From an uncultured delta proteobacterium (GTDB taxonomy: Bacteria; Myxococcota_A; Polyangia; Polyangiales; Houyiibacteriaceae): a stretch of DNA of 64,000 nucleotides. The notes below the pieces were generated by a model that was not told where the DNA came from, ran no database searches, and was given only the letters and a program-made list of their open reading frames with translations. Location: contig CAVOVB010000001.1 of NCBI GenBank assembly GCA_963699755.1, forward strand, positions 1,728,001 to 1,792,000, in the 5' to 3' direction. The position numbers and the translations under genes are program-made. The first letter of the stretch is position 1; each line of letters opens with the position of its first letter. This document shows, one piece after another, positions 1-64,000 of the stretch.

Positions 1-52
1 CGAAAGGCGCGGTGGACTTGATCAGGCACTAAAAATCGTGGATTCTTAAGCC

Positions 53-964
53 TTGAGCGTTCGCCAGGTCGATGTCGAGATTCGAAGCGGTGACGACGTC
101 TGCCGTGCTTGGTTCTTTTTTCCGGTCGCCCGGAACGACTCCAGCGCGTGCATCGTGATGGGGCATGGGCTTGGCCTGACGCGCCACTGTGGCTTGCGCG
201 AGATTGCGGTCGCCTTCGCCACCGCGGGGTATGCGGTCCTGCTCTTCGACTATCGTGGCTTTGGGGACAGCGGCGGTGAGCCTCGCCAGCTGGTCTCGCT
301 CGGCAAGCAACTCGTGGACTGGGCGGCTGCAATTGACTACGCGCGCTCTCGAGAGGAAGTCGATGCGAATTGCATCTTCACTTGGGGGTTTTCGCTCGGT
401 GCGGGTCATGCGCTGACGGCCGCTTCCAGGGACGAAGGAGTGGCCGCTGTCGTTGCGGTGGCCCCGATGTTCGATGGCCTCGGCAGCACCCTGGCAGCCA
501 TGAAGAGATGGGGCCCGCTCAACTTCCTTCGGATGATTGCGCGAGCCATGAAGGATCTTCTCGGTTCATTCCTCGGTCGCTCTCCGACCTTGGTCCCGCT
601 CACTGCGCCTCCGGGTGACCTCGGATTGCTCACCTCGCCTGATGCTCATCCAGGTTACAAGGCGCTGGTACCGTCAGACTTCAACTACGACACCGCCGCC
701 CGTATCGGTCTAGTCTTCTGGAGCTACTTCCCCGGCTTGCGGCTCCGTCGATTCTCTCGCCCGATTCTGATCCTTCCTTCGAGCATCGATCGGATCAACC
801 CACCGGGGCCGACACTTCGTCACGCTAGCAAGTGCAAGTCCGCCACCATCATCGAGCTCGAGTGCGAGCACTTGGAAGCGGTGATCGAGCCAACGCGGAG
901 CCGGGTCGTGCGCGCCACCCTCGACTTTCTCAATCAGCGCGCACCGTCAAGACAAGTCCAGTAG
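53..964 (+). CDS. alpha/beta-fold hydrolase
   Basis: HGLG oxyanion region, FDYRGFGDS, nucleophile elbow GFSLG; TTG start uncertain. Confidence 0.85.
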   Translation: MSVRQVDVEIRSGDDVCRAWFFFPVARNDSSACIVMGHGLGLTRHCGLREIAVAFATAGYAVLLFDYRGFGDSGGEPRQLVSLGKQLVDWAAAIDYARSREEVDANCIFTWGFSLGAGHALTAASRDEGVAAVVAVAPMFDGLGSTLAAMKRWGPLNFLRMIARAMKDLLGSFLGRSPTLVPLTAPPGDLGLLTSPDAHPGYKALVPSDFNYDTAARIGLVFWSYFPGLRLRRFSRPILILPSSIDRINPPGPTLRHASKCKSATIIELECEHLEAVIEPTRSRVVRATLDFLNQRAPSRQVQ

Positions 965-1672
965 CCAGAGCGGCGCGAGCTCGGCCGCGTGACGCTCGAC
1001 TGAGATTCGCGCCAGGTTGAGCCAGTCGTCGCATTCATCGAGGATCGCGCTGTCGGCGCTTGCGACCACCGCAGTCGAGTCCTTGAGGATTTCGTCGACT
1101 CGGTCCGCGGTCGTCGCTTGAATACACGATCCTTTGCCGGCTGCCGTCGTCCGTACAATCTCGGCAAGTCGGCCTGAGTTCGAAACCGGGCGGTCGATGT
1201 ACACCGTCACCCCGGACGGCCGCAGCGAGTCGACGACGTCGACTAGGATTTCGACGGCGCGCTCGCTCTCCTGGACCAAGCGATAGCTGCCGTGGAAGCT
1301 TGCCATGTCCCGCAAACAGGTGTCGCGGCCGAGCAGCAGAACGCCTCGGGCCAAGGCCACCTCGATCGTGGTGATCACGTTGAGGCCGTCGATCAGCAGA
1401 TGCCGCGCGTTCATCATCTCGGGGGCGCATCGCCTCGACGCTCGGTCCCGTTGGGCCGAATCGGAGCAGGCACACCTCTTTGCCGCGGTGCGTTGACGAC
1501 TGCGCAGTCGATAGCGGTCCCCGACGAGCTTGACTGCCGAGCCGTCGGAGTATCCTCGCGTCCGGAGCCAGCTCAGGTCCGCGACCGCCGGTATCAATGC
1601 GGAGAGCGCTTCCTTGGAAAACAATTGTGCATCGGTGGGATGCGGCCCACGGTGACGCCGGGAATCACCCAT
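947..1672 (-). CDS. DUF434-family protein with PIN/NYN-like domain
   Basis: RHRGPHP...DLSWLRTRGYS...LVGDRYRL N-terminus and LLIDGLNV motif; ATG at 1672 preferred to 1843, which would overlap the divergent promoter. Confidence 0.75.
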   Translation of the reverse strand: MGDSRRHRGPHPTDAQLFSKEALSALIPAVADLSWLRTRGYSDGSAVKLVGDRYRLRSRQRTAAKRCACSDSAQRDRASRRCAPEMMNARHLLIDGLNVITTIEVALARGVLLLGRDTCLRDMASFHGSYRLVQESERAVEILVDVVDSLRPSGVTVYIDRPVSNSGRLAEIVRTTAAGKGSCIQATTADRVDEILKDSTAVVASADSAILDECDDWLNLARISVERHAAELAPLWLLDLS

Positions 1673-1700
1673 GCGCGAGCTTAGCCCTCGAAGCGTCCGG

Positions 1701-1713
1701 CGCAAAAACTGCG
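1701..1713. promoter_or_regulatory. CGCA-N5-TGCG enhancer-like palindrome
   Basis: CGCAAAAACTGCG; degenerate partner CGCAAGTATTTCC 29 bp downstream (1730). Confidence 0.7.
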
Positions 1714-1785
1714 TATTTGGAACTTTGCCCGCAAGTATTTCCGAACGGCGAAAGACCAACGTGCTCTCGCACGGGGTTTCTGGAG

Positions 1786-1801
1786 TGGCACGCACCTTGC
1801 T
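1786..1801 (+). promoter_or_regulatory. sigma-54 -24/-12 promoter (USP gene)
   Basis: TGGCACGCACCTTGCT, consensus GG-N10-GC. Confidence 0.85.
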
Positions 1802-1820
1802 GGAGGTCTGACTGGGTTCC

Positions 1821-2297
1821 ATGTTTGATATGGCGGCCAACATTCTAGCGGTTACCGATCTGACGTCTGCGAGCTACAAGCTCGTGAGCTTTGCCGCGCT
1901 CATTGCAGGCACGACCGACGGCGAGGTCATCTTGGTTTCAACCTACGGAGGCGGTGGGAGCCGGCGCTCCGAGCCTCCCGCTTCGATGCGGGACAATGCC
2001 GACGGCTGGCGCGACCGGGTCGAGTCCAGGCTTCGCCAGGAGGGACAGCTGCTCGAGCGACAGCGGCAATGGTGCGCTGATCGTGGAGTTCGATGCAGGG
2101 CGGAGCTCTACGAAGAGGGGCACTGGCCGGACTACGTACTGCAGAGCGCCAAGCGTTCCCACGTGGACCTGATTCTGCTTGGCATTCAGCTCAGCGGCGG
2201 TGCCGATCAGCTCAGTCCAATCGACATTCGGAGGCTCGCCGAGGACGCTCCCTGCCCGGTGAGCATGGTCAGGCTCCCAGCGCTTGCCTCCTTTTGA
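1821..2297 (+). CDS. universal stress protein
   Basis: NILAVTDL N-terminal strand, VDLILLG, APCPVSMV C-terminus; start 1821 or 1830. Confidence 0.8.
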   Translation: MFDMAANILAVTDLTSASYKLVSFAALIAGTTDGEVILVSTYGGGGSRRSEPPASMRDNADGWRDRVESRLRQEGQLLERQRQWCADRGVRCRAELYEEGHWPDYVLQSAKRSHVDLILLGIQLSGGADQLSPIDIRRLAEDAPCPVSMVRLPALASF

Positions 2298-2320
2298 TGG
2301 GGGTCGCGGCCTGCCAACGC

Positions 2321-2349
2321 TTGACAGGAGGCTCGCAGTTTCTTAGCCA
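2321..2349 (+). promoter_or_regulatory. putative sigma-70 promoter of the globin kinase (leaderless)
   Basis: TTGACA-17-TAGCCA, ATG 6 nt after the -10, no SD sequence. Confidence 0.5.
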
Positions 2350-2355
2350 AGCCGG

Positions 2356-3537
2356 ATGGTCGACGCCAGCCTGCTCCCCGCTCTCAAGGACTACGTCGGG
2401 TTCGACGCCGAGTGCGCCCGTCGCCTTCAGGCGATGAGCGCTCGGGTGGAGCCGTATCACCGTCCCATCGTCGATCGATTCTACGAGGCCATCCTCGAGG
2501 ACCCGAGCACGCGCGCAGTCCTCAAGAGCGAAGATCAGGTCCAGCGCCTCCGGTCGTCCTTGCTGCACTGGCTCGAAGGACTTTTCACCGGTCCGTACGA
2601 CACCGCGTACTACGAGAAGCGCGCCCAAATCGGACGCGTTCATGTGAAGGTTGGGCTCGAGCAGCGCTACATGCTCGGCGCGATGAACTTGATTCGAATC
2701 GGGCTTCATCGCGCAGTGTCGGATTCCGCTCCCGATGGCCTCGGGATTTTCGAAGATCACAGCGTCATCGATCAGATTTGCGACATCGAGCTCGCGATCA
2801 TGCTCGAGACATACCGAGAAGACTATGTGCTCAAGAAGACCGCCGAAGCGGAGTCGCTCGCGGTCATGGGGAGGCTGACGGCGGGGCTGGCCCACGAGGT
2901 CCGAAATCCTTTGAACGCTGCCAAGCTTCAGCTCGATGTTCTTCGACGCACGGCCTCCCACGTCGAGGACGCTTCGACGCGCCGGAAGATCGAAAGGCGA
3001 ACCAACGTCGTGCAGGACGAGCTCCGACGCTTGTCACTCTTACTCGACGATTTCCTGAATTTGGCGCGTGCGCAGCGGATGGAGCCCATCCGTTGCAATG
3101 CCAGAACGCTGCTCGGCGAAGTGCTCGAGCTGCGAGGTCCCGAGATCGAATCGCAGGGGATTGAGTTCATCGAAGACGTCGATTCGGTTTCCTGCATCCT
3201 GTTCGCAGAGCGCGATCGCCTCAAGCAGGTCGTCAACAACCTGATCACCAATGCAGTCGAGGCGGTGGCCAGCTGCGATCGGCCATCCATTCAGATCGCT
3301 AGCCGGATGCTCGGCGATGACCGGTGGGAGGTCGCGGTGATCGACAACGGTCCAGGGGTTTCGAGCGAGGTCGTCGGGCGGGCGTTCGAATCCTTCGTCA
3401 CGACCAAGGAGGCTGGCACCGGGCTCGGCCTTGCGATCGTCAAGCGAATCGTGGACTTGCACGGAGGCGCAGCGAAGCTCAGCCCAATCGCCGAGGGCGG
3501 CACCTGCGCGTCGTTTTGGATTCCGACAGGGACCTAG
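2356..3537 (+). CDS. globin-coupled (protoglobin-domain) sensor histidine kinase, AfGcHK/NmpU-like
   Basis: globin with FY (B10 Tyr) and IGRVH proximal His; H-box LAHEVRNPL; NLITNA, DNGPG and GTGLGL boxes. Confidence 0.92.
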   Translation: MVDASLLPALKDYVGFDAECARRLQAMSARVEPYHRPIVDRFYEAILEDPSTRAVLKSEDQVQRLRSSLLHWLEGLFTGPYDTAYYEKRAQIGRVHVKVGLEQRYMLGAMNLIRIGLHRAVSDSAPDGLGIFEDHSVIDQICDIELAIMLETYREDYVLKKTAEAESLAVMGRLTAGLAHEVRNPLNAAKLQLDVLRRTASHVEDASTRRKIERRTNVVQDELRRLSLLLDDFLNLARAQRMEPIRCNARTLLGEVLELRGPEIESQGIEFIEDVDSVSCILFAERDRLKQVVNNLITNAVEAVASCDRPSIQIASRMLGDDRWEVAVIDNGPGVSSEVVGRAFESFVTTKEAGTGLGLAIVKRIVDLHGGAAKLSPIAEGGTCASFWIPTGT

Positions 3538-4961
3538 TCCATGATTGGATTCTGGTAGCCCCATTCCTTGACTCGGTATTGGATCTTCCGCTGGCTGATC
3601 CCGAGGATCTCCGCTGCGCGAGCGGTGGAACCATCGACTGCATCGAGAGTCCGTAGGATCGCGACCCGTTCGAGCTCGGACATCGTGATGCCTGGAATCA
3701 GCGCCATCACCGAACCGTTTTGCAGGTCCCCGTGAGCGGAGGTGGGCAAGTCGTCGCGTTGGATCAGCTCGTTTTCGCACATGACGACGGCTCTTTCGAT
3801 CGCGTTCTCCAGCTCTCGAACGTTGCCGGGCCAGGGATAGATCATCAGGTGCTGCAATGCCTCTTCGGAGAGACCTTGCACCGGGCGGTCGTTCTCCCCT
3901 GCGTACTTGCGCAGAAACGCATGGGCTAGCAAGGGGATGTCGCTTCGGCGAACGCGGAGTGGCGGCACGTCGAGCTGGACTACCTTGAGCCTGTAGTAGA
4001 GGTCTTCGCGGAATCGTCCTTCGTCTACCCGATGCTTCAAGTTGCGATTGGTTGCGGCCACGACCCGGACATCGACCTTGAGCGTTTCATTGCCTCCGAC
4101 CCGCTCGAGCTCGCGCTCTTGAAGGAAGCGCAGGAGCTTGATTTGAACGCTCGCCGGGATTTCGCTCACCTCGTCGAGAAAGAGCGTGCCGCCATCGGCC
4201 TGCTTGAACCGCCCTTCACGCCGGGTCATCGCGCCCGTGAAAGAGCCGCGTTCGTGGCCAAAGAGCTCGGACTCGAGCAGAGTTTCGCTCAGGGACGCGC
4301 AGTTGAGCTTGATGAAGGGCTTGTCTTTGCGCTTCGAGTTCTGGTGGATTGCCGCGGCGATCAGCTCCTTGCCTGTCCCGGTTTCGCCGTGGATCAGTAC
4401 GGTCGCGCGGCTCCGAGCGACCTGCGCGATGTTTTTCATCAGCCGCTGCATCGAGGGGTGCTCGCCCAGGATGTTGCCGAGTTGAAAGCGATCGTCGAAT
4501 CGTTCGCGGAGCTGCGCAGCTTCCCGCGAGAGACGGGTTCGATCGAGTGCGCGGTCGACGATCGCCATCACTGCATCGAGCTCGAGGGGCTTGGTGAGAT
4601 AGCTTTCGGCGCCGAGCTTGATCGCTTTGACGGCGGTGTCGATGGTTGCGAACGCCGTCATCACGATGAACGTGGTATGGGGCGACATCGGTCGTCCGCG
4701 TTCGATCAGCGACAATCCGTCCATCCCCGGCATCTTGAGGTCCGTCAAGACGACATCGGGGTCGACCTGCTCCAATTGCAGGAGCGCCGTACGGCCGTCA
4801 GCAGCGGTGCTGACGGAATAGCCGGCGTCGTCCATGAGCTCGGCGAGCGCATTTCGCGCGTTCGCTTCGTCGTCGACGATTAACACGCGACCTTTGGAGA
4901 TTGCGACGTTTGGACGTCTGGCGGTGTCGGAGAAGTCGGATGCGGTGTTTACACTAGTCAT
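3534..4961 (-). CDS. sigma-54-dependent NtrC-family response regulator (NmpR-like)
   Basis: receiver (IVDD, TDLKMP), Walker A GETGTGKE, GSFTGA loop, FLDEV, WPGNVRELEN, C-terminal Fis HTH. Confidence 0.95.
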   Translation of the reverse strand: MTSVNTASDFSDTARRPNVAISKGRVLIVDDEANARNALAELMDDAGYSVSTAADGRTALLQLEQVDPDVVLTDLKMPGMDGLSLIERGRPMSPHTTFIVMTAFATIDTAVKAIKLGAESYLTKPLELDAVMAIVDRALDRTRLSREAAQLRERFDDRFQLGNILGEHPSMQRLMKNIAQVARSRATVLIHGETGTGKELIAAAIHQNSKRKDKPFIKLNCASLSETLLESELFGHERGSFTGAMTRREGRFKQADGGTLFLDEVSEIPASVQIKLLRFLQERELERVGGNETLKVDVRVVAATNRNLKHRVDEGRFREDLYYRLKVVQLDVPPLRVRRSDIPLLAHAFLRKYAGENDRPVQGLSEEALQHLMIYPWPGNVRELENAIERAVVMCENELIQRDDLPTSAHGDLQNGSVMALIPGITMSELERVAILRTLDAVDGSTARAAEILGISQRKIQYRVKEWGYQNPIMD

Positions 4962-4974
4962 GATTACTCTGCTT

Positions 4975-4990
4975 TGCAGTTGCTGTGCCA
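4975..4990 (-). promoter_or_regulatory. sigma-54 promoter of the response regulator
   Basis: minus strand TGGCACAGCAACTGCA. Confidence 0.75.
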
Positions 4991-5009
4991 AGATTTGGCA
5001 CTTCGATTT

Positions 5010-6437
5010 CTAGGCGTGGGCGGTCGCGTCTTCGCTTCCCGAGAGTCTTGCCGCGCGGCCGGCGGCGAGCTGTGTGTACTCCGCGAACGAAGCTTCCAGA
5101 TCCTCGACGAACTCGTGGACGTCCGGAAAAGACTCCCAGTCTGCGTTCAGACCAAAGTGAAGTCCACCGGCGTAACTGAACAAAGCGATGCCGAGATTCT
5201 GGTTCTGCATCAACGGCACCATCGGATAGATCGACTTCATGGGAGAGCTGAGCAAGTAGAGGGGGAACGGCGGCCCGGGCACGTTGGTGATGATCAAGTT
5301 GTAGGTGCGCAGCTTCATCGCCATCAAGTAGAGCTCTGAGACGATCCGTTTGGTCGTGAGGTCTGCGACTTCTTCGATCAGCGCAGCTCCACCCGTTTGG
5401 TTCGACTCCTTCTTCAGCTCGGTCGTCACATGAATGACCTTCCGGAGTCGTTCGATGGGATCTGGTTCGGACACGGGCAGGTCTGCGAGTAGGAGGGCCA
5501 CCTGATTGCCGACGGTCGACCCTCCAGCTTTGCGAATGTTCACCGGCAGAGCGGTGCGAAACCCTTCCATCGAATCGACGTCCGAGCCCCTCCGCAACAG
5601 GAAGCGACGTACTGCGCCGGTCACCGTGGCGACGACCGCGTCGTTGATCGTTCCACCCAAGGTGTTCTTGACCGCCTTGACGTCGTCGAGGGCGAATCGC
5701 ACCCAGTCGAATCGGCGGTAGGGGCTGATATCCTGCTCCGTAAAAATCGTCCTTGGCGCTGGCTTCATGCCGGAGCGAAGCAAGCTCGATAGGCCCTGGA
5801 AGTTCTGCCGAACCCGCGGCAAGAAGTGGCTGAGCTTGCGAAGGCCGTCGATGCGGTGGTTGGTTTCACCGACGAGAAGCTGTGTTCGGCTGGGGGCCGG
5901 GCGCGGCTTCCATTCCTCTGGTTCGCGTTCCGGAGCGTCTGGGCTGACCGTCAACAAGGCTTGCAGCAGCTCAACGCCTGCGATGCCGTCGACCATGCAG
6001 TGGTGCACTTTGATAATCAGGGCAAAGCGGTCGTTCTCGACACCCTCGACCACCCAAAACTCCCAGAGTGGCCGGCTCCGATCGAGATGCTGCGAGAAGA
6101 GCCGACCCACCAGCCGTTTGAGCGAACGCTCATCGCCGGGCAGAGGCAGGCGCGTGTGGCGCAGATGAAAGTGCATGTTGAAACGGTCGTCATCGACCCA
6201 AACCGGGTGTCCATATCCCGGGATCCACTCCACTCTCTGTCGGTAACGGGGAATCGAGTCTACCGCCGCCTTGGTGTATCGGGTGAGGCGTTCGATATCG
6301 AGGCCTCCGTGCTCGAGCGTGAGAGGCTTCGCGTCAAAAATCAGAGCGGCGCCGACATGCATCGGAGCGGACTTGCTCTCGACGTCGAGAAACGTCGCGT
6401 CCAGAGCGCTCAAACGCTCGTAGAATGTTTCCGGCAT
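5010..6437 (-). CDS. wax ester synthase/diacylglycerol acyltransferase (WS/DGAT)
   Basis: RLSALDATFL start, catalytic HHCMVDG, NLIITNVPGP. Confidence 0.93.
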   Translation of the reverse strand: MPETFYERLSALDATFLDVESKSAPMHVGAALIFDAKPLTLEHGGLDIERLTRYTKAAVDSIPRYRQRVEWIPGYGHPVWVDDDRFNMHFHLRHTRLPLPGDERSLKRLVGRLFSQHLDRSRPLWEFWVVEGVENDRFALIIKVHHCMVDGIAGVELLQALLTVSPDAPEREPEEWKPRPAPSRTQLLVGETNHRIDGLRKLSHFLPRVRQNFQGLSSLLRSGMKPAPRTIFTEQDISPYRRFDWVRFALDDVKAVKNTLGGTINDAVVATVTGAVRRFLLRRGSDVDSMEGFRTALPVNIRKAGGSTVGNQVALLLADLPVSEPDPIERLRKVIHVTTELKKESNQTGGAALIEEVADLTTKRIVSELYLMAMKLRTYNLIITNVPGPPFPLYLLSSPMKSIYPMVPLMQNQNLGIALFSYAGGLHFGLNADWESFPDVHEFVEDLEASFAEYTQLAAGRAARLSGSEDATAHA

Positions 6438-6452
6438 AGCGTGAAGAGGACT

Positions 6453-6468
6453 AGCAAGATGTGAGCCC
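6453..6468 (-). promoter_or_regulatory. sigma-54 promoter of WS/DGAT
   Basis: minus strand GGGCTCACATCTTGCT (GG-N10-GC). Confidence 0.6.
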
Positions 6469-6516
6469 ACGCATCTGGGAGCCAATAACCCAATACGTGG
6501 GCGTCAGAGGCCTTTG

Positions 6517-6564
6517 GGAAACGCATATTATGCGTTTCCGGTCTGGGCAAGCGCAAAATATGCA
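6517..6564. promoter_or_regulatory. tandem CGCA-N5-TGCG enhancer pair
   Basis: perfect 23-bp palindrome GGAAACGCATA-T-TATGCGTTTCC (core 6522-6534) plus CGCAAAATATGCA at 6552. Confidence 0.75.
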
Positions 6565-6588
6565 GCCGCTGGCTGCTGGGGTTGACCA

Positions 6589-6604
6589 TGGCACAGAACA
6601 TGCT
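6589..6604 (+). promoter_or_regulatory. sigma-54 promoter of CBS gene
   Basis: TGGCACAGAACATGCT. Confidence 0.75.
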
Positions 6605-6617
6605 TCGAATACAGGGC

Positions 6618-7049
6618 ATGACGCAGCTCTTGGTCCGAGATCTCATGACGCAGCCGGCGAAGACCGTTGGTCCGACGAGCCCGCTTCGGGAGGTCATTCA
6701 GCTGATGGAGGCGAGCCATATCCGCCACGTGGCTGTCGTGGAGGACACTGGGCGCCTGCTGGGGCTCATTTCGCACCGCGATGTCTTACGCAGCCAGGAA
6801 GGAAGTTTGTCTGGCGCCTTGTCGACCGAGCAGGCCCACATGAACCGATGGATCGAAGCCCGATGGGTCATGACGAAAGACGTGCGCACGGTGCATCCCG
6901 AGACGCCTGCCTTGGAAGCTGCACAGATCCTCCGGTCGCACGCCTACGGTTGTGTCCCCGTGGTCGAGGATGGGCGTCTCATAGGCATGTTAACCGACTC
7001 GGATTTCGTCGAATACGCGATTCAGACGCTCTCCGATCCCGGTCTGTGA
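6618..7049 (+). CDS. CBS-pair domain protein
   Basis: VRDLMT...IRHVAVV...GLISHRD and VMTKDV...GCVPVV...GMLTDSD; start moved to 6618, downstream of the promoter. Confidence 0.88.
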   Translation: MTQLLVRDLMTQPAKTVGPTSPLREVIQLMEASHIRHVAVVEDTGRLLGLISHRDVLRSQEGSLSGALSTEQAHMNRWIEARWVMTKDVRTVHPETPALEAAQILRSHAYGCVPVVEDGRLIGMLTDSDFVEYAIQTLSDPGL

Positions 7050-7089
7050 ACGGGCGGACGGCCAACCACCAGATCGTCCCGCACCAACC

Positions 7090-7105
7090 TGGCACGTTGC
7101 TTGCT
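7090..7105 (+). promoter_or_regulatory. sigma-54 promoter of tandem USP gene
   Basis: TGGCACGTTGCTTGCT. Confidence 0.85.
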
Positions 7106-7118
7106 CTACGTTGGACCC

Positions 7119-8027
7119 ATGGCCATCAAGACGATCGTTGTGGGGACAGACCTCGGAGAGTCTGGCCATCGCGCGATGCGGCTCGCGATTGCAACGGCTA
7201 GGGCGACCAACGCTACCCTTTGGCTCGTGCATGCGAGCGAGATGGGCTTGGAGCATCCATGGTCCGACCTTCCCGTCGGGGCGAGGTCGGCCGCTCAAGC
7301 GCTTCGCGAGCGATTGAAGGGCCGCTTCGAGAACTCGCTTCAAGAGCTCGAACGCGAACGCAAGGCATGCGAAGACCTAGGCTTGAGTTGCCAAACGTCC
7401 TGTGAAGAAGGGCGTCCCTGGGAAACGATCCTGCGCACCGCCGTTTCGGTCAATGCCGACCTGATCGCCGTGGGTGATCCCGTCGGAGCCATCGGCCTCC
7501 CGGAGCGCTTGCTTGGCTCGACGGCGGAACGCGTCGTCCGGCAAGCCCCGTGCTCGGTGCTGGTTTCATGTGGCCGCCTTCGCGCGGACTACAGCGGGGC
7601 GCGTATCGCCGTGGGTGTCGATTTCTCTCCGCACGGGGTCGAGGCCGTTCGCTGGGCGCGCGACGTGGCCAACGCGATCGAAGGCGAGGTGTCGCTGCTC
7701 CATGTCGTACCGCACCCGATCACCGAAAGTAGGATGCCGACGGAGTGGCCAAGTGTGCTCGAAGGCCTCGCGTCCATGGCACGCTCGCGGCTCGAGCAAC
7801 TCGTCCTGACCGAAGGTCTGAAACCGAGTACGACCATACAGGTATTAGACGGATCGATAGGAAAGACGATCTGCAATGCGGCGGCGAGCATCAACGCAGA
7901 CCTGGTGTTTGTCGGCTGTAGGGGGCAGGGCAGGCTCCGCGGCATGATGCTTGGCAGTGCCTCGCAGTACTGCCTTCGCTATTCACCGGTTCCGGTTCTC
8001 ACAGTTCGTCCGGGACTTCAGCGCTAG
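7119..8027 (+). CDS. tandem-domain universal stress protein
   Basis: IVVGTD...LLGSTAERVVRQAPCSVLV and IAVGVDFS...LGSASQYCLRYSPVPVL. Confidence 0.92.
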   Translation: MAIKTIVVGTDLGESGHRAMRLAIATARATNATLWLVHASEMGLEHPWSDLPVGARSAAQALRERLKGRFENSLQELERERKACEDLGLSCQTSCEEGRPWETILRTAVSVNADLIAVGDPVGAIGLPERLLGSTAERVVRQAPCSVLVSCGRLRADYSGARIAVGVDFSPHGVEAVRWARDVANAIEGEVSLLHVVPHPITESRMPTEWPSVLEGLASMARSRLEQLVLTEGLKPSTTIQVLDGSIGKTICNAAASINADLVFVGCRGQGRLRGMMLGSASQYCLRYSPVPVLTVRPGLQR

Positions 8028-9567
8028 CCCTTCAATGTTGCTTCGAGCAGGCTCCGGATCTCGTCCAACGGCCGGGACGTATCCAACCGGAGATGCTCGG
8101 ACGCCCGAAGCTCGTCGATCGGATCGAAGTGCGTTTCGAACTCCTCCAACAGTTCGGTTCGCGCGTCACTCTCATGTGGTCCCCCTCGTTCGCGCGCGGC
8201 CAGGCGGTCCAAGATCAGCGCTCGGGGTGCACTGCACTCGACCAGGATGAATGGGACTCCGTGCTGGTTCGCCAAGCGGTAGGCTGCATCCCGCATCGCC
8301 GCTGTGCGAAAAGAAGCGTCGATCACGACTGGACGTCCGGACGCGAGCACGATGTCGGCAAGCCGAAAAAGCTCCCCGTAGACGTCTTTGGTCGCGCTTG
8401 GCGAGTAAGCTCCGGACCAAGCTTTACCCGCGAGGGATTCGGTCGGCTCGGTGGCTCATGAGCTGCTTGCGCGTCCGGTCGGAGCCGAGCACCGGAGCGG
8501 CGAGCAAGTCGCCGATCGTCGCCGAGGTCTGGCTCTTCCCGGCGGCGATCATCCCTCCGACCGCGACGACCCGCGGTGGCACGAGCGGTGGGCGCTCGAA
8601 CGCCAAAGCTAAAACGAAGTAACGCCTGGCCTCTCGCCGCGCCCGCTCCCTTGCCTCAGGGGATGCCTCGGTGTCCGAGGCTAGCAGTGATGCAACCTTG
8701 CCGCGCACGTATGCGCGGTAGCTCTCGTAGAAATTGACCACCGAATAGAGCTCATAGTCGTTCGATTCGCGGGCGTACCGCGCGAGAAACCGTTCGGCGA
8801 GGTCCACCCGCCCGTGCCAGGCGAGGTCCATCGACAGGAACGCGATGTCCGCGCAGACATCTCCGTATCGGAAGCGGTCGTTGAACTCGATGCAGTCGAT
8901 GATCGAAATCGAGACGTCGGACTCGAAGTACACGTGCTCGAGCCTCAAGTCACCGTGTCCGTCACGGACACGCGCGGCCGCAATTCTCGCCATGAAAGGA
9001 GCATCGTTCCGGAGTGTCCGCACTTGCCAAGACTCGACCTCGAGAGCCTGGTCCGGCGTCAAGATAGTCCCCGATCGAGGCCCGTGTTTGTTCGAAGTTC
9101 TCCTCCACGTTTTTTCGGATCGTCTCGATTCGACCGTGCTCGGACGTTTCCGCGTCGCAGCGTACGCCTTCGTGGAATCGCGCGATGTGAGCCGCGAGCG
9201 CGTCGATGTGTTTCGGCATCAACAAGCCGGCTCGCAGGAGCGCGTCTGCACGCCGTTCAACTGCGAGACGACGCATTCGAACCGCCCAGTCCACGGCCGC
9301 GCCAGCTCCTGCGATCCGGTGAACGCCGGAAGCGTCGATCGTGATGGGCACGACATCGAGGTAGACGTCCGGTGCGAGCCGCCGGTTGAGCTGCAGCTCT
9401 GCGTCGCACGCGGCTCGGCGCTTCTCGAGCGTCGTGAAGTCGAGGAAGCCCAAGTCGACGGGTCGTTTGACCTTGAACACCTCGTCCGCACCCAAGAAGA
9501 TCCAAGAGATATGCGTCTCGACCAGCTCGAAGCCGCTTGCCTCGAGATCCGCTTTCAGCTTTCCCAT
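8024..9567 (-). CDS. aminoglycoside phosphotransferase-like / AAA_33 P-loop kinase fusion (Rv2004c-like), two +1 frameshifts
   Basis: ETHISW, HGDLRLEH, IDCIEFN, GGMIAAGKS, VVIDASF across ORFs 8962-9621, 8424-9062, 8024-8350; removing one base near 9061 and one near 8454 gives 513 aa. Confidence 0.85.
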
Positions 9568-9640
9568 CACATCCCTGAGGGTGAGGCTGCTAGTATACCC
9601 ATCCGAGCAACTCCCGCCCACGCGCTAGGCTTCCGCGCTA

Positions 9641-9682
9641 CGCAATTCTATCGCCAGGTCCGCAATTCGCGCATCATTTGCG
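9641..9682. promoter_or_regulatory. CGCA-N5-TGCG enhancer pair
   Basis: CGCATCATTTGCG at 9670 and degenerate CGCAATTCTATCG at 9641 (29 bp apart). Confidence 0.65.
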
Positions 9683-9722
9683 TCACTCGTCTGGAATGGC
9701 AGCCAAAGCAGGAGACTCCACT

Positions 9723-9738
9723 GGGCACGGGGTTTGCT
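9723..9738 (+). promoter_or_regulatory. sigma-54 promoter of DUF5335 operon
   Basis: GGGCACGGGGTTTGCT. Confidence 0.8.
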
Positions 9739-9769
9739 TCCTCTGAAGCATCAGCACTGGAGGCAAGCG

Positions 9770-10105
9770 ATGACGACACGGAAGTTAGAGAGCCCGGAGT
9801 GGCAACGGTACTTCGACGAGGTTTCAAAGCACCTCCCCACGATGCGGGTAGGCATTTCGGTCATGGGTGAGAAAATCGGCGTGCAGCCCGAGAGCGAAGG
9901 CAGCGTGTTGGTCGGAGTCAGTTACGACCCGAACGACGACGTTTTCTCGGTCGATGCGGTGAATATTTCGCACCGAGTGCCCAAGCCGAAGGAAATCTTC
10001 GTTCGCGAACAGGCTGGAAGGCTTTCGAGCATCGAGGTCATTGCGCAGGACGGGACGAAGCAAATTATCGAGCTCCGGCCGCTCCCCTCGTTGCCTGCTT
10101 CCTAA
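9770..10105 (+). CDS. DUF5335-family protein
   Basis: WQRYFDEVSK...GVSYDPNDD...HRVPKP...DGTKQII pattern; GGAGG SD before ATG 9770. Confidence 0.75.
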   Translation: MTTRKLESPEWQRYFDEVSKHLPTMRVGISVMGEKIGVQPESEGSVLVGVSYDPNDDVFSVDAVNISHRVPKPKEIFVREQAGRLSSIEVIAQDGTKQIIELRPLPSLPAS

Positions 10106-10128
10106 CTTGCGACTACGGAGGTCTGAAT

Positions 10129-10578
10129 ATGGGACAGACATGGATCTTGGTGGCACACGAAGCCGGCGCGCGACTGTTCGCGAACGACGGGATCGGAAAT
10201 GGCTTGGCACTCGTCGAATCGATCGACCACCCCGAAGGCCGGGCGCGCGACCGGGACATCGACTCCGATCGTCCCGGCCGCTCGTTTCACAAGAACAGCG
10301 GTGACCCCCGGCGCGCTTCGATGGGACAAAGCGAGAGTCCGCACGATAGGGTGGTTTCCGACTTCTCGAGAGAGCTGGCCGACAAGCTCCGGCACGCCCG
10401 TGTCCAAAATCAGTTCGATCGCCTGGTTCTCGTCGCGCCTCCGAGATTTCTGGGATTGCTACGATCCGCGCTCGATGGACCGACTTCGCAGCTGGTGATC
10501 GGCTCCATTCACAAAGACCTCGCGACCAGCAACGAGGCCGAGCTGATCCAACACCTCGGTGAAGTGATCGTCATTTGA
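10129..10578 (+). CDS. host attachment protein family (baeRF-related fold)
   Basis: TWILVA...ARLF, SDRPGR, LVLVAPPRFLGLLR, IHKDL motifs. Confidence 0.85.
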   Translation: MGQTWILVAHEAGARLFANDGIGNGLALVESIDHPEGRARDRDIDSDRPGRSFHKNSGDPRRASMGQSESPHDRVVSDFSRELADKLRHARVQNQFDRLVLVAPPRFLGLLRSALDGPTSQLVIGSIHKDLATSNEAELIQHLGEVIVI

Positions 10579-10623
10579 CCGGGCGCTCGTTCGTCGAACG
10601 CATGACAGCAAAAGGTAGATGAG

Positions 10624-11388
10624 ATGGCCAATTTCGAAATGCCTGTGATCGAATATATGACTAGCCCGGTAGAGACGATTCGAATTGGCGAAAGCCTCGT
10701 TGCCGCCGACGCGATGTTCACGGAGCAAGGCGTCTCTGCGCTCGGCGTCGTCGACGACGCCGGTGAGCTCAAGGGCGTAGTCTCGCGGACCGACATCTTA
10801 CACGCAGCGGTGTTCAGCCATGGCGTGACCTTTCGAGTCCCCGATCGTCCCGTCGAGGAGATCATGCAATCTCCGGCGCTTCAGGTTCCGAAGGATGCGT
10901 CCGTGGCCGAGGCCGCCAAGCTGATGCTGAAAAAGCACGTTCACCGCGTTTTCGTCACGAGCGCCGGCAAGGTCGAGGGCGTCATCTCTACACGCGACCT
11001 GATGCGAGCGGTTGGCGACAAGCGCATCAAGACACCGATTTCCGAGATCGCCTCCGGCTCCGTCATCAAGATCAGAGCCGAAGATCCGATCGCCATGGCC
11101 GTCGACCGCCTCGAGCTGTCCAACAAGCATGGTCTGGTGGTCGTCGAAGGAGACTTCCCGGTCGGCATCTTCGATCAGAGTTGCGCGCTGCAAGCGCGCC
11201 GATTGGCCCCGACCACCGCGGTCGAAAACGCGATGAACGTTTGCATTTTGATCCTTCCCGCTGCGATGGGTCTGGGCCGAGCCGCCGCGCAAGCCTTGGC
11301 GATGAACGTCCGCCGCATCTTGATCGAGAACGATCGAGGGGTGATCGGGATTGTTGGCGGGCTCGATTTTGCGCGGGTGATGAAATGA
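10624..11388 (+). CDS. CBS domain protein (two pairs)
   Basis: YMTSPV, GVVSRTD, IMQSP, HRVFV, GVISTRD repeats. Confidence 0.85.
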   Translation: MANFEMPVIEYMTSPVETIRIGESLVAADAMFTEQGVSALGVVDDAGELKGVVSRTDILHAAVFSHGVTFRVPDRPVEEIMQSPALQVPKDASVAEAAKLMLKKHVHRVFVTSAGKVEGVISTRDLMRAVGDKRIKTPISEIASGSVIKIRAEDPIAMAVDRLELSNKHGLVVVEGDFPVGIFDQSCALQARRLAPTTAVENAMNVCILILPAAMGLGRAAAQALAMNVRRILIENDRGVIGIVGGLDFARVMK

Positions 11389-11421
11389 CAGCCCCAAGCG
11401 TGGCTCACTGACTTCGAGCCG

Positions 11422-14400
11422 TCACAGCCACTTTTGGATATGCATGCCGAGGGCTGCTGGCCTGAGTGGGCTCCTATCCTTCGGCCTGACTCGGAACCGC
11501 AGCTCGTGGCCGCCGCTGGACCGAACGGTGAAGGCGCCCTGCCAGGTGCTCCGCTCTTCGCCGTCCTCCGATTCGAATGGGACGACGATTCTCGACGAGA
11601 GGTCGTGTAGGCGGCTGCCGTAGGTCACCACAGCTTCGACGACCAACTCTCGGGCGTCGAGCCCCGGGTGGTGAAGCGAAAGCTGGGCGGATACCGAAGT
11701 ACCGACGATCAGCTCGTCGCTGCTCAAACCGCCGAAGCGGACGCTTTCCATCGTGATCTCGTTCCAATGGCTTCGGATCGCTTCCGCCAAGTCGGCCAAC
11801 GCAAAGAGAGGGCGGTAGTTCGAGTCGCGCAGGGCGACGGCATCTTGCATGGCCGGCTCGTAGAAGTTGTCGGCATAGTCGGTGACCATTCGGCGAGCGG
11901 AGAACCGCGGAATGATGCTCGACATGCTCGCCTTCATCAGGTCGACCCAAGCGACCGGGACCCCTTCGGCGTTTCGATCGTGGTAGGTCGGCAGGATCTC
12001 GCCTTCGAGGAGTGCCATCGTCACGGCGCGGTCGTAGGCGCTCGGGTCGTGAATCGAAGTGGCCGGCAGGTCGATCACCCAGCCGTTGTTCTCTTCGTAG
12101 CCCTCGAGCCACCATCCATCGTCGACGCTGAGGTTGAGGCAGCCGTTGATGGCTGCTTTCATTCCGGATGTCCCGCTGGCCTCGAGCGGACGGGTCGGTG
12201 TATTCAACCAGACATCGCAGCCGGCCACCATTCGGCGCGCCGAATCGATCGAGTAGCCCTCCATGAAGATGACCCGGCCTGCGAGGTCGGGGTGCTTCGT
12301 GGCTTGGTAGACCCGTTGCAACAGCGCCTGCCCGTGACCGTCGGCCGGATGCGCCTTGCCGGCATAGATGAGCGTTGCGCCGGGGTTGCCGTTGAGCAGC
12401 TTGGAGAGCCGCTCCGGCTCGCTCAGGAGCAAGTCCGCGCGCTTGTAGGGCGCGAACCGTCGGGCAAAACCGATGAACATACGACCTTCGTCGAGCCGCC
12501 CGAGGATATCGCGGAGCAAAGAGAGGTCTTCGCGGCGTCGGGTCCACGTCTCGGTGAGGTGTTCCTTCAACCAATCGATGTAGTTCGCGCGCAGCTCGCA
12601 ATGCGTCGCCCAGATCTCGGCTGGATCGTGATCGCGCAACCATTGCCAGCTGTCCGGGTCGTCGATCTGGTTTTGCCAGTCGTGCCCCATTTGCCGTTCC
12701 ATCAGCCGTTGCCACGAAGGTGCGAGCCAAGTCGAAACGTGCACGCCATTGGTGATGCTCGTGCATGGCACGTCGTCGGGGTTGTCGAACTCCGGAAAGA
12801 ATTGGAGGAACATGTCCCGCGCGACTTCGCCGTGCTTGGCGCTGACGCCGTTGATTCGCCCCGCGTTTCGCACGGCAAGCGCTGTCGTTCCAAACTTGTT
12901 GGCTGCGTCATCGGGCGTGTTTCCCATCGCCATCAAGCGAGGCCAATCCATGCGGAGCACGTGCTCGAAGCGCGCCAAGTACGGGCGTACCATTTCTTCG
13001 GGAAAGTGGTCATGACCGGCGGGCACCGGCGTGTGCGTGGTGAAGACGGTCGTGTTGCGGATGTACTCGAACGCCTCTTGGGACCGGAGGCCGTGCCTCT
13101 TGATCAAGTGGGCCGCGCGCGCGAGGAGCAGGAAGGCGCTATGGCCTTCGTTCATGTGAAAGACGTCGGGTTCGATGTCGAGCTCGGTGAGCAGTTGGTA
13201 GCCTCCGAGCCCTAGGATCATCTCCTGTCGCAGACGGTGCGTAGTGTCCCCGCCATACAGGTGATTGGTGATCGCCCGGTCTTCGGGTCTGTTTTCCGGC
13301 AGGTTCGTGTCGAGCAGGAATAGCGGGACTCTGCCGACCTTCAGTTGCCAGGCCTGTATTTGGACCGGGCCGGTGGGCAGCGGCACGGTGACTCGCAGCG
13401 GCGAGTACCGTCCAACCATGACCTGCTCGAACGGAGGGCTCTCGAAATCGTTCGTGTCTCCGAGGTGCTCTTGCCGTCCATCACGATCGATGATCTGGCG
13501 GAAGTATCCGTCGCGGTAGGCAAGGCCGACCGCGCAGAGGGGCAGGTTCAAATCGCTTGCCGCCTTGAGGTGGTCTCCTGCGAGAATTCCGAGACCTCCG
13601 GAGTAGAGCCTCAAGAAGCCCGCAAGGCCGAACTCCATGCAGAAATAGGCGATTCTTGGGTCCTGCGATTCGGTCGCCTCGATCATCTCTCGATGGAGCC
13701 TCGTAACGTCCGCGACGTACTTCGCGTCGTCCGCTGCCGCCATGAGCCGACCTGGTTTCACCCGATCGAGGAGCGCATGCGGGTTCTCTTCGACCTTGAA
13801 CCAGAGCTCTGGATCGATTCGTTTGAAAAGCGAGGCGACTTCAGGGTGCCAACGCCACCATAGATTGGAGGCGATCTCCTTCAAGGCTTCCAGCTCGACC
13901 GGAAGCGCGTTCGCCACGACGAAGGTTCGGGTGTAGGGCGCGCCCTCTTCGCCTTCCGCCACGGCAGGCTTCACGAACGGGCCAAAAACCCCAGAGGAAT
14001 CGGAGGACCGCGCAGGCATCGAAGGAACGCTCAAGCGTTCCATTGGCAGCTCCTTGCGCCGCGCAGCGCCCGCTGCGAGGGCTCGGCGGTGCGCCTCCTC
14101 GTAGTGCTCCATGAAGTTGGACCAGTCGGTCAGGGCAGCGGTTCTCAAACAGGCTTCACCGAGCGCCGAACGGTCGTGTTCCGAAAGATCGATGAACTCG
14201 AGCAGCGCCGTCTTGAGCGATTTGGTGACTTCTGGTGTGGGCACGCCCTCGCGTTTGAGCACGCGGACGCCCGTGCGGTCCCCATCACCCTGCGCCGCAA
14301 CCCAGCGGCCGAATCCAGCGCGGTCCGTCGTGATCGCGGGGACTCCAAATGCGACTGCCTCGAGCGGCGTATATCCCCATGGCTCGTAGAAAGAGGGAAA

Positions 14401-15679
14401 GACGCCGAGGTCGGCGCCCGGAAGCAAGTCCCAGTACTTGTGACGGATCAACGGGTCGGTTCCGTCGAGGTAGATTGGCACGTGCACGACGTGGACCCGG
14501 CGCCCCAGGCGTGTTTTCGAAGCCGAGCGCATTCAGCTGCTTCGTGATCGGGTCGTTGGCCTCGTCCACGAGGTCGTGCGTACATCGCAGCGGGGGCCCG
14601 GCGAAAGTGCCGTGCGCGCGATCCCAGAGCTGACGCTTCGGCTCGGCATGGCCCGCAGGCAACATCGCATAAACGAGCACTCGCTTGCCGTCGCGCGATT
14701 CGAGCTCTTTTTGGAGGTCGGCCGCGGCGTCGAGGTACACGTCCACGCCCTTGTTGGTGTATTCGTAGCGGCCGGCGAGCGCGAAGATGAGCGTGTTTTC
14801 GCGATCGTACTCGTCGCCCGTGGTGAGCTCGGCGAGCTTGAAGAGCTCGTCGCGGGCGCGTTGCCGCTGTTCGAGCCCGACCGGCCTGGCGCCGAAGCCA
14901 TTGGGCAGGATCACGTCCGGTTTTCTCCCGAGGAGATGTTCGCACTCCAGCGAGGTTATCTCGCTGACCGTGGTGAAGACATCTGCTTCATGGGCTGCTA
15001 CCGATTCCATCGAGTGCTTCGACGAAACGCTCAGCTCCTTGGCCGCAACCTCGGGATCGATGCTTGGCAGTGATTCGTAGAAATTGGGATCGGCTCGCTG
15101 ACCAGCGAGCGAGCGTCCGAGCATCGTGGCATGCGTCGTGAACACCGTCCCGATTTCGGGCGCCGCGGTCTGCAGGTGTAGGATCGCGCCGGCCGACATC
15201 CACTCGTGCGCCTGAACGATCGCCGTCTGCCGTGCCGGAAGCAGAAACCGATCGCGGATGTGCTCGATGATCATACCCGCGCCGTGCGCGAAGAGCACCG
15301 GATCGTAGTAGTCCCAAGCTCCGAACAAGGAATCGAGCCCGTAGCGCTCCCAGTATCGTCCGAGGATCTCGTCCTTTCGCTCGTACAAGCGGGACTGGTT
15401 GATCAGCAGACAGCGCGGTTCTCCTGGAACCAGCCAGCGCCCCATCTCCACGCCCACCTCGTGGTCCTGGAGCGAGTCTTCGAGCTCCCGATCCCAGATG
15501 TCAGGCCGAAACTCAGGTGCGACGCCTTCGCTCCGCGGAACGTCCGGCCCGATGGTGATGTATCCGTCTTCCCCGTGGCGTTGTTGCACGTCCGGGACGC
15601 GGCTCGCCAGCACGGTGTGGATACCGCCCACCATGTTGCAGACCTCCCAAGAGATCTCGAAGAATACGGCCTTACTCAT
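11422..15679 (-). CDS. GT3 glycogen synthase-like / GT35 alpha-glucan phosphorylase fusion, one +1 frameshift
   Basis: EISWEVCN.VGG, GRYEYTNKG, YEPWGYTPLE (GT3), then NLWW, YSGGLGILAGDH, ARRFAPYKR, EASGTSGMK (phosphorylase); deleting one base of the run at 14503-14506 gives 1418 aa. Confidence 0.88.
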
Positions 15680-16879
15680 ACGTGAGCTTGTCTGTCTGCC
15701 GGGGCTAGCACCGAGAGGTTCAAGTCTTTCATGACGTTCATATAGTGGATGAACGCGTCGTATGGACCCTCGTAAGGACTGAAATAGTCATGCACCGCAG
15801 CGTCGGAGGCCGATTTCGTAGCCATATAGTAGAAATGGTCTGAAGTCTGCAAGCGCCGCCAGAGCGCCATCAAGTGAGAATTATTGCGTCTCCGAATGGC
15901 GCTGCCCAGCGAATAGACCTCGGCCAGGGCCCGCTGTTGCATGGCGTTGCCCTGCCAGGCGCTGATGTCGCGAGCCTCGTCGGCCCAGGAAACCGTCCGG
16001 TTGAATGAGAGCTCCCCAAGCGCCGAATACCGATCGATGACCTGGCTCGGCGTGAGGATGTCCCAATCCGGATGCGTGAAGAGCAGGTCCGGCAAGCGCT
16101 CGAGGAAATCGAAAATTCCGGTTTCCTTCCACTGATGCTCGCCAAACGTTTCGTAGTCCATGAACAGGTTGATGACATCGCCAGCGCTGCTGTGCCCGTG
16201 GACCCAACCGGCGAACTTCTCAGCGGTGAGCGGATAATCGCTCCAGGCCTTGTTCGAGAAGCGGAACGCGATGTCGTCGGAGAGCTTGTAGTTCTTGGCC
16301 AGAAGCTTCATCTCGCGGCCGGCGACGCGGTAGACGAAGTTCGGGCTTCTCCAATCGAGAACGTCGTCCGCACCCTCGATGAGCATCGCATCGAAGCCCT
16401 GGTCCGCGATGAACTGGCCAATCTCGTCGTTGTAGATGAGCTCGGTGTTCCGGAACACCCGCGGCACTTGCCCAAATTCCGACTTGATGAGCTTCAGCTC
16501 CATGTCGATCTGCTCCCGGTACTCGTCCTTGTCGTACAGGGCAGCGAGGCTGTGATAATAGGTCTCCGCAATGAGCTCGACCGCGCCGGTCTCTACGAGC
16601 CGCACGAAGCTGTCGAGCACCTCGGGCGCGTAAAGCTTCATCTGCTCGATCGCCACGCCCGTCACCGCGTAGGAAACGCGAAAACGGCCTTCGGTTCGCT
16701 CGATGATGCGAAGCATCGCCTCGTTGGCGGGCAAGTAGCACTTGTGTGGCCACCTTGCGGAGAACCTCGGCGTTGAGCTTTTCGTCGAAGTAGTCGTGGT
16801 CGCGACCCACCTGAAGCGCTCCGTAGGGCCGCAGACGATAGGGCTGATGCACTTCGAAATAGAAACAGACCGACGACAT
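15676..16879 (-). CDS. GH57 glycoside hydrolase (alpha-amylase-like), one +1 frameshift
   Basis: FEVHQP, ETYYHSL, FRNTEL, DYETFGEH, LQTSDHFYY; shift near 16746, repaired length 400 aa. Confidence 0.88.
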
Positions 16880-16887
16880 GGCTCACC

Positions 16888-18390
16888 TCATCCGCGCAGC
16901 ACGGACTCGTAGACTGGAATGAGTGTTTCAGCGGCGGCATCCCAGTGGATGTGCCGGATTTCTTCACGGGCTCGTTCGACGATGACCCGTCGCAACTCCG
17001 GAAGCTCCAAGAGCGCAACGATTTGGCTCGCCATCTTGTCGACGTCCCAGAAGTCGACTTTGAGCGCGTTGCGCAGCACCTCGGAGACGCCGGACTGCTT
17101 CGACACGATGACTGGGCGGTCGTAACTCATCGCTTCGAGCGGAGCGATGCCAAACGGCTCCGAGACCGAGGGCATGACGTACACGTCCGCGGTGGAAAAG
17201 GTGCGCTCGAGCTCTGCGCCGCGGACGAATCCAGGGAAACGGAACGATTTGGTGATGCCGAGCTCCTCGACCATGGCCTTCATTCGCGGAAGCATGTCTC
17301 CGGAGCCCGCCATGATGAACACTGCGTCGGGGACGTGCTGGAGAACGCGGGCGGCGGCTTGGACGAAGTACTCCGGCCCTTTTTGAAACGTGACCCGGCC
17401 GAGGAAAAGCACGACGGGCCCCTTGGAGCTGCGCTGTTCGGTGTAGGCCTCAACCGTCTCGCGCGTGTACACGCCGTTGTGCACGACCGAGATCTTGTCG
17501 AGTGGCGTTCCGTGGACTCGGTTGATGAGGTTGCGTGTGTAGTAGCTCACCGCGATGACCCGCGCGGCGGCCTCGAGCCCCTGATGCTCGACCGAGACGA
17601 TGTCGTGGTCGGCTCCGTGCCCCGCGCGATCGTATTCGAGGCTATGCACGTGAATGAGCAGTGGGGCTCCAGCGCGGCGCGAGATTTCGATGCCCGCCGG
17701 GAAGGTCATCCAGTCGTGCGCATGCACCAGGTCGTATTGGCGCCCCTGGACGCGGCGCGTGGCCGACATGGCGTAGCGAGCCACCTCGGAAAACAGGTCA
17801 TCGCCGTAGTGCGCCCCACTCGACGACTCTTGGGCATACGCAAAGTCCGCGCCGGGAACGTGAGCATGCTCGAGCCTCGTGAGCTCGCCCGGTGGGCCGG
17901 GCAATGGATGCAAGATCTCGGACGCCAGGATCTCGGCAATGGCGGTTTCGTGAAGCGCTCCCGTCGCGATGAGCTCCCGGTACGTCTTTTGGTCCAGGTA
18001 CGGTTTCAGCATGGCCGGCACGCGGATCATCTGGACTCCCGCCTCGCCGAGCGCTGCCGCCCCTGCACGCGCGGCCTCGGCAGCGGCGGTGAAGATCGGG
18101 TCGGTGGCGAGCGCGGGCTCGGCAGCGATCAATCGACTGAGCGGATGGTCCAGTCCGAAGGGAACCTGGGCCGGAGCTGGGGCCGGAGTTTGAGCCTCAG
18201 CAGTCGAGTCCGCGGACGCCGCCCCCAAGATCTGCATGTGCGGCGCGTCTTCCTCGCCGTACAGCCTCGGTACCAGGAAGTCGATTTCGATGCCCCGTCC
18301 CGCAAGCGCTGTCGTTAGCCCTTCGCACGCAGTCCCAAGCCCTCCACTAATGTGGGGAGGATACTCCCAGCCCAGCATCAAGATCTTCAT
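16888..18390 (-). CDS. GT4 glycosyltransferase
   Basis: MLGWEYPPHISGGLG, HAHDW, GRVTFQKG, SEPFGIAPLEA. Confidence 0.9.
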   Translation of the reverse strand: MKILMLGWEYPPHISGGLGTACEGLTTALAGRGIEIDFLVPRLYGEEDAPHMQILGAASADSTAEAQTPAPAPAQVPFGLDHPLSRLIAAEPALATDPIFTAAAEAARAGAAALGEAGVQMIRVPAMLKPYLDQKTYRELIATGALHETAIAEILASEILHPLPGPPGELTRLEHAHVPGADFAYAQESSSGAHYGDDLFSEVARYAMSATRRVQGRQYDLVHAHDWMTFPAGIEISRRAGAPLLIHVHSLEYDRAGHGADHDIVSVEHQGLEAAARVIAVSYYTRNLINRVHGTPLDKISVVHNGVYTRETVEAYTEQRSSKGPVVLFLGRVTFQKGPEYFVQAAARVLQHVPDAVFIMAGSGDMLPRMKAMVEELGITKSFRFPGFVRGAELERTFSTADVYVMPSVSEPFGIAPLEAMSYDRPVIVSKQSGVSEVLRNALKVDFWDVDKMASQIVALLELPELRRVIVERAREEIRHIHWDAAAETLIPVYESVLRG

Positions 18391-20378
18391 CGACTCGCCA
18401 TCTTAGCGACCCGCAAGACCTCTGCCACACTCCAGGCTTGTGCGGGCGCGCCTCCGGGCCGGTGGGGCGCGTCTCCGTCGAAGACCTCGCTGATTTGTCC
18501 GATACAGCCCTCGGTCCGAAGGTGCGCGGAAAGCGATGCAAGCACCGGGATCATCTCTTCGGTGGCTGCCTGCGGGCCTTCGATCGCCTCGACCGCATCG
18601 GCGTACAGGCCGAGAAGCCAGGGCCAGACGGTTCCCTGATGGTAGGCGCGGTCCCGCTCCGACTGCCCGCCGCGGTAGAACGGCTGATAGCTGGGATCGT
18701 CGGGCGAGAGCGTCCGGAGCCCCACCCTGGTGAGCAGCTTTTCCCGCACTGCAGCAAGCGCCCGCATCTTGTGGGCCTTGTCGATTGAGATACCGGGCAG
18801 GGAGAGCGCCCAGAGCTGGTTTGGCCGCAGCTGTTCGTCAGGGTGGTTTCCATCGTGTGTGTCGGTCAAGAAGCCCTGATCTTGAAGCCAGAACTTTTCC
18901 TCGAAATGATCGGACAGTTTCTTCGCGGTTTCGTCCCACTTCTCCACGAAGGCCGGACGTAGCTTCTTCGCCCATCGAAGTGCGGTCGTGAGCCCGAAAA
19001 GCCAGAGCGCGTTCAGGTCGACGGCGTAGCCCTGACGAGGGGTCACCGGCCAACCATCGAGGCGCGCATCCATCCAGGTGAGTGCCCAGGGCCCGTGATC
19101 GACGAAGAGGAAACCCTGCGCGTCGACGTGCACGCGGGGATCTGCGCCCTCGGCGATGCGTTCGATGAGGTCGAGGCAGACCTGTTGTAGGGCAGCGATG
19201 CGCCGGCTCCGCGTTCGCTTGGCGGTGAGGGCCGTCGCTCGGATGAAGAGCAGCGAGGCGTCGATCGACTCCGTGTTCGCTGGCACGTCACCACTTTGCG
19301 GCATGTTGGGCACGAGGCCGTTCACTAGGCGATCCGCAAGTGACTCGAGGATCGCAAGCGCCTTGTTGACCTCGTTGCGGGCTAGGCAGAGGCCGGGCAG
19401 GGCGATCAAAGAATCCCGCCCCCATTCTCCAAACCAGGGATAGCCGGCGATGATTCCGGTGCGACCCCCGGAAAGCTCGACCAGGTACGCATCGGCCGCG
19501 TCGTCGAGCTCTTGAACGAAGGAACGGCGTGAGCCCAAGACCGAGCTGAGCACCTGAGGCTCGTGGCTGGCTGCCGGCGTCGTACCGAGTCGAATGCAGA
19601 ACGCGCCGTCGTGCTTGAGGACGAGGCGGAACTCGCCCGGCGTGAAGAGGTCTTCCACATCGTCGTAGCCTCGCTCGCGTTCCCATTCGTAGTGAACGCC
19701 TTCGTACCAGTGGCCGTCTGGCCGAAAGACGCCTGCGGCGCCGTGCAGGCTCGCGATGAGGGCCGGTACGTTCTTATAGGGGTGCATGGCCACGCGAAGC
19801 GACTCGCCGTCTTCGATGTCGAGCTCGCCGTTCATGAAGGGGTTTGCAACGGTCAACGCATGGAGCGGCCGACAACGGATCAGCGGACGTAGGCGCAGAT
19901 CGGCCGGCTCGGTGAGCCCTTCGATCGTGTACCGAATCCAGACCGCGTCGGCGTCGTCTTCGAGCCAGAGCTCTCGCGTGAACGTGACCCCGCCAAACTC
20001 GTAGGACCAGCGGGGCAAGGGCTCGAAGCGGTTCAGGTAGTCGACACCGTTCGGCTCGACTGTGTTGCCCCAATTGTAGCTGTGCAGGGCGACTCTTTCA
20101 TCGCCGACCTTGAGCCACTCCTCGACCTCGGCGACCATGTTCAGCGGTTCGCCGACCCCCGGCTCCCGGACCGTGAGAAGTCCGTGGTACTTCCGGCGAG
20201 GGCATCGATCGATCGTACCCATCGCAAACGAACCGCGTGAATTGACACTCAGCCACTCGGCGTCCGGTGTGGTCGCTGCGGTTTCGAGGGCATCCTCTTC
20301 GCTTCCCTGCGCCTTGCGGAGCAGACGCAGCCCCGACGCACTGTCGGAGCGAGATGGGAACCAGCTTGGCAAAATCAC
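18387..20378 (-). CDS. glycogen debranching enzyme (amylo-alpha-1,6-glucosidase)
   Basis: RKYHGLL, IAGYPWFGEWGRD, TWMDA, YHQGTVWPWL, AQAWSVAE. Confidence 0.92.
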   Translation of the reverse strand: MILPSWFPSRSDSASGLRLLRKAQGSEEDALETAATTPDAEWLSVNSRGSFAMGTIDRCPRRKYHGLLTVREPGVGEPLNMVAEVEEWLKVGDERVALHSYNWGNTVEPNGVDYLNRFEPLPRWSYEFGGVTFTRELWLEDDADAVWIRYTIEGLTEPADLRLRPLIRCRPLHALTVANPFMNGELDIEDGESLRVAMHPYKNVPALIASLHGAAGVFRPDGHWYEGVHYEWERERGYDDVEDLFTPGEFRLVLKHDGAFCIRLGTTPAASHEPQVLSSVLGSRRSFVQELDDAADAYLVELSGGRTGIIAGYPWFGEWGRDSLIALPGLCLARNEVNKALAILESLADRLVNGLVPNMPQSGDVPANTESIDASLLFIRATALTAKRTRSRRIAALQQVCLDLIERIAEGADPRVHVDAQGFLFVDHGPWALTWMDARLDGWPVTPRQGYAVDLNALWLFGLTTALRWAKKLRPAFVEKWDETAKKLSDHFEEKFWLQDQGFLTDTHDGNHPDEQLRPNQLWALSLPGISIDKAHKMRALAAVREKLLTRVGLRTLSPDDPSYQPFYRGGQSERDRAYHQGTVWPWLLGLYADAVEAIEGPQAATEEMIPVLASLSAHLRTEGCIGQISEVFDGDAPHRPGGAPAQAWSVAEVLRVAKMASR

Positions 20379-20426
20379 AGTAATCCCCTTAGACCCAATT
20401 CCGGCTAGGGTCGAAAGCAGCTCCTA

Positions 20427-20442
20427 AGCAGGAGGCGTGCCA
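20427..20442 (-). promoter_or_regulatory. sigma-54 promoter of glycogen operon
   Basis: minus strand TGGCACGCCTCCTGCT. Confidence 0.8.
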
Positions 20443-20503
20443 AAGCCTGGCAGGTGAACCTGCCTGTTTCCGTCACAACTCGTCAACATTTGCCGCCGGG
20501 CGG

Positions 20504-20516
20504 CGCAACATCTGCG
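20504..20516. promoter_or_regulatory. CGCA-N5-TGCG enhancer
   Basis: CGCAACATCTGCG; weaker GTCAACATTTGCC at 20482. Confidence 0.7.
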
Positions 20517-20554
20517 GGGCCGCGCCCCAACAGCGCATTGGCTGCGCCTGCGGT

Positions 20555-21823
20555 TCACGCGCGGGTCTCGCGCCATGCGCGCGCCAAGGCCTCTTGGTCA
20601 TCGGGATGGGCGATGGAGATGAGCAGCTGCGCCCGTTCGTTCAAGGTCTTGCCGTACAGGTCTACCGCGCCGTTCTCCGTGATGATGAACTGGACATGCG
20701 CCCGCGTGGTCACCACACCGGCTCCCGGCCGAAGGGTGGGCACGATTCGCGGAGCTCCTTTGCGGGTCCGGCTCGTCAGGGCGATGATGGGCTTGCCCCG
20801 CTCGGAGGTCATCGCGCCGCGGATGAAGTCCATCTGGCCGCCAACCCCGGAGATGACGCGGTGGCCGATCGAGTCGGCACAAACCTGCCCGGTGAGGTCG
20901 ATTTCGACCGCCGAGTTGATCGCGGTGACCTTGGGGTTCCGGTTGATGACCGAAACCCGGTTGACGTAGCCGATATCGTACTGGGTGACGGTTGGATTGT
21001 CGTCGATGTAGTCGTACACCCGGCGTGTTCCGACGATGAACCCAGAGACCGTTCGACCCGGGTGAACGGCTTTTTGGCTGTTGTCGACCGCGCCGCATTC
21101 GAGCAAGGGCAGCAAGCCATCGGACCACATTTCAGTGTGAACCCCCAGATGGCGATGACCTTTGAGCGAGGCCAGGACCGCGTCGGGAACGGCTCCAATC
21201 CCCATCTGGAGGGTGGCCCCATCTTCGATGAGCTCCGCAGCATGGTGGCCGATCGCCTGTTCTTCCTCGCTCGGCGCCGTCGCTGGGACCTCGGGGAGGG
21301 GCTCGTCGTTCTCGACCAGCCAATCGAGTTGGTCGATGTGCACGAAGCCGTCCCCATGCACACGCGGCATGTGCCGGTTGACCTGAGCGATCACGATTTT
21401 GGCGGAGTCGACCGCAGCCCTGGCGATGTCCACCGAGACACCAAGGCTGCAGTAGCCTCCCTTGTCCGGCGGCGAGACCTGAACGAGCGCCGCGTCGAGC
21501 GCCCGGCGTCCAGACCGGAACAACTGCGGGATCTCCGACAGAAAGCAGGGCAGGTAGTCGACCCGGTCGCCATCCAGCAGGTGGCGCATGTTCTGGCCGA
21601 CGAACAGGTTCGCCACCCGAAAGGAGCGTGCGTGCTCCGGCTTGGCGTAGGCCGCGTCGCCCGAGGTGTGAAGGTGGATTAGCTCGACGTTGCGAAGGCG
21701 GCGCGCGTCTCGAACGAGGGCGTCCACCAGGGCCGTCGGGGTGGCCACGCCCCCGTGGACGAATACGCGTTGATTGGAATTGATGTGGTTGACCGCCTCG
21801 TCAGCAGTGCAGAGCTTGGACAT
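20555..21823 (-). CDS. acetyl-CoA hydrolase / 4-hydroxybutyrate CoA-transferase family
   Basis: LQMGIGAVP, GVHTEM, EIDLTGQV, SGVGGQMDF. Confidence 0.92.
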   Translation of the reverse strand: MSKLCTADEAVNHINSNQRVFVHGGVATPTALVDALVRDARRLRNVELIHLHTSGDAAYAKPEHARSFRVANLFVGQNMRHLLDGDRVDYLPCFLSEIPQLFRSGRRALDAALVQVSPPDKGGYCSLGVSVDIARAAVDSAKIVIAQVNRHMPRVHGDGFVHIDQLDWLVENDEPLPEVPATAPSEEEQAIGHHAAELIEDGATLQMGIGAVPDAVLASLKGHRHLGVHTEMWSDGLLPLLECGAVDNSQKAVHPGRTVSGFIVGTRRVYDYIDDNPTVTQYDIGYVNRVSVINRNPKVTAINSAVEIDLTGQVCADSIGHRVISGVGGQMDFIRGAMTSERGKPIIALTSRTRKGAPRIVPTLRPGAGVVTTRAHVQFIITENGAVDLYGKTLNERAQLLISIAHPDDQEALARAWRETRA

Positions 21824-21833
21824 CGCACCTTTT

Positions 21834-22139
21834 CTATTCCGGGACGTTCCCGGGTTTGGGTTTCGGCTCAGGTTCGGGCTCCGGCCCGGGGCCGGGCGCC
21901 GGGCGTCTCCGTTCGAGGTCGACTTCGAGGAGCGCAGGGGGGTTGGGCAAGGTAACCGGTCCCGACGTGCGGTCGACGTTGCCCTCGGGCGGGTCGACCT
22001 TGCTGCTGGGCAGGTACTCTTCCTCTTGCTGCATCTCGGTCCCCTGGGCCCCGCGCACTCGGCCCGTCGCGCAGGCGGAGAGCAGCGCCAGGATCAGGAG
22101 CAAGGCCGCGATGATCGAGGTTCGGGCGAGTGGGCTCAT
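21834..22139 (-). CDS. small Pro-rich lipoprotein, unknown function
   Basis: lipobox LSAC; PG/PE/PK tail; 4-nt overlap with upstream gene. Confidence 0.6.
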   Translation of the reverse strand: MSPLARTSIIAALLLILALLSACATGRVRGAQGTEMQQEEEYLPSSKVDPPEGNVDRTSGPVTLPNPPALLEVDLERRRPAPGPGPEPEPEPKPKPGNVPE

Positions 22140-22972
22140 GGCGCCTCCCCGCGGCGCTGGCTGGGGGTCATGTCGGGTTCCACGTCGACCAAGCTATGGC
22201 ACTGGCTGCAGGCCGACAAGAGTCGCCCAAAAATGTCGGCCTGCCCTAGCGTGCTGGGCTTGCCCTCCAGGGCTTCGCCGGGCTTTGGCACGTATTCGTC
22301 TTCTCTGGCTTTACCCTCGACAGCGGCCGCGAACGCCAAGTCGTGGACCTCGTAGGCGAGGCGGGTCGTGCCAGGAGGTCTCTCGCTGTCGGGCGATGTC
22401 GGCCCGTGAAGCGGCGACTCGGCTAGAATCCCGGCGGCAGCTTGGAACGCCGACGTCGAGTCGCTGAGCAGCGCCTCCCACATTCGTTCCACCGCCCAAT
22501 AGTGGCGCCGCATGTGCATCTTCAGGTCTCCTCCTTCGGGCGCGGGCTCGAGTTTCATCGCTGGCCCTTGGTCGAGGGCATGGTGGCATTGACCGCAGGC
22601 GTTCGAGAGCAGGGCGAAGGCCATGCATGCTTCTTCGAGGTCGACAGACTCTCGCACCTGGGTCGCAAGCTCCCGGGTGATGCGCGCGTATTCCTTGCCG
22701 TCTTTGGGAAAGGGCACGTGTTCCATGAAAAACGCGAGCTTGCGCATCGACTGCTGGGCGACCGCGAGGTCTCCTCGGATCAGGGCGTTTCGCGCGACCA
22801 GCGAGAGCGCAGCGTGCTCCTGCATGACTTCTTCGAAGCCATCTGGCGTCGCCGGGTCTTCATCGGCGCGCTTCAGCTCGCAATCGCAGCCGCTTGCGAG
22901 CGCAATCGTCAACCCTAGCGCAATGACCCGCCCAAGCATCAAGCCCCCATCATGCGCTGTCCAGGCGCTCAT
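22136..22972 (-). CDS. diheme c-type cytochrome lipoprotein (duplicated class II helical bundle)
   Basis: lipobox LASGC; CGQCH and CSQCH each ending a helical repeat. Confidence 0.75.
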   Translation of the reverse strand: MSAWTAHDGGLMLGRVIALGLTIALASGCDCELKRADEDPATPDGFEEVMQEHAALSLVARNALIRGDLAVAQQSMRKLAFFMEHVPFPKDGKEYARITRELATQVRESVDLEEACMAFALLSNACGQCHHALDQGPAMKLEPAPEGGDLKMHMRRHYWAVERMWEALLSDSTSAFQAAAGILAESPLHGPTSPDSERPPGTTRLAYEVHDLAFAAAVEGKAREDEYVPKPGEALEGKPSTLGQADIFGRLLSACSQCHSLVDVEPDMTPSQRRGEAP

Positions 22973-22988
22973 TCAAGCAGCTGCGCCT

Positions 22989-23882
22989 TCAACCGTCGTC
23001 GTGGGTGAGAAGGAGCGGCACCTTGCTGTCATGAAGAAGTCGCCTCGCCACGCTGCCGATGAGGAGCCGCTCGATGCCGCTCTTGCCCGTCGTCCCTGCG
23101 CAAATCAGCGTCGCACCCACGTCCTCGGCGACCCTGAGAAGACCCTCCGCAGGGTCTCCGGTGACGAGGTGGGTCTCGATGCCTTTCGAGTCGCTTGAAA
23201 AGAGCTCCGCCGATTCGCTCTTGAGCATCGCTTCGAGCCCGAGACGGAGAGCTTGGCGGCGCTTTTCGGCGGCCTCTCCAACGACGGCGCCCCGGTCCGT
23301 GTACTCGCCCCACACGTCCAAGTAACTGTGAACCATGTGCAGCGGCCCTGGGAAGGAACCGTGAATGGCGCGGGCCACCTCGGCGGCGCGCTTCGCCGGA
23401 GTCGAGAAGTCGTAGGCCACGACGATCGAGCCCGGCATCTTGCCGCCTTCTGGTGGGATGATGATGATCGGGGTGTGGACCGTCTTGATCACGCGCTCGG
23501 TCACGCTGCCGTACATCAGCTTCGAAACGCCTCCGCGACCGTGGGTGCCGACGACGACCAGGTCCACGTCGTGTTCCCTCGCGTAGTCCCGAATCACCTC
23601 GTGCACCGTTCCTTCGCGAATCACCGTGAAGTACTCTATGCCGGCCGCCGCAAGGCCTTTGGCCTGCTGATCGAGCGCATCTTGGGACTCGTTCAGGATG
23701 CGCGTGACCGCCTCCGGGCCTGGGCTGTAGGACAGGTCCATCAGCAGGTACGTCGGAATGACCGGCGTGTGTAGAAGGTGGAGCTTGGCGGAGCACCGCT
23801 TGGCGAGCTCGGTGGCGTAGCTCAGCGCCTGCTGCGCATTCTCCGAAAAGTCGGTCGGGACCAGGATCTGTTTGATCTGCAT
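22989..23882 (-). CDS. tandem-domain universal stress protein
   Basis: ILVPTDFS...GTHGRGG...GSVTE; IVVAYDFS...GTTGKSG...GSVA. Confidence 0.93.
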   Translation of the reverse strand: MQIKQILVPTDFSENAQQALSYATELAKRCSAKLHLLHTPVIPTYLLMDLSYSPGPEAVTRILNESQDALDQQAKGLAAAGIEYFTVIREGTVHEVIRDYAREHDVDLVVVGTHGRGGVSKLMYGSVTERVIKTVHTPIIIIPPEGGKMPGSIVVAYDFSTPAKRAAEVARAIHGSFPGPLHMVHSYLDVWGEYTDRGAVVGEAAEKRRQALRLGLEAMLKSESAELFSSDSKGIETHLVTGDPAEGLLRVAEDVGATLICAGTTGKSGIERLLIGSVARRLLHDSKVPLLLTHDDG

Positions 23883-23914
23883 TTGGGCTTGTCCGTCCTC
23901 TCAATCGGGGCTGG

Positions 23915-24376
23915 TTAGCCGCCGAATGGGTCACTGGGGATCAGGTTATCGTTGAGAAGCTTCTCGGTCACGTACTCGCGCTCTTCTTGTTCGATATCGA
24001 TGCGAAGCATTTCGGCGAGCTTGGTAACGCTCGAGACGAGGCCATCCGGCGAGCTGGCCTCCCGAATCGCATCGACGAGCCGGTCCAGCTCCCGACGCTG
24101 TTCGGCATGCTCGGCGTGCAGGTGACGGACCCGCTCAGGGCCGAACCCATCGGCGTCGTTGATAGCGGGCACCATGTGGGTCTCTTCGAAGTTCATGTGG
24201 AGCTCCAGGATGCCGCGAAGCGCATAGGCGGCGCGCTTGACCTGCGCAGCGGCCACGCTTCCCTCTCCGAGCTTGGCAACCCCCGCCTCGAGCTCCGAGA
24301 GCATGAGCTCGATCTCACGGTGCTGGCTCAGCACCTTCCTACGAACCTCGGAAGGCATCAGGGCTTCGTTGCTCAT
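23915..24376 (-). CDS. hemerythrin-like (HHE) protein
   Basis: QHREI, HMNFEE, HAEHAEQ; AGGAGG SD. Confidence 0.75.
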   Translation of the reverse strand: MSNEALMPSEVRRKVLSQHREIELMLSELEAGVAKLGEGSVAAAQVKRAAYALRGILELHMNFEETHMVPAINDADGFGPERVRHLHAEHAEQRRELDRLVDAIREASSPDGLVSSVTKLAEMLRIDIEQEEREYVTEKLLNDNLIPSDPFGG

Positions 24377-24412
24377 CTTGTCCTCCTGTAAGGCATCCGT
24401 GCGTTGGGTGTG

Positions 24413-24428
24413 TGCAAGTCCCGCGCCA
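24413..24428 (-). promoter_or_regulatory. sigma-54 promoter of hemerythrin operon
   Basis: minus strand TGGCGCGGGACTTGCA. Confidence 0.8.
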
Positions 24429-24459
24429 AGGGTTTAGCAGCATTTCGCGTCAGCGGACA

Positions 24460-24501
24460 CGCAAGTTCTGCGCCGCTCGGGAAACATTCGCAGAACCTGC
24501 G
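24460..24501. promoter_or_regulatory. tandem perfect CGCA-N5-TGCG enhancer pair
   Basis: CGCAAGTTCTGCG (24460) and CGCAGAACCTGCG (24489), 29 bp apart, between divergent sigma-54 promoters. Confidence 0.8.
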
Positions 24502-24544
24502 TCGTTTTCGCTATGCTCGCAGGGCAAAAGCCGTGTCGATCGTC

Positions 24545-24560
24545 TGGCACGAAGCTTGAT
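24545..24560 (+). promoter_or_regulatory. sigma-54 promoter of USP-USP pair
   Basis: TGGCACGAAGCTTGAT (-12 TTGA variant). Confidence 0.7.
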
Positions 24561-24576
24561 AGTGAAGGGTACAAGC

Positions 24577-25056
24577 ATGGACCAGCCACAGACCATTCTC
24601 GTCGGCACCGATTTCTCTGACATCTCGGACGAGGCGCTTCGGGCCGCAGCCCTCTACGCCAAGACCTTCAACTCGCGAGTGCTGGTCACTCATGTATTCG
24701 ACCCGACGCCCAACGTGCCGCCCGTCGTCTGGTCGCGTCCGGACCTTCTCGAGCGGAGCATTCGCGTCGAAATCGAAGAGGCGATTCGGGAGACGCTCAC
24801 CGGCAAGACCGCGGAGCTGCTCCAAGGGGTCGCCGAGGTCGAGCTGAGCGTGGTTCAACACCCCTCTCCGGGTCGTGCCCTGGTCGAGATGGCCGAGGAC
24901 GAGGGCGTGGACCTCCTGATTCTCGGCTCGCATGGTCGAAGCGGCCTGTCCCGCGCGTTCCTCGGTAGCGTCGCGGAACGTGTCGTCCGTCACGCGCCGT
25001 GTCCCGTCTTGGTCGTGCGTGGCCGATGTGATCACAAGCCGAAGGATGGAGAGTAG
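24577..25056 (+). CDS. universal stress protein
   Basis: ILVGTDFS, GSHGRSG, GSVAERVVRHAPCPVLVV. Confidence 0.93.
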   Translation: MDQPQTILVGTDFSDISDEALRAAALYAKTFNSRVLVTHVFDPTPNVPPVVWSRPDLLERSIRVEIEEAIRETLTGKTAELLQGVAEVELSVVQHPSPGRALVEMAEDEGVDLLILGSHGRSGLSRAFLGSVAERVVRHAPCPVLVVRGRCDHKPKDGE

Positions 25057-25059
25057 CCA

Positions 25060-25470
25060 GTGTCTTTGATTCCACGTTTGGTCGTCGCCTATGACTTCTC
25101 CGATCCCGCGCGTCGCGCGTTCGAGCTCGGCGTCTTCATGGGGCGTCAACTCGATGCAGACGTCCACATCGTGACGGTCCTCGACTCGAGTGAATCCAGC
25201 GGGTCCACTCTGGGCAAGGAGCTCGACGACCTCGGTCAGCTCCTCGAGATGCGAACCTGCGGCACCATCAAGGCGGACACCGTACGGATCCAGTGCCACG
25301 CGGTGGCCGGCCATCCGGCCGATGCCGTCGTGGCACTGGCGCGCGAGCTCGACGCGCCGCTCATTCTCTGCGGTACGACCGGGAAAGGCGCAGTCGCACG
25401 CACACTGCTTGGCAGCGTCTCTCACGAGCTCGTGCACAAGAGCGGTGCGATCGTGATGTCGGTGCCCTGA
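25060..25470 (+). CDS. universal stress protein
   Basis: LVVAYDFS, GTTGKG, LLGSVS. Confidence 0.88.
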   Translation: MSLIPRLVVAYDFSDPARRAFELGVFMGRQLDADVHIVTVLDSSESSGSTLGKELDDLGQLLEMRTCGTIKADTVRIQCHAVAGHPADAVVALARELDAPLILCGTTGKGAVARTLLGSVSHELVHKSGAIVMSVP

Positions 25471-25480
25471 CGCCTAGCCT

Positions 25481-26869
25481 TTAGCGGCTCGGCCCGACGA
25501 AGGGCGCCCCGACGACACGGCTGCCCTTGCCGTCGTCCCGCCCCTCCATGGAGATCGTGAGCTTCAGCGCGAGACCAGGGCGCATCTGGTCTTGCGGCAG
25601 GATGGCTAGAATCGGCAAGTAGGTGCTGCCAAGCGATTCGAGCTCGATGCGCTTCTGAGGAATGATGTATTCGATGGCGCTTTCGGACTCTGGCTCGATG
25701 ATGAAGGTCTGCTTGTCGCCGGTCTTGTTGACGAGATGCACCCGCAGGGAGTTCCGCACCTTTCCGTCGACCACCATGAATGGTGCCCCCTCGAGGCGCA
25801 GCACGTTGGCTTCGAACGCGGCGCTTTGCGAAAATGCGAGCGTGGCGCCGAGCAGCCAAAGCGTGACGATCCCCCCATAGAAAAACAGGCGAGGCCGCCC
25901 GAAGTGCTTGGGCTTGCCCTCCAGGCCATTGAGCGAGTCGTAGCGAACCAGACCCTCCGGTCGGCCGACTTTGGTCATGATTTCGTCGCAGGCATCGACG
26001 CAAGCAGCACAACCGACGCACTCCATCTGCAGCCCGTTGCGGATGTCGATGCCGGTCGGGCAGACGACCACGCAGCGTTTGCAGTCGACGCAGTCGCCGT
26101 TGCTCGGATCGCTGGCCTTGCCCCTAGGTTCGCCTCGGTTGAAGTCGTAGCCGATGACCATCGTGTCCTGATCGGTCATTGCCGACTGCAGACGGCCGTA
26201 GGGACAAATGATTAGACACAACTGCTCACGGAACCAACTGAAGTTGAAGTAGAGGATCGCCGACATCACAATCACCCAGGTAAATGCGGTCGGATGCTCG
26301 GCGGGGCTCCTCTGAACCATTTCGACCAGCGACGGAAGCGAGACAAAGTAGCTGATGAACACGTGCGAGAGCAAAAGTGCGAGCACGATGTACACGCCAT
26401 GCTTGAGCAACTTGCGCCAAACTTTGTCGAAGCTGAGCCCAGCCGCGTTGCGCCGCATCCGTTGGGCCCTCGGCCCTTCGATTAGACGCTCGACACGTCG
26501 AAATACGCCTTCGAGGAAGACGGTGTGTGGGCAGGCGTAGCCACACCACAAGCGCCCTTTGATCGCGGTGACGATCAGCAGGCTTAGCCCAACGCCGCTC
26601 AGCAAGAAGAACACGAGCCAGAAGTCCTGCGCGTTGAACACGGCACCGAACAAGTAGAAACGCCGGTTCACGATGTCTAGGAAGACCGCCGGGTGCCCTC
26701 CGATCTTGATGAAGGGCAACAGGACGTAGATCGCGATCAGGAGGGTGAAGATCGTGTATCGGAGGCGCGTGAATCGGCCCTTCACATCGGCTGGATGCAC
26801 GTAGTTGCGACTGCCGTCGGAACGCAGTGAGCTGGCATGTTCTTCAACGACGGGCAGCTTTGAAGTCAT
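25481..26869 (-). CDS. ccoG: cbb3 oxidase accessory protein CcoG
   Basis: WCGYACP, CLIICPYGR, CVDCKRCVVVCP, CVGCAACVDAC. Confidence 0.95.
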   Translation of the reverse strand: MTSKLPVVEEHASSLRSDGSRNYVHPADVKGRFTRLRYTIFTLLIAIYVLLPFIKIGGHPAVFLDIVNRRFYLFGAVFNAQDFWLVFFLLSGVGLSLLIVTAIKGRLWCGYACPHTVFLEGVFRRVERLIEGPRAQRMRRNAAGLSFDKVWRKLLKHGVYIVLALLLSHVFISYFVSLPSLVEMVQRSPAEHPTAFTWVIVMSAILYFNFSWFREQLCLIICPYGRLQSAMTDQDTMVIGYDFNRGEPRGKASDPSNGDCVDCKRCVVVCPTGIDIRNGLQMECVGCAACVDACDEIMTKVGRPEGLVRYDSLNGLEGKPKHFGRPRLFFYGGIVTLWLLGATLAFSQSAAFEANVLRLEGAPFMVVDGKVRNSLRVHLVNKTGDKQTFIIEPESESAIEYIIPQKRIELESLGSTYLPILAILPQDQMRPGLALKLTISMEGRDDGKGSRVVGAPFVGPSR

Positions 26870-26913
26870 CGTGTGCTGTCTTTAGGGTTTGAAGCCCATC
26901 CGGCAAGGCTGGC

Positions 26914-27486
26914 TCAGGGTTCCCAGACCTTCGCGTTCTCTTCGACCGGCTTGCCGCCCTCGACCTTCGTGTTCCGCAGGGTCAGCACATAGGCGACCAC
27001 TTGGTTCACGCCTTGCTCGCCGAGGATTGGTGCCCACGGGGGCATTCCCTTCTCTGCGATGCCGTTGGTGACGATCGCGTGAATGTCGGTCGGCGCTCCT
27101 CCGTGCACCCAATACTCGTCGGTGAGGTTGGAGCCGAGGCCAAGGCGTCCCTGAGCTTGTGTATCGTGGCACGCGACGCATTGCGCCATGAAGGTGGTCT
27201 TACCGGCAGCCACCGCGCTTGCGTCGAGGGAGAGTGCGTCGAGAGAGTCGTCGGTGACGATGCTGCGCTCCGCTTCTGCCGCGGCGACCGCCTCGGCATA
27301 GATCTCGGGCTGCAGCTTCCCAATGTCATAGACGTGATAGTTGAACCAGTAGACCAGCCCGAAGGCGACCGCTCCATAGAAGGTGAGCAGCCACCAGATG
27401 GGCAGGTTGTTGTCGGCTTCCTCGATGCCGTCATAGACGTGCAGGATCTCACCTTGGATTTCGTCGGTTCGTCTTTCATCACTCAT
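26914..27486 (-). CDS. ccoP: cbb3 oxidase subunit III (short, monoheme)
   Basis: HVYDGIEEADNNLPIWW N-terminus, single CVACH, GMPPW. Confidence 0.88.
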   Translation of the reverse strand: MSDERRTDEIQGEILHVYDGIEEADNNLPIWWLLTFYGAVAFGLVYWFNYHVYDIGKLQPEIYAEAVAAAEAERSIVTDDSLDALSLDASAVAAGKTTFMAQCVACHDTQAQGRLGLGSNLTDEYWVHGGAPTDIHAIVTNGIAEKGMPPWAPILGEQGVNQVVAYVLTLRNTKVEGGKPVEENAKVWEP

Positions 27487-27664
27487 GGGGTACCTCCGAC
27501 TCCTCTTCGAGCGGAATGCGTGCGTATTCGTCCACCTCGGATGTCTTCATCCGCATCACGCGAACGATGACGATGAGAAACACGATGAAGAACAAACCCA
27601 GTGCGAGCAGCGGATAGAGCAGCACGGGGCTCTGTTCGAAAAACTCGGAAGCGAATCGGCTCAT
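27479..27664 (-). CDS. ccoQ: cbb3 oxidase subunit IV
   Basis: single TM, ARIPLEE tail, position between ccoO and ccoP. Confidence 0.75.
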
Positions 27665-30006
27665 GGCGCCACCTCCGTCGTTTCGACCCGGGCGAGCGAC
27701 TCGGCTTCGGGGATCCGCCCCAGCCGCTGCAGGTAGGAGATCAGCGCCACCAAGCGGCTGTTGACCAGGAGCTCGCAGCCTTCGGCAGGGGCGTCACAAA
27801 CCTTGACGCCTTCGTCCGTCGCCAGACCAGCCGCGATTGCTGCCGCTGCAGTCTGCGCGTTTTGCTCGGCCATTTGAATCTGCTCGGCCTTGTACGGAAC
27901 GCCGATGTTCCGCATGGCCCGCAGCTTCACCTCCGTGCCCGCGAAGTCGATCGTTTCCTTCGCGAGATGCGCGTAGGGCGGCATGTTCGAGCCGATCGAG
28001 ATCTCGCGCGGGTTGATCATGTGCTTGTAGTGCCAGACGTCGTTGTACTTGCCACCGACGCGCGCCAGGTCCGGACCGATGCGGCGGGAGCCCCACTGGA
28101 ACGGGTGGTCGAAGATCGAGTCGTCCATCGTGGAGACCGCACCGTACCGAGCTGTCTCCCAGGTGAAGGGGCGAATCATCTGCGAGTGGCAGGTGTAGCA
28201 ACCTTCTCGAATGAAGACATCGCGGCCTTCGAGCTCTAGCGGCGTGTAGGGCACGTTCTTCGTGGTGCGGATCGTCTCGGGCACGGAAATGACCATCGGG
28301 ATGATCTCGGCAACGCCGCCAACCAATACACCGATGACGACCAGAACGGTGAAGACCCCGGCACGCCCTTCGATGGCGTGGTGCCAGGAAAGCTTCTCGT
28401 CATTGCGATTGCGCATCGACACCGCAATCGCTGCAACGCCCCACATGACCGCGGCGATCGCAAGGATCGTACTGATCAAGCCGTCGAAGAAGGCCGTCCC
28501 AAAGAGCAAGGCCATGATGATGATCGACGCGATGACCGGCTGACCGAAGACGAGCTTGGGCCACGGGATCGCGCGCTCCCGAGGCTCGGTGACCACGGCA
28601 ACTTCGACCTCGCCGTCCACGGGGGCGCCGCTCCTGGCGGTCGCGATGAGGTTCCAGGCCATCAGAAGAATGCCGGAGAAGTACAGGAGCCCGGAGATGA
28701 GCCGCGCCCAGTACATCGGCCGAATCGCCAGGTAGGTTTCCACGAAGTTCGGGTAGAGAAGCCCGCCGGTCTCGCTAACCGCGCGCCACATCAGGCCCTG
28801 CGTGATGCCGGCAACCCACATCGAAATGGCGTAGATGAGGATGCCCACGGTCGCGATCCAGAAATGGAAGTTCGCGGCCGAAACAGAGCGAAGCTTCGTG
28901 CCGTAGAGCCTCGGAACGAGCCAGTAGAACATGCCGGCGGCCATCAGGCCGTTCCAGCCCAAGGCGCCGCTGTGGACGTGACCGATGATCCAGTCGGTGT
29001 AGTGGGCGAGGCCGCTGATGCTCTTGATGCTGAGGAGCGGGCCTTCGAAGGTGCTCATGCCGTAGAAGGTCACGCCGGCGGCGAGGAACTTCAGCACAGG
29101 GTCGGTGCGGAGCTTGTCCCAGGCGCCCCGAAGCGTGAGTAGGCCGTTCAGCATGCCGCCCCAGCTCGGCGCCCAAAGCATCAAGCTGAAGACCATGCCC
29201 AGGCTCTGCGCCCAGTCGGGTAGGGCGGTGTACAGCAAGTGGTGAGGGCCGGCCCAAATGTAGAGGAAGACGAGGCCCCAGAAGTGGACGATCGAGAGTC
29301 GGTACGAGAAGACCGGCCGTTCGGCAGCCTTCGGGAGGAAGTAGTACATGATGCCGAGAATCGGCGTCGTGAGGAAGAATGCGACGGCGTTGTGGCCGTA
29401 CCACCACTGCACGAGCGCATCCTGCACGCCGGCGAACACCGAGTAGCTCTTGAACATGCTAACCGGGATTTCGAAGCTGTTCACGATGTGCAGAACCGCG
29501 ACCGTGATGATCGTCGCGATGTAGAACCAGATCGCAACGTACAAATGCTTCTCGCGTCGATTGGCAAGCGTCCAGAAGAAGTTCACCGCGAAGACGACCC
29601 AAATCAGGGCGATCGCGATGTCGATCGGCCATTCGAGCTCGGCGTATTCCTTCGCTGCGGTGATGCCGAGCGGGAGGGTGATCGCCGCGGCGACGATGAT
29701 CAGCTGCCAGCCCCAGAAGTGGACCGACGACAAGATGTCGGACGCGAGTCGTGCCTTCGCCAATCGCTGCGTCGAGTAATAGATGCCCGCGAAGAGCATG
29801 TTGCCCACGAACGCGAAGATGACCGCGTTGGTGTGCAAGGGCCTCAGACGACCGAACGACAAATACGGCGGCAGGTTGGCCGGCCACCAGGCCAACTGCA
29901 GTGCGATGATGATCCCCACCAGCATGCCGACGATGCCAAACAGCACCGAGGCCCATAAGAACTGGCGGACGACCTTGTCGTTATAAACGATCCGCTGGGT
30001 TTCCAT
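27661..30006 (-). CDS. ccoN: fused cbb3 oxidase subunits I/II (CcoNO)
   Basis: [23 protein letters not shown], then [23 protein letters not shown]. Confidence 0.96.
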
Positions 30007-30181
30007 ACTCGTCCTCTTCCCTCTCCGTCGTTGGGGTCACGGGCTTTTCATCGTCAAGCGGGAGCAAAGCAAGGCGATCGGCTTGATCAAACGTTCCTTG
30101 CCGCACGGTCCACGCGAAGAACGCCACAGCGACGCCAACCAAAATCACGCTAATGAAAATCAGTAAGATCAAGACCTCCAT
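29981..30181 (-). CDS. ccoS: cbb3 oxidase maturation protein CcoS
   Basis: MEVLILLI...[11 protein letters not shown]. Confidence 0.85.
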
Positions 30182-32577
30182 CGGAGCCTTTCTCGGGACA
30201 GCATCATCACCGTGTACGCGAGGGTGATGAGCGAGCTGAGCGGCATTAGCACAGCTGCAACCCAAGGCCGCATCAAACCTGCCAATGCAAGGGATACAGC
30301 GACCAAATTGTAAGCAATTGCAAAAGCAAGGATACGACGCACGACGTGCGCGAGCGTATCGGACGCGCGCAGAACTTGCGCCACAGGGTGCAAGCCCGGA
30401 GACACGAAATAGAAATCACATCGTGAGGCCATGAACGGTCGATTGACTGCAGGTGTGCCCGAGCAGGCCGCCGCTCGCATGGCGATCTGGTCGTTCAAAC
30501 CGTCGCCTACCAGCAAAGTTCGTGCCGGTTCGTGCGCCCGCACGTACGCTGCCTTTTGCTCTGGATCTTGACCCCCGATGCAGAGCTGCTCATCCATCCC
30601 CAGGCTCACGCCGAGGTTGACGACGCGAGCCGGCGAATCGCCGCTGAGAATGACCAGCTCGTAGCCAGCGGCTTCGAGCCGTTCGATCTCGGCCCGTGCG
30701 CCCGGGCGCAGCTGCTCGTCGGTGTGTAGCGCGACCCGAACTTTCCCATCGATCGCGAAAACGACGTCGCCCCCGTCTTCAGAAACATGGGCGGCCCAGC
30801 GGGGCGACCCCAGTTTCAGTGCTCGGCCGTCGTGCTCGGCGCTCGTGCCGTAACCGCTCTCTTCTCGTGTATCGAGCTCGATGAAACGGGCGGCCGGGTG
30901 CCCTTCTAACGCTCGCCGAACCGCGACGCTTTTCGGATGCGCGCTTCGGGCCGCGATGCTGTAGAGCAGAGTGATGTCTTCATCGGAGAGCGATTCAAGC
31001 GCGGCTGGGTTGGCGACTTCGAGCATGCCGGTCGTGAGTGTGCCGGTCTTGTCGAACACGATTCGTGTCATCGAGCGAACGCGATCGAGGAAGTCACCGA
31101 CGCGCACGAACACGCCGGCGCGGCGCAACTGTGTGAGCACGAGCTCATAGGCGAGCGGTGCGGCGATACCAAACGCGCAGGGGCAGGTCACGACCAAGAC
31201 CGCCGTGCCCACCTCGATCGCGAAAAGCGGCTCTCCAGTTCGCCACCACCAGTAGCCGATGCCCGCAGCTGCAAGCCCGACGACGCCGATGACGTAGAAG
31301 CGGGAGAGCCGTGACCACCAGCGTGTGGCCAAGGGCCCATCGCCCCGGGCGGCGGGGTCGCGTCCCAGCAATCCCACCAAGGACGACGCGGCGAAGTCGG
31401 TGGAGGCAATGCCGGAAAAAGCCCGATCACCCAGGTTGAAGGCACCTGCGGGCACGGTTTGTCCTTGGTCGAACCGTCGCGGCCGGCTTTCACCGTCGAT
31501 CCAGTCGAGGGAGCAACTCGCCGCACGGTCGAGCACCAGGAGGTCTACCGGAACCAGATCGCCGGGCGCGATGAGCAAGCGGTCTCCATCGCGGATGCCG
31601 ATGCAATGCACGATGCGAACGACGCCATCTTTGATCTCGCGCGTCAGCAAGCTTTGGGTCCCATCGTCGGCGAGGAGTTGCGCACGATTGCGCTCCAGCA
31701 TTCGCTGTTGAAGCCAGCGTCCAACGAGCATGAGCGCAACGAAGACGGTGAGCGTGTCGATGTAAGCCGCGTGCCCAGAGGCAAAGAAGAACGAATAGGT
31801 CGAGCCGGCAAAGGCGAGCGCGATCCCGAGGGCGATCGGCACGTCGAGGTGTAGCACGCGACTGCGAACGGCGCGGAATGCAGAACCGATGAACACCGAA
31901 CCGCCCACGAGAACCGCAAGGACGCCAGCGGCATAGCTCAACTGGTTGAGCAGCACGTAGACCGGACCTTCGCGGAGGCCCAGATACATCGCAGCGCCGA
32001 AGAGCATGACGTTGGCGGCCAACGCGGCGCAGATGCCGACGCGCATCAGCAACTCGTCCGAAGCCCGAGCACCGCTCGATCGCGCCGGGCCCAGCAGGTA
32101 TCCGAGGCTCTCGACTGAATCGACCCAATCACCGAGCGGGAACTCGGGCGAGACACGAAGCTCGACCCGGCCCAGCGCAGGATTGATCGACATGAGGCCG
32201 GTCTGTGTGCCCCCCTGTCGTCGGAAGAGCTCTTCGATCAGCCAAACGCACGCCGCGCAGTGAATTCCTTGGATGTCGAGCTCCACGCGCGTGACCCCGG
32301 GCTCCGTCGCGCGCGCCTCCTCGATCAGCTCCAGCCACTTGTGATCGATCCGGCGAGATTCGAGATCTGCAGGAGGAAGGCCCGGTCCACGGCGCAGGTC
32401 GTAGTATCGCGTGAGGCCCGCCTTGGTGAGGATTCCGTGGACGGCGCGGCAGCCACGACAGCAGTACGGAGCGAAGGTGTCGCTCGCCATCGGCTGCGCG
32501 CAGTGGATGCAGCGCGGCACCGACGGCATCGACCGCCCGAGGGGAATTTCGCAATCCACTGGCTCCGGGGCAGTCAC
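30169..32577 (-). CDS. ccoI: P1B-type heavy-metal (Cu) ATPase CcoI/FixI
   Basis: CIHC/CCRGC, HMA CAAC, CPC, DKTGT, GDGLND. Confidence 0.92.
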   Translation of the reverse strand: MTAPEPVDCEIPLGRSMPSVPRCIHCAQPMASDTFAPYCCRGCRAVHGILTKAGLTRYYDLRRGPGLPPADLESRRIDHKWLELIEEARATEPGVTRVELDIQGIHCAACVWLIEELFRRQGGTQTGLMSINPALGRVELRVSPEFPLGDWVDSVESLGYLLGPARSSGARASDELLMRVGICAALAANVMLFGAAMYLGLREGPVYVLLNQLSYAAGVLAVLVGGSVFIGSAFRAVRSRVLHLDVPIALGIALAFAGSTYSFFFASGHAAYIDTLTVFVALMLVGRWLQQRMLERNRAQLLADDGTQSLLTREIKDGVVRIVHCIGIRDGDRLLIAPGDLVPVDLLVLDRAASCSLDWIDGESRPRRFDQGQTVPAGAFNLGDRAFSGIASTDFAASSLVGLLGRDPAARGDGPLATRWWSRLSRFYVIGVVGLAAAGIGYWWWRTGEPLFAIEVGTAVLVVTCPCAFGIAAPLAYELVLTQLRRAGVFVRVGDFLDRVRSMTRIVFDKTGTLTTGMLEVANPAALESLSDEDITLLYSIAARSAHPKSVAVRRALEGHPAARFIELDTREESGYGTSAEHDGRALKLGSPRWAAHVSEDGGDVVFAIDGKVRVALHTDEQLRPGARAEIERLEAAGYELVILSGDSPARVVNLGVSLGMDEQLCIGGQDPEQKAAYVRAHEPARTLLVGDGLNDQIAMRAAACSGTPAVNRPFMASRCDFYFVSPGLHPVAQVLRASDTLAHVVRRILAFAIAYNLVAVSLALAGLMRPWVAAVLMPLSSLITLAYTVMMLSRERLRWRS
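30269..30284 (-). promoter_or_regulatory. intragenic sigma-54 promoter for ccoS-NO-Q-P-G
   Basis: minus strand TGGCAGGTTTGATGCG inside ccoI. Confidence 0.6.
30338..30380. promoter_or_regulatory. intragenic tandem perfect CGCA-N5-TGCG pair
   Basis: CGCACGACGTGCG (30338) and CGCAGAACTTGCG (30368), 30 bp apart. Confidence 0.7.
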
Positions 32578-33302
32578 GGTGCGTGGGAATGCGGATGATG
32601 CGCGTCGAGGCCGACTTCGTCCGCTCCCGGCGCATGACAGGAAGAGCTATCGCCCGTGCGCAAGGCGTGCACGGGACGAATCACGAACAGGATCGAACCG
32701 AGCGCGAGGACGACGGCGAGGACGCGCGATGTCGTTGGACGCGGGCGTCGCGCGAATCTCTCGAAAAGCCAGGCCGCGCCCACCAGGCCCACGCCGCTCA
32801 CCACCGCGAATGCAAGCATACTGAGCGAGCCGAGCGCGGTGGACCCGGTCGATGCAGCGATCAAGACCGCCGCCGCCAACGCCCCGCACGGAAGGAGCGC
32901 CGTGCCGAGACCGACGAAAAAAGGATGGCGTCCGAGGCCTTCAAGCGCTCGGGCGACCAAAGTCGGCGCCTGCGCGTCTTGCTTTGTGCGTAGCGTGACC
33001 AAGGGCTGGTTGGGCCTGCGCCAAAGGCGAAGCGCCGCCAAGCCGAGCCCGAGCGCCAACGACCAGCTCAAAAGCGCGCTGCCCCATGCATGAGGAAGGC
33101 TAACCGCCGTCGCGCCCCCGATGGTGCCGGCCACTGCGCCCAGCAGCGAGTAGCTGAGGAAGCGGCCGAGCTGGTAGCGGGCTTGCCCGGACGCTCCTGG
33201 CTTCCCACTGCACGCGTATGCAGCCAGGGGCCCGCACATCGCCGTGCAATGCGGAACCGATGCGAGGCCTGCGGCGGCCCCGGCAATTACCGCCGTCCAC
33301 AT
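32574..33302 (-). CDS. DsbD_2 / TauE-SafE-like cbb3 biogenesis membrane protein
   Basis: HCTAMCGP, YQLGRFLSY, LLPCG. Confidence 0.85.
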   Translation of the reverse strand: MWTAVIAGAAAGLASVPHCTAMCGPLAAYACSGKPGASGQARYQLGRFLSYSLLGAVAGTIGGATAVSLPHAWGSALLSWSLALGLGLAALRLWRRPNQPLVTLRTKQDAQAPTLVARALEGLGRHPFFVGLGTALLPCGALAAAVLIAASTGSTALGSLSMLAFAVVSGVGLVGAAWLFERFARRPRPTTSRVLAVVLALGSILFVIRPVHALRTGDSSSCHAPGADEVGLDAHHPHSHAP

Positions 33303-33383
33303 ACGCTCGCTCTAGGGTCGATCCTTGAAGGGGTCACGCTACAACTCGCCTGTCGCCATGCGGGGGTCACTTATAGCCGAATC

Positions 33384-33450
33384 CGCGGATATTGCGCGCC
33401 GTTCGTTCGGGCACCGAGGAAATACGATGGATCGTGGGTCAGCGGGTGCT
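33384..33450 (+). promoter_or_regulatory. one-mismatch enhancer plus degenerate sigma-54 promoter of ywiC-like gene
   Basis: CGCGGATATTGCG (33384-33396); TGGGTCAGCGGGTGCT (33435-33450). Confidence 0.5.
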
Positions 33451-33463
33451 ATCCCCATGACCG

Positions 33464-34315
33464 ATGGGCTCCGCACAACGCAAGATGGTCCCAAGAGAGC
33501 ACGGCGCCTACGCGGAGCTGCTGTTCCCGATCGTCTCCGTTCTTCTGGGTGGAGCCCCCACGACCTCGACCTGGCTCCTCGCGATTGGCGCGATTGGTGC
33601 GTTCCTCGCAAACGAGCCTCTCCTGGTCCTGTTCGGGCAGCGGGGCACCCGCATGCAGCGCGAAGAGAGCGACCGCGCCAAACGGGCCTTACTGATTTTC
33701 TCGCTGCTGGCGCTCGGCGCGGGCATCACGGGACTCGTGCTCGCGTCGACACAGGTCCAATACGCCATCCTCGTGCCTCTCTTGCTTGGTGTCACCCTCG
33801 TGCTTCTGGCCATCCAGGGGCTCGAGCGCAGCATGTTTGGAGAAGCCTTGGCAGCGGTCACGCTTTCCTCGATTGCGATACCCCTGGGCCTTTCCGCGGG
33901 CTTGGGGCGCACCGCGACGATCTCCGTTGCGCTGCTCTGGCTCACGGCCTCCCTGTTGGGGACCGCCGCGGTGCGGCTGACCGTCGCACGCACAAAGGCC
34001 AAGACCGACGAAGACCGTCGGCGCGTGGCTTTCAAGCGGTTCGTCCTGATTTTGGTCTGCGCTGTGGCCATCGTCGTTGGGGTGATGGGGCTCAGCGGGA
34101 CCCGGGCTGGGCTCTCGATTCTCGCGGCGGCGATGCCCGTGGCGCTCGTCGTCCTAGTGGTGGCTGCCCTTCGGCCGACCGCTCGCCGGCTTCGTCTCAT
34201 GGGCTGGAGCCTCGTCGCCGCAAATCTTTGTTCGTTGATAGCGGTGGTCACCACGCTAAAGATCCTTCAGGATTTCAATGCGGTCGAACCGACCCTACCG
34301 TTCCCCATGTTCTAG
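33464..34315 (+). CDS. YwiC-like membrane protein
   Basis: PREHGAYA N-terminal motif, many TM helices. Confidence 0.8.
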   Translation: MGSAQRKMVPREHGAYAELLFPIVSVLLGGAPTTSTWLLAIGAIGAFLANEPLLVLFGQRGTRMQREESDRAKRALLIFSLLALGAGITGLVLASTQVQYAILVPLLLGVTLVLLAIQGLERSMFGEALAAVTLSSIAIPLGLSAGLGRTATISVALLWLTASLLGTAAVRLTVARTKAKTDEDRRRVAFKRFVLILVCAVAIVVGVMGLSGTRAGLSILAAAMPVALVVLVVAALRPTARRLRLMGWSLVAANLCSLIAVVTTLKILQDFNAVEPTLPFPMF

Positions 34316-34348
34316 CTCGGTCGCGGACGACCCTGAGAGGAGAAGCTT

Positions 34349-34765
34349 GTGCTCGTAAAAGACATCATGACCGAAAACCCCGCGACGGCGACGGAGCTCA
34401 TGTCGGTCGCCGAAGCGCTGGGGTTGCTCTATGAGCTCGATGTCCGGCACCTTCCGGTGGTCCGGGGGCGCGAGCTCGTCGGCATCATCAGCGACCGGGA
34501 CCTTCGAAGTTTTTCTGGCGCCCCGGACGACGAAGCGATGGAGGCTGTCGAGGGCGCGCGTTCGGCGAACGTCGGCAACTTCATGAACACCAGCACCGTC
34601 AAGGTCGATCCCGAGACCAACGTTCGTGAAGTGTTGGAGCTGATGCTCTTACATCGCGTGGGCGCGATTCCGGTGGCCGATCTCGACACTGGCGACCTGC
34701 TCGGAATCGTGAGCTACATCGACCTGTTGCGTGTGCTCCAGGAGACCTTGGACCCCGGCGCGTGA
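34349..34765 (+). CDS. CBS-pair domain protein
   Basis: VKDIMT, VRHLPVV, GIISDRD, GIVSYID. Confidence 0.9.
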   Translation: MLVKDIMTENPATATELMSVAEALGLLYELDVRHLPVVRGRELVGIISDRDLRSFSGAPDDEAMEAVEGARSANVGNFMNTSTVKVDPETNVREVLELMLLHRVGAIPVADLDTGDLLGIVSYIDLLRVLQETLDPGA

Positions 34766-34778
34766 AGCTTAGCCCCCG

Positions 34779-35300
34779 CTAGTTCAGAGATGGGTCGTTC
34801 ACTGGCCGAAAGGTGACTGCATAGTCGCCGGCGCATCGACCTTGAACAGACAAAGTCCCGGTCATCGTTTGCTCAGCCGGGGAGACCGTGAGGACGTTGC
34901 CTTCCGCTTGGATGCCCACCTCTTCGGCGGAGTCGTCCTCGTAGCAGAAGCCCTGCTCGTCCCTCACCGGCAACCACCAGCCACCACGAAGATAGAGCTG
35001 GTTGTCGCAGAGACGGCCCTCCAAACGATACTCCTCGTCGACGACGATACTCACCTCGTTGCCATTCTGGCTGAACGCCCAATTCAGGGCGCAGGCCTCG
35101 AACTCGTCGTTGGGCATCGCATCGGCGCAACCCGCTGTACGAATTGTGACCGTGCCTTGGTCGAACCAGAGCGTGCCATTCAAGTCGGCGACGGGAGCTT
35201 CGTCACACGCTGGCAACACTCCCGTTCCCGGGATGAAATAGATCTCCTCTTTGCAGCTCCCCAATGCAACAAGAACGCAGAGGCAAACGAAGAAACGCAT
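34779..35300 (-). CDS. hypothetical lipoprotein
   Basis: lipobox LGSC; Cys-containing beta-rich body. Confidence 0.6.
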   Translation of the reverse strand: MRFFVCLCVLVALGSCKEEIYFIPGTGVLPACDEAPVADLNGTLWFDQGTVTIRTAGCADAMPNDEFEACALNWAFSQNGNEVSIVVDEEYRLEGRLCDNQLYLRGGWWLPVRDEQGFCYEDDSAEEVGIQAEGNVLTVSPAEQTMTGTLSVQGRCAGDYAVTFRPVNDPSLN

Positions 35301-35347
35301 GACCCCTTCTTACCATGATTGCGGAGCGCACACAGCTGCCCAAGAGA

Positions 35348-35360
35348 CGCATGTTTTGCG
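35348..35360. promoter_or_regulatory. CGCA-N5-TGCG palindrome upstream of nqrA
   Basis: CGCATGTTTTGCG. Confidence 0.6.
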
Positions 35361-35413
35361 CCTCGTTTCGCACTTCACGCACCGGGATTCTGGGCTAGAC
35401 TCCGCCCACTCGA

Positions 35414-36763
35414 ATGCACGTTCGCATCCGCAGAGGCCTAAACATCCCCATTTTGGGAACACCCGAGCAACGCATCGAAGATGCAAACGCGGTCGGCTGG
35501 GTTGCGTTGGTCGCCATGGACTTCGTCGGCCTGCAGCCTCGACTAAAGGTGGATGTCGGTGACCGCGTCCGCCTTGGGCAACCCTTGCTCATCGACAAGA
35601 ACAACCCGGAAGTGATGTTCACCTCGCCCGGCTGCGGGGAAATCGTTGCGATCCATCGCGGAGCTCGGAGGTCACTTCAATCGGTCGTCGTTCGCTTGGA
35701 AGGCGACGAAGCAGAGGTTTTCCCCTCGCATGAGCGCTCCATGCTCAGCCAGATCGATCGCAACGCGGTGCGAGCAGTCCTGCAGTCGTCCGGCCTCTGG
35801 ACCGCGTTGCGCACGCGGCCGTTTGGAAAGGTTCCCAGCGCGCACGCGTCACCGCATTCGATCTTCGTCACGGCCGTCGACACGAACCCGCTCGCCGGCG
35901 ACCCACGTCTGGTCATCGCAGAGCGCGCTCAGGAGTTTCACGATGGCGTGGCCGTGCTCAGCCGGCTCACCGACGGCAAGGTCCACGTTTGTCACGCGCC
36001 AGGGCACGGCTTCGAGCTTCCGAACCTCGAATCGGTGAGCTTGGCGACGTTCGAGGGCCCGCACCCCGCCGGCCTGCCCGGGACCCATATCCATTTCCTC
36101 GATCCCGTGAGCGAGAACAAGAGCGTTTGGTACCTCGGCTACCAAGACGTGATCGCGATTGGCTCGCTATTCACCACGGGCCGACTCCGCACCGAGCGCG
36201 TGATCGCGTTGGGGGGGCCTTTGGTGAAGAGGCCACGTCTGCTGCGCACACGCATGGGCGCAAGCACCGAGGATCTCTTGAACGGAGAGATCGACGCGGG
36301 CGAATGCCGCGTGATCTCGGGTTCGATTCTGGGTGGACGACGAGCAGCGGGGCACGCACGGTATCTCGGCCCGTATGACGTGCAGCTGAGCGTGCTCGCT
36401 GAGGACCGAACCCGTCGCTTCCTCGGCTGGATCGCGCCCGGTTCCGATCGATACTCCGCGATCCGCGCCTTCGTCGCCTCGCTGCGTCCTCAGCGCTACC
36501 GCTTTCCGCTCAGCACCAGTCAGAACGGCAGCCCCCGTGCGATGATTCCCATTGGCAACTTCGAGAAAGTCATGCCGCTCGATATTCTGCCCGCGCCGTT
36601 GTTGAAGGCGCTCATCGTCGAAGATACGGAAACCGCCAAAGCGCTCGGCTGCCTCGAGCTCGAAGAAGAAGACCTCGCGCTCTGCTCGTTCGTCTGCTGC
36701 AGCAAGTACGAGTACGGCGAGTTTCTTCGAGCAAACCTAAACCTGATCGAGAAGAACGGCTGA
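35414..36763 (+). CDS. nqrA: Na+-NQR subunit A
   Basis: IRRGLNIPI, GPHPAG, LGCLELEEEDLALCSFVC. Confidence 0.95.
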   Translation: MHVRIRRGLNIPILGTPEQRIEDANAVGWVALVAMDFVGLQPRLKVDVGDRVRLGQPLLIDKNNPEVMFTSPGCGEIVAIHRGARRSLQSVVVRLEGDEAEVFPSHERSMLSQIDRNAVRAVLQSSGLWTALRTRPFGKVPSAHASPHSIFVTAVDTNPLAGDPRLVIAERAQEFHDGVAVLSRLTDGKVHVCHAPGHGFELPNLESVSLATFEGPHPAGLPGTHIHFLDPVSENKSVWYLGYQDVIAIGSLFTTGRLRTERVIALGGPLVKRPRLLRTRMGASTEDLLNGEIDAGECRVISGSILGGRRAAGHARYLGPYDVQLSVLAEDRTRRFLGWIAPGSDRYSAIRAFVASLRPQRYRFPLSTSQNGSPRAMIPIGNFEKVMPLDILPAPLLKALIVEDTETAKALGCLELEEEDLALCSFVCCSKYEYGEFLRANLNLIEKNG

Positions 36764-37977
36764 TGCGCCCACTGCGAAAGCTCCTCGACAAAGTCGAGCC
36801 CCACTTTGAAAAGGGCGGGCGCCTCGAGAGCTTTCAGGCGATCTACGAGATGCTCGACACACTCTTCTACTCGCCTCCGGACGTGTCGCGCCATGCACCG
36901 CACGTGCGCGACGCGATCGATCTCAAGCGTGTCATGGGCCTGGTCGTCGTCGGGGTTTTGCCCTGCGCGCTTTTCGGCATGTGGAACACGGGCCACCAGG
37001 CCAACCTCGCGATCGAGCAGCTCGGCTTGCCCGCGCCGAGCGACTGGCGAGGCGCTCTGATGGCCGCGATCGGAATCGGACACGACCCGCAGAGCGTCAG
37101 CGCCGCGACCTTCTATGGGCTGCTCTACTTCGTTCCGATCTACGCCGTCACCTTGGCGGCGGGCGGCGTATGGGAAGTCCTTTTCGCCGGCATTCGCAAC
37201 CACGAGGTCAACGAAGGGTTTTTCGTGACTTCGATTCTCTACGCCCTGACCCTGCCCGCTACGACTCCCCTGTGGCAGGTGGCCATTGGAATTTCGTTTG
37301 GCGTCGTCATGGCGAAGGAGGTCTTTGGCGGGACGGGCAAGAACTTCATGAACCCTGCGCTCGCCGGCCGGGCGTTCCTCTACTTCGCGTACCCCGTCGA
37401 GATGTCCGGCGAGTCGGTCTGGACACCCCCGATCGACGTGATCACCGGCGCGACGCCACTCGCAATCGGCGCCGAGAGCGGCATCGCAGGCATCGTCGAT
37501 CAGGGCGTCACGTGGATGGATGCGTTTGTCGGAAGCATCCAGGGCTCGCTTGGCGAGACTTCAGCCCTCGCGTGCCTCCTCGGCGGCGTCTTCATCGTGT
37601 ACACCGGGGTGGCCTCATGGCGGATCATCGCGGGAGTCATGTTGGGCATGTTTGCCACGGCCATGCTCTTCAACGCGGTCGGCTCCGACTCGAATCCGAT
37701 GTTCGCCATGCCCTGGTACTGGCATCTCGTCCTCGGCGGCTTCGCGTTCGGAATGGTGTTCATGGCGACCGACCCGGTCAGCGCCTGCGTCACCAACCCC
37801 GGCCGCTGGGTCTTCGGGGTTCTGATCGGAGCGATCACCGTCGTCATTCGCGTGGTCAACATCGCGTTCCCGGAGGGAATCATGCTTGCGATCCTCTTCG
37901 CCAACGTCTTTGCGCCCACCATCGACCACTTCGTCGTGCGGGCCAACGTCACCAGGAGGTTGCGCCGAAGTGCCTGA
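36763..37977 (+). CDS. nqrB: Na+-NQR subunit B
   Basis: HVRDAIDLKR, KEVFGGTGKNFMNPAL, TGAT FMN site, FMATDPVS. Confidence 0.95.
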   Translation: MRPLRKLLDKVEPHFEKGGRLESFQAIYEMLDTLFYSPPDVSRHAPHVRDAIDLKRVMGLVVVGVLPCALFGMWNTGHQANLAIEQLGLPAPSDWRGALMAAIGIGHDPQSVSAATFYGLLYFVPIYAVTLAAGGVWEVLFAGIRNHEVNEGFFVTSILYALTLPATTPLWQVAIGISFGVVMAKEVFGGTGKNFMNPALAGRAFLYFAYPVEMSGESVWTPPIDVITGATPLAIGAESGIAGIVDQGVTWMDAFVGSIQGSLGETSALACLLGGVFIVYTGVASWRIIAGVMLGMFATAMLFNAVGSDSNPMFAMPWYWHLVLGGFAFGMVFMATDPVSACVTNPGRWVFGVLIGAITVVIRVVNIAFPEGIMLAILFANVFAPTIDHFVVRANVTRRLRRSA

Positions 37978-38770
37978 TCCTTCCCAAGCATCCGGCGCCA
38001 AGACGGACACGGTCGCTCGGACCCTGCTCGTCGCGCTTTTCGTCAGCCTGCTTTGCTCGTCTCTGGTGGCCTCGGCCGCCATCCTGCTCAAGCCGCGACA
38101 GGTCGAGAACGCGATGGTCGAGATGCGACGAAACATCCTCGAGGTGGCAGGGCTCTGGGCTCCGGAGGCCGAGGTCGACGAGCTTTTCGAGAGCATCGAG
38201 CCACGTGTCATCGACCTCGAAACCGGCGCCTACGCCGACGACATCATTGCGAACGACTACGATCCGGTGGAGGCCGCAAAGGATCCCGCCCAGAGCGTCG
38301 AGATCCCCAGCGAGTTCGACGTGGCCAAGGTGGGGCGCCGCGCCAAGCATGCGCTTGTGTATCTCGTTCGCCGCGACGGCGAGATCAGCAGGATCATCCT
38401 CCCGATTTCGGGCTACGGGCTCTGGTCGACTCTCTATGGCTTTCTCGCTCTCGAGGCCGATGGCAACACCGTTTCGGACATCGCGTTTTATGCGCATGGA
38501 GAGACCCCGGGCCTTGGCGACTTCATCGTCAAGCCCGCGTGGCGTGAGCTCTGGCACGGCAAGCGGGCGTTCGATGATTCCGGTGCGCTCGCGCTTCGTG
38601 TCGTCAAGGGGCGCGTCTCTGCCGACGACCCGCTCGCCGACTACCACGTCGATGGGGTCTCCGGCGCGACGCTCACGGGGAACGGCGTCTCGAACATCAT
38701 CAAGTACTGGCTCGGCGATCACGGCTATGGACCATTCCTCGAGCAGATCCAGGCAGGAGAAAGCCCATGA
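37970..38770 (+). CDS. nqrC: Na+-NQR subunit C
   Basis: [26 protein letters not shown] start at 37970. Confidence 0.93.
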
Positions 38771-39429
38771 GCACCGCAACCAAGCGCGCTCTTCTGAAAC
38801 CCATCATTGATGACAACCCCGTCACCTTGCACGTGCTCGGCATCTGCTCGGCGCTCGCCGTGACCACGTCGCTCCTGCCGTCCCTCTACATGTGCGTTGC
38901 CCTCACGGTGGTTGCCGCCTTGTCGAACGCGGCGGTCAGTGCGATTCGCCACATTCTTCCGAGCAGCATCCGCATCATCGTGCAGATGACGATCATCGCA
39001 TCGCTGGTGATCGTCGTCGACGAGTCCTTGAAGGCGTTTGCGTTCGAGACGAGCCGGGAGCTTTCGGTCTTCGTGGGCCTGATCATCACGAACTGCATCG
39101 TCCTCGGCCGTACCGAGAGCTTCGCTTCGAAGAACCCGGTCGGCTTGAGCTTCCTCGACGGCATCGGGAACGGCCTCGGCTACAGCACGATTCTGATCCT
39201 CGTGGCGACGAGCCGCGAGCTCCTCGGCGCGGGGACGCTTCTCGGCTACACGATCTTCCCGAACGCGGCCGATGGCGGCTGGTACAAGCCCAACGGCATG
39301 ATGCTCCTGCCTCCGAGCGCGTTCTTCGTGATCGGCCTGATCATCTGGGCTGTCCGGACTTGGAAGGCCGAGCAGGTCGAGAAGCCCGAGTTCCGGATTC
39401 ACGAAGTGCATCGAACGGAGGCCTTGTGA
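38767..39429 (+). CDS. nqrD: Na+-NQR subunit D
   Basis: [22 protein letters not shown]. Confidence 0.95.
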
Positions 39430-40037
39430 TGGTCAGCTACGTCGAACTATTCATCAAGGCCGTCTTCGTCGAGAACCTCGCGCTTTCGTTCTTCCTCGGA
39501 ATGTGCACGTTCCTCGCGGTCTCCAAGCGGATCGAAACCGCGTTCGGCCTCGGGGCGGCGGTGGTCGGGGTGCAGCTCATCACCGTTCCGGCAAACACGT
39601 TCCTTTACAACTATGTCCTCAAAGAGGGCGCGCTCGCATGGGCGGGGCTCCCGGACATCGACCTGAGCTTCCTCGGCCTGGTCACCTATATCGGCGTCAT
39701 CGCCGCGATGGTGCAAATCCTCGAGATGGTGCTCGACAAGTATTTTCCGAGGCTCTTCCATGCGCTCGGCATCTACCTGCCTTTGATCACGGTGAACTGC
39801 GCGATCCTCGGCGGCAGCCTGTTTTCAGTGAGTCGTGACTACACGATGGGCGAGAGCGTCGTGTACGGAGTTGGGAGCGGATTTGGCTGGGCCTTGGCTC
39901 TGGTCGCGCTTGCGGGCATTCGGGAAAAGCTCAAGTACAGCGACGTGCCCGCGGGCCTCCAAGGCCTCGGGATCACCTTCATCATCGTCGGTCTGATGTC
40001 TTTGGGCTTCATGGCCTTTGCAGGGATTCAACTCTAG
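39429..40037 (+). CDS. nqrE: Na+-NQR subunit E
   Basis: [25 protein letters not shown]. Confidence 0.95.
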
Positions 40038-40049
40038 GAGGACAGGAGC

Positions 40050-41276
40050 GTGGCACTGCAAATCGTTCTGGCCGTCGCCGTCTTCACGGGCATCGTCGTC
40101 TCTCTGTCGGCGCTGATTTTAGCCGCGCGCTCGAAGCTCGTCGAAACCGGCGGCGTCCACATGCTGGTCAACGGCGACAAGGACTTCGAGGTATCCGCGG
40201 GCGCAAAGCTCTTGGTTGCCTTGGCGAAGACCGGCCTCTACCTGCCCGCAGGCTGCGGCGGCAAAGGGACTTGCGGTCAGTGCAGGGTGAAGGTTCTCCA
40301 TGGGGGAGGTCCGTTGCTTCCCACCGAAGAGTCGATGGTCTCACGCAATGAGGCGTCGCAGCACGTCCGGCTCGCCTGTCAGGTTTCGGTTCGAGAAGAC
40401 ATCCGCGTGGAAATCCCCGAGGAGGTCTTTGGTGTTCGGAAGTGGGAGTGCGAAGTGCGATCGACCCACGGCCTCAGCACCTTCATCAAAGAGATTTGCC
40501 TGGAGCTTCCGGCCGGCGAAGAGGTGCCGTTTCGGGCGGGCGGCTACATCCAGGTCGAGTGCCCGCCGTACGAGGCGAAGTTCTCCGATTTCGACATCGA
40601 GGGGGCGTACCGTGACACCTGGGATGAGTATAAGCTCTGGCGGTTCGAAGCGGGCTGCAAGGCCGAGACAACCCGCGCCTACTCGATGGCCAACTACCCG
40701 GAGGAAACCGGAATTATCCTCCTCAACATCGGCATCGCCCTGCCACCGCCGGGCGCGGGGCCGAATGTGCGGCCGGGCATCGTCTCGTCTTATCTGTTCA
40801 GCCTGAAGCCTGGAGACAAAGTCACGATCGCCGGACCCTACGGAGAGTTCTTCGCGAGGGAAACCGAAAACGAGATGGTGTTCATTGGGGGAGGCACGGG
40901 CATGGCGCCACTTCGGTCGCACATCTTCGATCAGCTCAAGCGCCTCAACACCCAGCGCAAGATTTCGTTCTGGTTCGGCGTTCGAAGCAAGCGCGACCTT
41001 TTCTATCACGAAGCGTTCCAGCGCCTGGCCGACGAGCACCCAAACTTCACCTACGTGGCGGCTCTTTCGGAGCCGAGAGACGACGACGGCTGGGAGGGCC
41101 CGACAGGCTTCATTCACCAGGTGGCGTACGACATGCACCTTCGTGATCACAAAGCCCCCGAGGACTGCGAATATTACATGTGCGGTCCACCCTTGATGAT
41201 CTCTGCGGTTCAAGCGATGCTCAGGGATCTCGGTGTTCCCGAGGAAAGCGTCATGTTCGACGATTTTGGGAGTTGA
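40050..41276 (+). CDS. nqrF: Na+-NQR subunit F
   Basis: CGGKGTCGQC...RLACQ, RAYSMAN, YYMCGPP, FDDFG. Confidence 0.95.
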   Translation: MALQIVLAVAVFTGIVVSLSALILAARSKLVETGGVHMLVNGDKDFEVSAGAKLLVALAKTGLYLPAGCGGKGTCGQCRVKVLHGGGPLLPTEESMVSRNEASQHVRLACQVSVREDIRVEIPEEVFGVRKWECEVRSTHGLSTFIKEICLELPAGEEVPFRAGGYIQVECPPYEAKFSDFDIEGAYRDTWDEYKLWRFEAGCKAETTRAYSMANYPEETGIILLNIGIALPPPGAGPNVRPGIVSSYLFSLKPGDKVTIAGPYGEFFARETENEMVFIGGGTGMAPLRSHIFDQLKRLNTQRKISFWFGVRSKRDLFYHEAFQRLADEHPNFTYVAALSEPRDDDGWEGPTGFIHQVAYDMHLRDHKAPEDCEYYMCGPPLMISAVQAMLRDLGVPEESVMFDDFGS

Positions 41277-41280
41277 AGGG

Positions 41281-41463
41281 ATGACCTATGTGCTCAGCTT
41301 CTTCGTGTTCGCGCTGGCCCTGAGCGGCTTGAGCGCCGGGCTGCTCCTCGGCAGGGGCGGGATTCGCGGCACATGTGGCGGGCTCAACAACCCCGACGGA
41401 ACGGGATGCGGGGCCTGCGGCCGAGCTGCAAGCGGTGACTGTCCGAGGAAACGAGACGCATGA
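41281..41463 (+). CDS. nqrM: Na+-NQR maturation factor NqrM
   Basis: single TM then IRGTCGGL...CGAC...C. Confidence 0.8.
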   Translation: MTYVLSFFVFALALSGLSAGLLLGRGGIRGTCGGLNNPDGTGCGACGRAASGDCPRKRDA

Positions 41464-41879
41464 GCCCGGTCAAAGAAATGCGGGTCCGTGACATCATGGT
41501 CAAAAAGCCCGTGGTCTTCACGAGCGACACCGATCTGCTCGACGCGGTTTCCATCTTGGTCGACAGGCGTATTACAGGAGCCCCTGTGGTCGACGCGCGC
41601 GGAAACCTCATCGGCCTTCTCACCGAGCGTGACTTCTTGAGAGCCGCCCTGGTCGCCGGATATCACGGGGAGCGTGGAGGATGCGTCGGGGACTACATGT
41701 CTCGCGACGTCGAAGCCGTGAACGCGGACGACAGCCTACTCGACATCGCCACGCGCTTCGTCGAAACGAAACGCAGGCGGTACCCGGTCATCGAAGACAA
41801 CCGGGTCGTCGGCGTGGTCGTGAGAAGAGACGTGCTGCGTGCCGTGATCCGCGCCTTTGATCTGCCTCCGTCGCGGTGA
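41460..41879 (+). CDS. CBS-pair domain protein
   Basis: VRDIMV, TGAPVVD, GLLTERD, RYPVI; overlaps nqrM stop. Confidence 0.9.
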   Translation: MSPVKEMRVRDIMVKKPVVFTSDTDLLDAVSILVDRRITGAPVVDARGNLIGLLTERDFLRAALVAGYHGERGGCVGDYMSRDVEAVNADDSLLDIATRFVETKRRRYPVIEDNRVVGVVVRRDVLRAVIRAFDLPPSR

Positions 41880-41930
41880 ACAAATACGTATTGAAGGTGG
41901 TGTAAGACCCTGCCACAGTGCCTCCCGCCA

Positions 41931-43007
41931 ATGGACCCGGTTACTTCAGACGCGATCGATCTCATCGAAGTCGCCTACGACCTCGAGAAGTCGGACGCCG
42001 ATTGGCTTTCTGGCCTGATGGACGCGGCGGCGCCGATGATCGATCAAGGCCATGGTATGTTTGGCTTTGCCTTCGTTCACGGGCCAGGCGGCGGAGGCCG
42101 AGATGCGGTCATTCAGGACATGCAGCTCCGGTCGCTTCCGTCCGATTTCCAGGAGCGATTCATCGCTGCCACCCAAGCGCTGTCCCCCGAGTTCGTACGA
42201 GCGGTCACGCCTCCGGGCTATGCCGGGATCTGGAGCGAGATCGCACGCGATCATCCCAAAGAGCTGCAGGCTCTTCTCGAAAAGCTCGGCTGGGTGGACG
42301 TGTTTGGCATGACCGCGATCGACCCGGACGGCGTCGGAGTCGACATCAGCGCGCCGCTCCAGGAGACCATGAAGCTCAGCCGCAAGTCGCGGGAGCGCTG
42401 GCAGATGCTCGGCGCCCACATCGCCTCCGCCTATCGTCTTCGTCGTGCGTTGATTCGTAGTGAAGGCGAATTGGACAACGATGCTCATGAGCTTCCGTTG
42501 GGCGCCGAGGCGGTGCTCGACGCACGTGATCTCCGTATCGTCGACGCCATCGGGCTTGCCAAGGACCGCAACGCCGGGGAGATCTTGCGGAGGGCTGCGC
42601 GGCGTGTCGACAAAGCGCGCGGAACGCTACGCAAAGACGACCCGCGCAAAGCGCTGGAAACCTGGAAGGCGCTCGTGAGCGGACGTTGGAGCGTGGTGGA
42701 CTGGTTCGACGGCGATGGTCGGCGCTTCGTGCTTGCGAAGCCCAATCCGCCGAAGGTGTTCGACCCTCGTGGGCTGAGCGAGCAGGAATGCCAGGTCGTC
42801 ACCTACGTTCTTCTCGGCGATACGAACAAGCTCATCGCTTATCGCCTCGGTCTGTCACAGGGTCGTGTCTCGGTCCTGCTGAAGTCCGCGATGCACAAGC
42901 TCGGTGCGAAGAGCAAGGCGCAGCTGGTTCAGAAGCTCGGGCCTCTCGGCGTTCCTACGTTCACGAACGGCGAGTGGGTGGCCGAGCTCGCGATCGCCGC
43001 GTCTTAG
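41931..43007 (+). CDS. LuxR-type HTH transcriptional regulator
   Basis: C-terminal LSEQECQV...NKLIAYRLGLS...MHKLG. Confidence 0.85.
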   Translation: MDPVTSDAIDLIEVAYDLEKSDADWLSGLMDAAAPMIDQGHGMFGFAFVHGPGGGGRDAVIQDMQLRSLPSDFQERFIAATQALSPEFVRAVTPPGYAGIWSEIARDHPKELQALLEKLGWVDVFGMTAIDPDGVGVDISAPLQETMKLSRKSRERWQMLGAHIASAYRLRRALIRSEGELDNDAHELPLGAEAVLDARDLRIVDAIGLAKDRNAGEILRRAARRVDKARGTLRKDDPRKALETWKALVSGRWSVVDWFDGDGRRFVLAKPNPPKVFDPRGLSEQECQVVTYVLLGDTNKLIAYRLGLSQGRVSVLLKSAMHKLGAKSKAQLVQKLGPLGVPTFTNGEWVAELAIAAS

Positions 43008-43810
43008 TCCTCGAGTGCTTGCCGTCCTCGGCGCTCAGCAGCGTCCATGCCCCAGGAAAGCAGGCCCGGAAACAAGCCGATGAAGCGGATCAACTTGCCG
43101 CGCGCATTGGGCACCAGAATTTCGCTGCGTGGGTCCCGAATTGCGTCGACGATGGCCGCCGCAACTTTCTCCGGAGCCATGGGTTTCTCGGTGAAGACGA
43201 CGACGCCGGCGCGGCGCTTTCGCATGCTCTCCAACATCGGTGTTTCAACGGCGTTTGGGCAGACCACCGTCCAATGAATCGGAGCGTGCCGGTGATCGAG
43301 CGCGCAGCTGTGGGTATAGGCGCGCACGGCGTGTTTGGTCGCACAATACGTCGCCAGCTCCGGGGCCGGCGCGAACGCTGCCATGCTGGCGACGTTGATC
43401 ACGTGACCGCGTTGCCGCGCGAGGAATCGAGGCAGGATGGTGCGCACGCCATTCATCACACCGATGAGGTTCACTTCGACCGTCAGGCGGTCATCCTCGG
43501 CGGACACCTGATCACAGGGCCCTGGCAGACAGATCCCCGCATTGTTGATCAGGACGTCGATCGGACCCCCTTGCTTTTCAGCGTCGTCGACGACTTTCTT
43601 CCAAGCCGTGAGGTCGCGTACGTCGAGGACGGCCGTCTCGATGCAGGGGAGCCCTTCGCGCAGCCGGAAAAGCGCTTCGATGTCGATGTCGACCGCAATC
43701 ACACGGTGGCCCGCCTCGACGCAAAGCCGCGCAATCGCGGCGCCGATGCCTTTGCCTGCGCCGGTGACGAGGGTTCGCTTCGGCGCTTCGTTCCTTGCTG
43801 CCTGGCTCAT
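43004..43810 (-). CDS. short-chain dehydrogenase/reductase
   Basis: TGAGKGIG, NNAG, YCATK. Confidence 0.92.
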   Translation of the reverse strand: MSQAARNEAPKRTLVTGAGKGIGAAIARLCVEAGHRVIAVDIDIEALFRLREGLPCIETAVLDVRDLTAWKKVVDDAEKQGGPIDVLINNAGICLPGPCDQVSAEDDRLTVEVNLIGVMNGVRTILPRFLARQRGHVINVASMAAFAPAPELATYCATKHAVRAYTHSCALDHRHAPIHWTVVCPNAVETPMLESMRKRRAGVVVFTEKPMAPEKVAAAIVDAIRDPRSEILVPNARGKLIRFIGLFPGLLSWGMDAAERRGRQALED

Positions 43811-44676
43811 GCCCATGGGCCCCACTTGTACATCTTCAGCAAGAGTCTGTCGGCCATTCGATCGGGTAGGGCGCCGAACATGCGCGCCGCGGTTCGCGCG
43901 CCCTTCGGGACGAAGTAGCGTGTCTTCGGGGACGGAGCCGTGGCTGCTTGGACCACGGCGTTGCCAACCTCCTCGGGAGAAACGGCGCTCTTGAGCTGAT
44001 CGGTGACAAATGCATCCAAATCTTCCATCAGCTGTCGGTAAGGATTGCCCGGATCATTGCGCAGGTGTTGCCCAGCCGCCCGAGACTTGTCGAAGGTCGG
44101 GGTATCGACGAAACCGGGCACGATCACGCTCAGTTTGATGTTCCAGGGCGAGAGCTCGAGCCGCATGCAGGCCGTGAGGGCTTCCATGCCGCCTTTGGTG
44201 GCGGCGTATGCCGACGCGAGCGGTGCGCCTACGTATCGGGTCAGCGAGCTGATGTTGATGATCCGCCCACCGCCCTGCTCGCGCATCGTCGGTGTCAGCT
44301 CCGCGATCAGTTGCATTCCCGAGAGCAGGTTCACATCGAACACATGCCGCATCCCTTCGCGATCCATCTGCTCGAGCGCGTAGGAAGGGCCGTATCCGGC
44401 GTTGTTGACCAGGACGTCTACCCGGCCAAACGCATCGAGCGCTCTTTGCACCAGCGCCGACGTCTGCTCGGCGTCGCTCAGGTCGGTGGGCACGCTCAGG
44501 GCCGTGCCTCCGTCTGCGCGGATGCGAGTGGCGAGTTGATCGAGCAGCTCTGCGCGGCGGGCGGCAACGACCACCGAATAGCCCGCTTTGGCCAGGCAAT
44601 GCGCAGTCGCCTCACCAATGCCAGACGATGCGCCTGTGACGATCGCCACACGCAATGGGTTCTCTTTCTCGCTCAT
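43807..44676 (-). CDS. short-chain dehydrogenase/reductase
   Basis: TGASSGIG, NNAG, YAATK. Confidence 0.92.
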   Translation of the reverse strand: MSEKENPLRVAIVTGASSGIGEATAHCLAKAGYSVVVAARRAELLDQLATRIRADGGTALSVPTDLSDAEQTSALVQRALDAFGRVDVLVNNAGYGPSYALEQMDREGMRHVFDVNLLSGMQLIAELTPTMREQGGGRIINISSLTRYVGAPLASAYAATKGGMEALTACMRLELSPWNIKLSVIVPGFVDTPTFDKSRAAGQHLRNDPGNPYRQLMEDLDAFVTDQLKSAVSPEEVGNAVVQAATAPSPKTRYFVPKGARTAARMFGALPDRMADRLLLKMYKWGPWA

Positions 44677-44768
44677 TCGCTCTCCGAGTTTTGCCGCCTA
44701 TGGAGGGGCGTGCTACTCGACGCAACGCGACGCGATGCCTGTAGCGCCTCCCCACCGAACCCGCATCG

Positions 44769-45971
44769 ATGCGCGTCCTCAACCGTGTGGGACCCGTCTT
44801 GGCGCCCGGATGGCCTTCGCTCGACCCCGACCGGATCATTCGCGCGGCGTCGGACGCTGCAGAATCCGAAGAAATCGGCGATCCACATTTCCTCGAGGCG
44901 ATCCCGGTGTTTTTTGACGCCATCGCGCGCGAAGCCGACTTGAGTTGGCTCGGCCGCGTGATGTGTCGTCAGTCGCTGCTGGGCTTTCTCCAAAATCGAT
45001 TCAGCGTCTACCGGCATCGCGCCGCATATCCCGAGCTCGCCGGGGTTCCGATCGAGCGTCCCCTCTTCATCGTGGGGTTCCCGCGCACGGGGACGACGAT
45101 TCTCTTCAACCTGCTTGCCCAGGACCCTTCAAACCGGGTGCCGTTGGGTTGGGAGGTGCAATTCCCTGATCCGCCGCCACAAAGCGTGACGTACCGAAGC
45201 GACGCCCGCATCCCAAAAGCTCGCACGTATTTCGGTCACATGGATACGATGGCGCCGTCTCTCGCGTCGATCCACGAAGTGGGCGCGGAGCTTCCACAGG
45301 AATGCATGCCCATCCTTGCGCAAAGCATGCTCGGGCCTCAGTTCAACGTGACCTTCAACGTGCCGAGCTACCAAGCTTGGGTCGACGCGCAGAGTCACGC
45401 TCCCGCCTACAAGTTTCATCGGCACTACCTCGAACACCTGCAAAGCAGGCACATGAAGGACCGATGGGTGCTCAAGAGCCCGGTGCACCTGCGCTCGCTG
45501 GACGCCCTGCTCACCGAGTACCCCGACGCGCGGATCATTTTCACGCATCGCGACCCGGCGAAAACCGTTCCTTCGCTCGCAAGTCTCTTCTACGTCATTC
45601 GTGGAATGGCTAGCGATTCGGTCGATCCAATCGCGCTCGGGCAACAGCAGATGCACTGGTGGGCGGATTCGCTCGACCTGGCGACCGCAGTGCGGAAGAA
45701 GCGTGGGGACAAGTCCGAACAGTTCGTGGACATTCAGTTCGAAGAGGTGGTCGCCGACCCGGTTGCCTCCCTCGGGCGCGCCTACGATCAATTTGGCATG
45801 CCTTGGTCCAGCGACGTCGAACGGCGCATGCGCGCGTTTCTCGCGAATAATCCGCGTGGCAAGCACGGCTCGCACCAATACGCAATCGAAGACTTCGGCA
45901 TGACGCTCGGCCAGATTCGCCAGCGTTTCGAGGGCTACTGCGAGACCCACGACGTCCCGCTCGTCGTCTAG
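44769..45971 (+). CDS. sulfotransferase family protein
   Basis: PAPS loop GFPRTGTT, WVLKSP, THRDP. Confidence 0.9.
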   Translation: MRVLNRVGPVLAPGWPSLDPDRIIRAASDAAESEEIGDPHFLEAIPVFFDAIAREADLSWLGRVMCRQSLLGFLQNRFSVYRHRAAYPELAGVPIERPLFIVGFPRTGTTILFNLLAQDPSNRVPLGWEVQFPDPPPQSVTYRSDARIPKARTYFGHMDTMAPSLASIHEVGAELPQECMPILAQSMLGPQFNVTFNVPSYQAWVDAQSHAPAYKFHRHYLEHLQSRHMKDRWVLKSPVHLRSLDALLTEYPDARIIFTHRDPAKTVPSLASLFYVIRGMASDSVDPIALGQQQMHWWADSLDLATAVRKKRGDKSEQFVDIQFEEVVADPVASLGRAYDQFGMPWSSDVERRMRAFLANNPRGKHGSHQYAIEDFGMTLGQIRQRFEGYCETHDVPLVV

Positions 45972-45979
45972 CGAAGGAT

Positions 45980-47005
45980 TTAGTCCAGCGCCTGGAAGTC
46001 ACCCATCCGCTTCACCAGCTGCGCGCGGGTACGAAGCCCCAGTTTGCGCATGGAGCTCCGGAGGAGCGTCGAAATACGAGACCTCGACAGGCCCAGGCGA
46101 TAGGCGATCATCTTGTTGCTGTGGCCGAGCACCGCATAGGATACGACCTGGCGTTCGCGTTCGCTGAGGCCCCGCGGGTCGGTGACATCCGGCGAGTTCG
46201 GGATCGCCAAGACAAACCGCCTCCGGTCGGTATCGAACCAGTCGACCATCGACCAGCGCCCCCGGACCAAGGCCCTCCAGATTTCGAGCGCATTGTCGGG
46301 ATCGGTGTTTCGCATCTTTCCGCGCGCGCGATCCACCGCGACCGCCGCATCGCGGAGCCTCTTTGCGGTCGTTCGATTCCTTGCAGGCCCGACCGCATCG
46401 GTGAGCCGGAAGTTGCCGGCGTCGACGATTGCCTCGGCGTCGTGCGGCAAGGCTTGTTTGCTTTCTCGCTCCGCGTCTCCATCGGCAATCCCCTGCCGCA
46501 GTCGATGTCCGGCTTCGACGTGCGCCGCGAGCATCTGCCACCGCTGCGCCTCTTGCTGTGGCAGCGTCGTGACTTCTGGGAGAGGTGCGACGACCGCCAC
46601 GCCGACGCCTCCCGGGTCGACCGCCGTCAGAAACAGCACGTCCTTGCAGTAGTCGACGTGCGAGATGTAGTGGGCGAGCTGCCCAGGGTCATCCTTGCAG
46701 TACTCCGACCCCGTCGTTGCGGCTCCGGGGCGCAGTTGCGTCCGGAGCAGCTCCGGATCGGTGGTCGACAGAGCACGCAGGTGCCGCTCGGCGAAGTCCT
46801 TGGGTCCCGACGCAACGTGCACGTCGCGGAGCTCCACCCCCCCTGCATCGGTAGGACGGCCATACTCGTAGCCCGCGACGCCGAGGCCGTGGTCGAGGAT
46901 CGGTAGGCCGCGTTTCAGCAGCTTCGGAAGCCATTCCTGGTCGCTTTGCTCGAGGTCGTACGCGGCCTCGGTGAAGTCGATGATGGCCGAGGCTACGCGG
47001 TCCAT
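45980..47005 (-). CDS. LuxR-type HTH transcriptional regulator (paralogue of 41931-43007)
   Basis: GRWSMVDWFD...RGLSERERQV...NKMIAYRLGLS. Confidence 0.85.
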   Translation of the reverse strand: MDRVASAIIDFTEAAYDLEQSDQEWLPKLLKRGLPILDHGLGVAGYEYGRPTDAGGVELRDVHVASGPKDFAERHLRALSTTDPELLRTQLRPGAATTGSEYCKDDPGQLAHYISHVDYCKDVLFLTAVDPGGVGVAVVAPLPEVTTLPQQEAQRWQMLAAHVEAGHRLRQGIADGDAERESKQALPHDAEAIVDAGNFRLTDAVGPARNRTTAKRLRDAAVAVDRARGKMRNTDPDNALEIWRALVRGRWSMVDWFDTDRRRFVLAIPNSPDVTDPRGLSERERQVVSYAVLGHSNKMIAYRLGLSRSRISTLLRSSMRKLGLRTRAQLVKRMGDFQALD

Positions 47006-47174
47006 GCCTCAGCCTCCGGCTGCTTGGGGCCTGTTGAAGGAGGCCCACATTGACTTACAAGCATCTTCGCAGAATCGCGGAGACTGGCGGCACGGTCCAT
47101 AAGTAATTGTTTGCCGCCCGCCTAGTTGTAGAACTGGAAGTTTGCGTTCCGGCTACATCTGGGCAGCACGGCAG

Positions 47175-47363
47175 TCAGCGCTCTTCTTGCTCGAAGGGAT
47201 TCAGGAGCTCGTTGTCGTCGAGGCTCCAGGCCGCGGAGTCCGAAGTCTCGTAGAAGGTCGTGATATCAACGTCAGCGATGCGGGGGAAGATGTCCTCCCA
47301 GGGGTCCACGAGCGGGTCGCTCCCCAGCAGCGAAACCCAAGCCATCATCGCGAGCGCGGTCAC
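47175..47363 (-). CDS. small acidic hypothetical protein
   Basis: GTG start with AGGAAGG SD; hydrophobic N-terminus. Confidence 0.4.
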   Translation of the reverse strand: MTALAMMAWVSLLGSDPLVDPWEDIFPRIADVDITTFYETSDSAAWSLDDNELLNPFEQEER

Positions 47364-47463
47364 AGTGGCCTTCCTCCTATCCTTTTCAGGGTAGCGTCTC
47401 GACCGCTGAACGCCTGTATGAAACCTCGCAGTTCGTGCGGAAAGAGATGCCCGAAGGTTGCGG

Positions 47464-47535
47464 AGCGGGCGACGGGATTCGAACCCGCGACAACCTGCTT
47501 GGGAAGCAGGAACTCTACCACTGAGTTACACCCGC
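47464..47535 (-). tRNA. tRNA-Gly (anticodon CCC); CCA not encoded
   Basis: GCGGGTG acceptor, D arm ACTC-AGTGGTA-GAGT, CCTGC-TTCCCAA-GCAGG, GGTTCGAATCC; followed by CCG. Confidence 0.96.
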
Positions 47536-47547
47536 AAAGAGGTGGAA

Positions 47548-47576
47548 GAACTAGCCCTGCTTGCTCGAGCCGTCAA
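47548..47576 (-). promoter_or_regulatory. putative sigma-70 promoter of tRNA-Gly
   Basis: TTGACG-17-TAGTTC. Confidence 0.55.
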
Positions 47577-47617
47577 GCAAGGGCGCCGCGGGGACGGAGC
47601 CCTCACCCGGCGGTCGT

Positions 47618-48442
47618 CTAAGGGGTGTGAACGAGCGGCAGTCCGTTCGAGCCAACGGGAATGTAGACTGTCGTGTGGTTTGGCGCGCTCGCCATGCTGC
47701 GCTGGGCTTGGATCGCTTCGTGCTGCAGGTAATTCGGAGTCAGTGTCGCGTTGATGATCTTTTGCGCTGCGGCAATGCCCTTGGCTTCTTCGACTCGGAT
47801 TTCCGCGTCGCGCTGCGCGATCTCCCGCTGTGTTTGCTTTTCTTCGAGCAGCTGCTTCGCTGCGAGCTTCTTTTCGACCGCTTGCGAGACCACTGCCGGG
47901 TAGTCGATGTTACCAACCGCCAGCCGAACGACCTCGAACGGCGCGTTCTCTAGGTACGCGCCCACGGCAGCTTCGATCGAGGTTGCGATATCGTCGCGCT
48001 CCGACTTGAGCTCGCGGCTCGAGTACTCCTGGACGGATTGACGCACGATGGTTCGAAACGGTTCTTTGACGAATCGCTCGTACCATTGTGGTCCGCCGAA
48101 TGCCTCCACGACCGACCGAACCTGGCCCTGTTGGACCTTCATCACGGCGTGGACGTCGAACGCTACGTTGAGGTCGTCCTTGACGAGGATGCTGAACTGC
48201 TCGGTATAGGTGGTGGGCCGCGTGTCGATGTTAATGCTTCGGTTCCGAAACGCGCTGATCCCGTAGTTCCCCGGGCCCTGCACGACGCCACGGAAGCCGC
48301 CCTCGCCGATGATGCGCGGTTCTTCGAAGACGTAGCCTTCATGGCCCGCCGGGGCATGCGGGTTCGTACAGGCGACGAGTCCGAGCGTGGCAGCCATCAC
48401 GGAGGTGAGTCCGATGATGAGGGTGATGATGATGCGGCGCAT
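47618..48442 (-). CDS. SPFH/prohibitin domain protein (possible lipoprotein)
   Basis: LVAC lipobox, band-7 core, EAKGIAAAQ coiled coil. Confidence 0.88.
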   Translation of the reverse strand: MRRIIITLIIGLTSVMAATLGLVACTNPHAPAGHEGYVFEEPRIIGEGGFRGVVQGPGNYGISAFRNRSINIDTRPTTYTEQFSILVKDDLNVAFDVHAVMKVQQGQVRSVVEAFGGPQWYERFVKEPFRTIVRQSVQEYSSRELKSERDDIATSIEAAVGAYLENAPFEVVRLAVGNIDYPAVVSQAVEKKLAAKQLLEEKQTQREIAQRDAEIRVEEAKGIAAAQKIINATLTPNYLQHEAIQAQRSMASAPNHTTVYIPVGSNGLPLVHTP

Positions 48443-48565
48443 GATGACCTCCTTGATTGCTGTGCTCTTGATTTCTTATATCATAAAGCATAAGTTTATA
48501 TATACAAGCATATGTTTGTACTTTTGTATATTTTGGTGTACAAGTGCACAAATCCGGAGGGACGC

Positions 48566-48859
48566 ATGACCGAGGAGTTTCGACGCATCAGCCTGATGAT
48601 CCGGGAGGATCAGCACGTTCGGCTTCTGGAGCTCGGCGTAAACATGAGTGGGCTCGTTCGCAGCCTGATCGACGATCACCTGAGCGAATCGAAGATTACA
48701 CTCGCCGTCTCCGAAGAGACGTCACACCTGTACCAGCAGATCGTCTCGCATTCGGGCAGCACGGACGCCGACATCGAGCCCTACCTGCGCGCGGCACTCA
48801 AGAGAATGCTCAAAGATCGGATCGCCCAAATGGAAAAGCTCCACCGCTCGATCAAATAG
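48566..48859 (+). CDS. small putative DNA-binding protein, tandem ribbon-helix-helix-like
   Basis: RISLMI-helix-GVNMS-helix followed by KITLAV-helix-helix; GGAGG SD. Confidence 0.55.
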   Translation: MTEEFRRISLMIREDQHVRLLELGVNMSGLVRSLIDDHLSESKITLAVSEETSHLYQQIVSHSGSTDADIEPYLRAALKRMLKDRIAQMEKLHRSIK

Positions 48860-48868
48860 AGACGCTCG

Positions 48869-51222
48869 ATGAGATTCTGGCTTTGCTTCATTTTGGGTTT
48901 CGCTGCGTTTGCGGCGGTGGCGCTGGCCCAGGATGTGCTGGCGCCCAAGGTGAAGTCGCTCCCTGGCATCGAGGTGCCAGCTGGCGTGGAGACGCCGGAG
49001 TCAGGTCTCGTGCGGGTCATGGTGCGTATTGATCCAGACGGGAAGGGAGTCGTAGAGAAATGCGACGCTGGCCGCGCGCTTTGCGATCTGGCGATCGAGG
49101 CGATTCGGCAGGCGGAGTTCGAGCCCGCGACCCGCGACGAAACCCCGGTGCCGTCGGAGATCAGCGTCGAGCTTCGCGTGAGGAAACCGGTCGCCGAGGA
49201 AGCTCCCGGAAGGGGCTTCTGCAGAAACTTTGCTCGAACCCGAGAGGATCGAAGTCGAAAAGGAGCTGGTCTTCTCCGAAACCGCCGAGGTGGACGCGCG
49301 TGTGCAGGTGCCGATCAGGCTGGAGCTCGATGGAGTCCGAAGTATCCCCGGGACCTTTGGCGAGCCGTTTCGAATTCTCGAGATGATGCCGGGCACCGTG
49401 CCGGTCGCCAACGGCCAACCCTACGTTTACGTTCGTGGCGCCCCGCCGTCGGGGACGGTCTATCTTTACGACGACATTCCGGTTCCTTTGCTGTTTCACT
49501 CCGCCCTTGGCCCCGCGACGCTGCACTCGGGTCTCATCGGCGGGATCGAGCTCTACTCCGGCGCGGCACCCGCTCGCTACGGGCGAAGTACCGGTGGTGT
49601 CGTGGCTGGGACGGCTCGCGGAATTCCAAGCGATAGAGTCCATGGGGAAGCCGAGCTTCGCGCGATCGACGTTTCTGCCCTGCTCAACGTTCCGATGCCC
49701 AAAGAGGGATCGATGACGTTTGCGGGCCAGTACGGCTTTCCGAACCTCTTGCTCGGCGCGATCGGTGTCGATGCCGACGTGAACTACTGGGACTACCAGT
49801 ACCGCACCGGCGTTGCGATGAGCTCTCGATCACGCTTCGAGATGGTCGCGTTTGGCGGCAGGGACAATTCGGTCTTCGACGCCAGCAATGCCCAAGAACG
49901 GCTCGGCTTCGACCTCCAGTTTCACCGGGCTGAAGCCCGCTTCATCGGAAAGCTCGAGAAATGGGACTTCGTCGGAACGATGCTCTACGGATACGACTTC
50001 TCCAATGTCGAAGATGCTTCGCTCAGCGCGGTCTCCAACGCGGGCGCGAACATTCATCGGTTTGGACCGAGGTTCTGGGCGACCTACGGTGCCCCCAAAG
50101 TGCAGGTCCGGGTCGGTGGGGACCTCGAGGGCCTCTTCGGTCCGGCGGATTGCACCGAAACCGGCGAAATCGGTGAGCTGCCGACGATCCCGAGCGTATC
50201 GACCCCATGTGACCGTGAATTCGCGCAGCAAGATCGACGAGTCATCGCTGGCGCGTTCGTCGATGCAAATCTGTCGCTGGTCCCGTGGTTGGATCTTTCG
50301 CTCGGCGTCCGCGCGGATATGTGGAGCACCGGTGGCTTCCGGAACGCGGCGGTCAATCCACGCGCTCGAGCGACGTTTCACGCGTACGAAGTCGCGGACA
50401 TCTTCGTTGGATGGGGGCTTGGCGCCAGGCCCGCGACCTTTGCGATTCCACTCCCTGGGCTTGGTGACGTGCCTCTGGAGGCCGGCCTCCAGTACGCCAA
50501 CCAGACCGAGGGCGGAGTTCGATTTTACCTGCCACACGACCTCACGTTTGAAACGCGCGGCTATCTCAACATCTATCGGGACCTTCGCTTCGTCGACATC
50601 TTCACCAATCCGCAGATCACCGGCAGGCACCCCTCAGAATCCCTTCCCCGCCGGCACGATCGACGACTCCGCGGACGGGAAGAGCTACGGCTTGGAAGTG
50701 CTGCTTCAACGTCCATTCGAGGTCGGATTTTCCACCCTCGTGAGTTATACACTTGGCTTCAGCGACCTCACCGCCACAGGCGCGTTGCTCGACGGAAGCA
50801 CACAGTCCTTCGATTACACCCCGTCTTACGACGTTCGCCACGTCATGAATGGTGTGCTCGCCTGGAGAGCCAAGTTTGGTCTCATGATCAGCGCGCGCGT
50901 GTTTGCCAGGTCAGGCCGAGCGGAAGGGTGGCTCTGGCTGGACCAGGCAGGCGCCATTCAGCAGTACGTGCAGCGCGTCCCCTGGTTCGTGCGGCTCGAC
51001 GCGAAGATCGCCTACGAATGGGCTAAGCCCGACCGACGCATGCGCGTGGCGCTCGAGTGGATCAACATCACCCAGGCGCGGGACGCTCAAGAGATCGACT
51101 CGTCGGTCATGACGGCGCCTCCGCAGTGCCAGTGGCGTGTCGGCGTTCCGGACCAGCCGTGCCCGATCCGGTTTACGACCGCCATCTGGTTTCCGAACCT
51201 CTCGTTTCGTGCGGTTTTCTGA
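48869..51222 (+). CDS. TonB-dependent receptor with N-terminal TonB-C-like domain, two +1 frameshifts
   Basis: signal peptide, FEPATRD, plug IPGTFGEPFR...YVRG...ARYG, C-terminal F; shifts near 49207 and 50621, repaired 783 aa. Confidence 0.82.
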
Positions 51223-51228
51223 GACAGC

Positions 51229-53449
51229 TCAGCGCTCTGCGACACCGATGCCGGACCAATGCCCGGTGTCGAGCGCGCCGGCGGCCGGTGTCACATCCAC
51301 CAAGAAGCCGGTGAGGTTCGCCATGCCGGAGACCCGCTCGAGCTTGTCGGGGCCGTCCGCAGCGAGGAGGTTGACGTTGACGCCGGTCGTCTTGCTTGCC
51401 ACGCCCATCTTGCTGTCCTGATGGCCCCAGCCGTGCGGTAAAGCGACCGAACCCGGCATTAGCTCCGAGAGAAGCTTCACCGGGACGCGAACCGCGCCCG
51501 TTTCGGTCGACACGTCGGCCAGGTCGCCCTCGGCCAGCCCCGCGCGAGCCGCGTCCTCGGGGTGCATGTACAGATGATTCGTCCCGCGTTCTCGCGAAAC
51601 GAACTCGTCGATGTTGTGGGTCCACGAATTGTGCGTGGTGATGGCACGCTTGGTGATGAGCTTGAGCTTGTCTTTGGTGTCGAGCTCGAGCTGAAAATCG
51701 GCTTCGAGCTTTTGCGCCTGTGTTACGAACACGTTCGGGTGCGAGGTGCACCTTTTTATCGCCGTGAATGACACGCTTGCCGAGGAAACTACCCGGGTCG
51801 TGCTGGGGTCGTAAGCGTCCGTGCTTTTCCTTCAAGAGCTTCTTGAAGCTGCCTTGTTTCGTCGCGCGGAGCAGGCCCGAGAGCAGGAGCTCTTGTGGGA
51901 TCGAAGGCTGCTTTCCCCGTTTGCCGAGCGAGCTCAGCGTTTTGGCGGCTTCGAAGGTTCGCTGGGCGGCCGCGGAGCCCCACAAATTGACCCCACTTGC
52001 TTTGGCGATGTCCACGTAGATGCTGGCCTCGTCGCGCTGCTCCCCTTGAGGGGGAACGACGGCGCGTGTCGCCTGCAGATACGGCTTCATTTGAAGCCCG
52101 AGCATCAGGGGGAAGACGAAGGGAAGGTCCGGCCTCTGAAATGGTGAAGTGCAGGGAAGGACGTGGGTGGCGACCGATGCCGTCTCGCTCGGCTGAATGT
52201 CGAGGACGACGAGCAGCTCCAACTCTTTGAAGGCATCGCGAAGGCGTTCGGAGTTCGCCATGGTGATCAAGGGATTGCCGCCGGTGACGAAAAGGGCTTT
52301 GATTTGCCGGTCACCAGGGGTGAGGATTTCGTCCGCCAAGATTCCGCCGGGCATCGAATCGTTGACCGACTGGAACTTACCAATGCGGCTCTGTTTTTCG
52401 CTCAAGAGCACGCCGGTCTTTTTGCCAAAGGCGGCAAAATCGATGATACCGGTGCTCACGAGCGTCCCGCCCTTGCGGTCGAGGTTACCGGAGATCGCAT
52501 TGATGCATTCCTGCAACCAGAACGCGAGCGAACCGTTGGTGCCCATGTTGACGCCGGTCGAACAGTAGAGCGCCGCGCCGTTGGCTTCGCGGTAGGCACG
52601 CACCAATTTGCGCAGCGTATCGGCCGGAATGCGCGTGACTTCGGCGGTGCGCTCGGGAGGCCAGGCTTCTGCGACGCGGCAGAGCTCGTCGAAGCCGGTC
52701 ATGTGCTCGTCGATTCGCGCGCGATCGATTTCGGCGGTCGCCAGGAACTCGTGCAGAAACGACAGATAGAAGAATACGTCGGTGTTCGGACGGATGAACA
52801 CGTGCTCACCGGCGACTTTCGCCGTCTCGGTGCGGCGCGGATCGACGACGAAGATCTTTGCACCGCGGGACTCGATCTCTTTGAGACGCCGAATTGGGTT
52901 CGACACCTGAAGGAAGCTCCACTTCGAGATGGCCGGATTCGCGCCGACGATGATCAGGCAGTCGAGGTTCTCGAGGTCTGGGAACGGTTGGGTGAACGGA
53001 AATCCGTAGACCTCGCGGGCAACCGAAAACTTGTTTGCGCAATCTTGTGTCGCCGATGAAAACATGCTGGCCGAGCCCACGCCCTGCATGAAGCCCTGCG
53101 CAAAGACAGGGTGCAGCACACCGAAGCCGGCCGCCGTGCCGACGTACATCGCAATGCTGTCACTGCCGTGATTGTCGATCAGCTCGCGAACCTTGGTGCC
53201 GATACTGCCGAGCGCGTCGTCCCAGCTCACACGCTGAAGCTCACCGTCGACTCGCTGCATCGGGTAGAGCAGACGGTCGGGCGTGTCGTACATCTGATGC
53301 TGCTTGAGCCCCTTGAGGCATCCGAATCCTCGCGTCGCGACGTGGTCGTCGTCGGGCTTGATGTCGACGACCCGGTCGCCCTCCACCGTGACTTCGAGCC
53401 CGCAAAGGGCCTCGCAAATCCGGCAAAACGTCTGCACTGTCTCGGCCAT
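51229..53449 (-). CDS. molybdopterin (bis-MGD) oxidoreductase, one +1 frameshift
   Basis: CRICEALC...C Fe-S motif, GANP, DPRRTETA, HNSW, MHPEDA, LPHGWG; shift near 51737, repaired 739 aa. Confidence 0.88.
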
Positions 53450-53470
53450 GATCAGCCGAGTCTATAGGGC

Positions 53471-55660
53471 CTAGTCTTGGTGGATCAACTCGTCGAAGGC
53501 CCGATTGACGTCGTCCATGGATTCTAGGAGCAAATCGTCGCCAGAGCTCTCGCGTGGGCCGCCAAGACGCTCCAAACGCTGATCGACCTCTCGGTATCGT
53601 GGCTCCCGCTGGAAAGTGTACTGATAATGCAAACGCGCCTGGTCGGTCAGTCCACTGGCTTCGCAGGCCATGCCGAGCTCGTAGTGCAAGCCCACGGACT
53701 CGGCCGCGGTCTTCTCCGGACTTTCGAGACCGGATTGGAAGGCTTCGATCGCGTCGCGGGGCTGACCCTCTTCCATGTAGATGAGGCCGATCATCGTCCA
53801 GCAGAGGCAGCGTCGCCGCGGATCGGACATGGCTACCTGGAACTCTCGCCGTGCGTCGGCGTGCAGGCCCATCTCTTTGTAGGCGATGCCGAGGTCGAAG
53901 TGTGTGTCGCTGTCGTCGTCAGCCACCTGCTCGGCAACGCCCGCCTTGAACTGCTCGAAGACGGTTTCGACGTCAATCATCTCGGAGCCATCGTCGAGCG
54001 GCGCAAGCTCGGAGACTTCGGCAAGCTCCTCGGCGAGCTTCTCCGCGAAGTCGAAGCCCTCGTCGCCCGGTTCCAGCTCCTCGTACTCGAGCTCCACATC
54101 TGGCGCGTCCGATATCGAATGTGCCGGAGCCGAAGGCTGGATGAGTGGCTGCGCGACTGCCGAGATTCCCGAAGAGGCGGCCGCGAGCGCTTCGATTTCG
54201 CGCGCTTTGTCGAGCACGAGTGGATGGTCGGGCAGGGTCAGCTGAAGCTCGCTCACAATCGCGCGCGCCTGTGTGAATAGGCCGTCGACCAAATAGGAAT
54301 CGGCGAGCTCCAGCGTCTGCTCCATCAGGCTCGGGGCAAGTGCACCGGTGGCTGGAGCGACCTGGGTGCTCAGCAGCGGAAGCGCCAGGAACTCCGAATA
54401 GCTCATCGGGGATGTGGTTTGCATCGGGATCACACGCGCCCCGGTTGGCGTGCGCGGGGCCGATGGCACCGACGGGTAGGACCCTCCCAAGTCGGTAGGC
54501 TCCTCGGAGAGCGCCGGCAACGAACCGGTCATCGTGCTTCCTTCTTCGATGTCCTCGTCGACATACATGATGCCCGAGGTACCGGTCAGGCTGGAAGCAT
54601 CACTGAGGCCGGTCGCGTCGCTCACGCTCGATACGGCGTTCAGGCTAACCGACCTGCCGCTCAGCTGGGAACCATTGCTCAGCTGTGCGGCCGAAACCGA
54701 GCTGGAAGGCCTCGTGGGCGGACGCGCCGCGCTCGAAGGAATGAAGTGTTGTCCCGAGGCCGACGCTGTCTTCTGCAACGCTGCCTGTGCCTCTTGATCG
54801 TTTGGATTGAGCTGCAGAATGCGGTGCAATGCGCTCATGCGCTCCTGAGGCCGATGCGCCTCCCGGTGAATGCGTGCGATTTCGCGATAGACGCTGATGG
54901 CCTTGTCGGTCTGCGACAGCATCAAGAAGGCCTCTGCGAGCAGCGAAAGGGTCGAAACGTCACGTGGATCGGCCTTGAAGCAGATTTGCAGCTTAGCGAG
55001 CGCGCGCTTGGGATCGCGACGCTCGATGTACGTTTCCGCAAGCTCCCGTGCGACTTGGACGTCGTTGCTGCGGTGATACAGCAGCCGCTCAGCGACTTTG
55101 AGATAGTCCTCGAGTCGGCCTTGCTCTTTCAATAGCAACGCGCCTTGTTCGAACTCGTTTGCGGCGTCTTGCGTCCGGCCCGCTCTCGAAAGAGCCTCGG
55201 CGTACTTGATTCGAACGGGAATGTGCTCCGGATCGATGTCGACGATCTTGCCCAGCATCACCAGGGCTTGCTCGGTGTCCCCTGCGCGCGCGAAGGCGTT
55301 TGACACGTCTTCGAACACGCTCATGGCGTCGCTCACCAATTGCAGCTGCTCATACATTTCGCCGAGCCGCACTTGGGCGTCGAGTCGCGAAGGGTCGAGT
55401 TTCAGGATCTGCTTGTAGACTGCGATGGCCTTCAGAAAGAAGCCCTGCGCAGCGTAGTGTGTCGCGACGATTTCGTACGTCTTGATCGCCGTGCCGCGGT
55501 TGCCGGCGCGCACGTGCAGATCGCCAATCTTCAGCAGGGAACGAACGTCGCGCTTATCCGCAGCCACCAGCTTCTGGTACTGCGCGATAGCCTTGTCGTA
55601 TTGGCCGCGCGACTGGTACTTCCGCGCCGCGTCCAAGACCTTATTCCTGTTAATAGCCAA
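53471..55660 (-). CDS. TPR protein, SgmX-like
   Basis: N-terminal TPR array, low-complexity linker, THFDLGIAYKEMGL C-terminal TPRs; directly after accC. Confidence 0.75.
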   Translation of the reverse strand: MAINRNKVLDAARKYQSRGQYDKAIAQYQKLVAADKRDVRSLLKIGDLHVRAGNRGTAIKTYEIVATHYAAQGFFLKAIAVYKQILKLDPSRLDAQVRLGEMYEQLQLVSDAMSVFEDVSNAFARAGDTEQALVMLGKIVDIDPEHIPVRIKYAEALSRAGRTQDAANEFEQGALLLKEQGRLEDYLKVAERLLYHRSNDVQVARELAETYIERRDPKRALAKLQICFKADPRDVSTLSLLAEAFLMLSQTDKAISVYREIARIHREAHRPQERMSALHRILQLNPNDQEAQAALQKTASASGQHFIPSSAARPPTRPSSSVSAAQLSNGSQLSGRSVSLNAVSSVSDATGLSDASSLTGTSGIMYVDEDIEEGSTMTGSLPALSEEPTDLGGSYPSVPSAPRTPTGARVIPMQTTSPMSYSEFLALPLLSTQVAPATGALAPSLMEQTLELADSYLVDGLFTQARAIVSELQLTLPDHPLVLDKAREIEALAAASSGISAVAQPLIQPSAPAHSISDAPDVELEYEELEPGDEGFDFAEKLAEELAEVSELAPLDDGSEMIDVETVFEQFKAGVAEQVADDDSDTHFDLGIAYKEMGLHADARREFQVAMSDPRRRCLCWTMIGLIYMEEGQPRDAIEAFQSGLESPEKTAAESVGLHYELGMACEASGLTDQARLHYQYTFQREPRYREVDQRLERLGGPRESSGDDLLLESMDDVNRAFDELIHQD

Positions 55661-55736
55661 AGCCCCTGCTAAGCCCCCGTGCGTTCAGTACACCCACACA
55701 AGTCTACTAATGCCGCACGGGCTCGGTCAACATGCA

Positions 55737-57071
55737 CTAGGAACGAAGCTCATCGAGGAATTTCGTGGAGATCCGGCCTTCCTCGAAGGCGGGGTGCTCC
55801 AGAATCCTTTGGTGAAGTGGGATGTTGGTGCGAATCCCTCCGATGATCGTCTCGCTGAGCGCTCGCCGCATCTTGGCGATTGCCTGCATACGTGTCGGTG
55901 CATGTACGATGAGCTTCGCGACCAAAGGGTCATAGTGCGGCGGCACGCGCCCCCCGCCATAAATACCGCTATCGACCCGCACCCCGGTTCCGCCGGCCAT
56001 GTGAAGCTCGGTGATGACGCCTGGCGAAGGCGCGAAGGTGTCCGGATCTTCGGCATTGATTCGGCACTCGATCGCGTGGCCGCGCGGAGTGAGCGGCTGG
56101 GCTGGGAGCTCCAGAGGCTGACCGTCGGCGATGCGAATCTGCTCGTTGACCAAGTCGATGCCCATGACGAGCTCGGTCACCGGATGCTCGACTTGGATGC
56201 GCGGGTTCATTTCGAGGAACGTCAGCTCGCCGCCCTCGTCGAGCAGGAACTCGAGCGTCCCGGCCGACAGGTAGCCGACTTCGCTCATCGCGCGGCGCAC
56301 GGTGGCCGACATATCCCTCCGCATCTCTTCGGTTAGCGCCACGCTCGGAGCCTCTTCTAGGATCTTTTGATGGCGCCGTTGGATCGAACACTCGCGCTCG
56401 CCCAACACATGGATGTTGCCTTGTTTGTCCCCGAGGATCTGAAACTCGATGTGTCTCGGGCGTTCGAGGTACTTCTCGAAGTACAGGGCGTCGTTCCCAA
56501 ACGCGGCCCTCGATTCGGCGCGAGCAGTTTCAAACACCGCGCGCAGCGCTTCTCTCGACTCCACCACGTGCATCCCGCGGCCACCACCACCACCCGAGGC
56601 TTTGAGGAGCACCGGGAAGCCCAGCCCCTCTGCTTTTCGAACCGCGTCTTCGATGTCCTCGATGACCTCGGTCCCATCGAGCGTTGGAAGGCCGAGCGAC
56701 TTCGCCAATGCTCGAGCGCTCACTTTGTCGCCCCAGAGCCGAATCTGTTCGGGAAGCGGCCCGATGAACTCGAGGCCGCACTGCGCGCAGGTTTCGGCGA
56801 ATTCGGGGTTCTCCGAGAGGAACCCGTAGCCCGGATGAACCGCATCGGCTCCCGTGATTTCAGCCGCCGCAATGATCGCAGGAATGTGCAGATAGCTTCG
56901 GCTGGGGTCCGCTGGACCGATGCAAATGGCTTCGTCCGCCAGCCGGGTGTGCAATGCATCGGCGTCGATTTCGCTGTGCACGGCGACGGTGCGTAGACCG
57001 AGCTCGCGACAGGTACGGATCACGCGAAGCGCGATCTCCCCTCGATTTGCGATGAGGACTTTCTCAAACAC
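55737..57071 (-). CDS. accC: acetyl-CoA carboxylase biotin carboxylase
   Basis: KVLIANRGEIA, HPGYGFLSEN, GGGGRGM, ERECSIQRRHQK. Confidence 0.96.
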   Translation of the reverse strand: MFEKVLIANRGEIALRVIRTCRELGLRTVAVHSEIDADALHTRLADEAICIGPADPSRSYLHIPAIIAAAEITGADAVHPGYGFLSENPEFAETCAQCGLEFIGPLPEQIRLWGDKVSARALAKSLGLPTLDGTEVIEDIEDAVRKAEGLGFPVLLKASGGGGGRGMHVVESREALRAVFETARAESRAAFGNDALYFEKYLERPRHIEFQILGDKQGNIHVLGERECSIQRRHQKILEEAPSVALTEEMRRDMSATVRRAMSEVGYLSAGTLEFLLDEGGELTFLEMNPRIQVEHPVTELVMGIDLVNEQIRIADGQPLELPAQPLTPRGHAIECRINAEDPDTFAPSPGVITELHMAGGTGVRVDSGIYGGGRVPPHYDPLVAKLIVHAPTRMQAIAKMRRALSETIIGGIRTNIPLHQRILEHPAFEEGRISTKFLDELRS

Positions 57072-57073
57072 CC

Positions 57074-57526
<453 letters not shown>

Positions 57527-57549
57527 GGTGTTCCCCGGCGGCGGTTTGA

Positions 57550-58005
57550 TCAGCCGGCAGCGTTCAGATAGTCGATTAGTGCGCGAAGGCCAAGCGCGTA
57601 GCTGTTCTTTCCAAAGCCAATCACAGAACCAATACACACCGCGGCGGTGACGGACTGATGACGAAACGATTCGCGCGCTGCGGTGTTTGAAATGTGCACT
57701 TCGACTACCGGCAGGCCAGTGGCCGAGATTCCGTCACGCAAGGACACGGAGGTGTGTGTGAGCCCCCCAGGATTGATCACGACGCCATCGAAGGAATCGC
57801 GCGCATCATGCAGCCAATCGATTAGCTCGCCTTCTTGATTCGACTGACGGCATTCGATCTTGGCGCCGAGGTCCTTGCCGAGCTTTTTGAGCGCCTTCTC
57901 GATGTCGGCGAGCGTCGTAGCGCCATAGACGTCGGGCTCGCGAGTCCCCAACAGGTTCAGGTTGGGCCCGTTGAGGACCAAGACGCGTTTGACCGAAGCC
58001 GCCAT
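57550..58005 (-). CDS. aroQ: type II 3-dehydroquinate dehydratase
   Basis: LNGPNLNLLGTREPDVYG, EVHISN. Confidence 0.96.
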   Translation of the reverse strand: MAASVKRVLVLNGPNLNLLGTREPDVYGATTLADIEKALKKLGKDLGAKIECRQSNQEGELIDWLHDARDSFDGVVINPGGLTHTSVSLRDGISATGLPVVEVHISNTAARESFRHQSVTAAVCIGSVIGFGKNSYALGLRALIDYLNAAG

Positions 58006-58009
58006 GGCG

Positions 58010-58366
58010 TCAGAGGTTTTCGAGCAACTTCGGTGCACTCGTTCGGAGCAGGAAGCGCGCCTTGCCGACGTTCCCGCCAGGCGCAACAGCGAGCGCCACG
58101 AAATACTCGTCCGTGAGCATGCGGACGACGGTCGTGAGCCGCTCGGTCTGCACCGAAACCTCGCTCGTCCCGCCGGTGTCGAGCATCTCGCCTGCTCGTT
58201 GAACGCCCTTGAGGACGACGCTGTACTCCATGCCAACGGCCTCGATGTCGAACGGTCCGTCACCCTTGGAATATTGGTCGATCGCGATCCCGTCCGACGC
58301 CATCAGCAGCCCGGCCACTCCGCCATCGGTTCGATCGACGAGGTCTTGCAGTATCTCTTTGAACAT
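58010..58366 (-). CDS. mglC: roadblock/LC7 protein, MglC-like
   Basis: LMASDGIAID...EYS...EVSV...GNVGKARFLLR; upstream of accBC and a TPR gene as in myxobacteria. Confidence 0.7.
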   Translation of the reverse strand: MFKEILQDLVDRTDGGVAGLLMASDGIAIDQYSKGDGPFDIEAVGMEYSVVLKGVQRAGEMLDTGGTSEVSVQTERLTTVVRMLTDEYFVALAVAPGGNVGKARFLLRTSAPKLLENL

Positions 58367-58439
58367 CGGTCCTCCGATGCGCAATTTCCGCACGGACCGC
58401 CCTTCCGGTCAAGTATCGCGTCGAGCGATCGGCGGTGTG

Positions 58440-59825
58440 CTAGCCGGCGTGGATCAGCTCGACGGTGAGGCCGCCGCCTTCGGTATCTCGGAGCTCGAGG
58501 CGAAGGCCATGGCGGTTGGCGACATCGCTGGCGATATGAAGCCCAAGTCCCATCCCGTGCGGGTGCCGGGTTCGTGCTTCACTACCGCGGAACGAGGGCT
58601 CTACGACCCTCTCACGATCCGCGTGAGAAATGCCCGGGCCGTCGTCGACCACCCGGAGCGCCCATCTGTCCGCGGATCCTTCGAGGATGACCGCCACGTG
58701 ACCATTGGCTCGGTTGTAGCGAATCGCGTTCTGAACGATGTTGCCCAGCGCCTGCTCGAGCAGGGTGAGGTCGCCGGGGAACTCGATCGCGGTCTCGGGC
58801 ACTGCGAGGTCAAGCCCGATTTGCTTGCGCTTCGCGATGGGTTGGTGCCTATCGACCACCCGCTCCACGAGACGGTTCAAGTCGATCGGGTCGCGATGGC
58901 TGAGCCCGTCGTTGGCTTCGAGGCGCGCGGCGGCGTTGAGGTTGTGAAGAAGCGAACCAAGGTACTGCGACTCCTCGAGGCTCGGGACGATCGCGTTGGC
59001 ATCGAGCGCATCGCCGGCTTCGATCCTCTGCTGGAGGGACACCAGATGGCCCTGCAAGACGCTCAGCGGAAGCATCACGTCGTGGGTCGTGTTTGCGATG
59101 TAGTCGCGGAGCGCCGCTTCACGTTCACGTAGCGAAGCCAGCTGTGCTTGGATCGTCTGGCGGCTCTGCTCGAACGCTGCGCCGAGCTCGGCGATTTCGT
59201 CGTTGCCCTGGACGTGAATGGGCTCTTCGGAGTCGCTGCCGAGACTGCGGACCGAATCGGTGAGCTGGCGCACACGGCCCACGATCGGGCCCGCGGCAAA
59301 GAGCGCAACCAAGATCACCACGAGCGCTACGAGAAATGCGGGCATCAGCACCGCGCCCGAAAACCAACGAGGCGGCCCTTTGGAGCGCATGAGCAAGACC
59401 GAGCAAGGGCCCTCGGTCCAGGGCATTCGAACCGCGACTTCCGTGCGGCGCTGACCGGGCGAGCGGTCAGTCGCAACCTCGCTCCCCGTTTCGAGTTGCT
59501 TTGCTAGCGCCGACGGGAATGCGGGACTCTCGGGATTGGCGCTCACGAAATTCGCGTCGTACGCGAAGACCCGGTGCCGTGGGAGTGCCTGGTGCGGAGG
59601 CCCCGGCGGCCGTCGAAGCCGCCGCGCACCTCTTTCGCCAGGCCAACGTTCCGGGTTGGCTTCGCATCGCTCTCGTCCACCGGATTCCATGCGGTGCACA
59701 GCGGCTTCGGCTAGCGCATCCACCCGCATCTGCGACTGCCAACGCGACTGCGCCCAACCGAGCAGCACCAGCAATGAAATCGCCGCCAGGCCGAGGGTCA
59801 GAGCCAATCGCGCCCGAAGCTTCAT
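58440..59825 (-). CDS. membrane HAMP sensor histidine kinase
   Basis: two TM, HAMP DEIAELG, THDVMLPL, NAIRYN, DDGPG, GMGLGL. Confidence 0.92.
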   Translation of the reverse strand: MKLRARLALTLGLAAISLLVLLGWAQSRWQSQMRVDALAEAAVHRMESGGRERCEANPERWPGERGARRLRRPPGPPHQALPRHRVFAYDANFVSANPESPAFPSALAKQLETGSEVATDRSPGQRRTEVAVRMPWTEGPCSVLLMRSKGPPRWFSGAVLMPAFLVALVVILVALFAAGPIVGRVRQLTDSVRSLGSDSEEPIHVQGNDEIAELGAAFEQSRQTIQAQLASLREREAALRDYIANTTHDVMLPLSVLQGHLVSLQQRIEAGDALDANAIVPSLEESQYLGSLLHNLNAAARLEANDGLSHRDPIDLNRLVERVVDRHQPIAKRKQIGLDLAVPETAIEFPGDLTLLEQALGNIVQNAIRYNRANGHVAVILEGSADRWALRVVDDGPGISHADRERVVEPSFRGSEARTRHPHGMGLGLHIASDVANRHGLRLELRDTEGGGLTVELIHAG

Positions 59826-60490
59826 GCGCCTCCCGATAGCCGGTAACCGATGCCCCACACGGTTTCGAGCTGAATCGCGTCCTTGCCGAGCTTGCTCCGG
59901 AGCCGTGAGATGTGGACGTCGAGTGTCCGTCGGCTCCCGTCTTGCGCCGGATCGAGCGCGGCGTCGACCAAGGCTTCCCGGGTGACCGCCGAACCTTTTC
60001 TTCTCGCGAGGAGCGCGAGAATCTCGAACTCCACGGGCGTCAGCGAAAGGCTTCCCGCCGCGTTGCTGACTTCGCGGCGCTCGAGGTCGACTTGAATGGC
60101 TCCAACGACCAGACGTTTGGTTCCTACCAGATTCGGCCGGCGCAAACAGGCTTGGATGCGCGCGACGAGCTCTTCGGGGAAAAACGGTTTGGTTACGTAG
60201 TCGTCGGCGCCGAGCTTGAGCCCGCGAATCTTGTCCGCCGTGTCGTCTCGCGCACTCAAGATCAGAACCGGAACTTCCGACTTCACCCGGTAGCGCTTGA
60301 GCAAGTCCATCCCGTAGGTGCCGGGCAACATCAGGTCGAGGACGATGACGCGGTAGTCGTCGGGGTCGAGGTCTCGCGCGGCGTCGCCGTCCTGTACCCA
60401 GTGGGGGTCGAACCCTGCTTGCGAAAGAGTCTGTACCACTTGCTGACCAAGGGCGACGTCATCTTCCACGAGCAGGATTCGATTGGACAC
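59822..60490 (-). CDS. OmpR/PhoB-family response regulator
   Basis: LVEDD, LDLMLP, GADDYVTKPF, DVHISRLRSKL, TVWGIGY. Confidence 0.95.
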   Translation of the reverse strand: MSNRILLVEDDVALGQQVVQTLSQAGFDPHWVQDGDAARDLDPDDYRVIVLDLMLPGTYGMDLLKRYRVKSEVPVLILSARDDTADKIRGLKLGADDYVTKPFFPEELVARIQACLRRPNLVGTKRLVVGAIQVDLERREVSNAAGSLSLTPVEFEILALLARRKGSAVTREALVDAALDPAQDGSRRTLDVHISRLRSKLGKDAIQLETVWGIGYRLSGGA

Positions 60491-60502
60491 CGAGTTCTCC
60501 AG

Positions 60503-60943
60503 TTAGTTCCGGTCTTGAGAATGATGACGCTCGAAGCGCTCTTCCATTCGCGCGACCTTGTGCTCTCGCTTCAGCAATCGAAGTGCCTCGCGCTGCTCAC
60601 AACTGAGGTTCGCATAGATTTGGTCCTCGGTCGCGAAACGAAGATCTTTCATGGCCGTGAACTTCTCTTTGCTGCGCGGCATGTCCCGGATCTCCTTACG
60701 CTGCGCCTGCGCCCGCTCCATGATGGCGCGGATGCTCGCCTCCTGCGCGTCGTTCAGGTCGAGCCGTTGGGTCATTTCGGTCAGATGCTCTTCCGTCTTT
60801 TCAGGTGACCAGGGCCCTCGTTCGCCGTGGGGGCCTCCGTGAGGGCCTCCGTGCGCGAACGCAACGCCTCCGACGGTCAGCGCGATTGCTGTGACGCCCC
60901 CCAGCAGGGCGGCGACGATGGTTGCTTTGTTGATGAACTTCAT
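60503..60943 (-). CDS. Spy/CpxP-like periplasmic protein
   Basis: signal peptide, LDLNDAQ and LSCEQR (LTxxQ-like) motifs. Confidence 0.7.
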   Translation of the reverse strand: MKFINKATIVAALLGGVTAIALTVGGVAFAHGGPHGGPHGERGPWSPEKTEEHLTEMTQRLDLNDAQEASIRAIMERAQAQRKEIRDMPRSKEKFTAMKDLRFATEDQIYANLSCEQREALRLLKREHKVARMEERFERHHSQDRN

Positions 60944-60993
60944 GAGTTTCCCTTTCTCGGAGGTTCCACCTCCTCATGAAGTAAAGGACTCGA

Positions 60994-61013
60994 ACCTTAC
61001 GCGAGTCTTAACG
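60994..61013 (-). promoter_or_regulatory. putative OmpR-type operator, copy 1
   Basis: minus strand CGTTAAGACTCGCGTAAGGT. Confidence 0.6.
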
Positions 61014-61049
61014 CGGGCAGATTTTCTGCTTTTCCGCTAGTTTTGGCCG

Positions 61050-61778
61050 GTGGCCCGCTCTTTTCTCGTTCTCGATATCGAAACCGTTCCCGATCCGGAC
61101 CTCGTCTGGGATGCGGCCGTCGGCGGCTTTCCACCTGCGCCGTTCCATCAAGTGGTCGCACTCGGGGTCCTGTGGCTCGACGGGAACTACGAGCTCCAGA
61201 AGCTCGGCGCGTTTGGAGGCGAAGAAGATGCACCGCCCGATGAGTCGAAGGTATTGCAAGAGTTTGCCGATTTCATCGGAAAGCGGCACCCGACCATGGT
61301 GAGCTTCAACGGGCGGCGCTTTGATCTGCCCGTCCTCGCCAATCGCATGCTGAAGCACGGTGTGCCGTTCCCCGCGTACTACGCAGGGCGCAGCGGGGGC
61401 GCCGACTATCGCTATCGTTACAGCGATGAAGGTCACATGGACTTGGCCGACGTGCTCACGGACTACGGCGCGAGCCGCATGCCAAGCCTGGGCGCGCTTG
61501 CGCAACTGGTCGGCATGCCGGGCAAAATGGAAGTCGACGGCTCGAAAGTTCAGAGCATGTTCGAGCACGGCCGCTACGCAGAGATTCGCGACTACTGCCT
61601 ACACGACGTCGTTCAAACGACCTTCGTGTTTCTCCGCTCCGAGCTCTTGCGAGGCCGCTTGAGCCAGTCCGACTACCGCGAGCGGGCCACGGCGCTCTGG
61701 GACGCGCTCGAAAAAGACCAGCGCGTCATCGCCGTCCTCGAGCGCGCCAACAAGCCCCTAGCCCTCCTAAACGACTAG
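61050..61778 (+). CDS. DnaQ-like 3'-5' exonuclease (PolB-exo-related)
   Basis: LDIETVP, SFNGRRFDLP, YCLHDV. Confidence 0.88.
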   Translation: MARSFLVLDIETVPDPDLVWDAAVGGFPPAPFHQVVALGVLWLDGNYELQKLGAFGGEEDAPPDESKVLQEFADFIGKRHPTMVSFNGRRFDLPVLANRMLKHGVPFPAYYAGRSGGADYRYRYSDEGHMDLADVLTDYGASRMPSLGALAQLVGMPGKMEVDGSKVQSMFEHGRYAEIRDYCLHDVVQTTFVFLRSELLRGRLSQSDYRERATALWDALEKDQRVIAVLERANKPLALLND

Positions 61779-61842
61779 AAAAGGGGACAGTCCCCTTTTT
61801 CAATGGGTTAACCCTTCTGAAAAGGGGACTGTCCCCTTTTTC
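61777..61842. repeat. REP-like nested palindrome
   Basis: AAAAGGGGACAGTCCCCTTTT (61779-61799) and AAAAGGGGACTGTCCCCTTTT (61820-61840) around GGGTTAACCC. Confidence 0.85.
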
Positions 61843-61856
61843 TCTTTTCGTCACTC

Positions 61857-61876
61857 CGTTAAGAGCTTCGTAAGGT
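61857..61876 (+). promoter_or_regulatory. putative OmpR-type operator, copy 2
   Basis: CGTTAAGAGCTTCGTAAGGT, 16/20 identical to copy 1. Confidence 0.6.
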
Positions 61877-61946
61877 CTGGCGTCGTCCGAGTGGGTGAAC
61901 CGTGGGGGAAGCCCCGCAACCACTCCCGAAAAGACGAGGAATCAAC

Positions 61947-62606
61947 ATGCGATATCTACTTCACATTGGGCTCTTTGTATTGGCGCTCACGGCCGTAACC
62001 CAGGCCAGTGCGGACGACGACAGCGACTCCCGTCGCGGAAAGAAAGTCATCGTCACCTATGATGACGCTCCCCGCCAGGTTCGGCCCGTTCGCACGAGCT
62101 TCGAACCGTCACGGGCTGTTTACGACCAGCGAAGGACGGTTCACCACACACCCCAGGCCACCCACTTCGCGCGTCGTGCCTACTCCGATCAGCGGGAGGA
62201 CCTCGAACAGATCGTTCGGATCAGCGAACGTTGGCAGCAGGCCACCGCCCGTAGAAACGTGGACGCACAATGGAAGGTCAATCGTCGGCTCGACGCCTGG
62301 CTCGAGGGCGAGATTCGCGAATCCGTTCGCGATCCCGGTAACCAACGCTACTCGCAACGGGTTCGTCTGCTCCGTAACGAGCTTCTATCGCTCGAACGAA
62401 GCCGTTATCGCGGGCGTGGCCACTACGAGCGCGGTTCCCACGGTCGCGGTCACGGCGGTCGTGGTCACGGCGGTCGTGGTCACGGCGGCTATTTCGTGAA
62501 GAAGGCGAGCATTCTGAACGAGCTGGTGCAGTTGTCCGAGCGACAGGTGCAACGGGCTGAAGCAAACCTTCGCTACCCCCAGCGGCTTTCGTTCGCCCGT
62601 CGCTGA
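61947..62606 (+). CDS. exported Arg-rich hypothetical protein with GRGHG repeats
   Basis: GAGGA SD, signal peptide ending QASA. Confidence 0.65.
   Translation: MRYLLHIGLFVLALTAVTQASADDDSDSRRGKKVIVTYDDAPRQVRPVRTSFEPSRAVYDQRRTVHHTPQATHFARRAYSDQREDLEQIVRISERWQQATARRNVDAQWKVNRRLDAWLEGEIRESVRDPGNQRYSQRVRLLRNELLSLERSRYRGRGHYERGSHGRGHGGRGHGGRGHGGYFVKKASILNELVQLSERQVQRAEANLRYPQRLSFARR
62442..62489 (+). repeat. 15-bp coding tandem repeat (GRGHG x3)
   Basis: GGTCGYGGTCACGGC repeated three times. Confidence 0.8.
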
Positions 62607-62628
62607 GCAACCGAACCCATGAACTCGC

Positions 62629-62663
62629 AAGCGCCTCGGCAGTTGCCGGGGCGCTTCCTTTTT
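62629..62663 (+). terminator. intrinsic terminator
   Basis: AAGCGCCTCGGC-AGTT-GCCGGGGCGCTT hairpin followed by a T run, between convergent genes. Confidence 0.75.
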
Positions 62664-62665
62664 AA

Positions 62666-62995
62666 CTATCCGCCAAATGCGGCCCGTTCCTCTTCGAGCG
62701 CCCGTTCGATGTTTCCACAGACGATTTCGCAGAGCTTGAACACCGCCGGATCCGAAACCGAGTAGTAGGCCGAGTTCCCCCGCTTCTCGCGCTTGACCAA
62801 GCGGTGCGCGAGCAGGGTGCTCAGGTGTTTGGAGACATTGGGCTGGGTGCTGCCCGTCGCCTCCACCAGGGCGGTCACCGTGCGCGGCCCGTTCGCCAGC
62901 TCGTTCAGGATCTGCAGCCGAAGCGGGACCCCGAGGATGCGGAACCGGGTCGCGACCGAGTCCAGGTTCTGGATGTTTAGAGCGGTCTTAGGCAT
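62666..62995 (-). CDS. ArsR/SmtB-family transcriptional regulator
   Basis: PLRLQIL, QPNVSKHL, KRGNSAYY. Confidence 0.92.
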   Translation of the reverse strand: MPKTALNIQNLDSVATRFRILGVPLRLQILNELANGPRTVTALVEATGSTQPNVSKHLSTLLAHRLVKREKRGNSAYYSVSDPAVFKLCEIVCGNIERALEEERAAFGG

Positions 62996-63040
62996 CGCCT
63001 ACCTTCTATAGCTCCATTTCTAGGAAAAATCACTGCTTGA

Positions 63041-63064
63041 CTATATGCTTATGTGGTCATATAG
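63041..63064. promoter_or_regulatory. putative ArsR operator
   Basis: CTATATG-N10-CATATAG inverted repeat overlapping TTGACT (63037). Confidence 0.55.
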
Positions 63065-63107
63065 GTGGGGTTCGAGTTCAGTCCCAGTTCAAACGGAGCG
63101 GATGTCC

Positions 63108-64000
63108 ATGAAGCGAAAGATTCTCGATTTCCCAATTCAGCACGCGCGCCTGGTCTTCGTTGGCCTGGCCGTGCTGACCATCGGCCTCGGTGCCGCCATT
63201 CCCTCGATCCAGGTCGATACCGATCCGGAGAACATGCTCTCGGAGGACGATCCGGCCCGCGTCTTTCACAACGAGACCAAAGAGGAGTTCGACCTTCACG
63301 ACCTAATCGTCGTGGGCGTCGTGAACGAGTCCGAGCCCGAGGGGGTCTTCAACCCCGAATCGCTCGGCCGCATTCACGAGCTCAACGAGCGATTGAAGTC
63401 GATCGACGGTGTCATCGCACGTGACGTTCTTGGACCCTCGACGATGGACAACATCGAGCAAGCAGGGCCCGGAACCATTCGCTTCGAATGGTTGATGGAG
63501 CAAGCCCCCAAGACACCCGAGGAGGCGCTCGCGATCAAGGAGGCCGCCCTTCGGCTGCCCATGCTTCGCGGCACCGTGGTCTCCGAAGATGGCGACAGCG
63601 TCGCGCTCTACGTTCCGATCGAGAGCAAGGATCAAAGCCACCGGATCTCCGAAGAGATCGAAGCGATCATCGCCGGCTTTGGCGACAACACCGACGAGTT
63701 CTACATCACCGGCCTTCCGGTCGCCGAGGACACCTTCGGCGTCGAGATGTTCAAGCAGATGGCTGTTTCCGCGCCGCTTGCCGCTCTGGTGATCCTTTTG
63801 TTGATGTGGTGGTTCTTCCGTTCGTTCGCCTTGGTCTTGTCGCCGATGATCGTCGCCATCACCACGGTGACCATCACGATGGGCGCGCTCATCGCGAGCG
63901 GGTTCACCGTGCACATCATGAGCTCGATGATCCCGATCTTCCTGATGCCCATCGCGGTCGTCGATTCGGTTCACCTGCTTTCGGAGTTTGTCGATATCTA
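63108..64000 (+). CDS. MMPL/RND-family transporter, truncated by window end
   Basis: not in ORF track; MKRKILDF...IQVDTDPENMLSEDDP...ITGLPVAEDTFGVEMF...MIPIFLMPIAVVDSVHLLSEF. Confidence 0.88.
   Translation, partial: MKRKILDFPIQHARLVFVGLAVLTIGLGAAIPSIQVDTDPENMLSEDDPARVFHNETKEEFDLHDLIVVGVVNESEPEGVFNPESLGRIHELNERLKSIDGVIARDVLGPSTMDNIEQAGPGTIRFEWLMEQAPKTPEEALAIKEAALRLPMLRGTVVSEDGDSVALYVPIESKDQSHRISEEIEAIIAGFGDNTDEFYITGLPVAEDTFGVEMFKQMAVSAPLAALVILLLMWWFFRSFALVLSPMIVAITTVTITMGALIASGFTVHIMSSMIPIFLMPIAVVDSVHLLSEFVDI

Follow-up and report, generated by a model that had tools for sequence, protein, structure and literature searches.

A predicted globin–NmpS kinase chimera beside an NmpR-type regulon in an uncultured myxobacterial genus

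In the four-component NmpRSTU system of Myxococcus xanthus, the activator NmpR is phosphorylated by NmpS only and not by NmpU, and the oxygen signal is inverted between NmpU and NmpS (PMC6211767). NmpR targets there already include USP, CBS, hemerythrin and cbb3 genes and the kinase operon (PMC11841059), the same target classes being NmpR-activated and one of them shown to be hypoxia-induced. The characterised globin-coupled histidine kinase, AfGcHK of Anaeromyxobacter sp. Fw109-5, is activated by O2 (PDB 5OHE; PMC8697598) and depends on a further kinase for inversion of its signal; it uses a distal Tyr for O2 recognition and is active also in the Fe(III) and Fe(II)-CO forms (PMC8697598). In addition, a register shift of +1 inverts the engineered kinase YF1 (PMC11164954). 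Here we compare with these systems a locus in a 64,000-nucleotide stretch of DNA (the window) from an uncultured myxobacterial genus.

Kinase core lineage and missing relay components

As a preliminary description of this DNA had noted, a globin kinase and a sigma-54 activator abut one another, and we find that they do so convergently: a 393-aa globin-coupled histidine kinase (2356–3537, plus strand) meets an NmpR-type activator (3534–4961, minus strand) consisting of REC, AAA+ with GSFTGA, and an HTH with ISQRKIQYRVKE. Residues 1–157 of the kinase form an N-terminal NmpU-type globin, a protoglobin as in NmpU and AfGcHK, whose distal Tyr43 and proximal His96 are invariant in 38 of 38 genus sequences. 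At about residues 158–161 (2827–2838) the globin joins an NmpS-type DHp-CA core with His180 and an ExxN motif, and stands in place of the N-terminal receiver of NmpS, which is absent. Judged by its sequence, the kinase is a chimera in which the globin is of NmpU type and the kinase core of NmpS type. The activator, at 54–60% identity, has the recognition helix (ISQRKIQYRVKE versus ISVRKIQYRLKE in NmpR) and receiver helix 1 of an NmpR, and clusters in the same clade as activators found beside full relays.

Orthology was judged on stand-ins for M. xanthus NmpU, NmpS and NmpR and for full-length AfGcHK, namely orthologues from AfGcHK-type loci, which were themselves anchored by 196–219 bits to the AfGcHK globin, by the published U>T>S><R order and by activators with D54/V87/K104-P105 (L160, L198). 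In all 35 AfGcHK-type loci with both kinases, the window core is nearer the NmpS core than the NmpU core of the same locus, with mean identities of 38.8% versus 31.3%. IQ-TREE nests it among REC-kinase cores, and the AU test rejects a placement among NmpU cores (p = 7e-5, and 0.04 with a reduced set); the NmpS-type clade as a whole has moderate support (81/89 and 94/86). In a FastTree tree the globin, for its part, falls with the NmpU globins from the same lineages (support 93). Positions H+7/11/12 of the DHp read N/L/Q in 41 of 41 genus kinases, as they do in 19, 19 and 18 of 19 and in 44 of 44 NmpS-type cores, and in none of 15 and 79 NmpU-type cores; the NmpU clade carries G/S/A-S/T-S with a 34-residue linker, and the window kinase N-L-Q with one of 35. 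The preliminary description had taken the kinase for an NmpU/AfGcHK orthologue, an assignment that must be given up in view of the NmpS-type core and the failure of NmpU to phosphorylate NmpR (PMC6211767). Globin-NmpS fusions arose independently several times; two further globin kinases (L043 and L068), which lie outside both clades, were left out of the fusion count.

With a full-length NmpS-like query, the core of the globin kinase was the sole best match in 44 of 47 genus genomes, and the remaining three, which are fragmented, were also without a globin match. Neither a separate NmpS nor a second globin kinase was found in the 47 genomes, and no NmpT was found at the locus or in the window's own genome, to which that search was limited. 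The locus lacks the four-component NmpRSTU arrangement, in which NmpS is the inverter and NmpT the sink. It is this absence of NmpS and NmpT, overlooked in the preliminary description, that makes the locus interesting.

Two sets of candidates for further kinases fell away. Of five extra globins checked in the genus, two are globin-coiled-coil proteins without a kinase and three yielded no called kinase. An 82%-identical kinase on contig C7 of the same assembly sits in 319 kb at 83% identity to contig C1, and we take C7 to be a congener's contig.

The single chimera likely signals straight to the sigma-54 activator, bypassing the four-protein relay. That it is instead a diverged NmpU, acting as in the known relay via an unrecognised intermediate encoded elsewhere, we consider very improbable: the window's genome does hold other receiver-kinase hybrids, the bins are incomplete and this one is 9% contaminated, but the NmpS-type DHp signature is present in 41 of 41 kinases, the own-genome hybrids placed in trees lie outside the NmpS clade, and the 47 genomes yielded no full-length NmpS.

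NmpR boxes, sigma-54 sites and the genes of the island

The palindrome shared by the island promoters, CGCA-N5-TGCG, is the published NmpR box (GCGCA-N5-TGCGC). Exact copies number 12 between 1.5 and 42 kb, where 2.3 are expected from the genome rate, and one in the remainder of the window; intergenic DNA holds eight in 3,210 bp, versus 0.16 per kb genome-wide. Four box pairs in the island are spaced at 29–30 bp, as in M. xanthus, and genome-wide 33 of 57 pairs fall at 28–30 bp; as is typical of NmpR, paired boxes 14–15 nt apart stand upstream of sigma-54 sites. Ten of the eleven GG-N10-GC sites listed in the preliminary description read as claimed, the exception, 24545, reading GG-N10-GA. An exact box does lie 30–110 bp upstream of eight of the eleven; 33435 has a box with one mismatch, and no box lies within 110 bp of 4990 or 7090.

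The USP, CBS, WS/DGAT, DUF5335, glycogen, hemerythrin, cbb3, YwiC and Nqr genes are all present as described, and the gene order of the island is conserved in congeners. Promoter conservation was scored in eight syntenic islands, the window included, and box and sigma-54 site are kept at USP1, WS/DGAT, DUF5335, glycogen, hemerythrin and USP4, and partly (five of eight) at CBS1.

At the kinase end, a control region (1701–1800, plus) with a box at 1701 and a sigma-54 site at 1786 precedes USP1 (1821–2297, plus) and the kinase; the site is present in all seven islands scored for this unit, with a box about 80 bp upstream in six. The sigma-54 site before the activator (4976–4990, minus) has no box of its own and is kept in five of eight islands. 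A divergent control region (6454–6603), with sigma-54 sites at 6468 (minus) and 6589 (plus) and a box pair at 6522/6552, 30 bp apart, separates the WS/DGAT wax ester/TAG synthase (5010–6437, minus) from CBS1 and the tandem USP2 (6618–8027, plus; CBS1 start likely 6618, USP2 7119–8027). Within the latter region the boxless sigma-54 site at 7090 is conserved, and a PDB search with USP2 at 1e-12 gave no match. A phosphotransferase-like and AAA_33 protein (8024–9567, minus) occupies three frames in the window and a single open frame of at least 532 codons in relatives. There follows the DUF5335, baeRF12/Host_attach and CBS2 unit (9670–11388, plus), whose genes come after a box at 9670 and a sigma-54 site at 9723.

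The glycogen unit (11422–20378, minus) encodes a debranching enzyme, GT4, GH57 and a GT3 synthase-phosphorylase fusion with one frame break near 14.5 kb (a single frame of 1,422–1,521 codons in relatives). Its control region (20428–20546, minus; sigma-54 site 20442, box pair 20504/20534) is kept in seven of eight islands. Hemerythrin, USP3, a 278-aa protein with two CxxCH motifs, a 101-aa protein and an acetyl-CoA hydrolase/transferase (20555–24376, minus) share a divergent control region (24414–24559; sigma-54 sites 24428, minus, and 24545, plus; box pair 24460/24489, 29 bp apart) with two single-domain USPs (24577–25470, plus). The proposed extension of the regulon to carbon storage is supported, in that the wax/TAG and glycogen units bear conserved boxes and sigma-54 sites; neither is in the M. 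xanthus regulon as PMC11841059 describes it.

Beyond lies the cbb3 oxidase unit (25481–33239, minus), with a DsbD-like protein, FixI ATPase, FixS, fused CcoNO, CcoQ-like, CcoP and FixG. A box pair within the FixI coding region (30338–30380) is kept in six of seven islands. The region between the dsbD-like gene and ywiC (33370–33450) has a box at 33384 and a sigma-54 site at 33435, and is followed by YwiC-like and CBS3 genes (33464–34765, plus). Two of the promoters proposed here are not supported, 30284 being unconserved and 33435 scoring weakly. Na+-NQR, suggested as a possible member, adjoins the island (nqrABCDEF and CBS4, 35348–41879, plus; box 35348) and its membership is unsupported: nqrA lacks a sigma-54-like site in six of six islands and has a box in four.

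Genome-wide, with a sigma-54 pattern that was tuned on the window sites, box and sigma-54 site combine 44 times against about six expected, eight times in the window, eight on the duplicate contig C7 and 28 elsewhere. The regulon is not, as had been supposed, confined to the island; it is of NmpR type and most densely clustered here. The genome carries one rpoN. A reading of the off-island sites as an oxygen regulon was set aside, most of the 74 genes scanned having no oxygen link; only a CO dehydrogenase unit (L138), preceded by a box pair, was clearly redox-related. Of the sequence words, 5–7% occurred in two RNA runs; contigs from four runs gave short, mostly divergent pieces.

The CO dehydrogenase unit bears on another account, in which the globin senses redox, NO or CO, or merely tunes a near-constitutive kinase/phosphatase balance, and the island is a general energy-stress regulon. 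The genome has two shorter COX1-family genes, likely NO reductases, which would suit this account, as would the activity of AfGcHK in the Fe(III) and Fe(II)-CO forms. We nevertheless think it quite improbable, since all 38 genus sequences keep the distal Tyr through which AfGcHK recognises O2.

Linker and oxygen polarity

The linker between globin and core measures 35 residues in 41 of 41 genus kinases. In AfGcHK it is 34, as in every NmpU-type kinase where it could be measured (79 of 79, 45 of 45 and 16 of 16). Structure prediction gives a continuous helix over residues 132–200, with pLDDT below 50 at residues 161–178, the linker being the low-confidence part of the model. Among direct fusions the linker lengths are 29, 35, 40, 42, 43, 49, 59, 61 and 62, and the register argument for polarity that might be built on them is weak, because only five of nine fall within two heptad registers (not significant, p = 0.08).

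Since the fusion drops the NmpU-NmpS inverter, the kinase would have to be inhibited by O2, opposite to AfGcHK, for the regulon to stay hypoxia-on, and we hold this polarity to be probable. We also think it fairly likely that the chimera phosphorylates the adjoining activator directly, under inhibition by O2, and that falling oxygen leads the activator to turn on the island's boxed sigma-54 promoters. Such a kinase may have originated by an in-frame deletion within an nmpU-(nmpT)-nmpS operon; a U>S><R order persists in a genome of the same family (L073). The globin, with its invariant Tyr43 and His96, would bind haem and O2, the deoxy state would have the kinase on and the oxy state off or acting as a phosphatase, and the sign would be set by the coiled-coil linker, longer by one residue. 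Targets would comprise the kinase's own operon, the USPs, CBS proteins, WS/DGAT, glycogen enzymes and hemerythrin; cbb3 would probably be a target as well, through some promoter, and Nqr probably not. In line with this reading, the genome has a separate, stronger COX1-family match that is likely an A-type oxidase.

The cbb3 head bears on the opposite polarity. It has a box and, in only two of seven islands, a sigma-54-like site; a TATAA motif lies 8 bp past box 33384 on the cbb3 side in seven of seven, and a scan of 33150–35500 found no sigma-70 promoters. With this TATAA conserved next to it, the box might act in repression. Were the same chimera and partner to keep AfGcHK polarity, O2 would activate the kinase and the regulon would be inverted relative to M. 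xanthus, with storage and stress genes expressed during oxic periods and cbb3 possibly repressed via the head box. AfGcHK being O2-activated, the lack of a conserved sigma-54 site beside this box and TATAA, and the differing linker registers among fusions all fit. We judge it unlikely, however, as the classes under activation (USP, CBS, hemerythrin, kinase operon) are the ones that NmpR turns on in M. xanthus, a linker of 34 occurs in none of the nine direct-fusion lengths, and a relative with the full relay (L231) has a box pair and sigma-54 site at the same dsbD-fixI head. As for the wider claim, that Myxococcota repeatedly collapsed the NmpRSTU inverter relay into one globin-NmpS chimera, its linker re-tuned each time so that O2 inhibits rather than activates, we would give it even chances.

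Comparison with known systems

If O2 inhibition is borne out, the fusions would be the first globin-coupled histidine kinases known to be inhibited by O2, and would form a natural series in which a cascade loses one step and keeps its sign. A soluble natural chimera of 393 residues without an inverter offers a one-protein test of sensor polarity, a question so far addressed mainly with engineered light sensors, and of phosphorelay shrinkage: an O2-off outcome would define a new sensor class, and an O2-on outcome would reverse the meaning of the regulon. In a widespread uncultured myxobacterial genus the locus is likely the master switch for low oxygen, one that also takes in lipid and glycogen storage.

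Like M. xanthus NmpRSTU, the locus has an NmpR-type activator, GCGCA-N5-TGCGC boxes with a 29–30 bp period, sigma-54 promoters, USP, CBS, hemerythrin and cbb3 genes, and a box-bearing promoter ahead of the kinase operon. It differs in having two proteins rather than four, the NmpU core, NmpT and the NmpS receiver being lost and with them the inverter, in adding the WS/DGAT and glycogen units, and in gathering many targets within one 40-kb island. With AfGcHK the kinase shares a soluble globin-HisKA-HATPase make-up, the distal Tyr and proximal His, and a globin match of 102 bits, whereas its core is of NmpS lineage, its linker 35 rather than 34 residues, its predicted partner a sigma-54 activator and its predicted O2 polarity opposite. 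The predicted logic, on when deoxy, is that of the haem kinases FixL and DosS/DosT, in which a PAS or GAF domain takes the place of the globin (GAF being the haem domain of Dos-type kinases) and which do not share the sigma-54 activator output. The DosR regulon is a further likeness, tgs1 and USPs being DosR-linked, and Rv2626c and Rv2004c, from their domain make-up, are presumably the DosR-side analogues of the CBS and phosphotransferase-AAA proteins. Finally, as in engineered YF1 variants (PMC11164954), a sensor is joined to a foreign kinase core via a coiled coil, the length of which can determine the sign; unlike them, the chimera is natural, haem-based and repeatedly evolved, and its sign is predicted.

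Kinase with an NmpU-type globin and an NmpS-type core

In Myxococcus xanthus, O2-bound NmpU, a globin kinase, phosphorylates the receiver of the receiver-kinase NmpS, which is thus held off, and the sigma-54 activator NmpR is phosphorylated by NmpS only (PMC6211767, PMC11841059). Neither NmpS nor NmpT is present in the window, and the only two protoglobin matches in its genome bin, G000, are the window kinase (2356-3537, + strand) and the copy on contig C7. The globin of the window kinase matches the globin kinase of order-level relatives with the full cluster, and its core scores 203 vs 97, 172 vs 68 and 177 vs 73 bits against their receiver-kinase and globin kinase, respectively. As an anchor we used P0251, a protein with 219 bits to the globin of the characterised Anaeromyxobacter kinase AfGcHK, and compared 80 metagenome loci of its relatives; the longer ones have the published U>T>S><R order, and in two the activators are numbered D54, V87 and K104-P105, as in NmpR. 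Wherever both cores reached at least 200 residues, the window core was nearer to the S than to the U core (35/35 loci), and in an IQ-TREE analysis of 47 rows it stood beside the receiver-PAS-kinase of locus L045, its grouping with NmpU cores being rejected (p=7e-5). The preliminary description's globin kinase therefore holds for the globin, which is NmpU/AfGcHK-type, but orthology does not extend to the whole kinase.

DHp positions H+7, H+11 and H+12, which from EnvZ work we take to be specificity sites, read N-L-Q in 41/41 genus kinases, as they do in NmpS-type cores; 0/94 NmpU-type cores carry this triplet. The U-like to S-like transition falls at residues 158-161. With a full-length NmpS-like query against 47 genus genomes, the best match in 44 was to the core of the globin kinase and covered only query residues 255-490; the remaining three are fragmented and lack the globin too. 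Taken at the sequence level, the window kinase is very probably a chimera of an NmpU-type globin and an NmpS-type core. Since locus L073, from the same family, has the order U>S><R, a single deletion in such a layout would yield the window arrangement. A literature search that covered few subscription papers returned no description of an NmpS/NmpU fusion, a protoglobin kinase fusion or an O2-inhibited globin kinase.

Island genes, NmpR boxes and sigma-54 sites

The bin is 5.35 Mb long (GC 62.5%, completeness 100%, contamination 9%), and 319 kb are repeated between C7 and C1, the contig holding the window (C1:1728001-1792000), at 83% identity; C7 is likely from a congener, and carries a second, syntenic island (C7:215000-285000). 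Pfam and NCBIfam bore out the gene list proposed for the island, and its USP1-to-YwiC order is shared by C7 and by five related genomes (G014, G020, G084, G163 and G192; USP1 of G192, missed in initial gene calling, was found on later island comparison). The G014 island is without Nqr, G056 is missing cbb3 and Nqr at the island position, and G008 has a short version. The phosphotransferase-AAA_33 gene is broken in the window, whereas L028, a relative with 97-99% identity, has it whole. The GT3 glycogen synthase-phosphorylase fusion (11422-15679), with an alpha-glucan phosphorylase part, is frameshifted here and in one frame in relatives; for both genes, assembly indels are the likely cause. 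A 278-aa protein conserved within the hemerythrin unit (22136-22972) has two CxxCH motifs, a lipoprotein-like start and no Pfam match. Directly past the island (41931-47005), two LuxR-type regulators lie around short-chain dehydrogenases and a sulfotransferase.

The shared palindrome noted earlier proved to be CGCA-N5-TGCG, with 12 exact copies in the island vs 2.3 expected, and by its sequence is the NmpR consensus (GCGCA-N5-TGCGC, with sites mostly 14-15 nt apart in bound promoters; PMC11841059). Four box pairs in the island are spaced 29-30 bp; genome-wide, 33 of the 57 pairs within 14-60 bp are spaced 28-30 bp. When scanned with a matrix trained on the USP1, USP2, glycogen and USP4 sites, hemerythrin (8/8 islands), DUF5335 (6/6) and CBS1 (5/8) have a sigma-54 site at a fixed distance from the box, while the fixed-distance site at WS/DGAT is the best match in 6/8 and was judged present in 8/8 from the sequences themselves. 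The activator (3534-4961, - strand) has an upstream sigma-54 site without a box, retained in 5/8 islands. At the cbb3 head, a conserved box is followed by TATAA 8 bp on in 7/7 islands, with a sigma-54-like site in just 2/7. Na+-NQR had been suggested as a possible regulon member; nqrA has a sigma-54-like site in 0/6 islands, and a conserved TAGACT/TAAGCT hexamer in its place. Conserved TATAA (dsbD side, 33370-33400) and TATGCT (USP4 side, 24500-24520) lie a few bases past the proximal boxes, and are possible overlapping sigma-70 promoters.

A regulon beyond the island

Combinations of box and sigma-54 site number 44 in G000, vs ~6 expected, and 28 of them lie outside the window and C7. Judged by these predicted sites, the island is the hub of the regulon, not the entire regulon. 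The preliminary observation (gene list, palindrome) was largely right and its interpretation partly so: its NmpR-type regulon with a hub here stands; confinement to the island does not, nor do the promoters at 30284 and 33435, which are weak sites in the matrix scan.

Among 74 genes scanned near these combinations, only a CO dehydrogenase unit was plainly redox-related (locus L138:3876-8640, on C10: Fe-S protein, CO dehydrogenase/prismane-family enzyme, CooC-like ATPase and oxidoreductase); it has a 29-bp box pair in front, and no sigma-54 site was called there. Off-island pairs at 28 bp share a TTTGGGGCGTGGGGG-like spacer (C2:367651, C2:844-858 kb, C3:3138, C10:18239); with ~7 copies in G000, several in congeners and a sigma-54 site after most, they look like a dispersed, duplicated enhancer cassette. 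The off-island boxes could be recognised by a stand-alone activator paralogue (C1:648357-649748; 54% identity, similar recognition helix), in which the apparent phospho-Asp position holds Glu. Two genus genomes encode a second, kinase-less globin with a coiled coil (L226:3432-4394, with a box directly upstream, and L227:2620-3609). A 717-aa open frame in G000 (L125:3393-5543) matches the thiol-activated cytolysin family.

Oxygen polarity and repeated origin

Counted from the E of ELAIM in the last globin helix to the phospho-His, linker spacing is 34 in AfGcHK and in every measurable NmpU-type protein of three sets (79/79, 45/45 and 16/16, the last comprising 20 proteins, 4 of them not measurable), and 35 in 41/41 genus proteins. 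AlphaFold predicts a single helix, 132-200, with low confidence in the linker. Inverted variants of YF1 have a register of +1 (PMC11164954), which may serve as a precedent for linker-set sign rather than as proof; other fusions vary in linker length (heptad-register pattern, p=0.08). Because the inverter, the NmpU-NmpS step, is gone, hypoxic activation would need an O2-inhibited kinase, which would keep the regulon on in hypoxia. NmpR-activated operons of M. xanthus (PMC11841059) include USP, CBS, hemerythrin, cbb3 and kinase operons, one of them shown to be hypoxia-induced, and it is mainly because the target classes match these that we predict O2-off polarity; given the chimera, we think it reasonably probable that O2 switches the kinase off.

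Other families, and another class, likewise have globins joined to NmpS-type cores beside NmpR-type activators, in some cases with a middle PAS-like domain retained. A single clade for 19 fused cores was rejected (p=4e-5), at least eight changes between fused and unfused states are required on the tree, the fusions differ in junction length, and L051 and L052 have the same gene order, the former with a receiver and the latter with a globin. On these comparisons, the fused kinase is repeatedly evolved. The same pairing of globin and NmpS-type core is seen in proteins P0327 (linker 42, AfGcHK-like globin) and P0384 (linker 40, source label Planctomycetes). Elsewhere, both the receiver-kinase and the sigma-54 activator beside an NmpU-type globin kinase are of other kinds, the activator having helix GRYALRYR (L066, L067, L089-L091), or NmpU is paired with an unrelated receiver-kinase (L064/L065); by gene content, these are further rewirings of the NmpU sensor. 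Compared with NmpRSTU, the window system has a fused, repeatedly evolved and probably sign-inverted kinase, and its interest lies there rather than in gene clustering.
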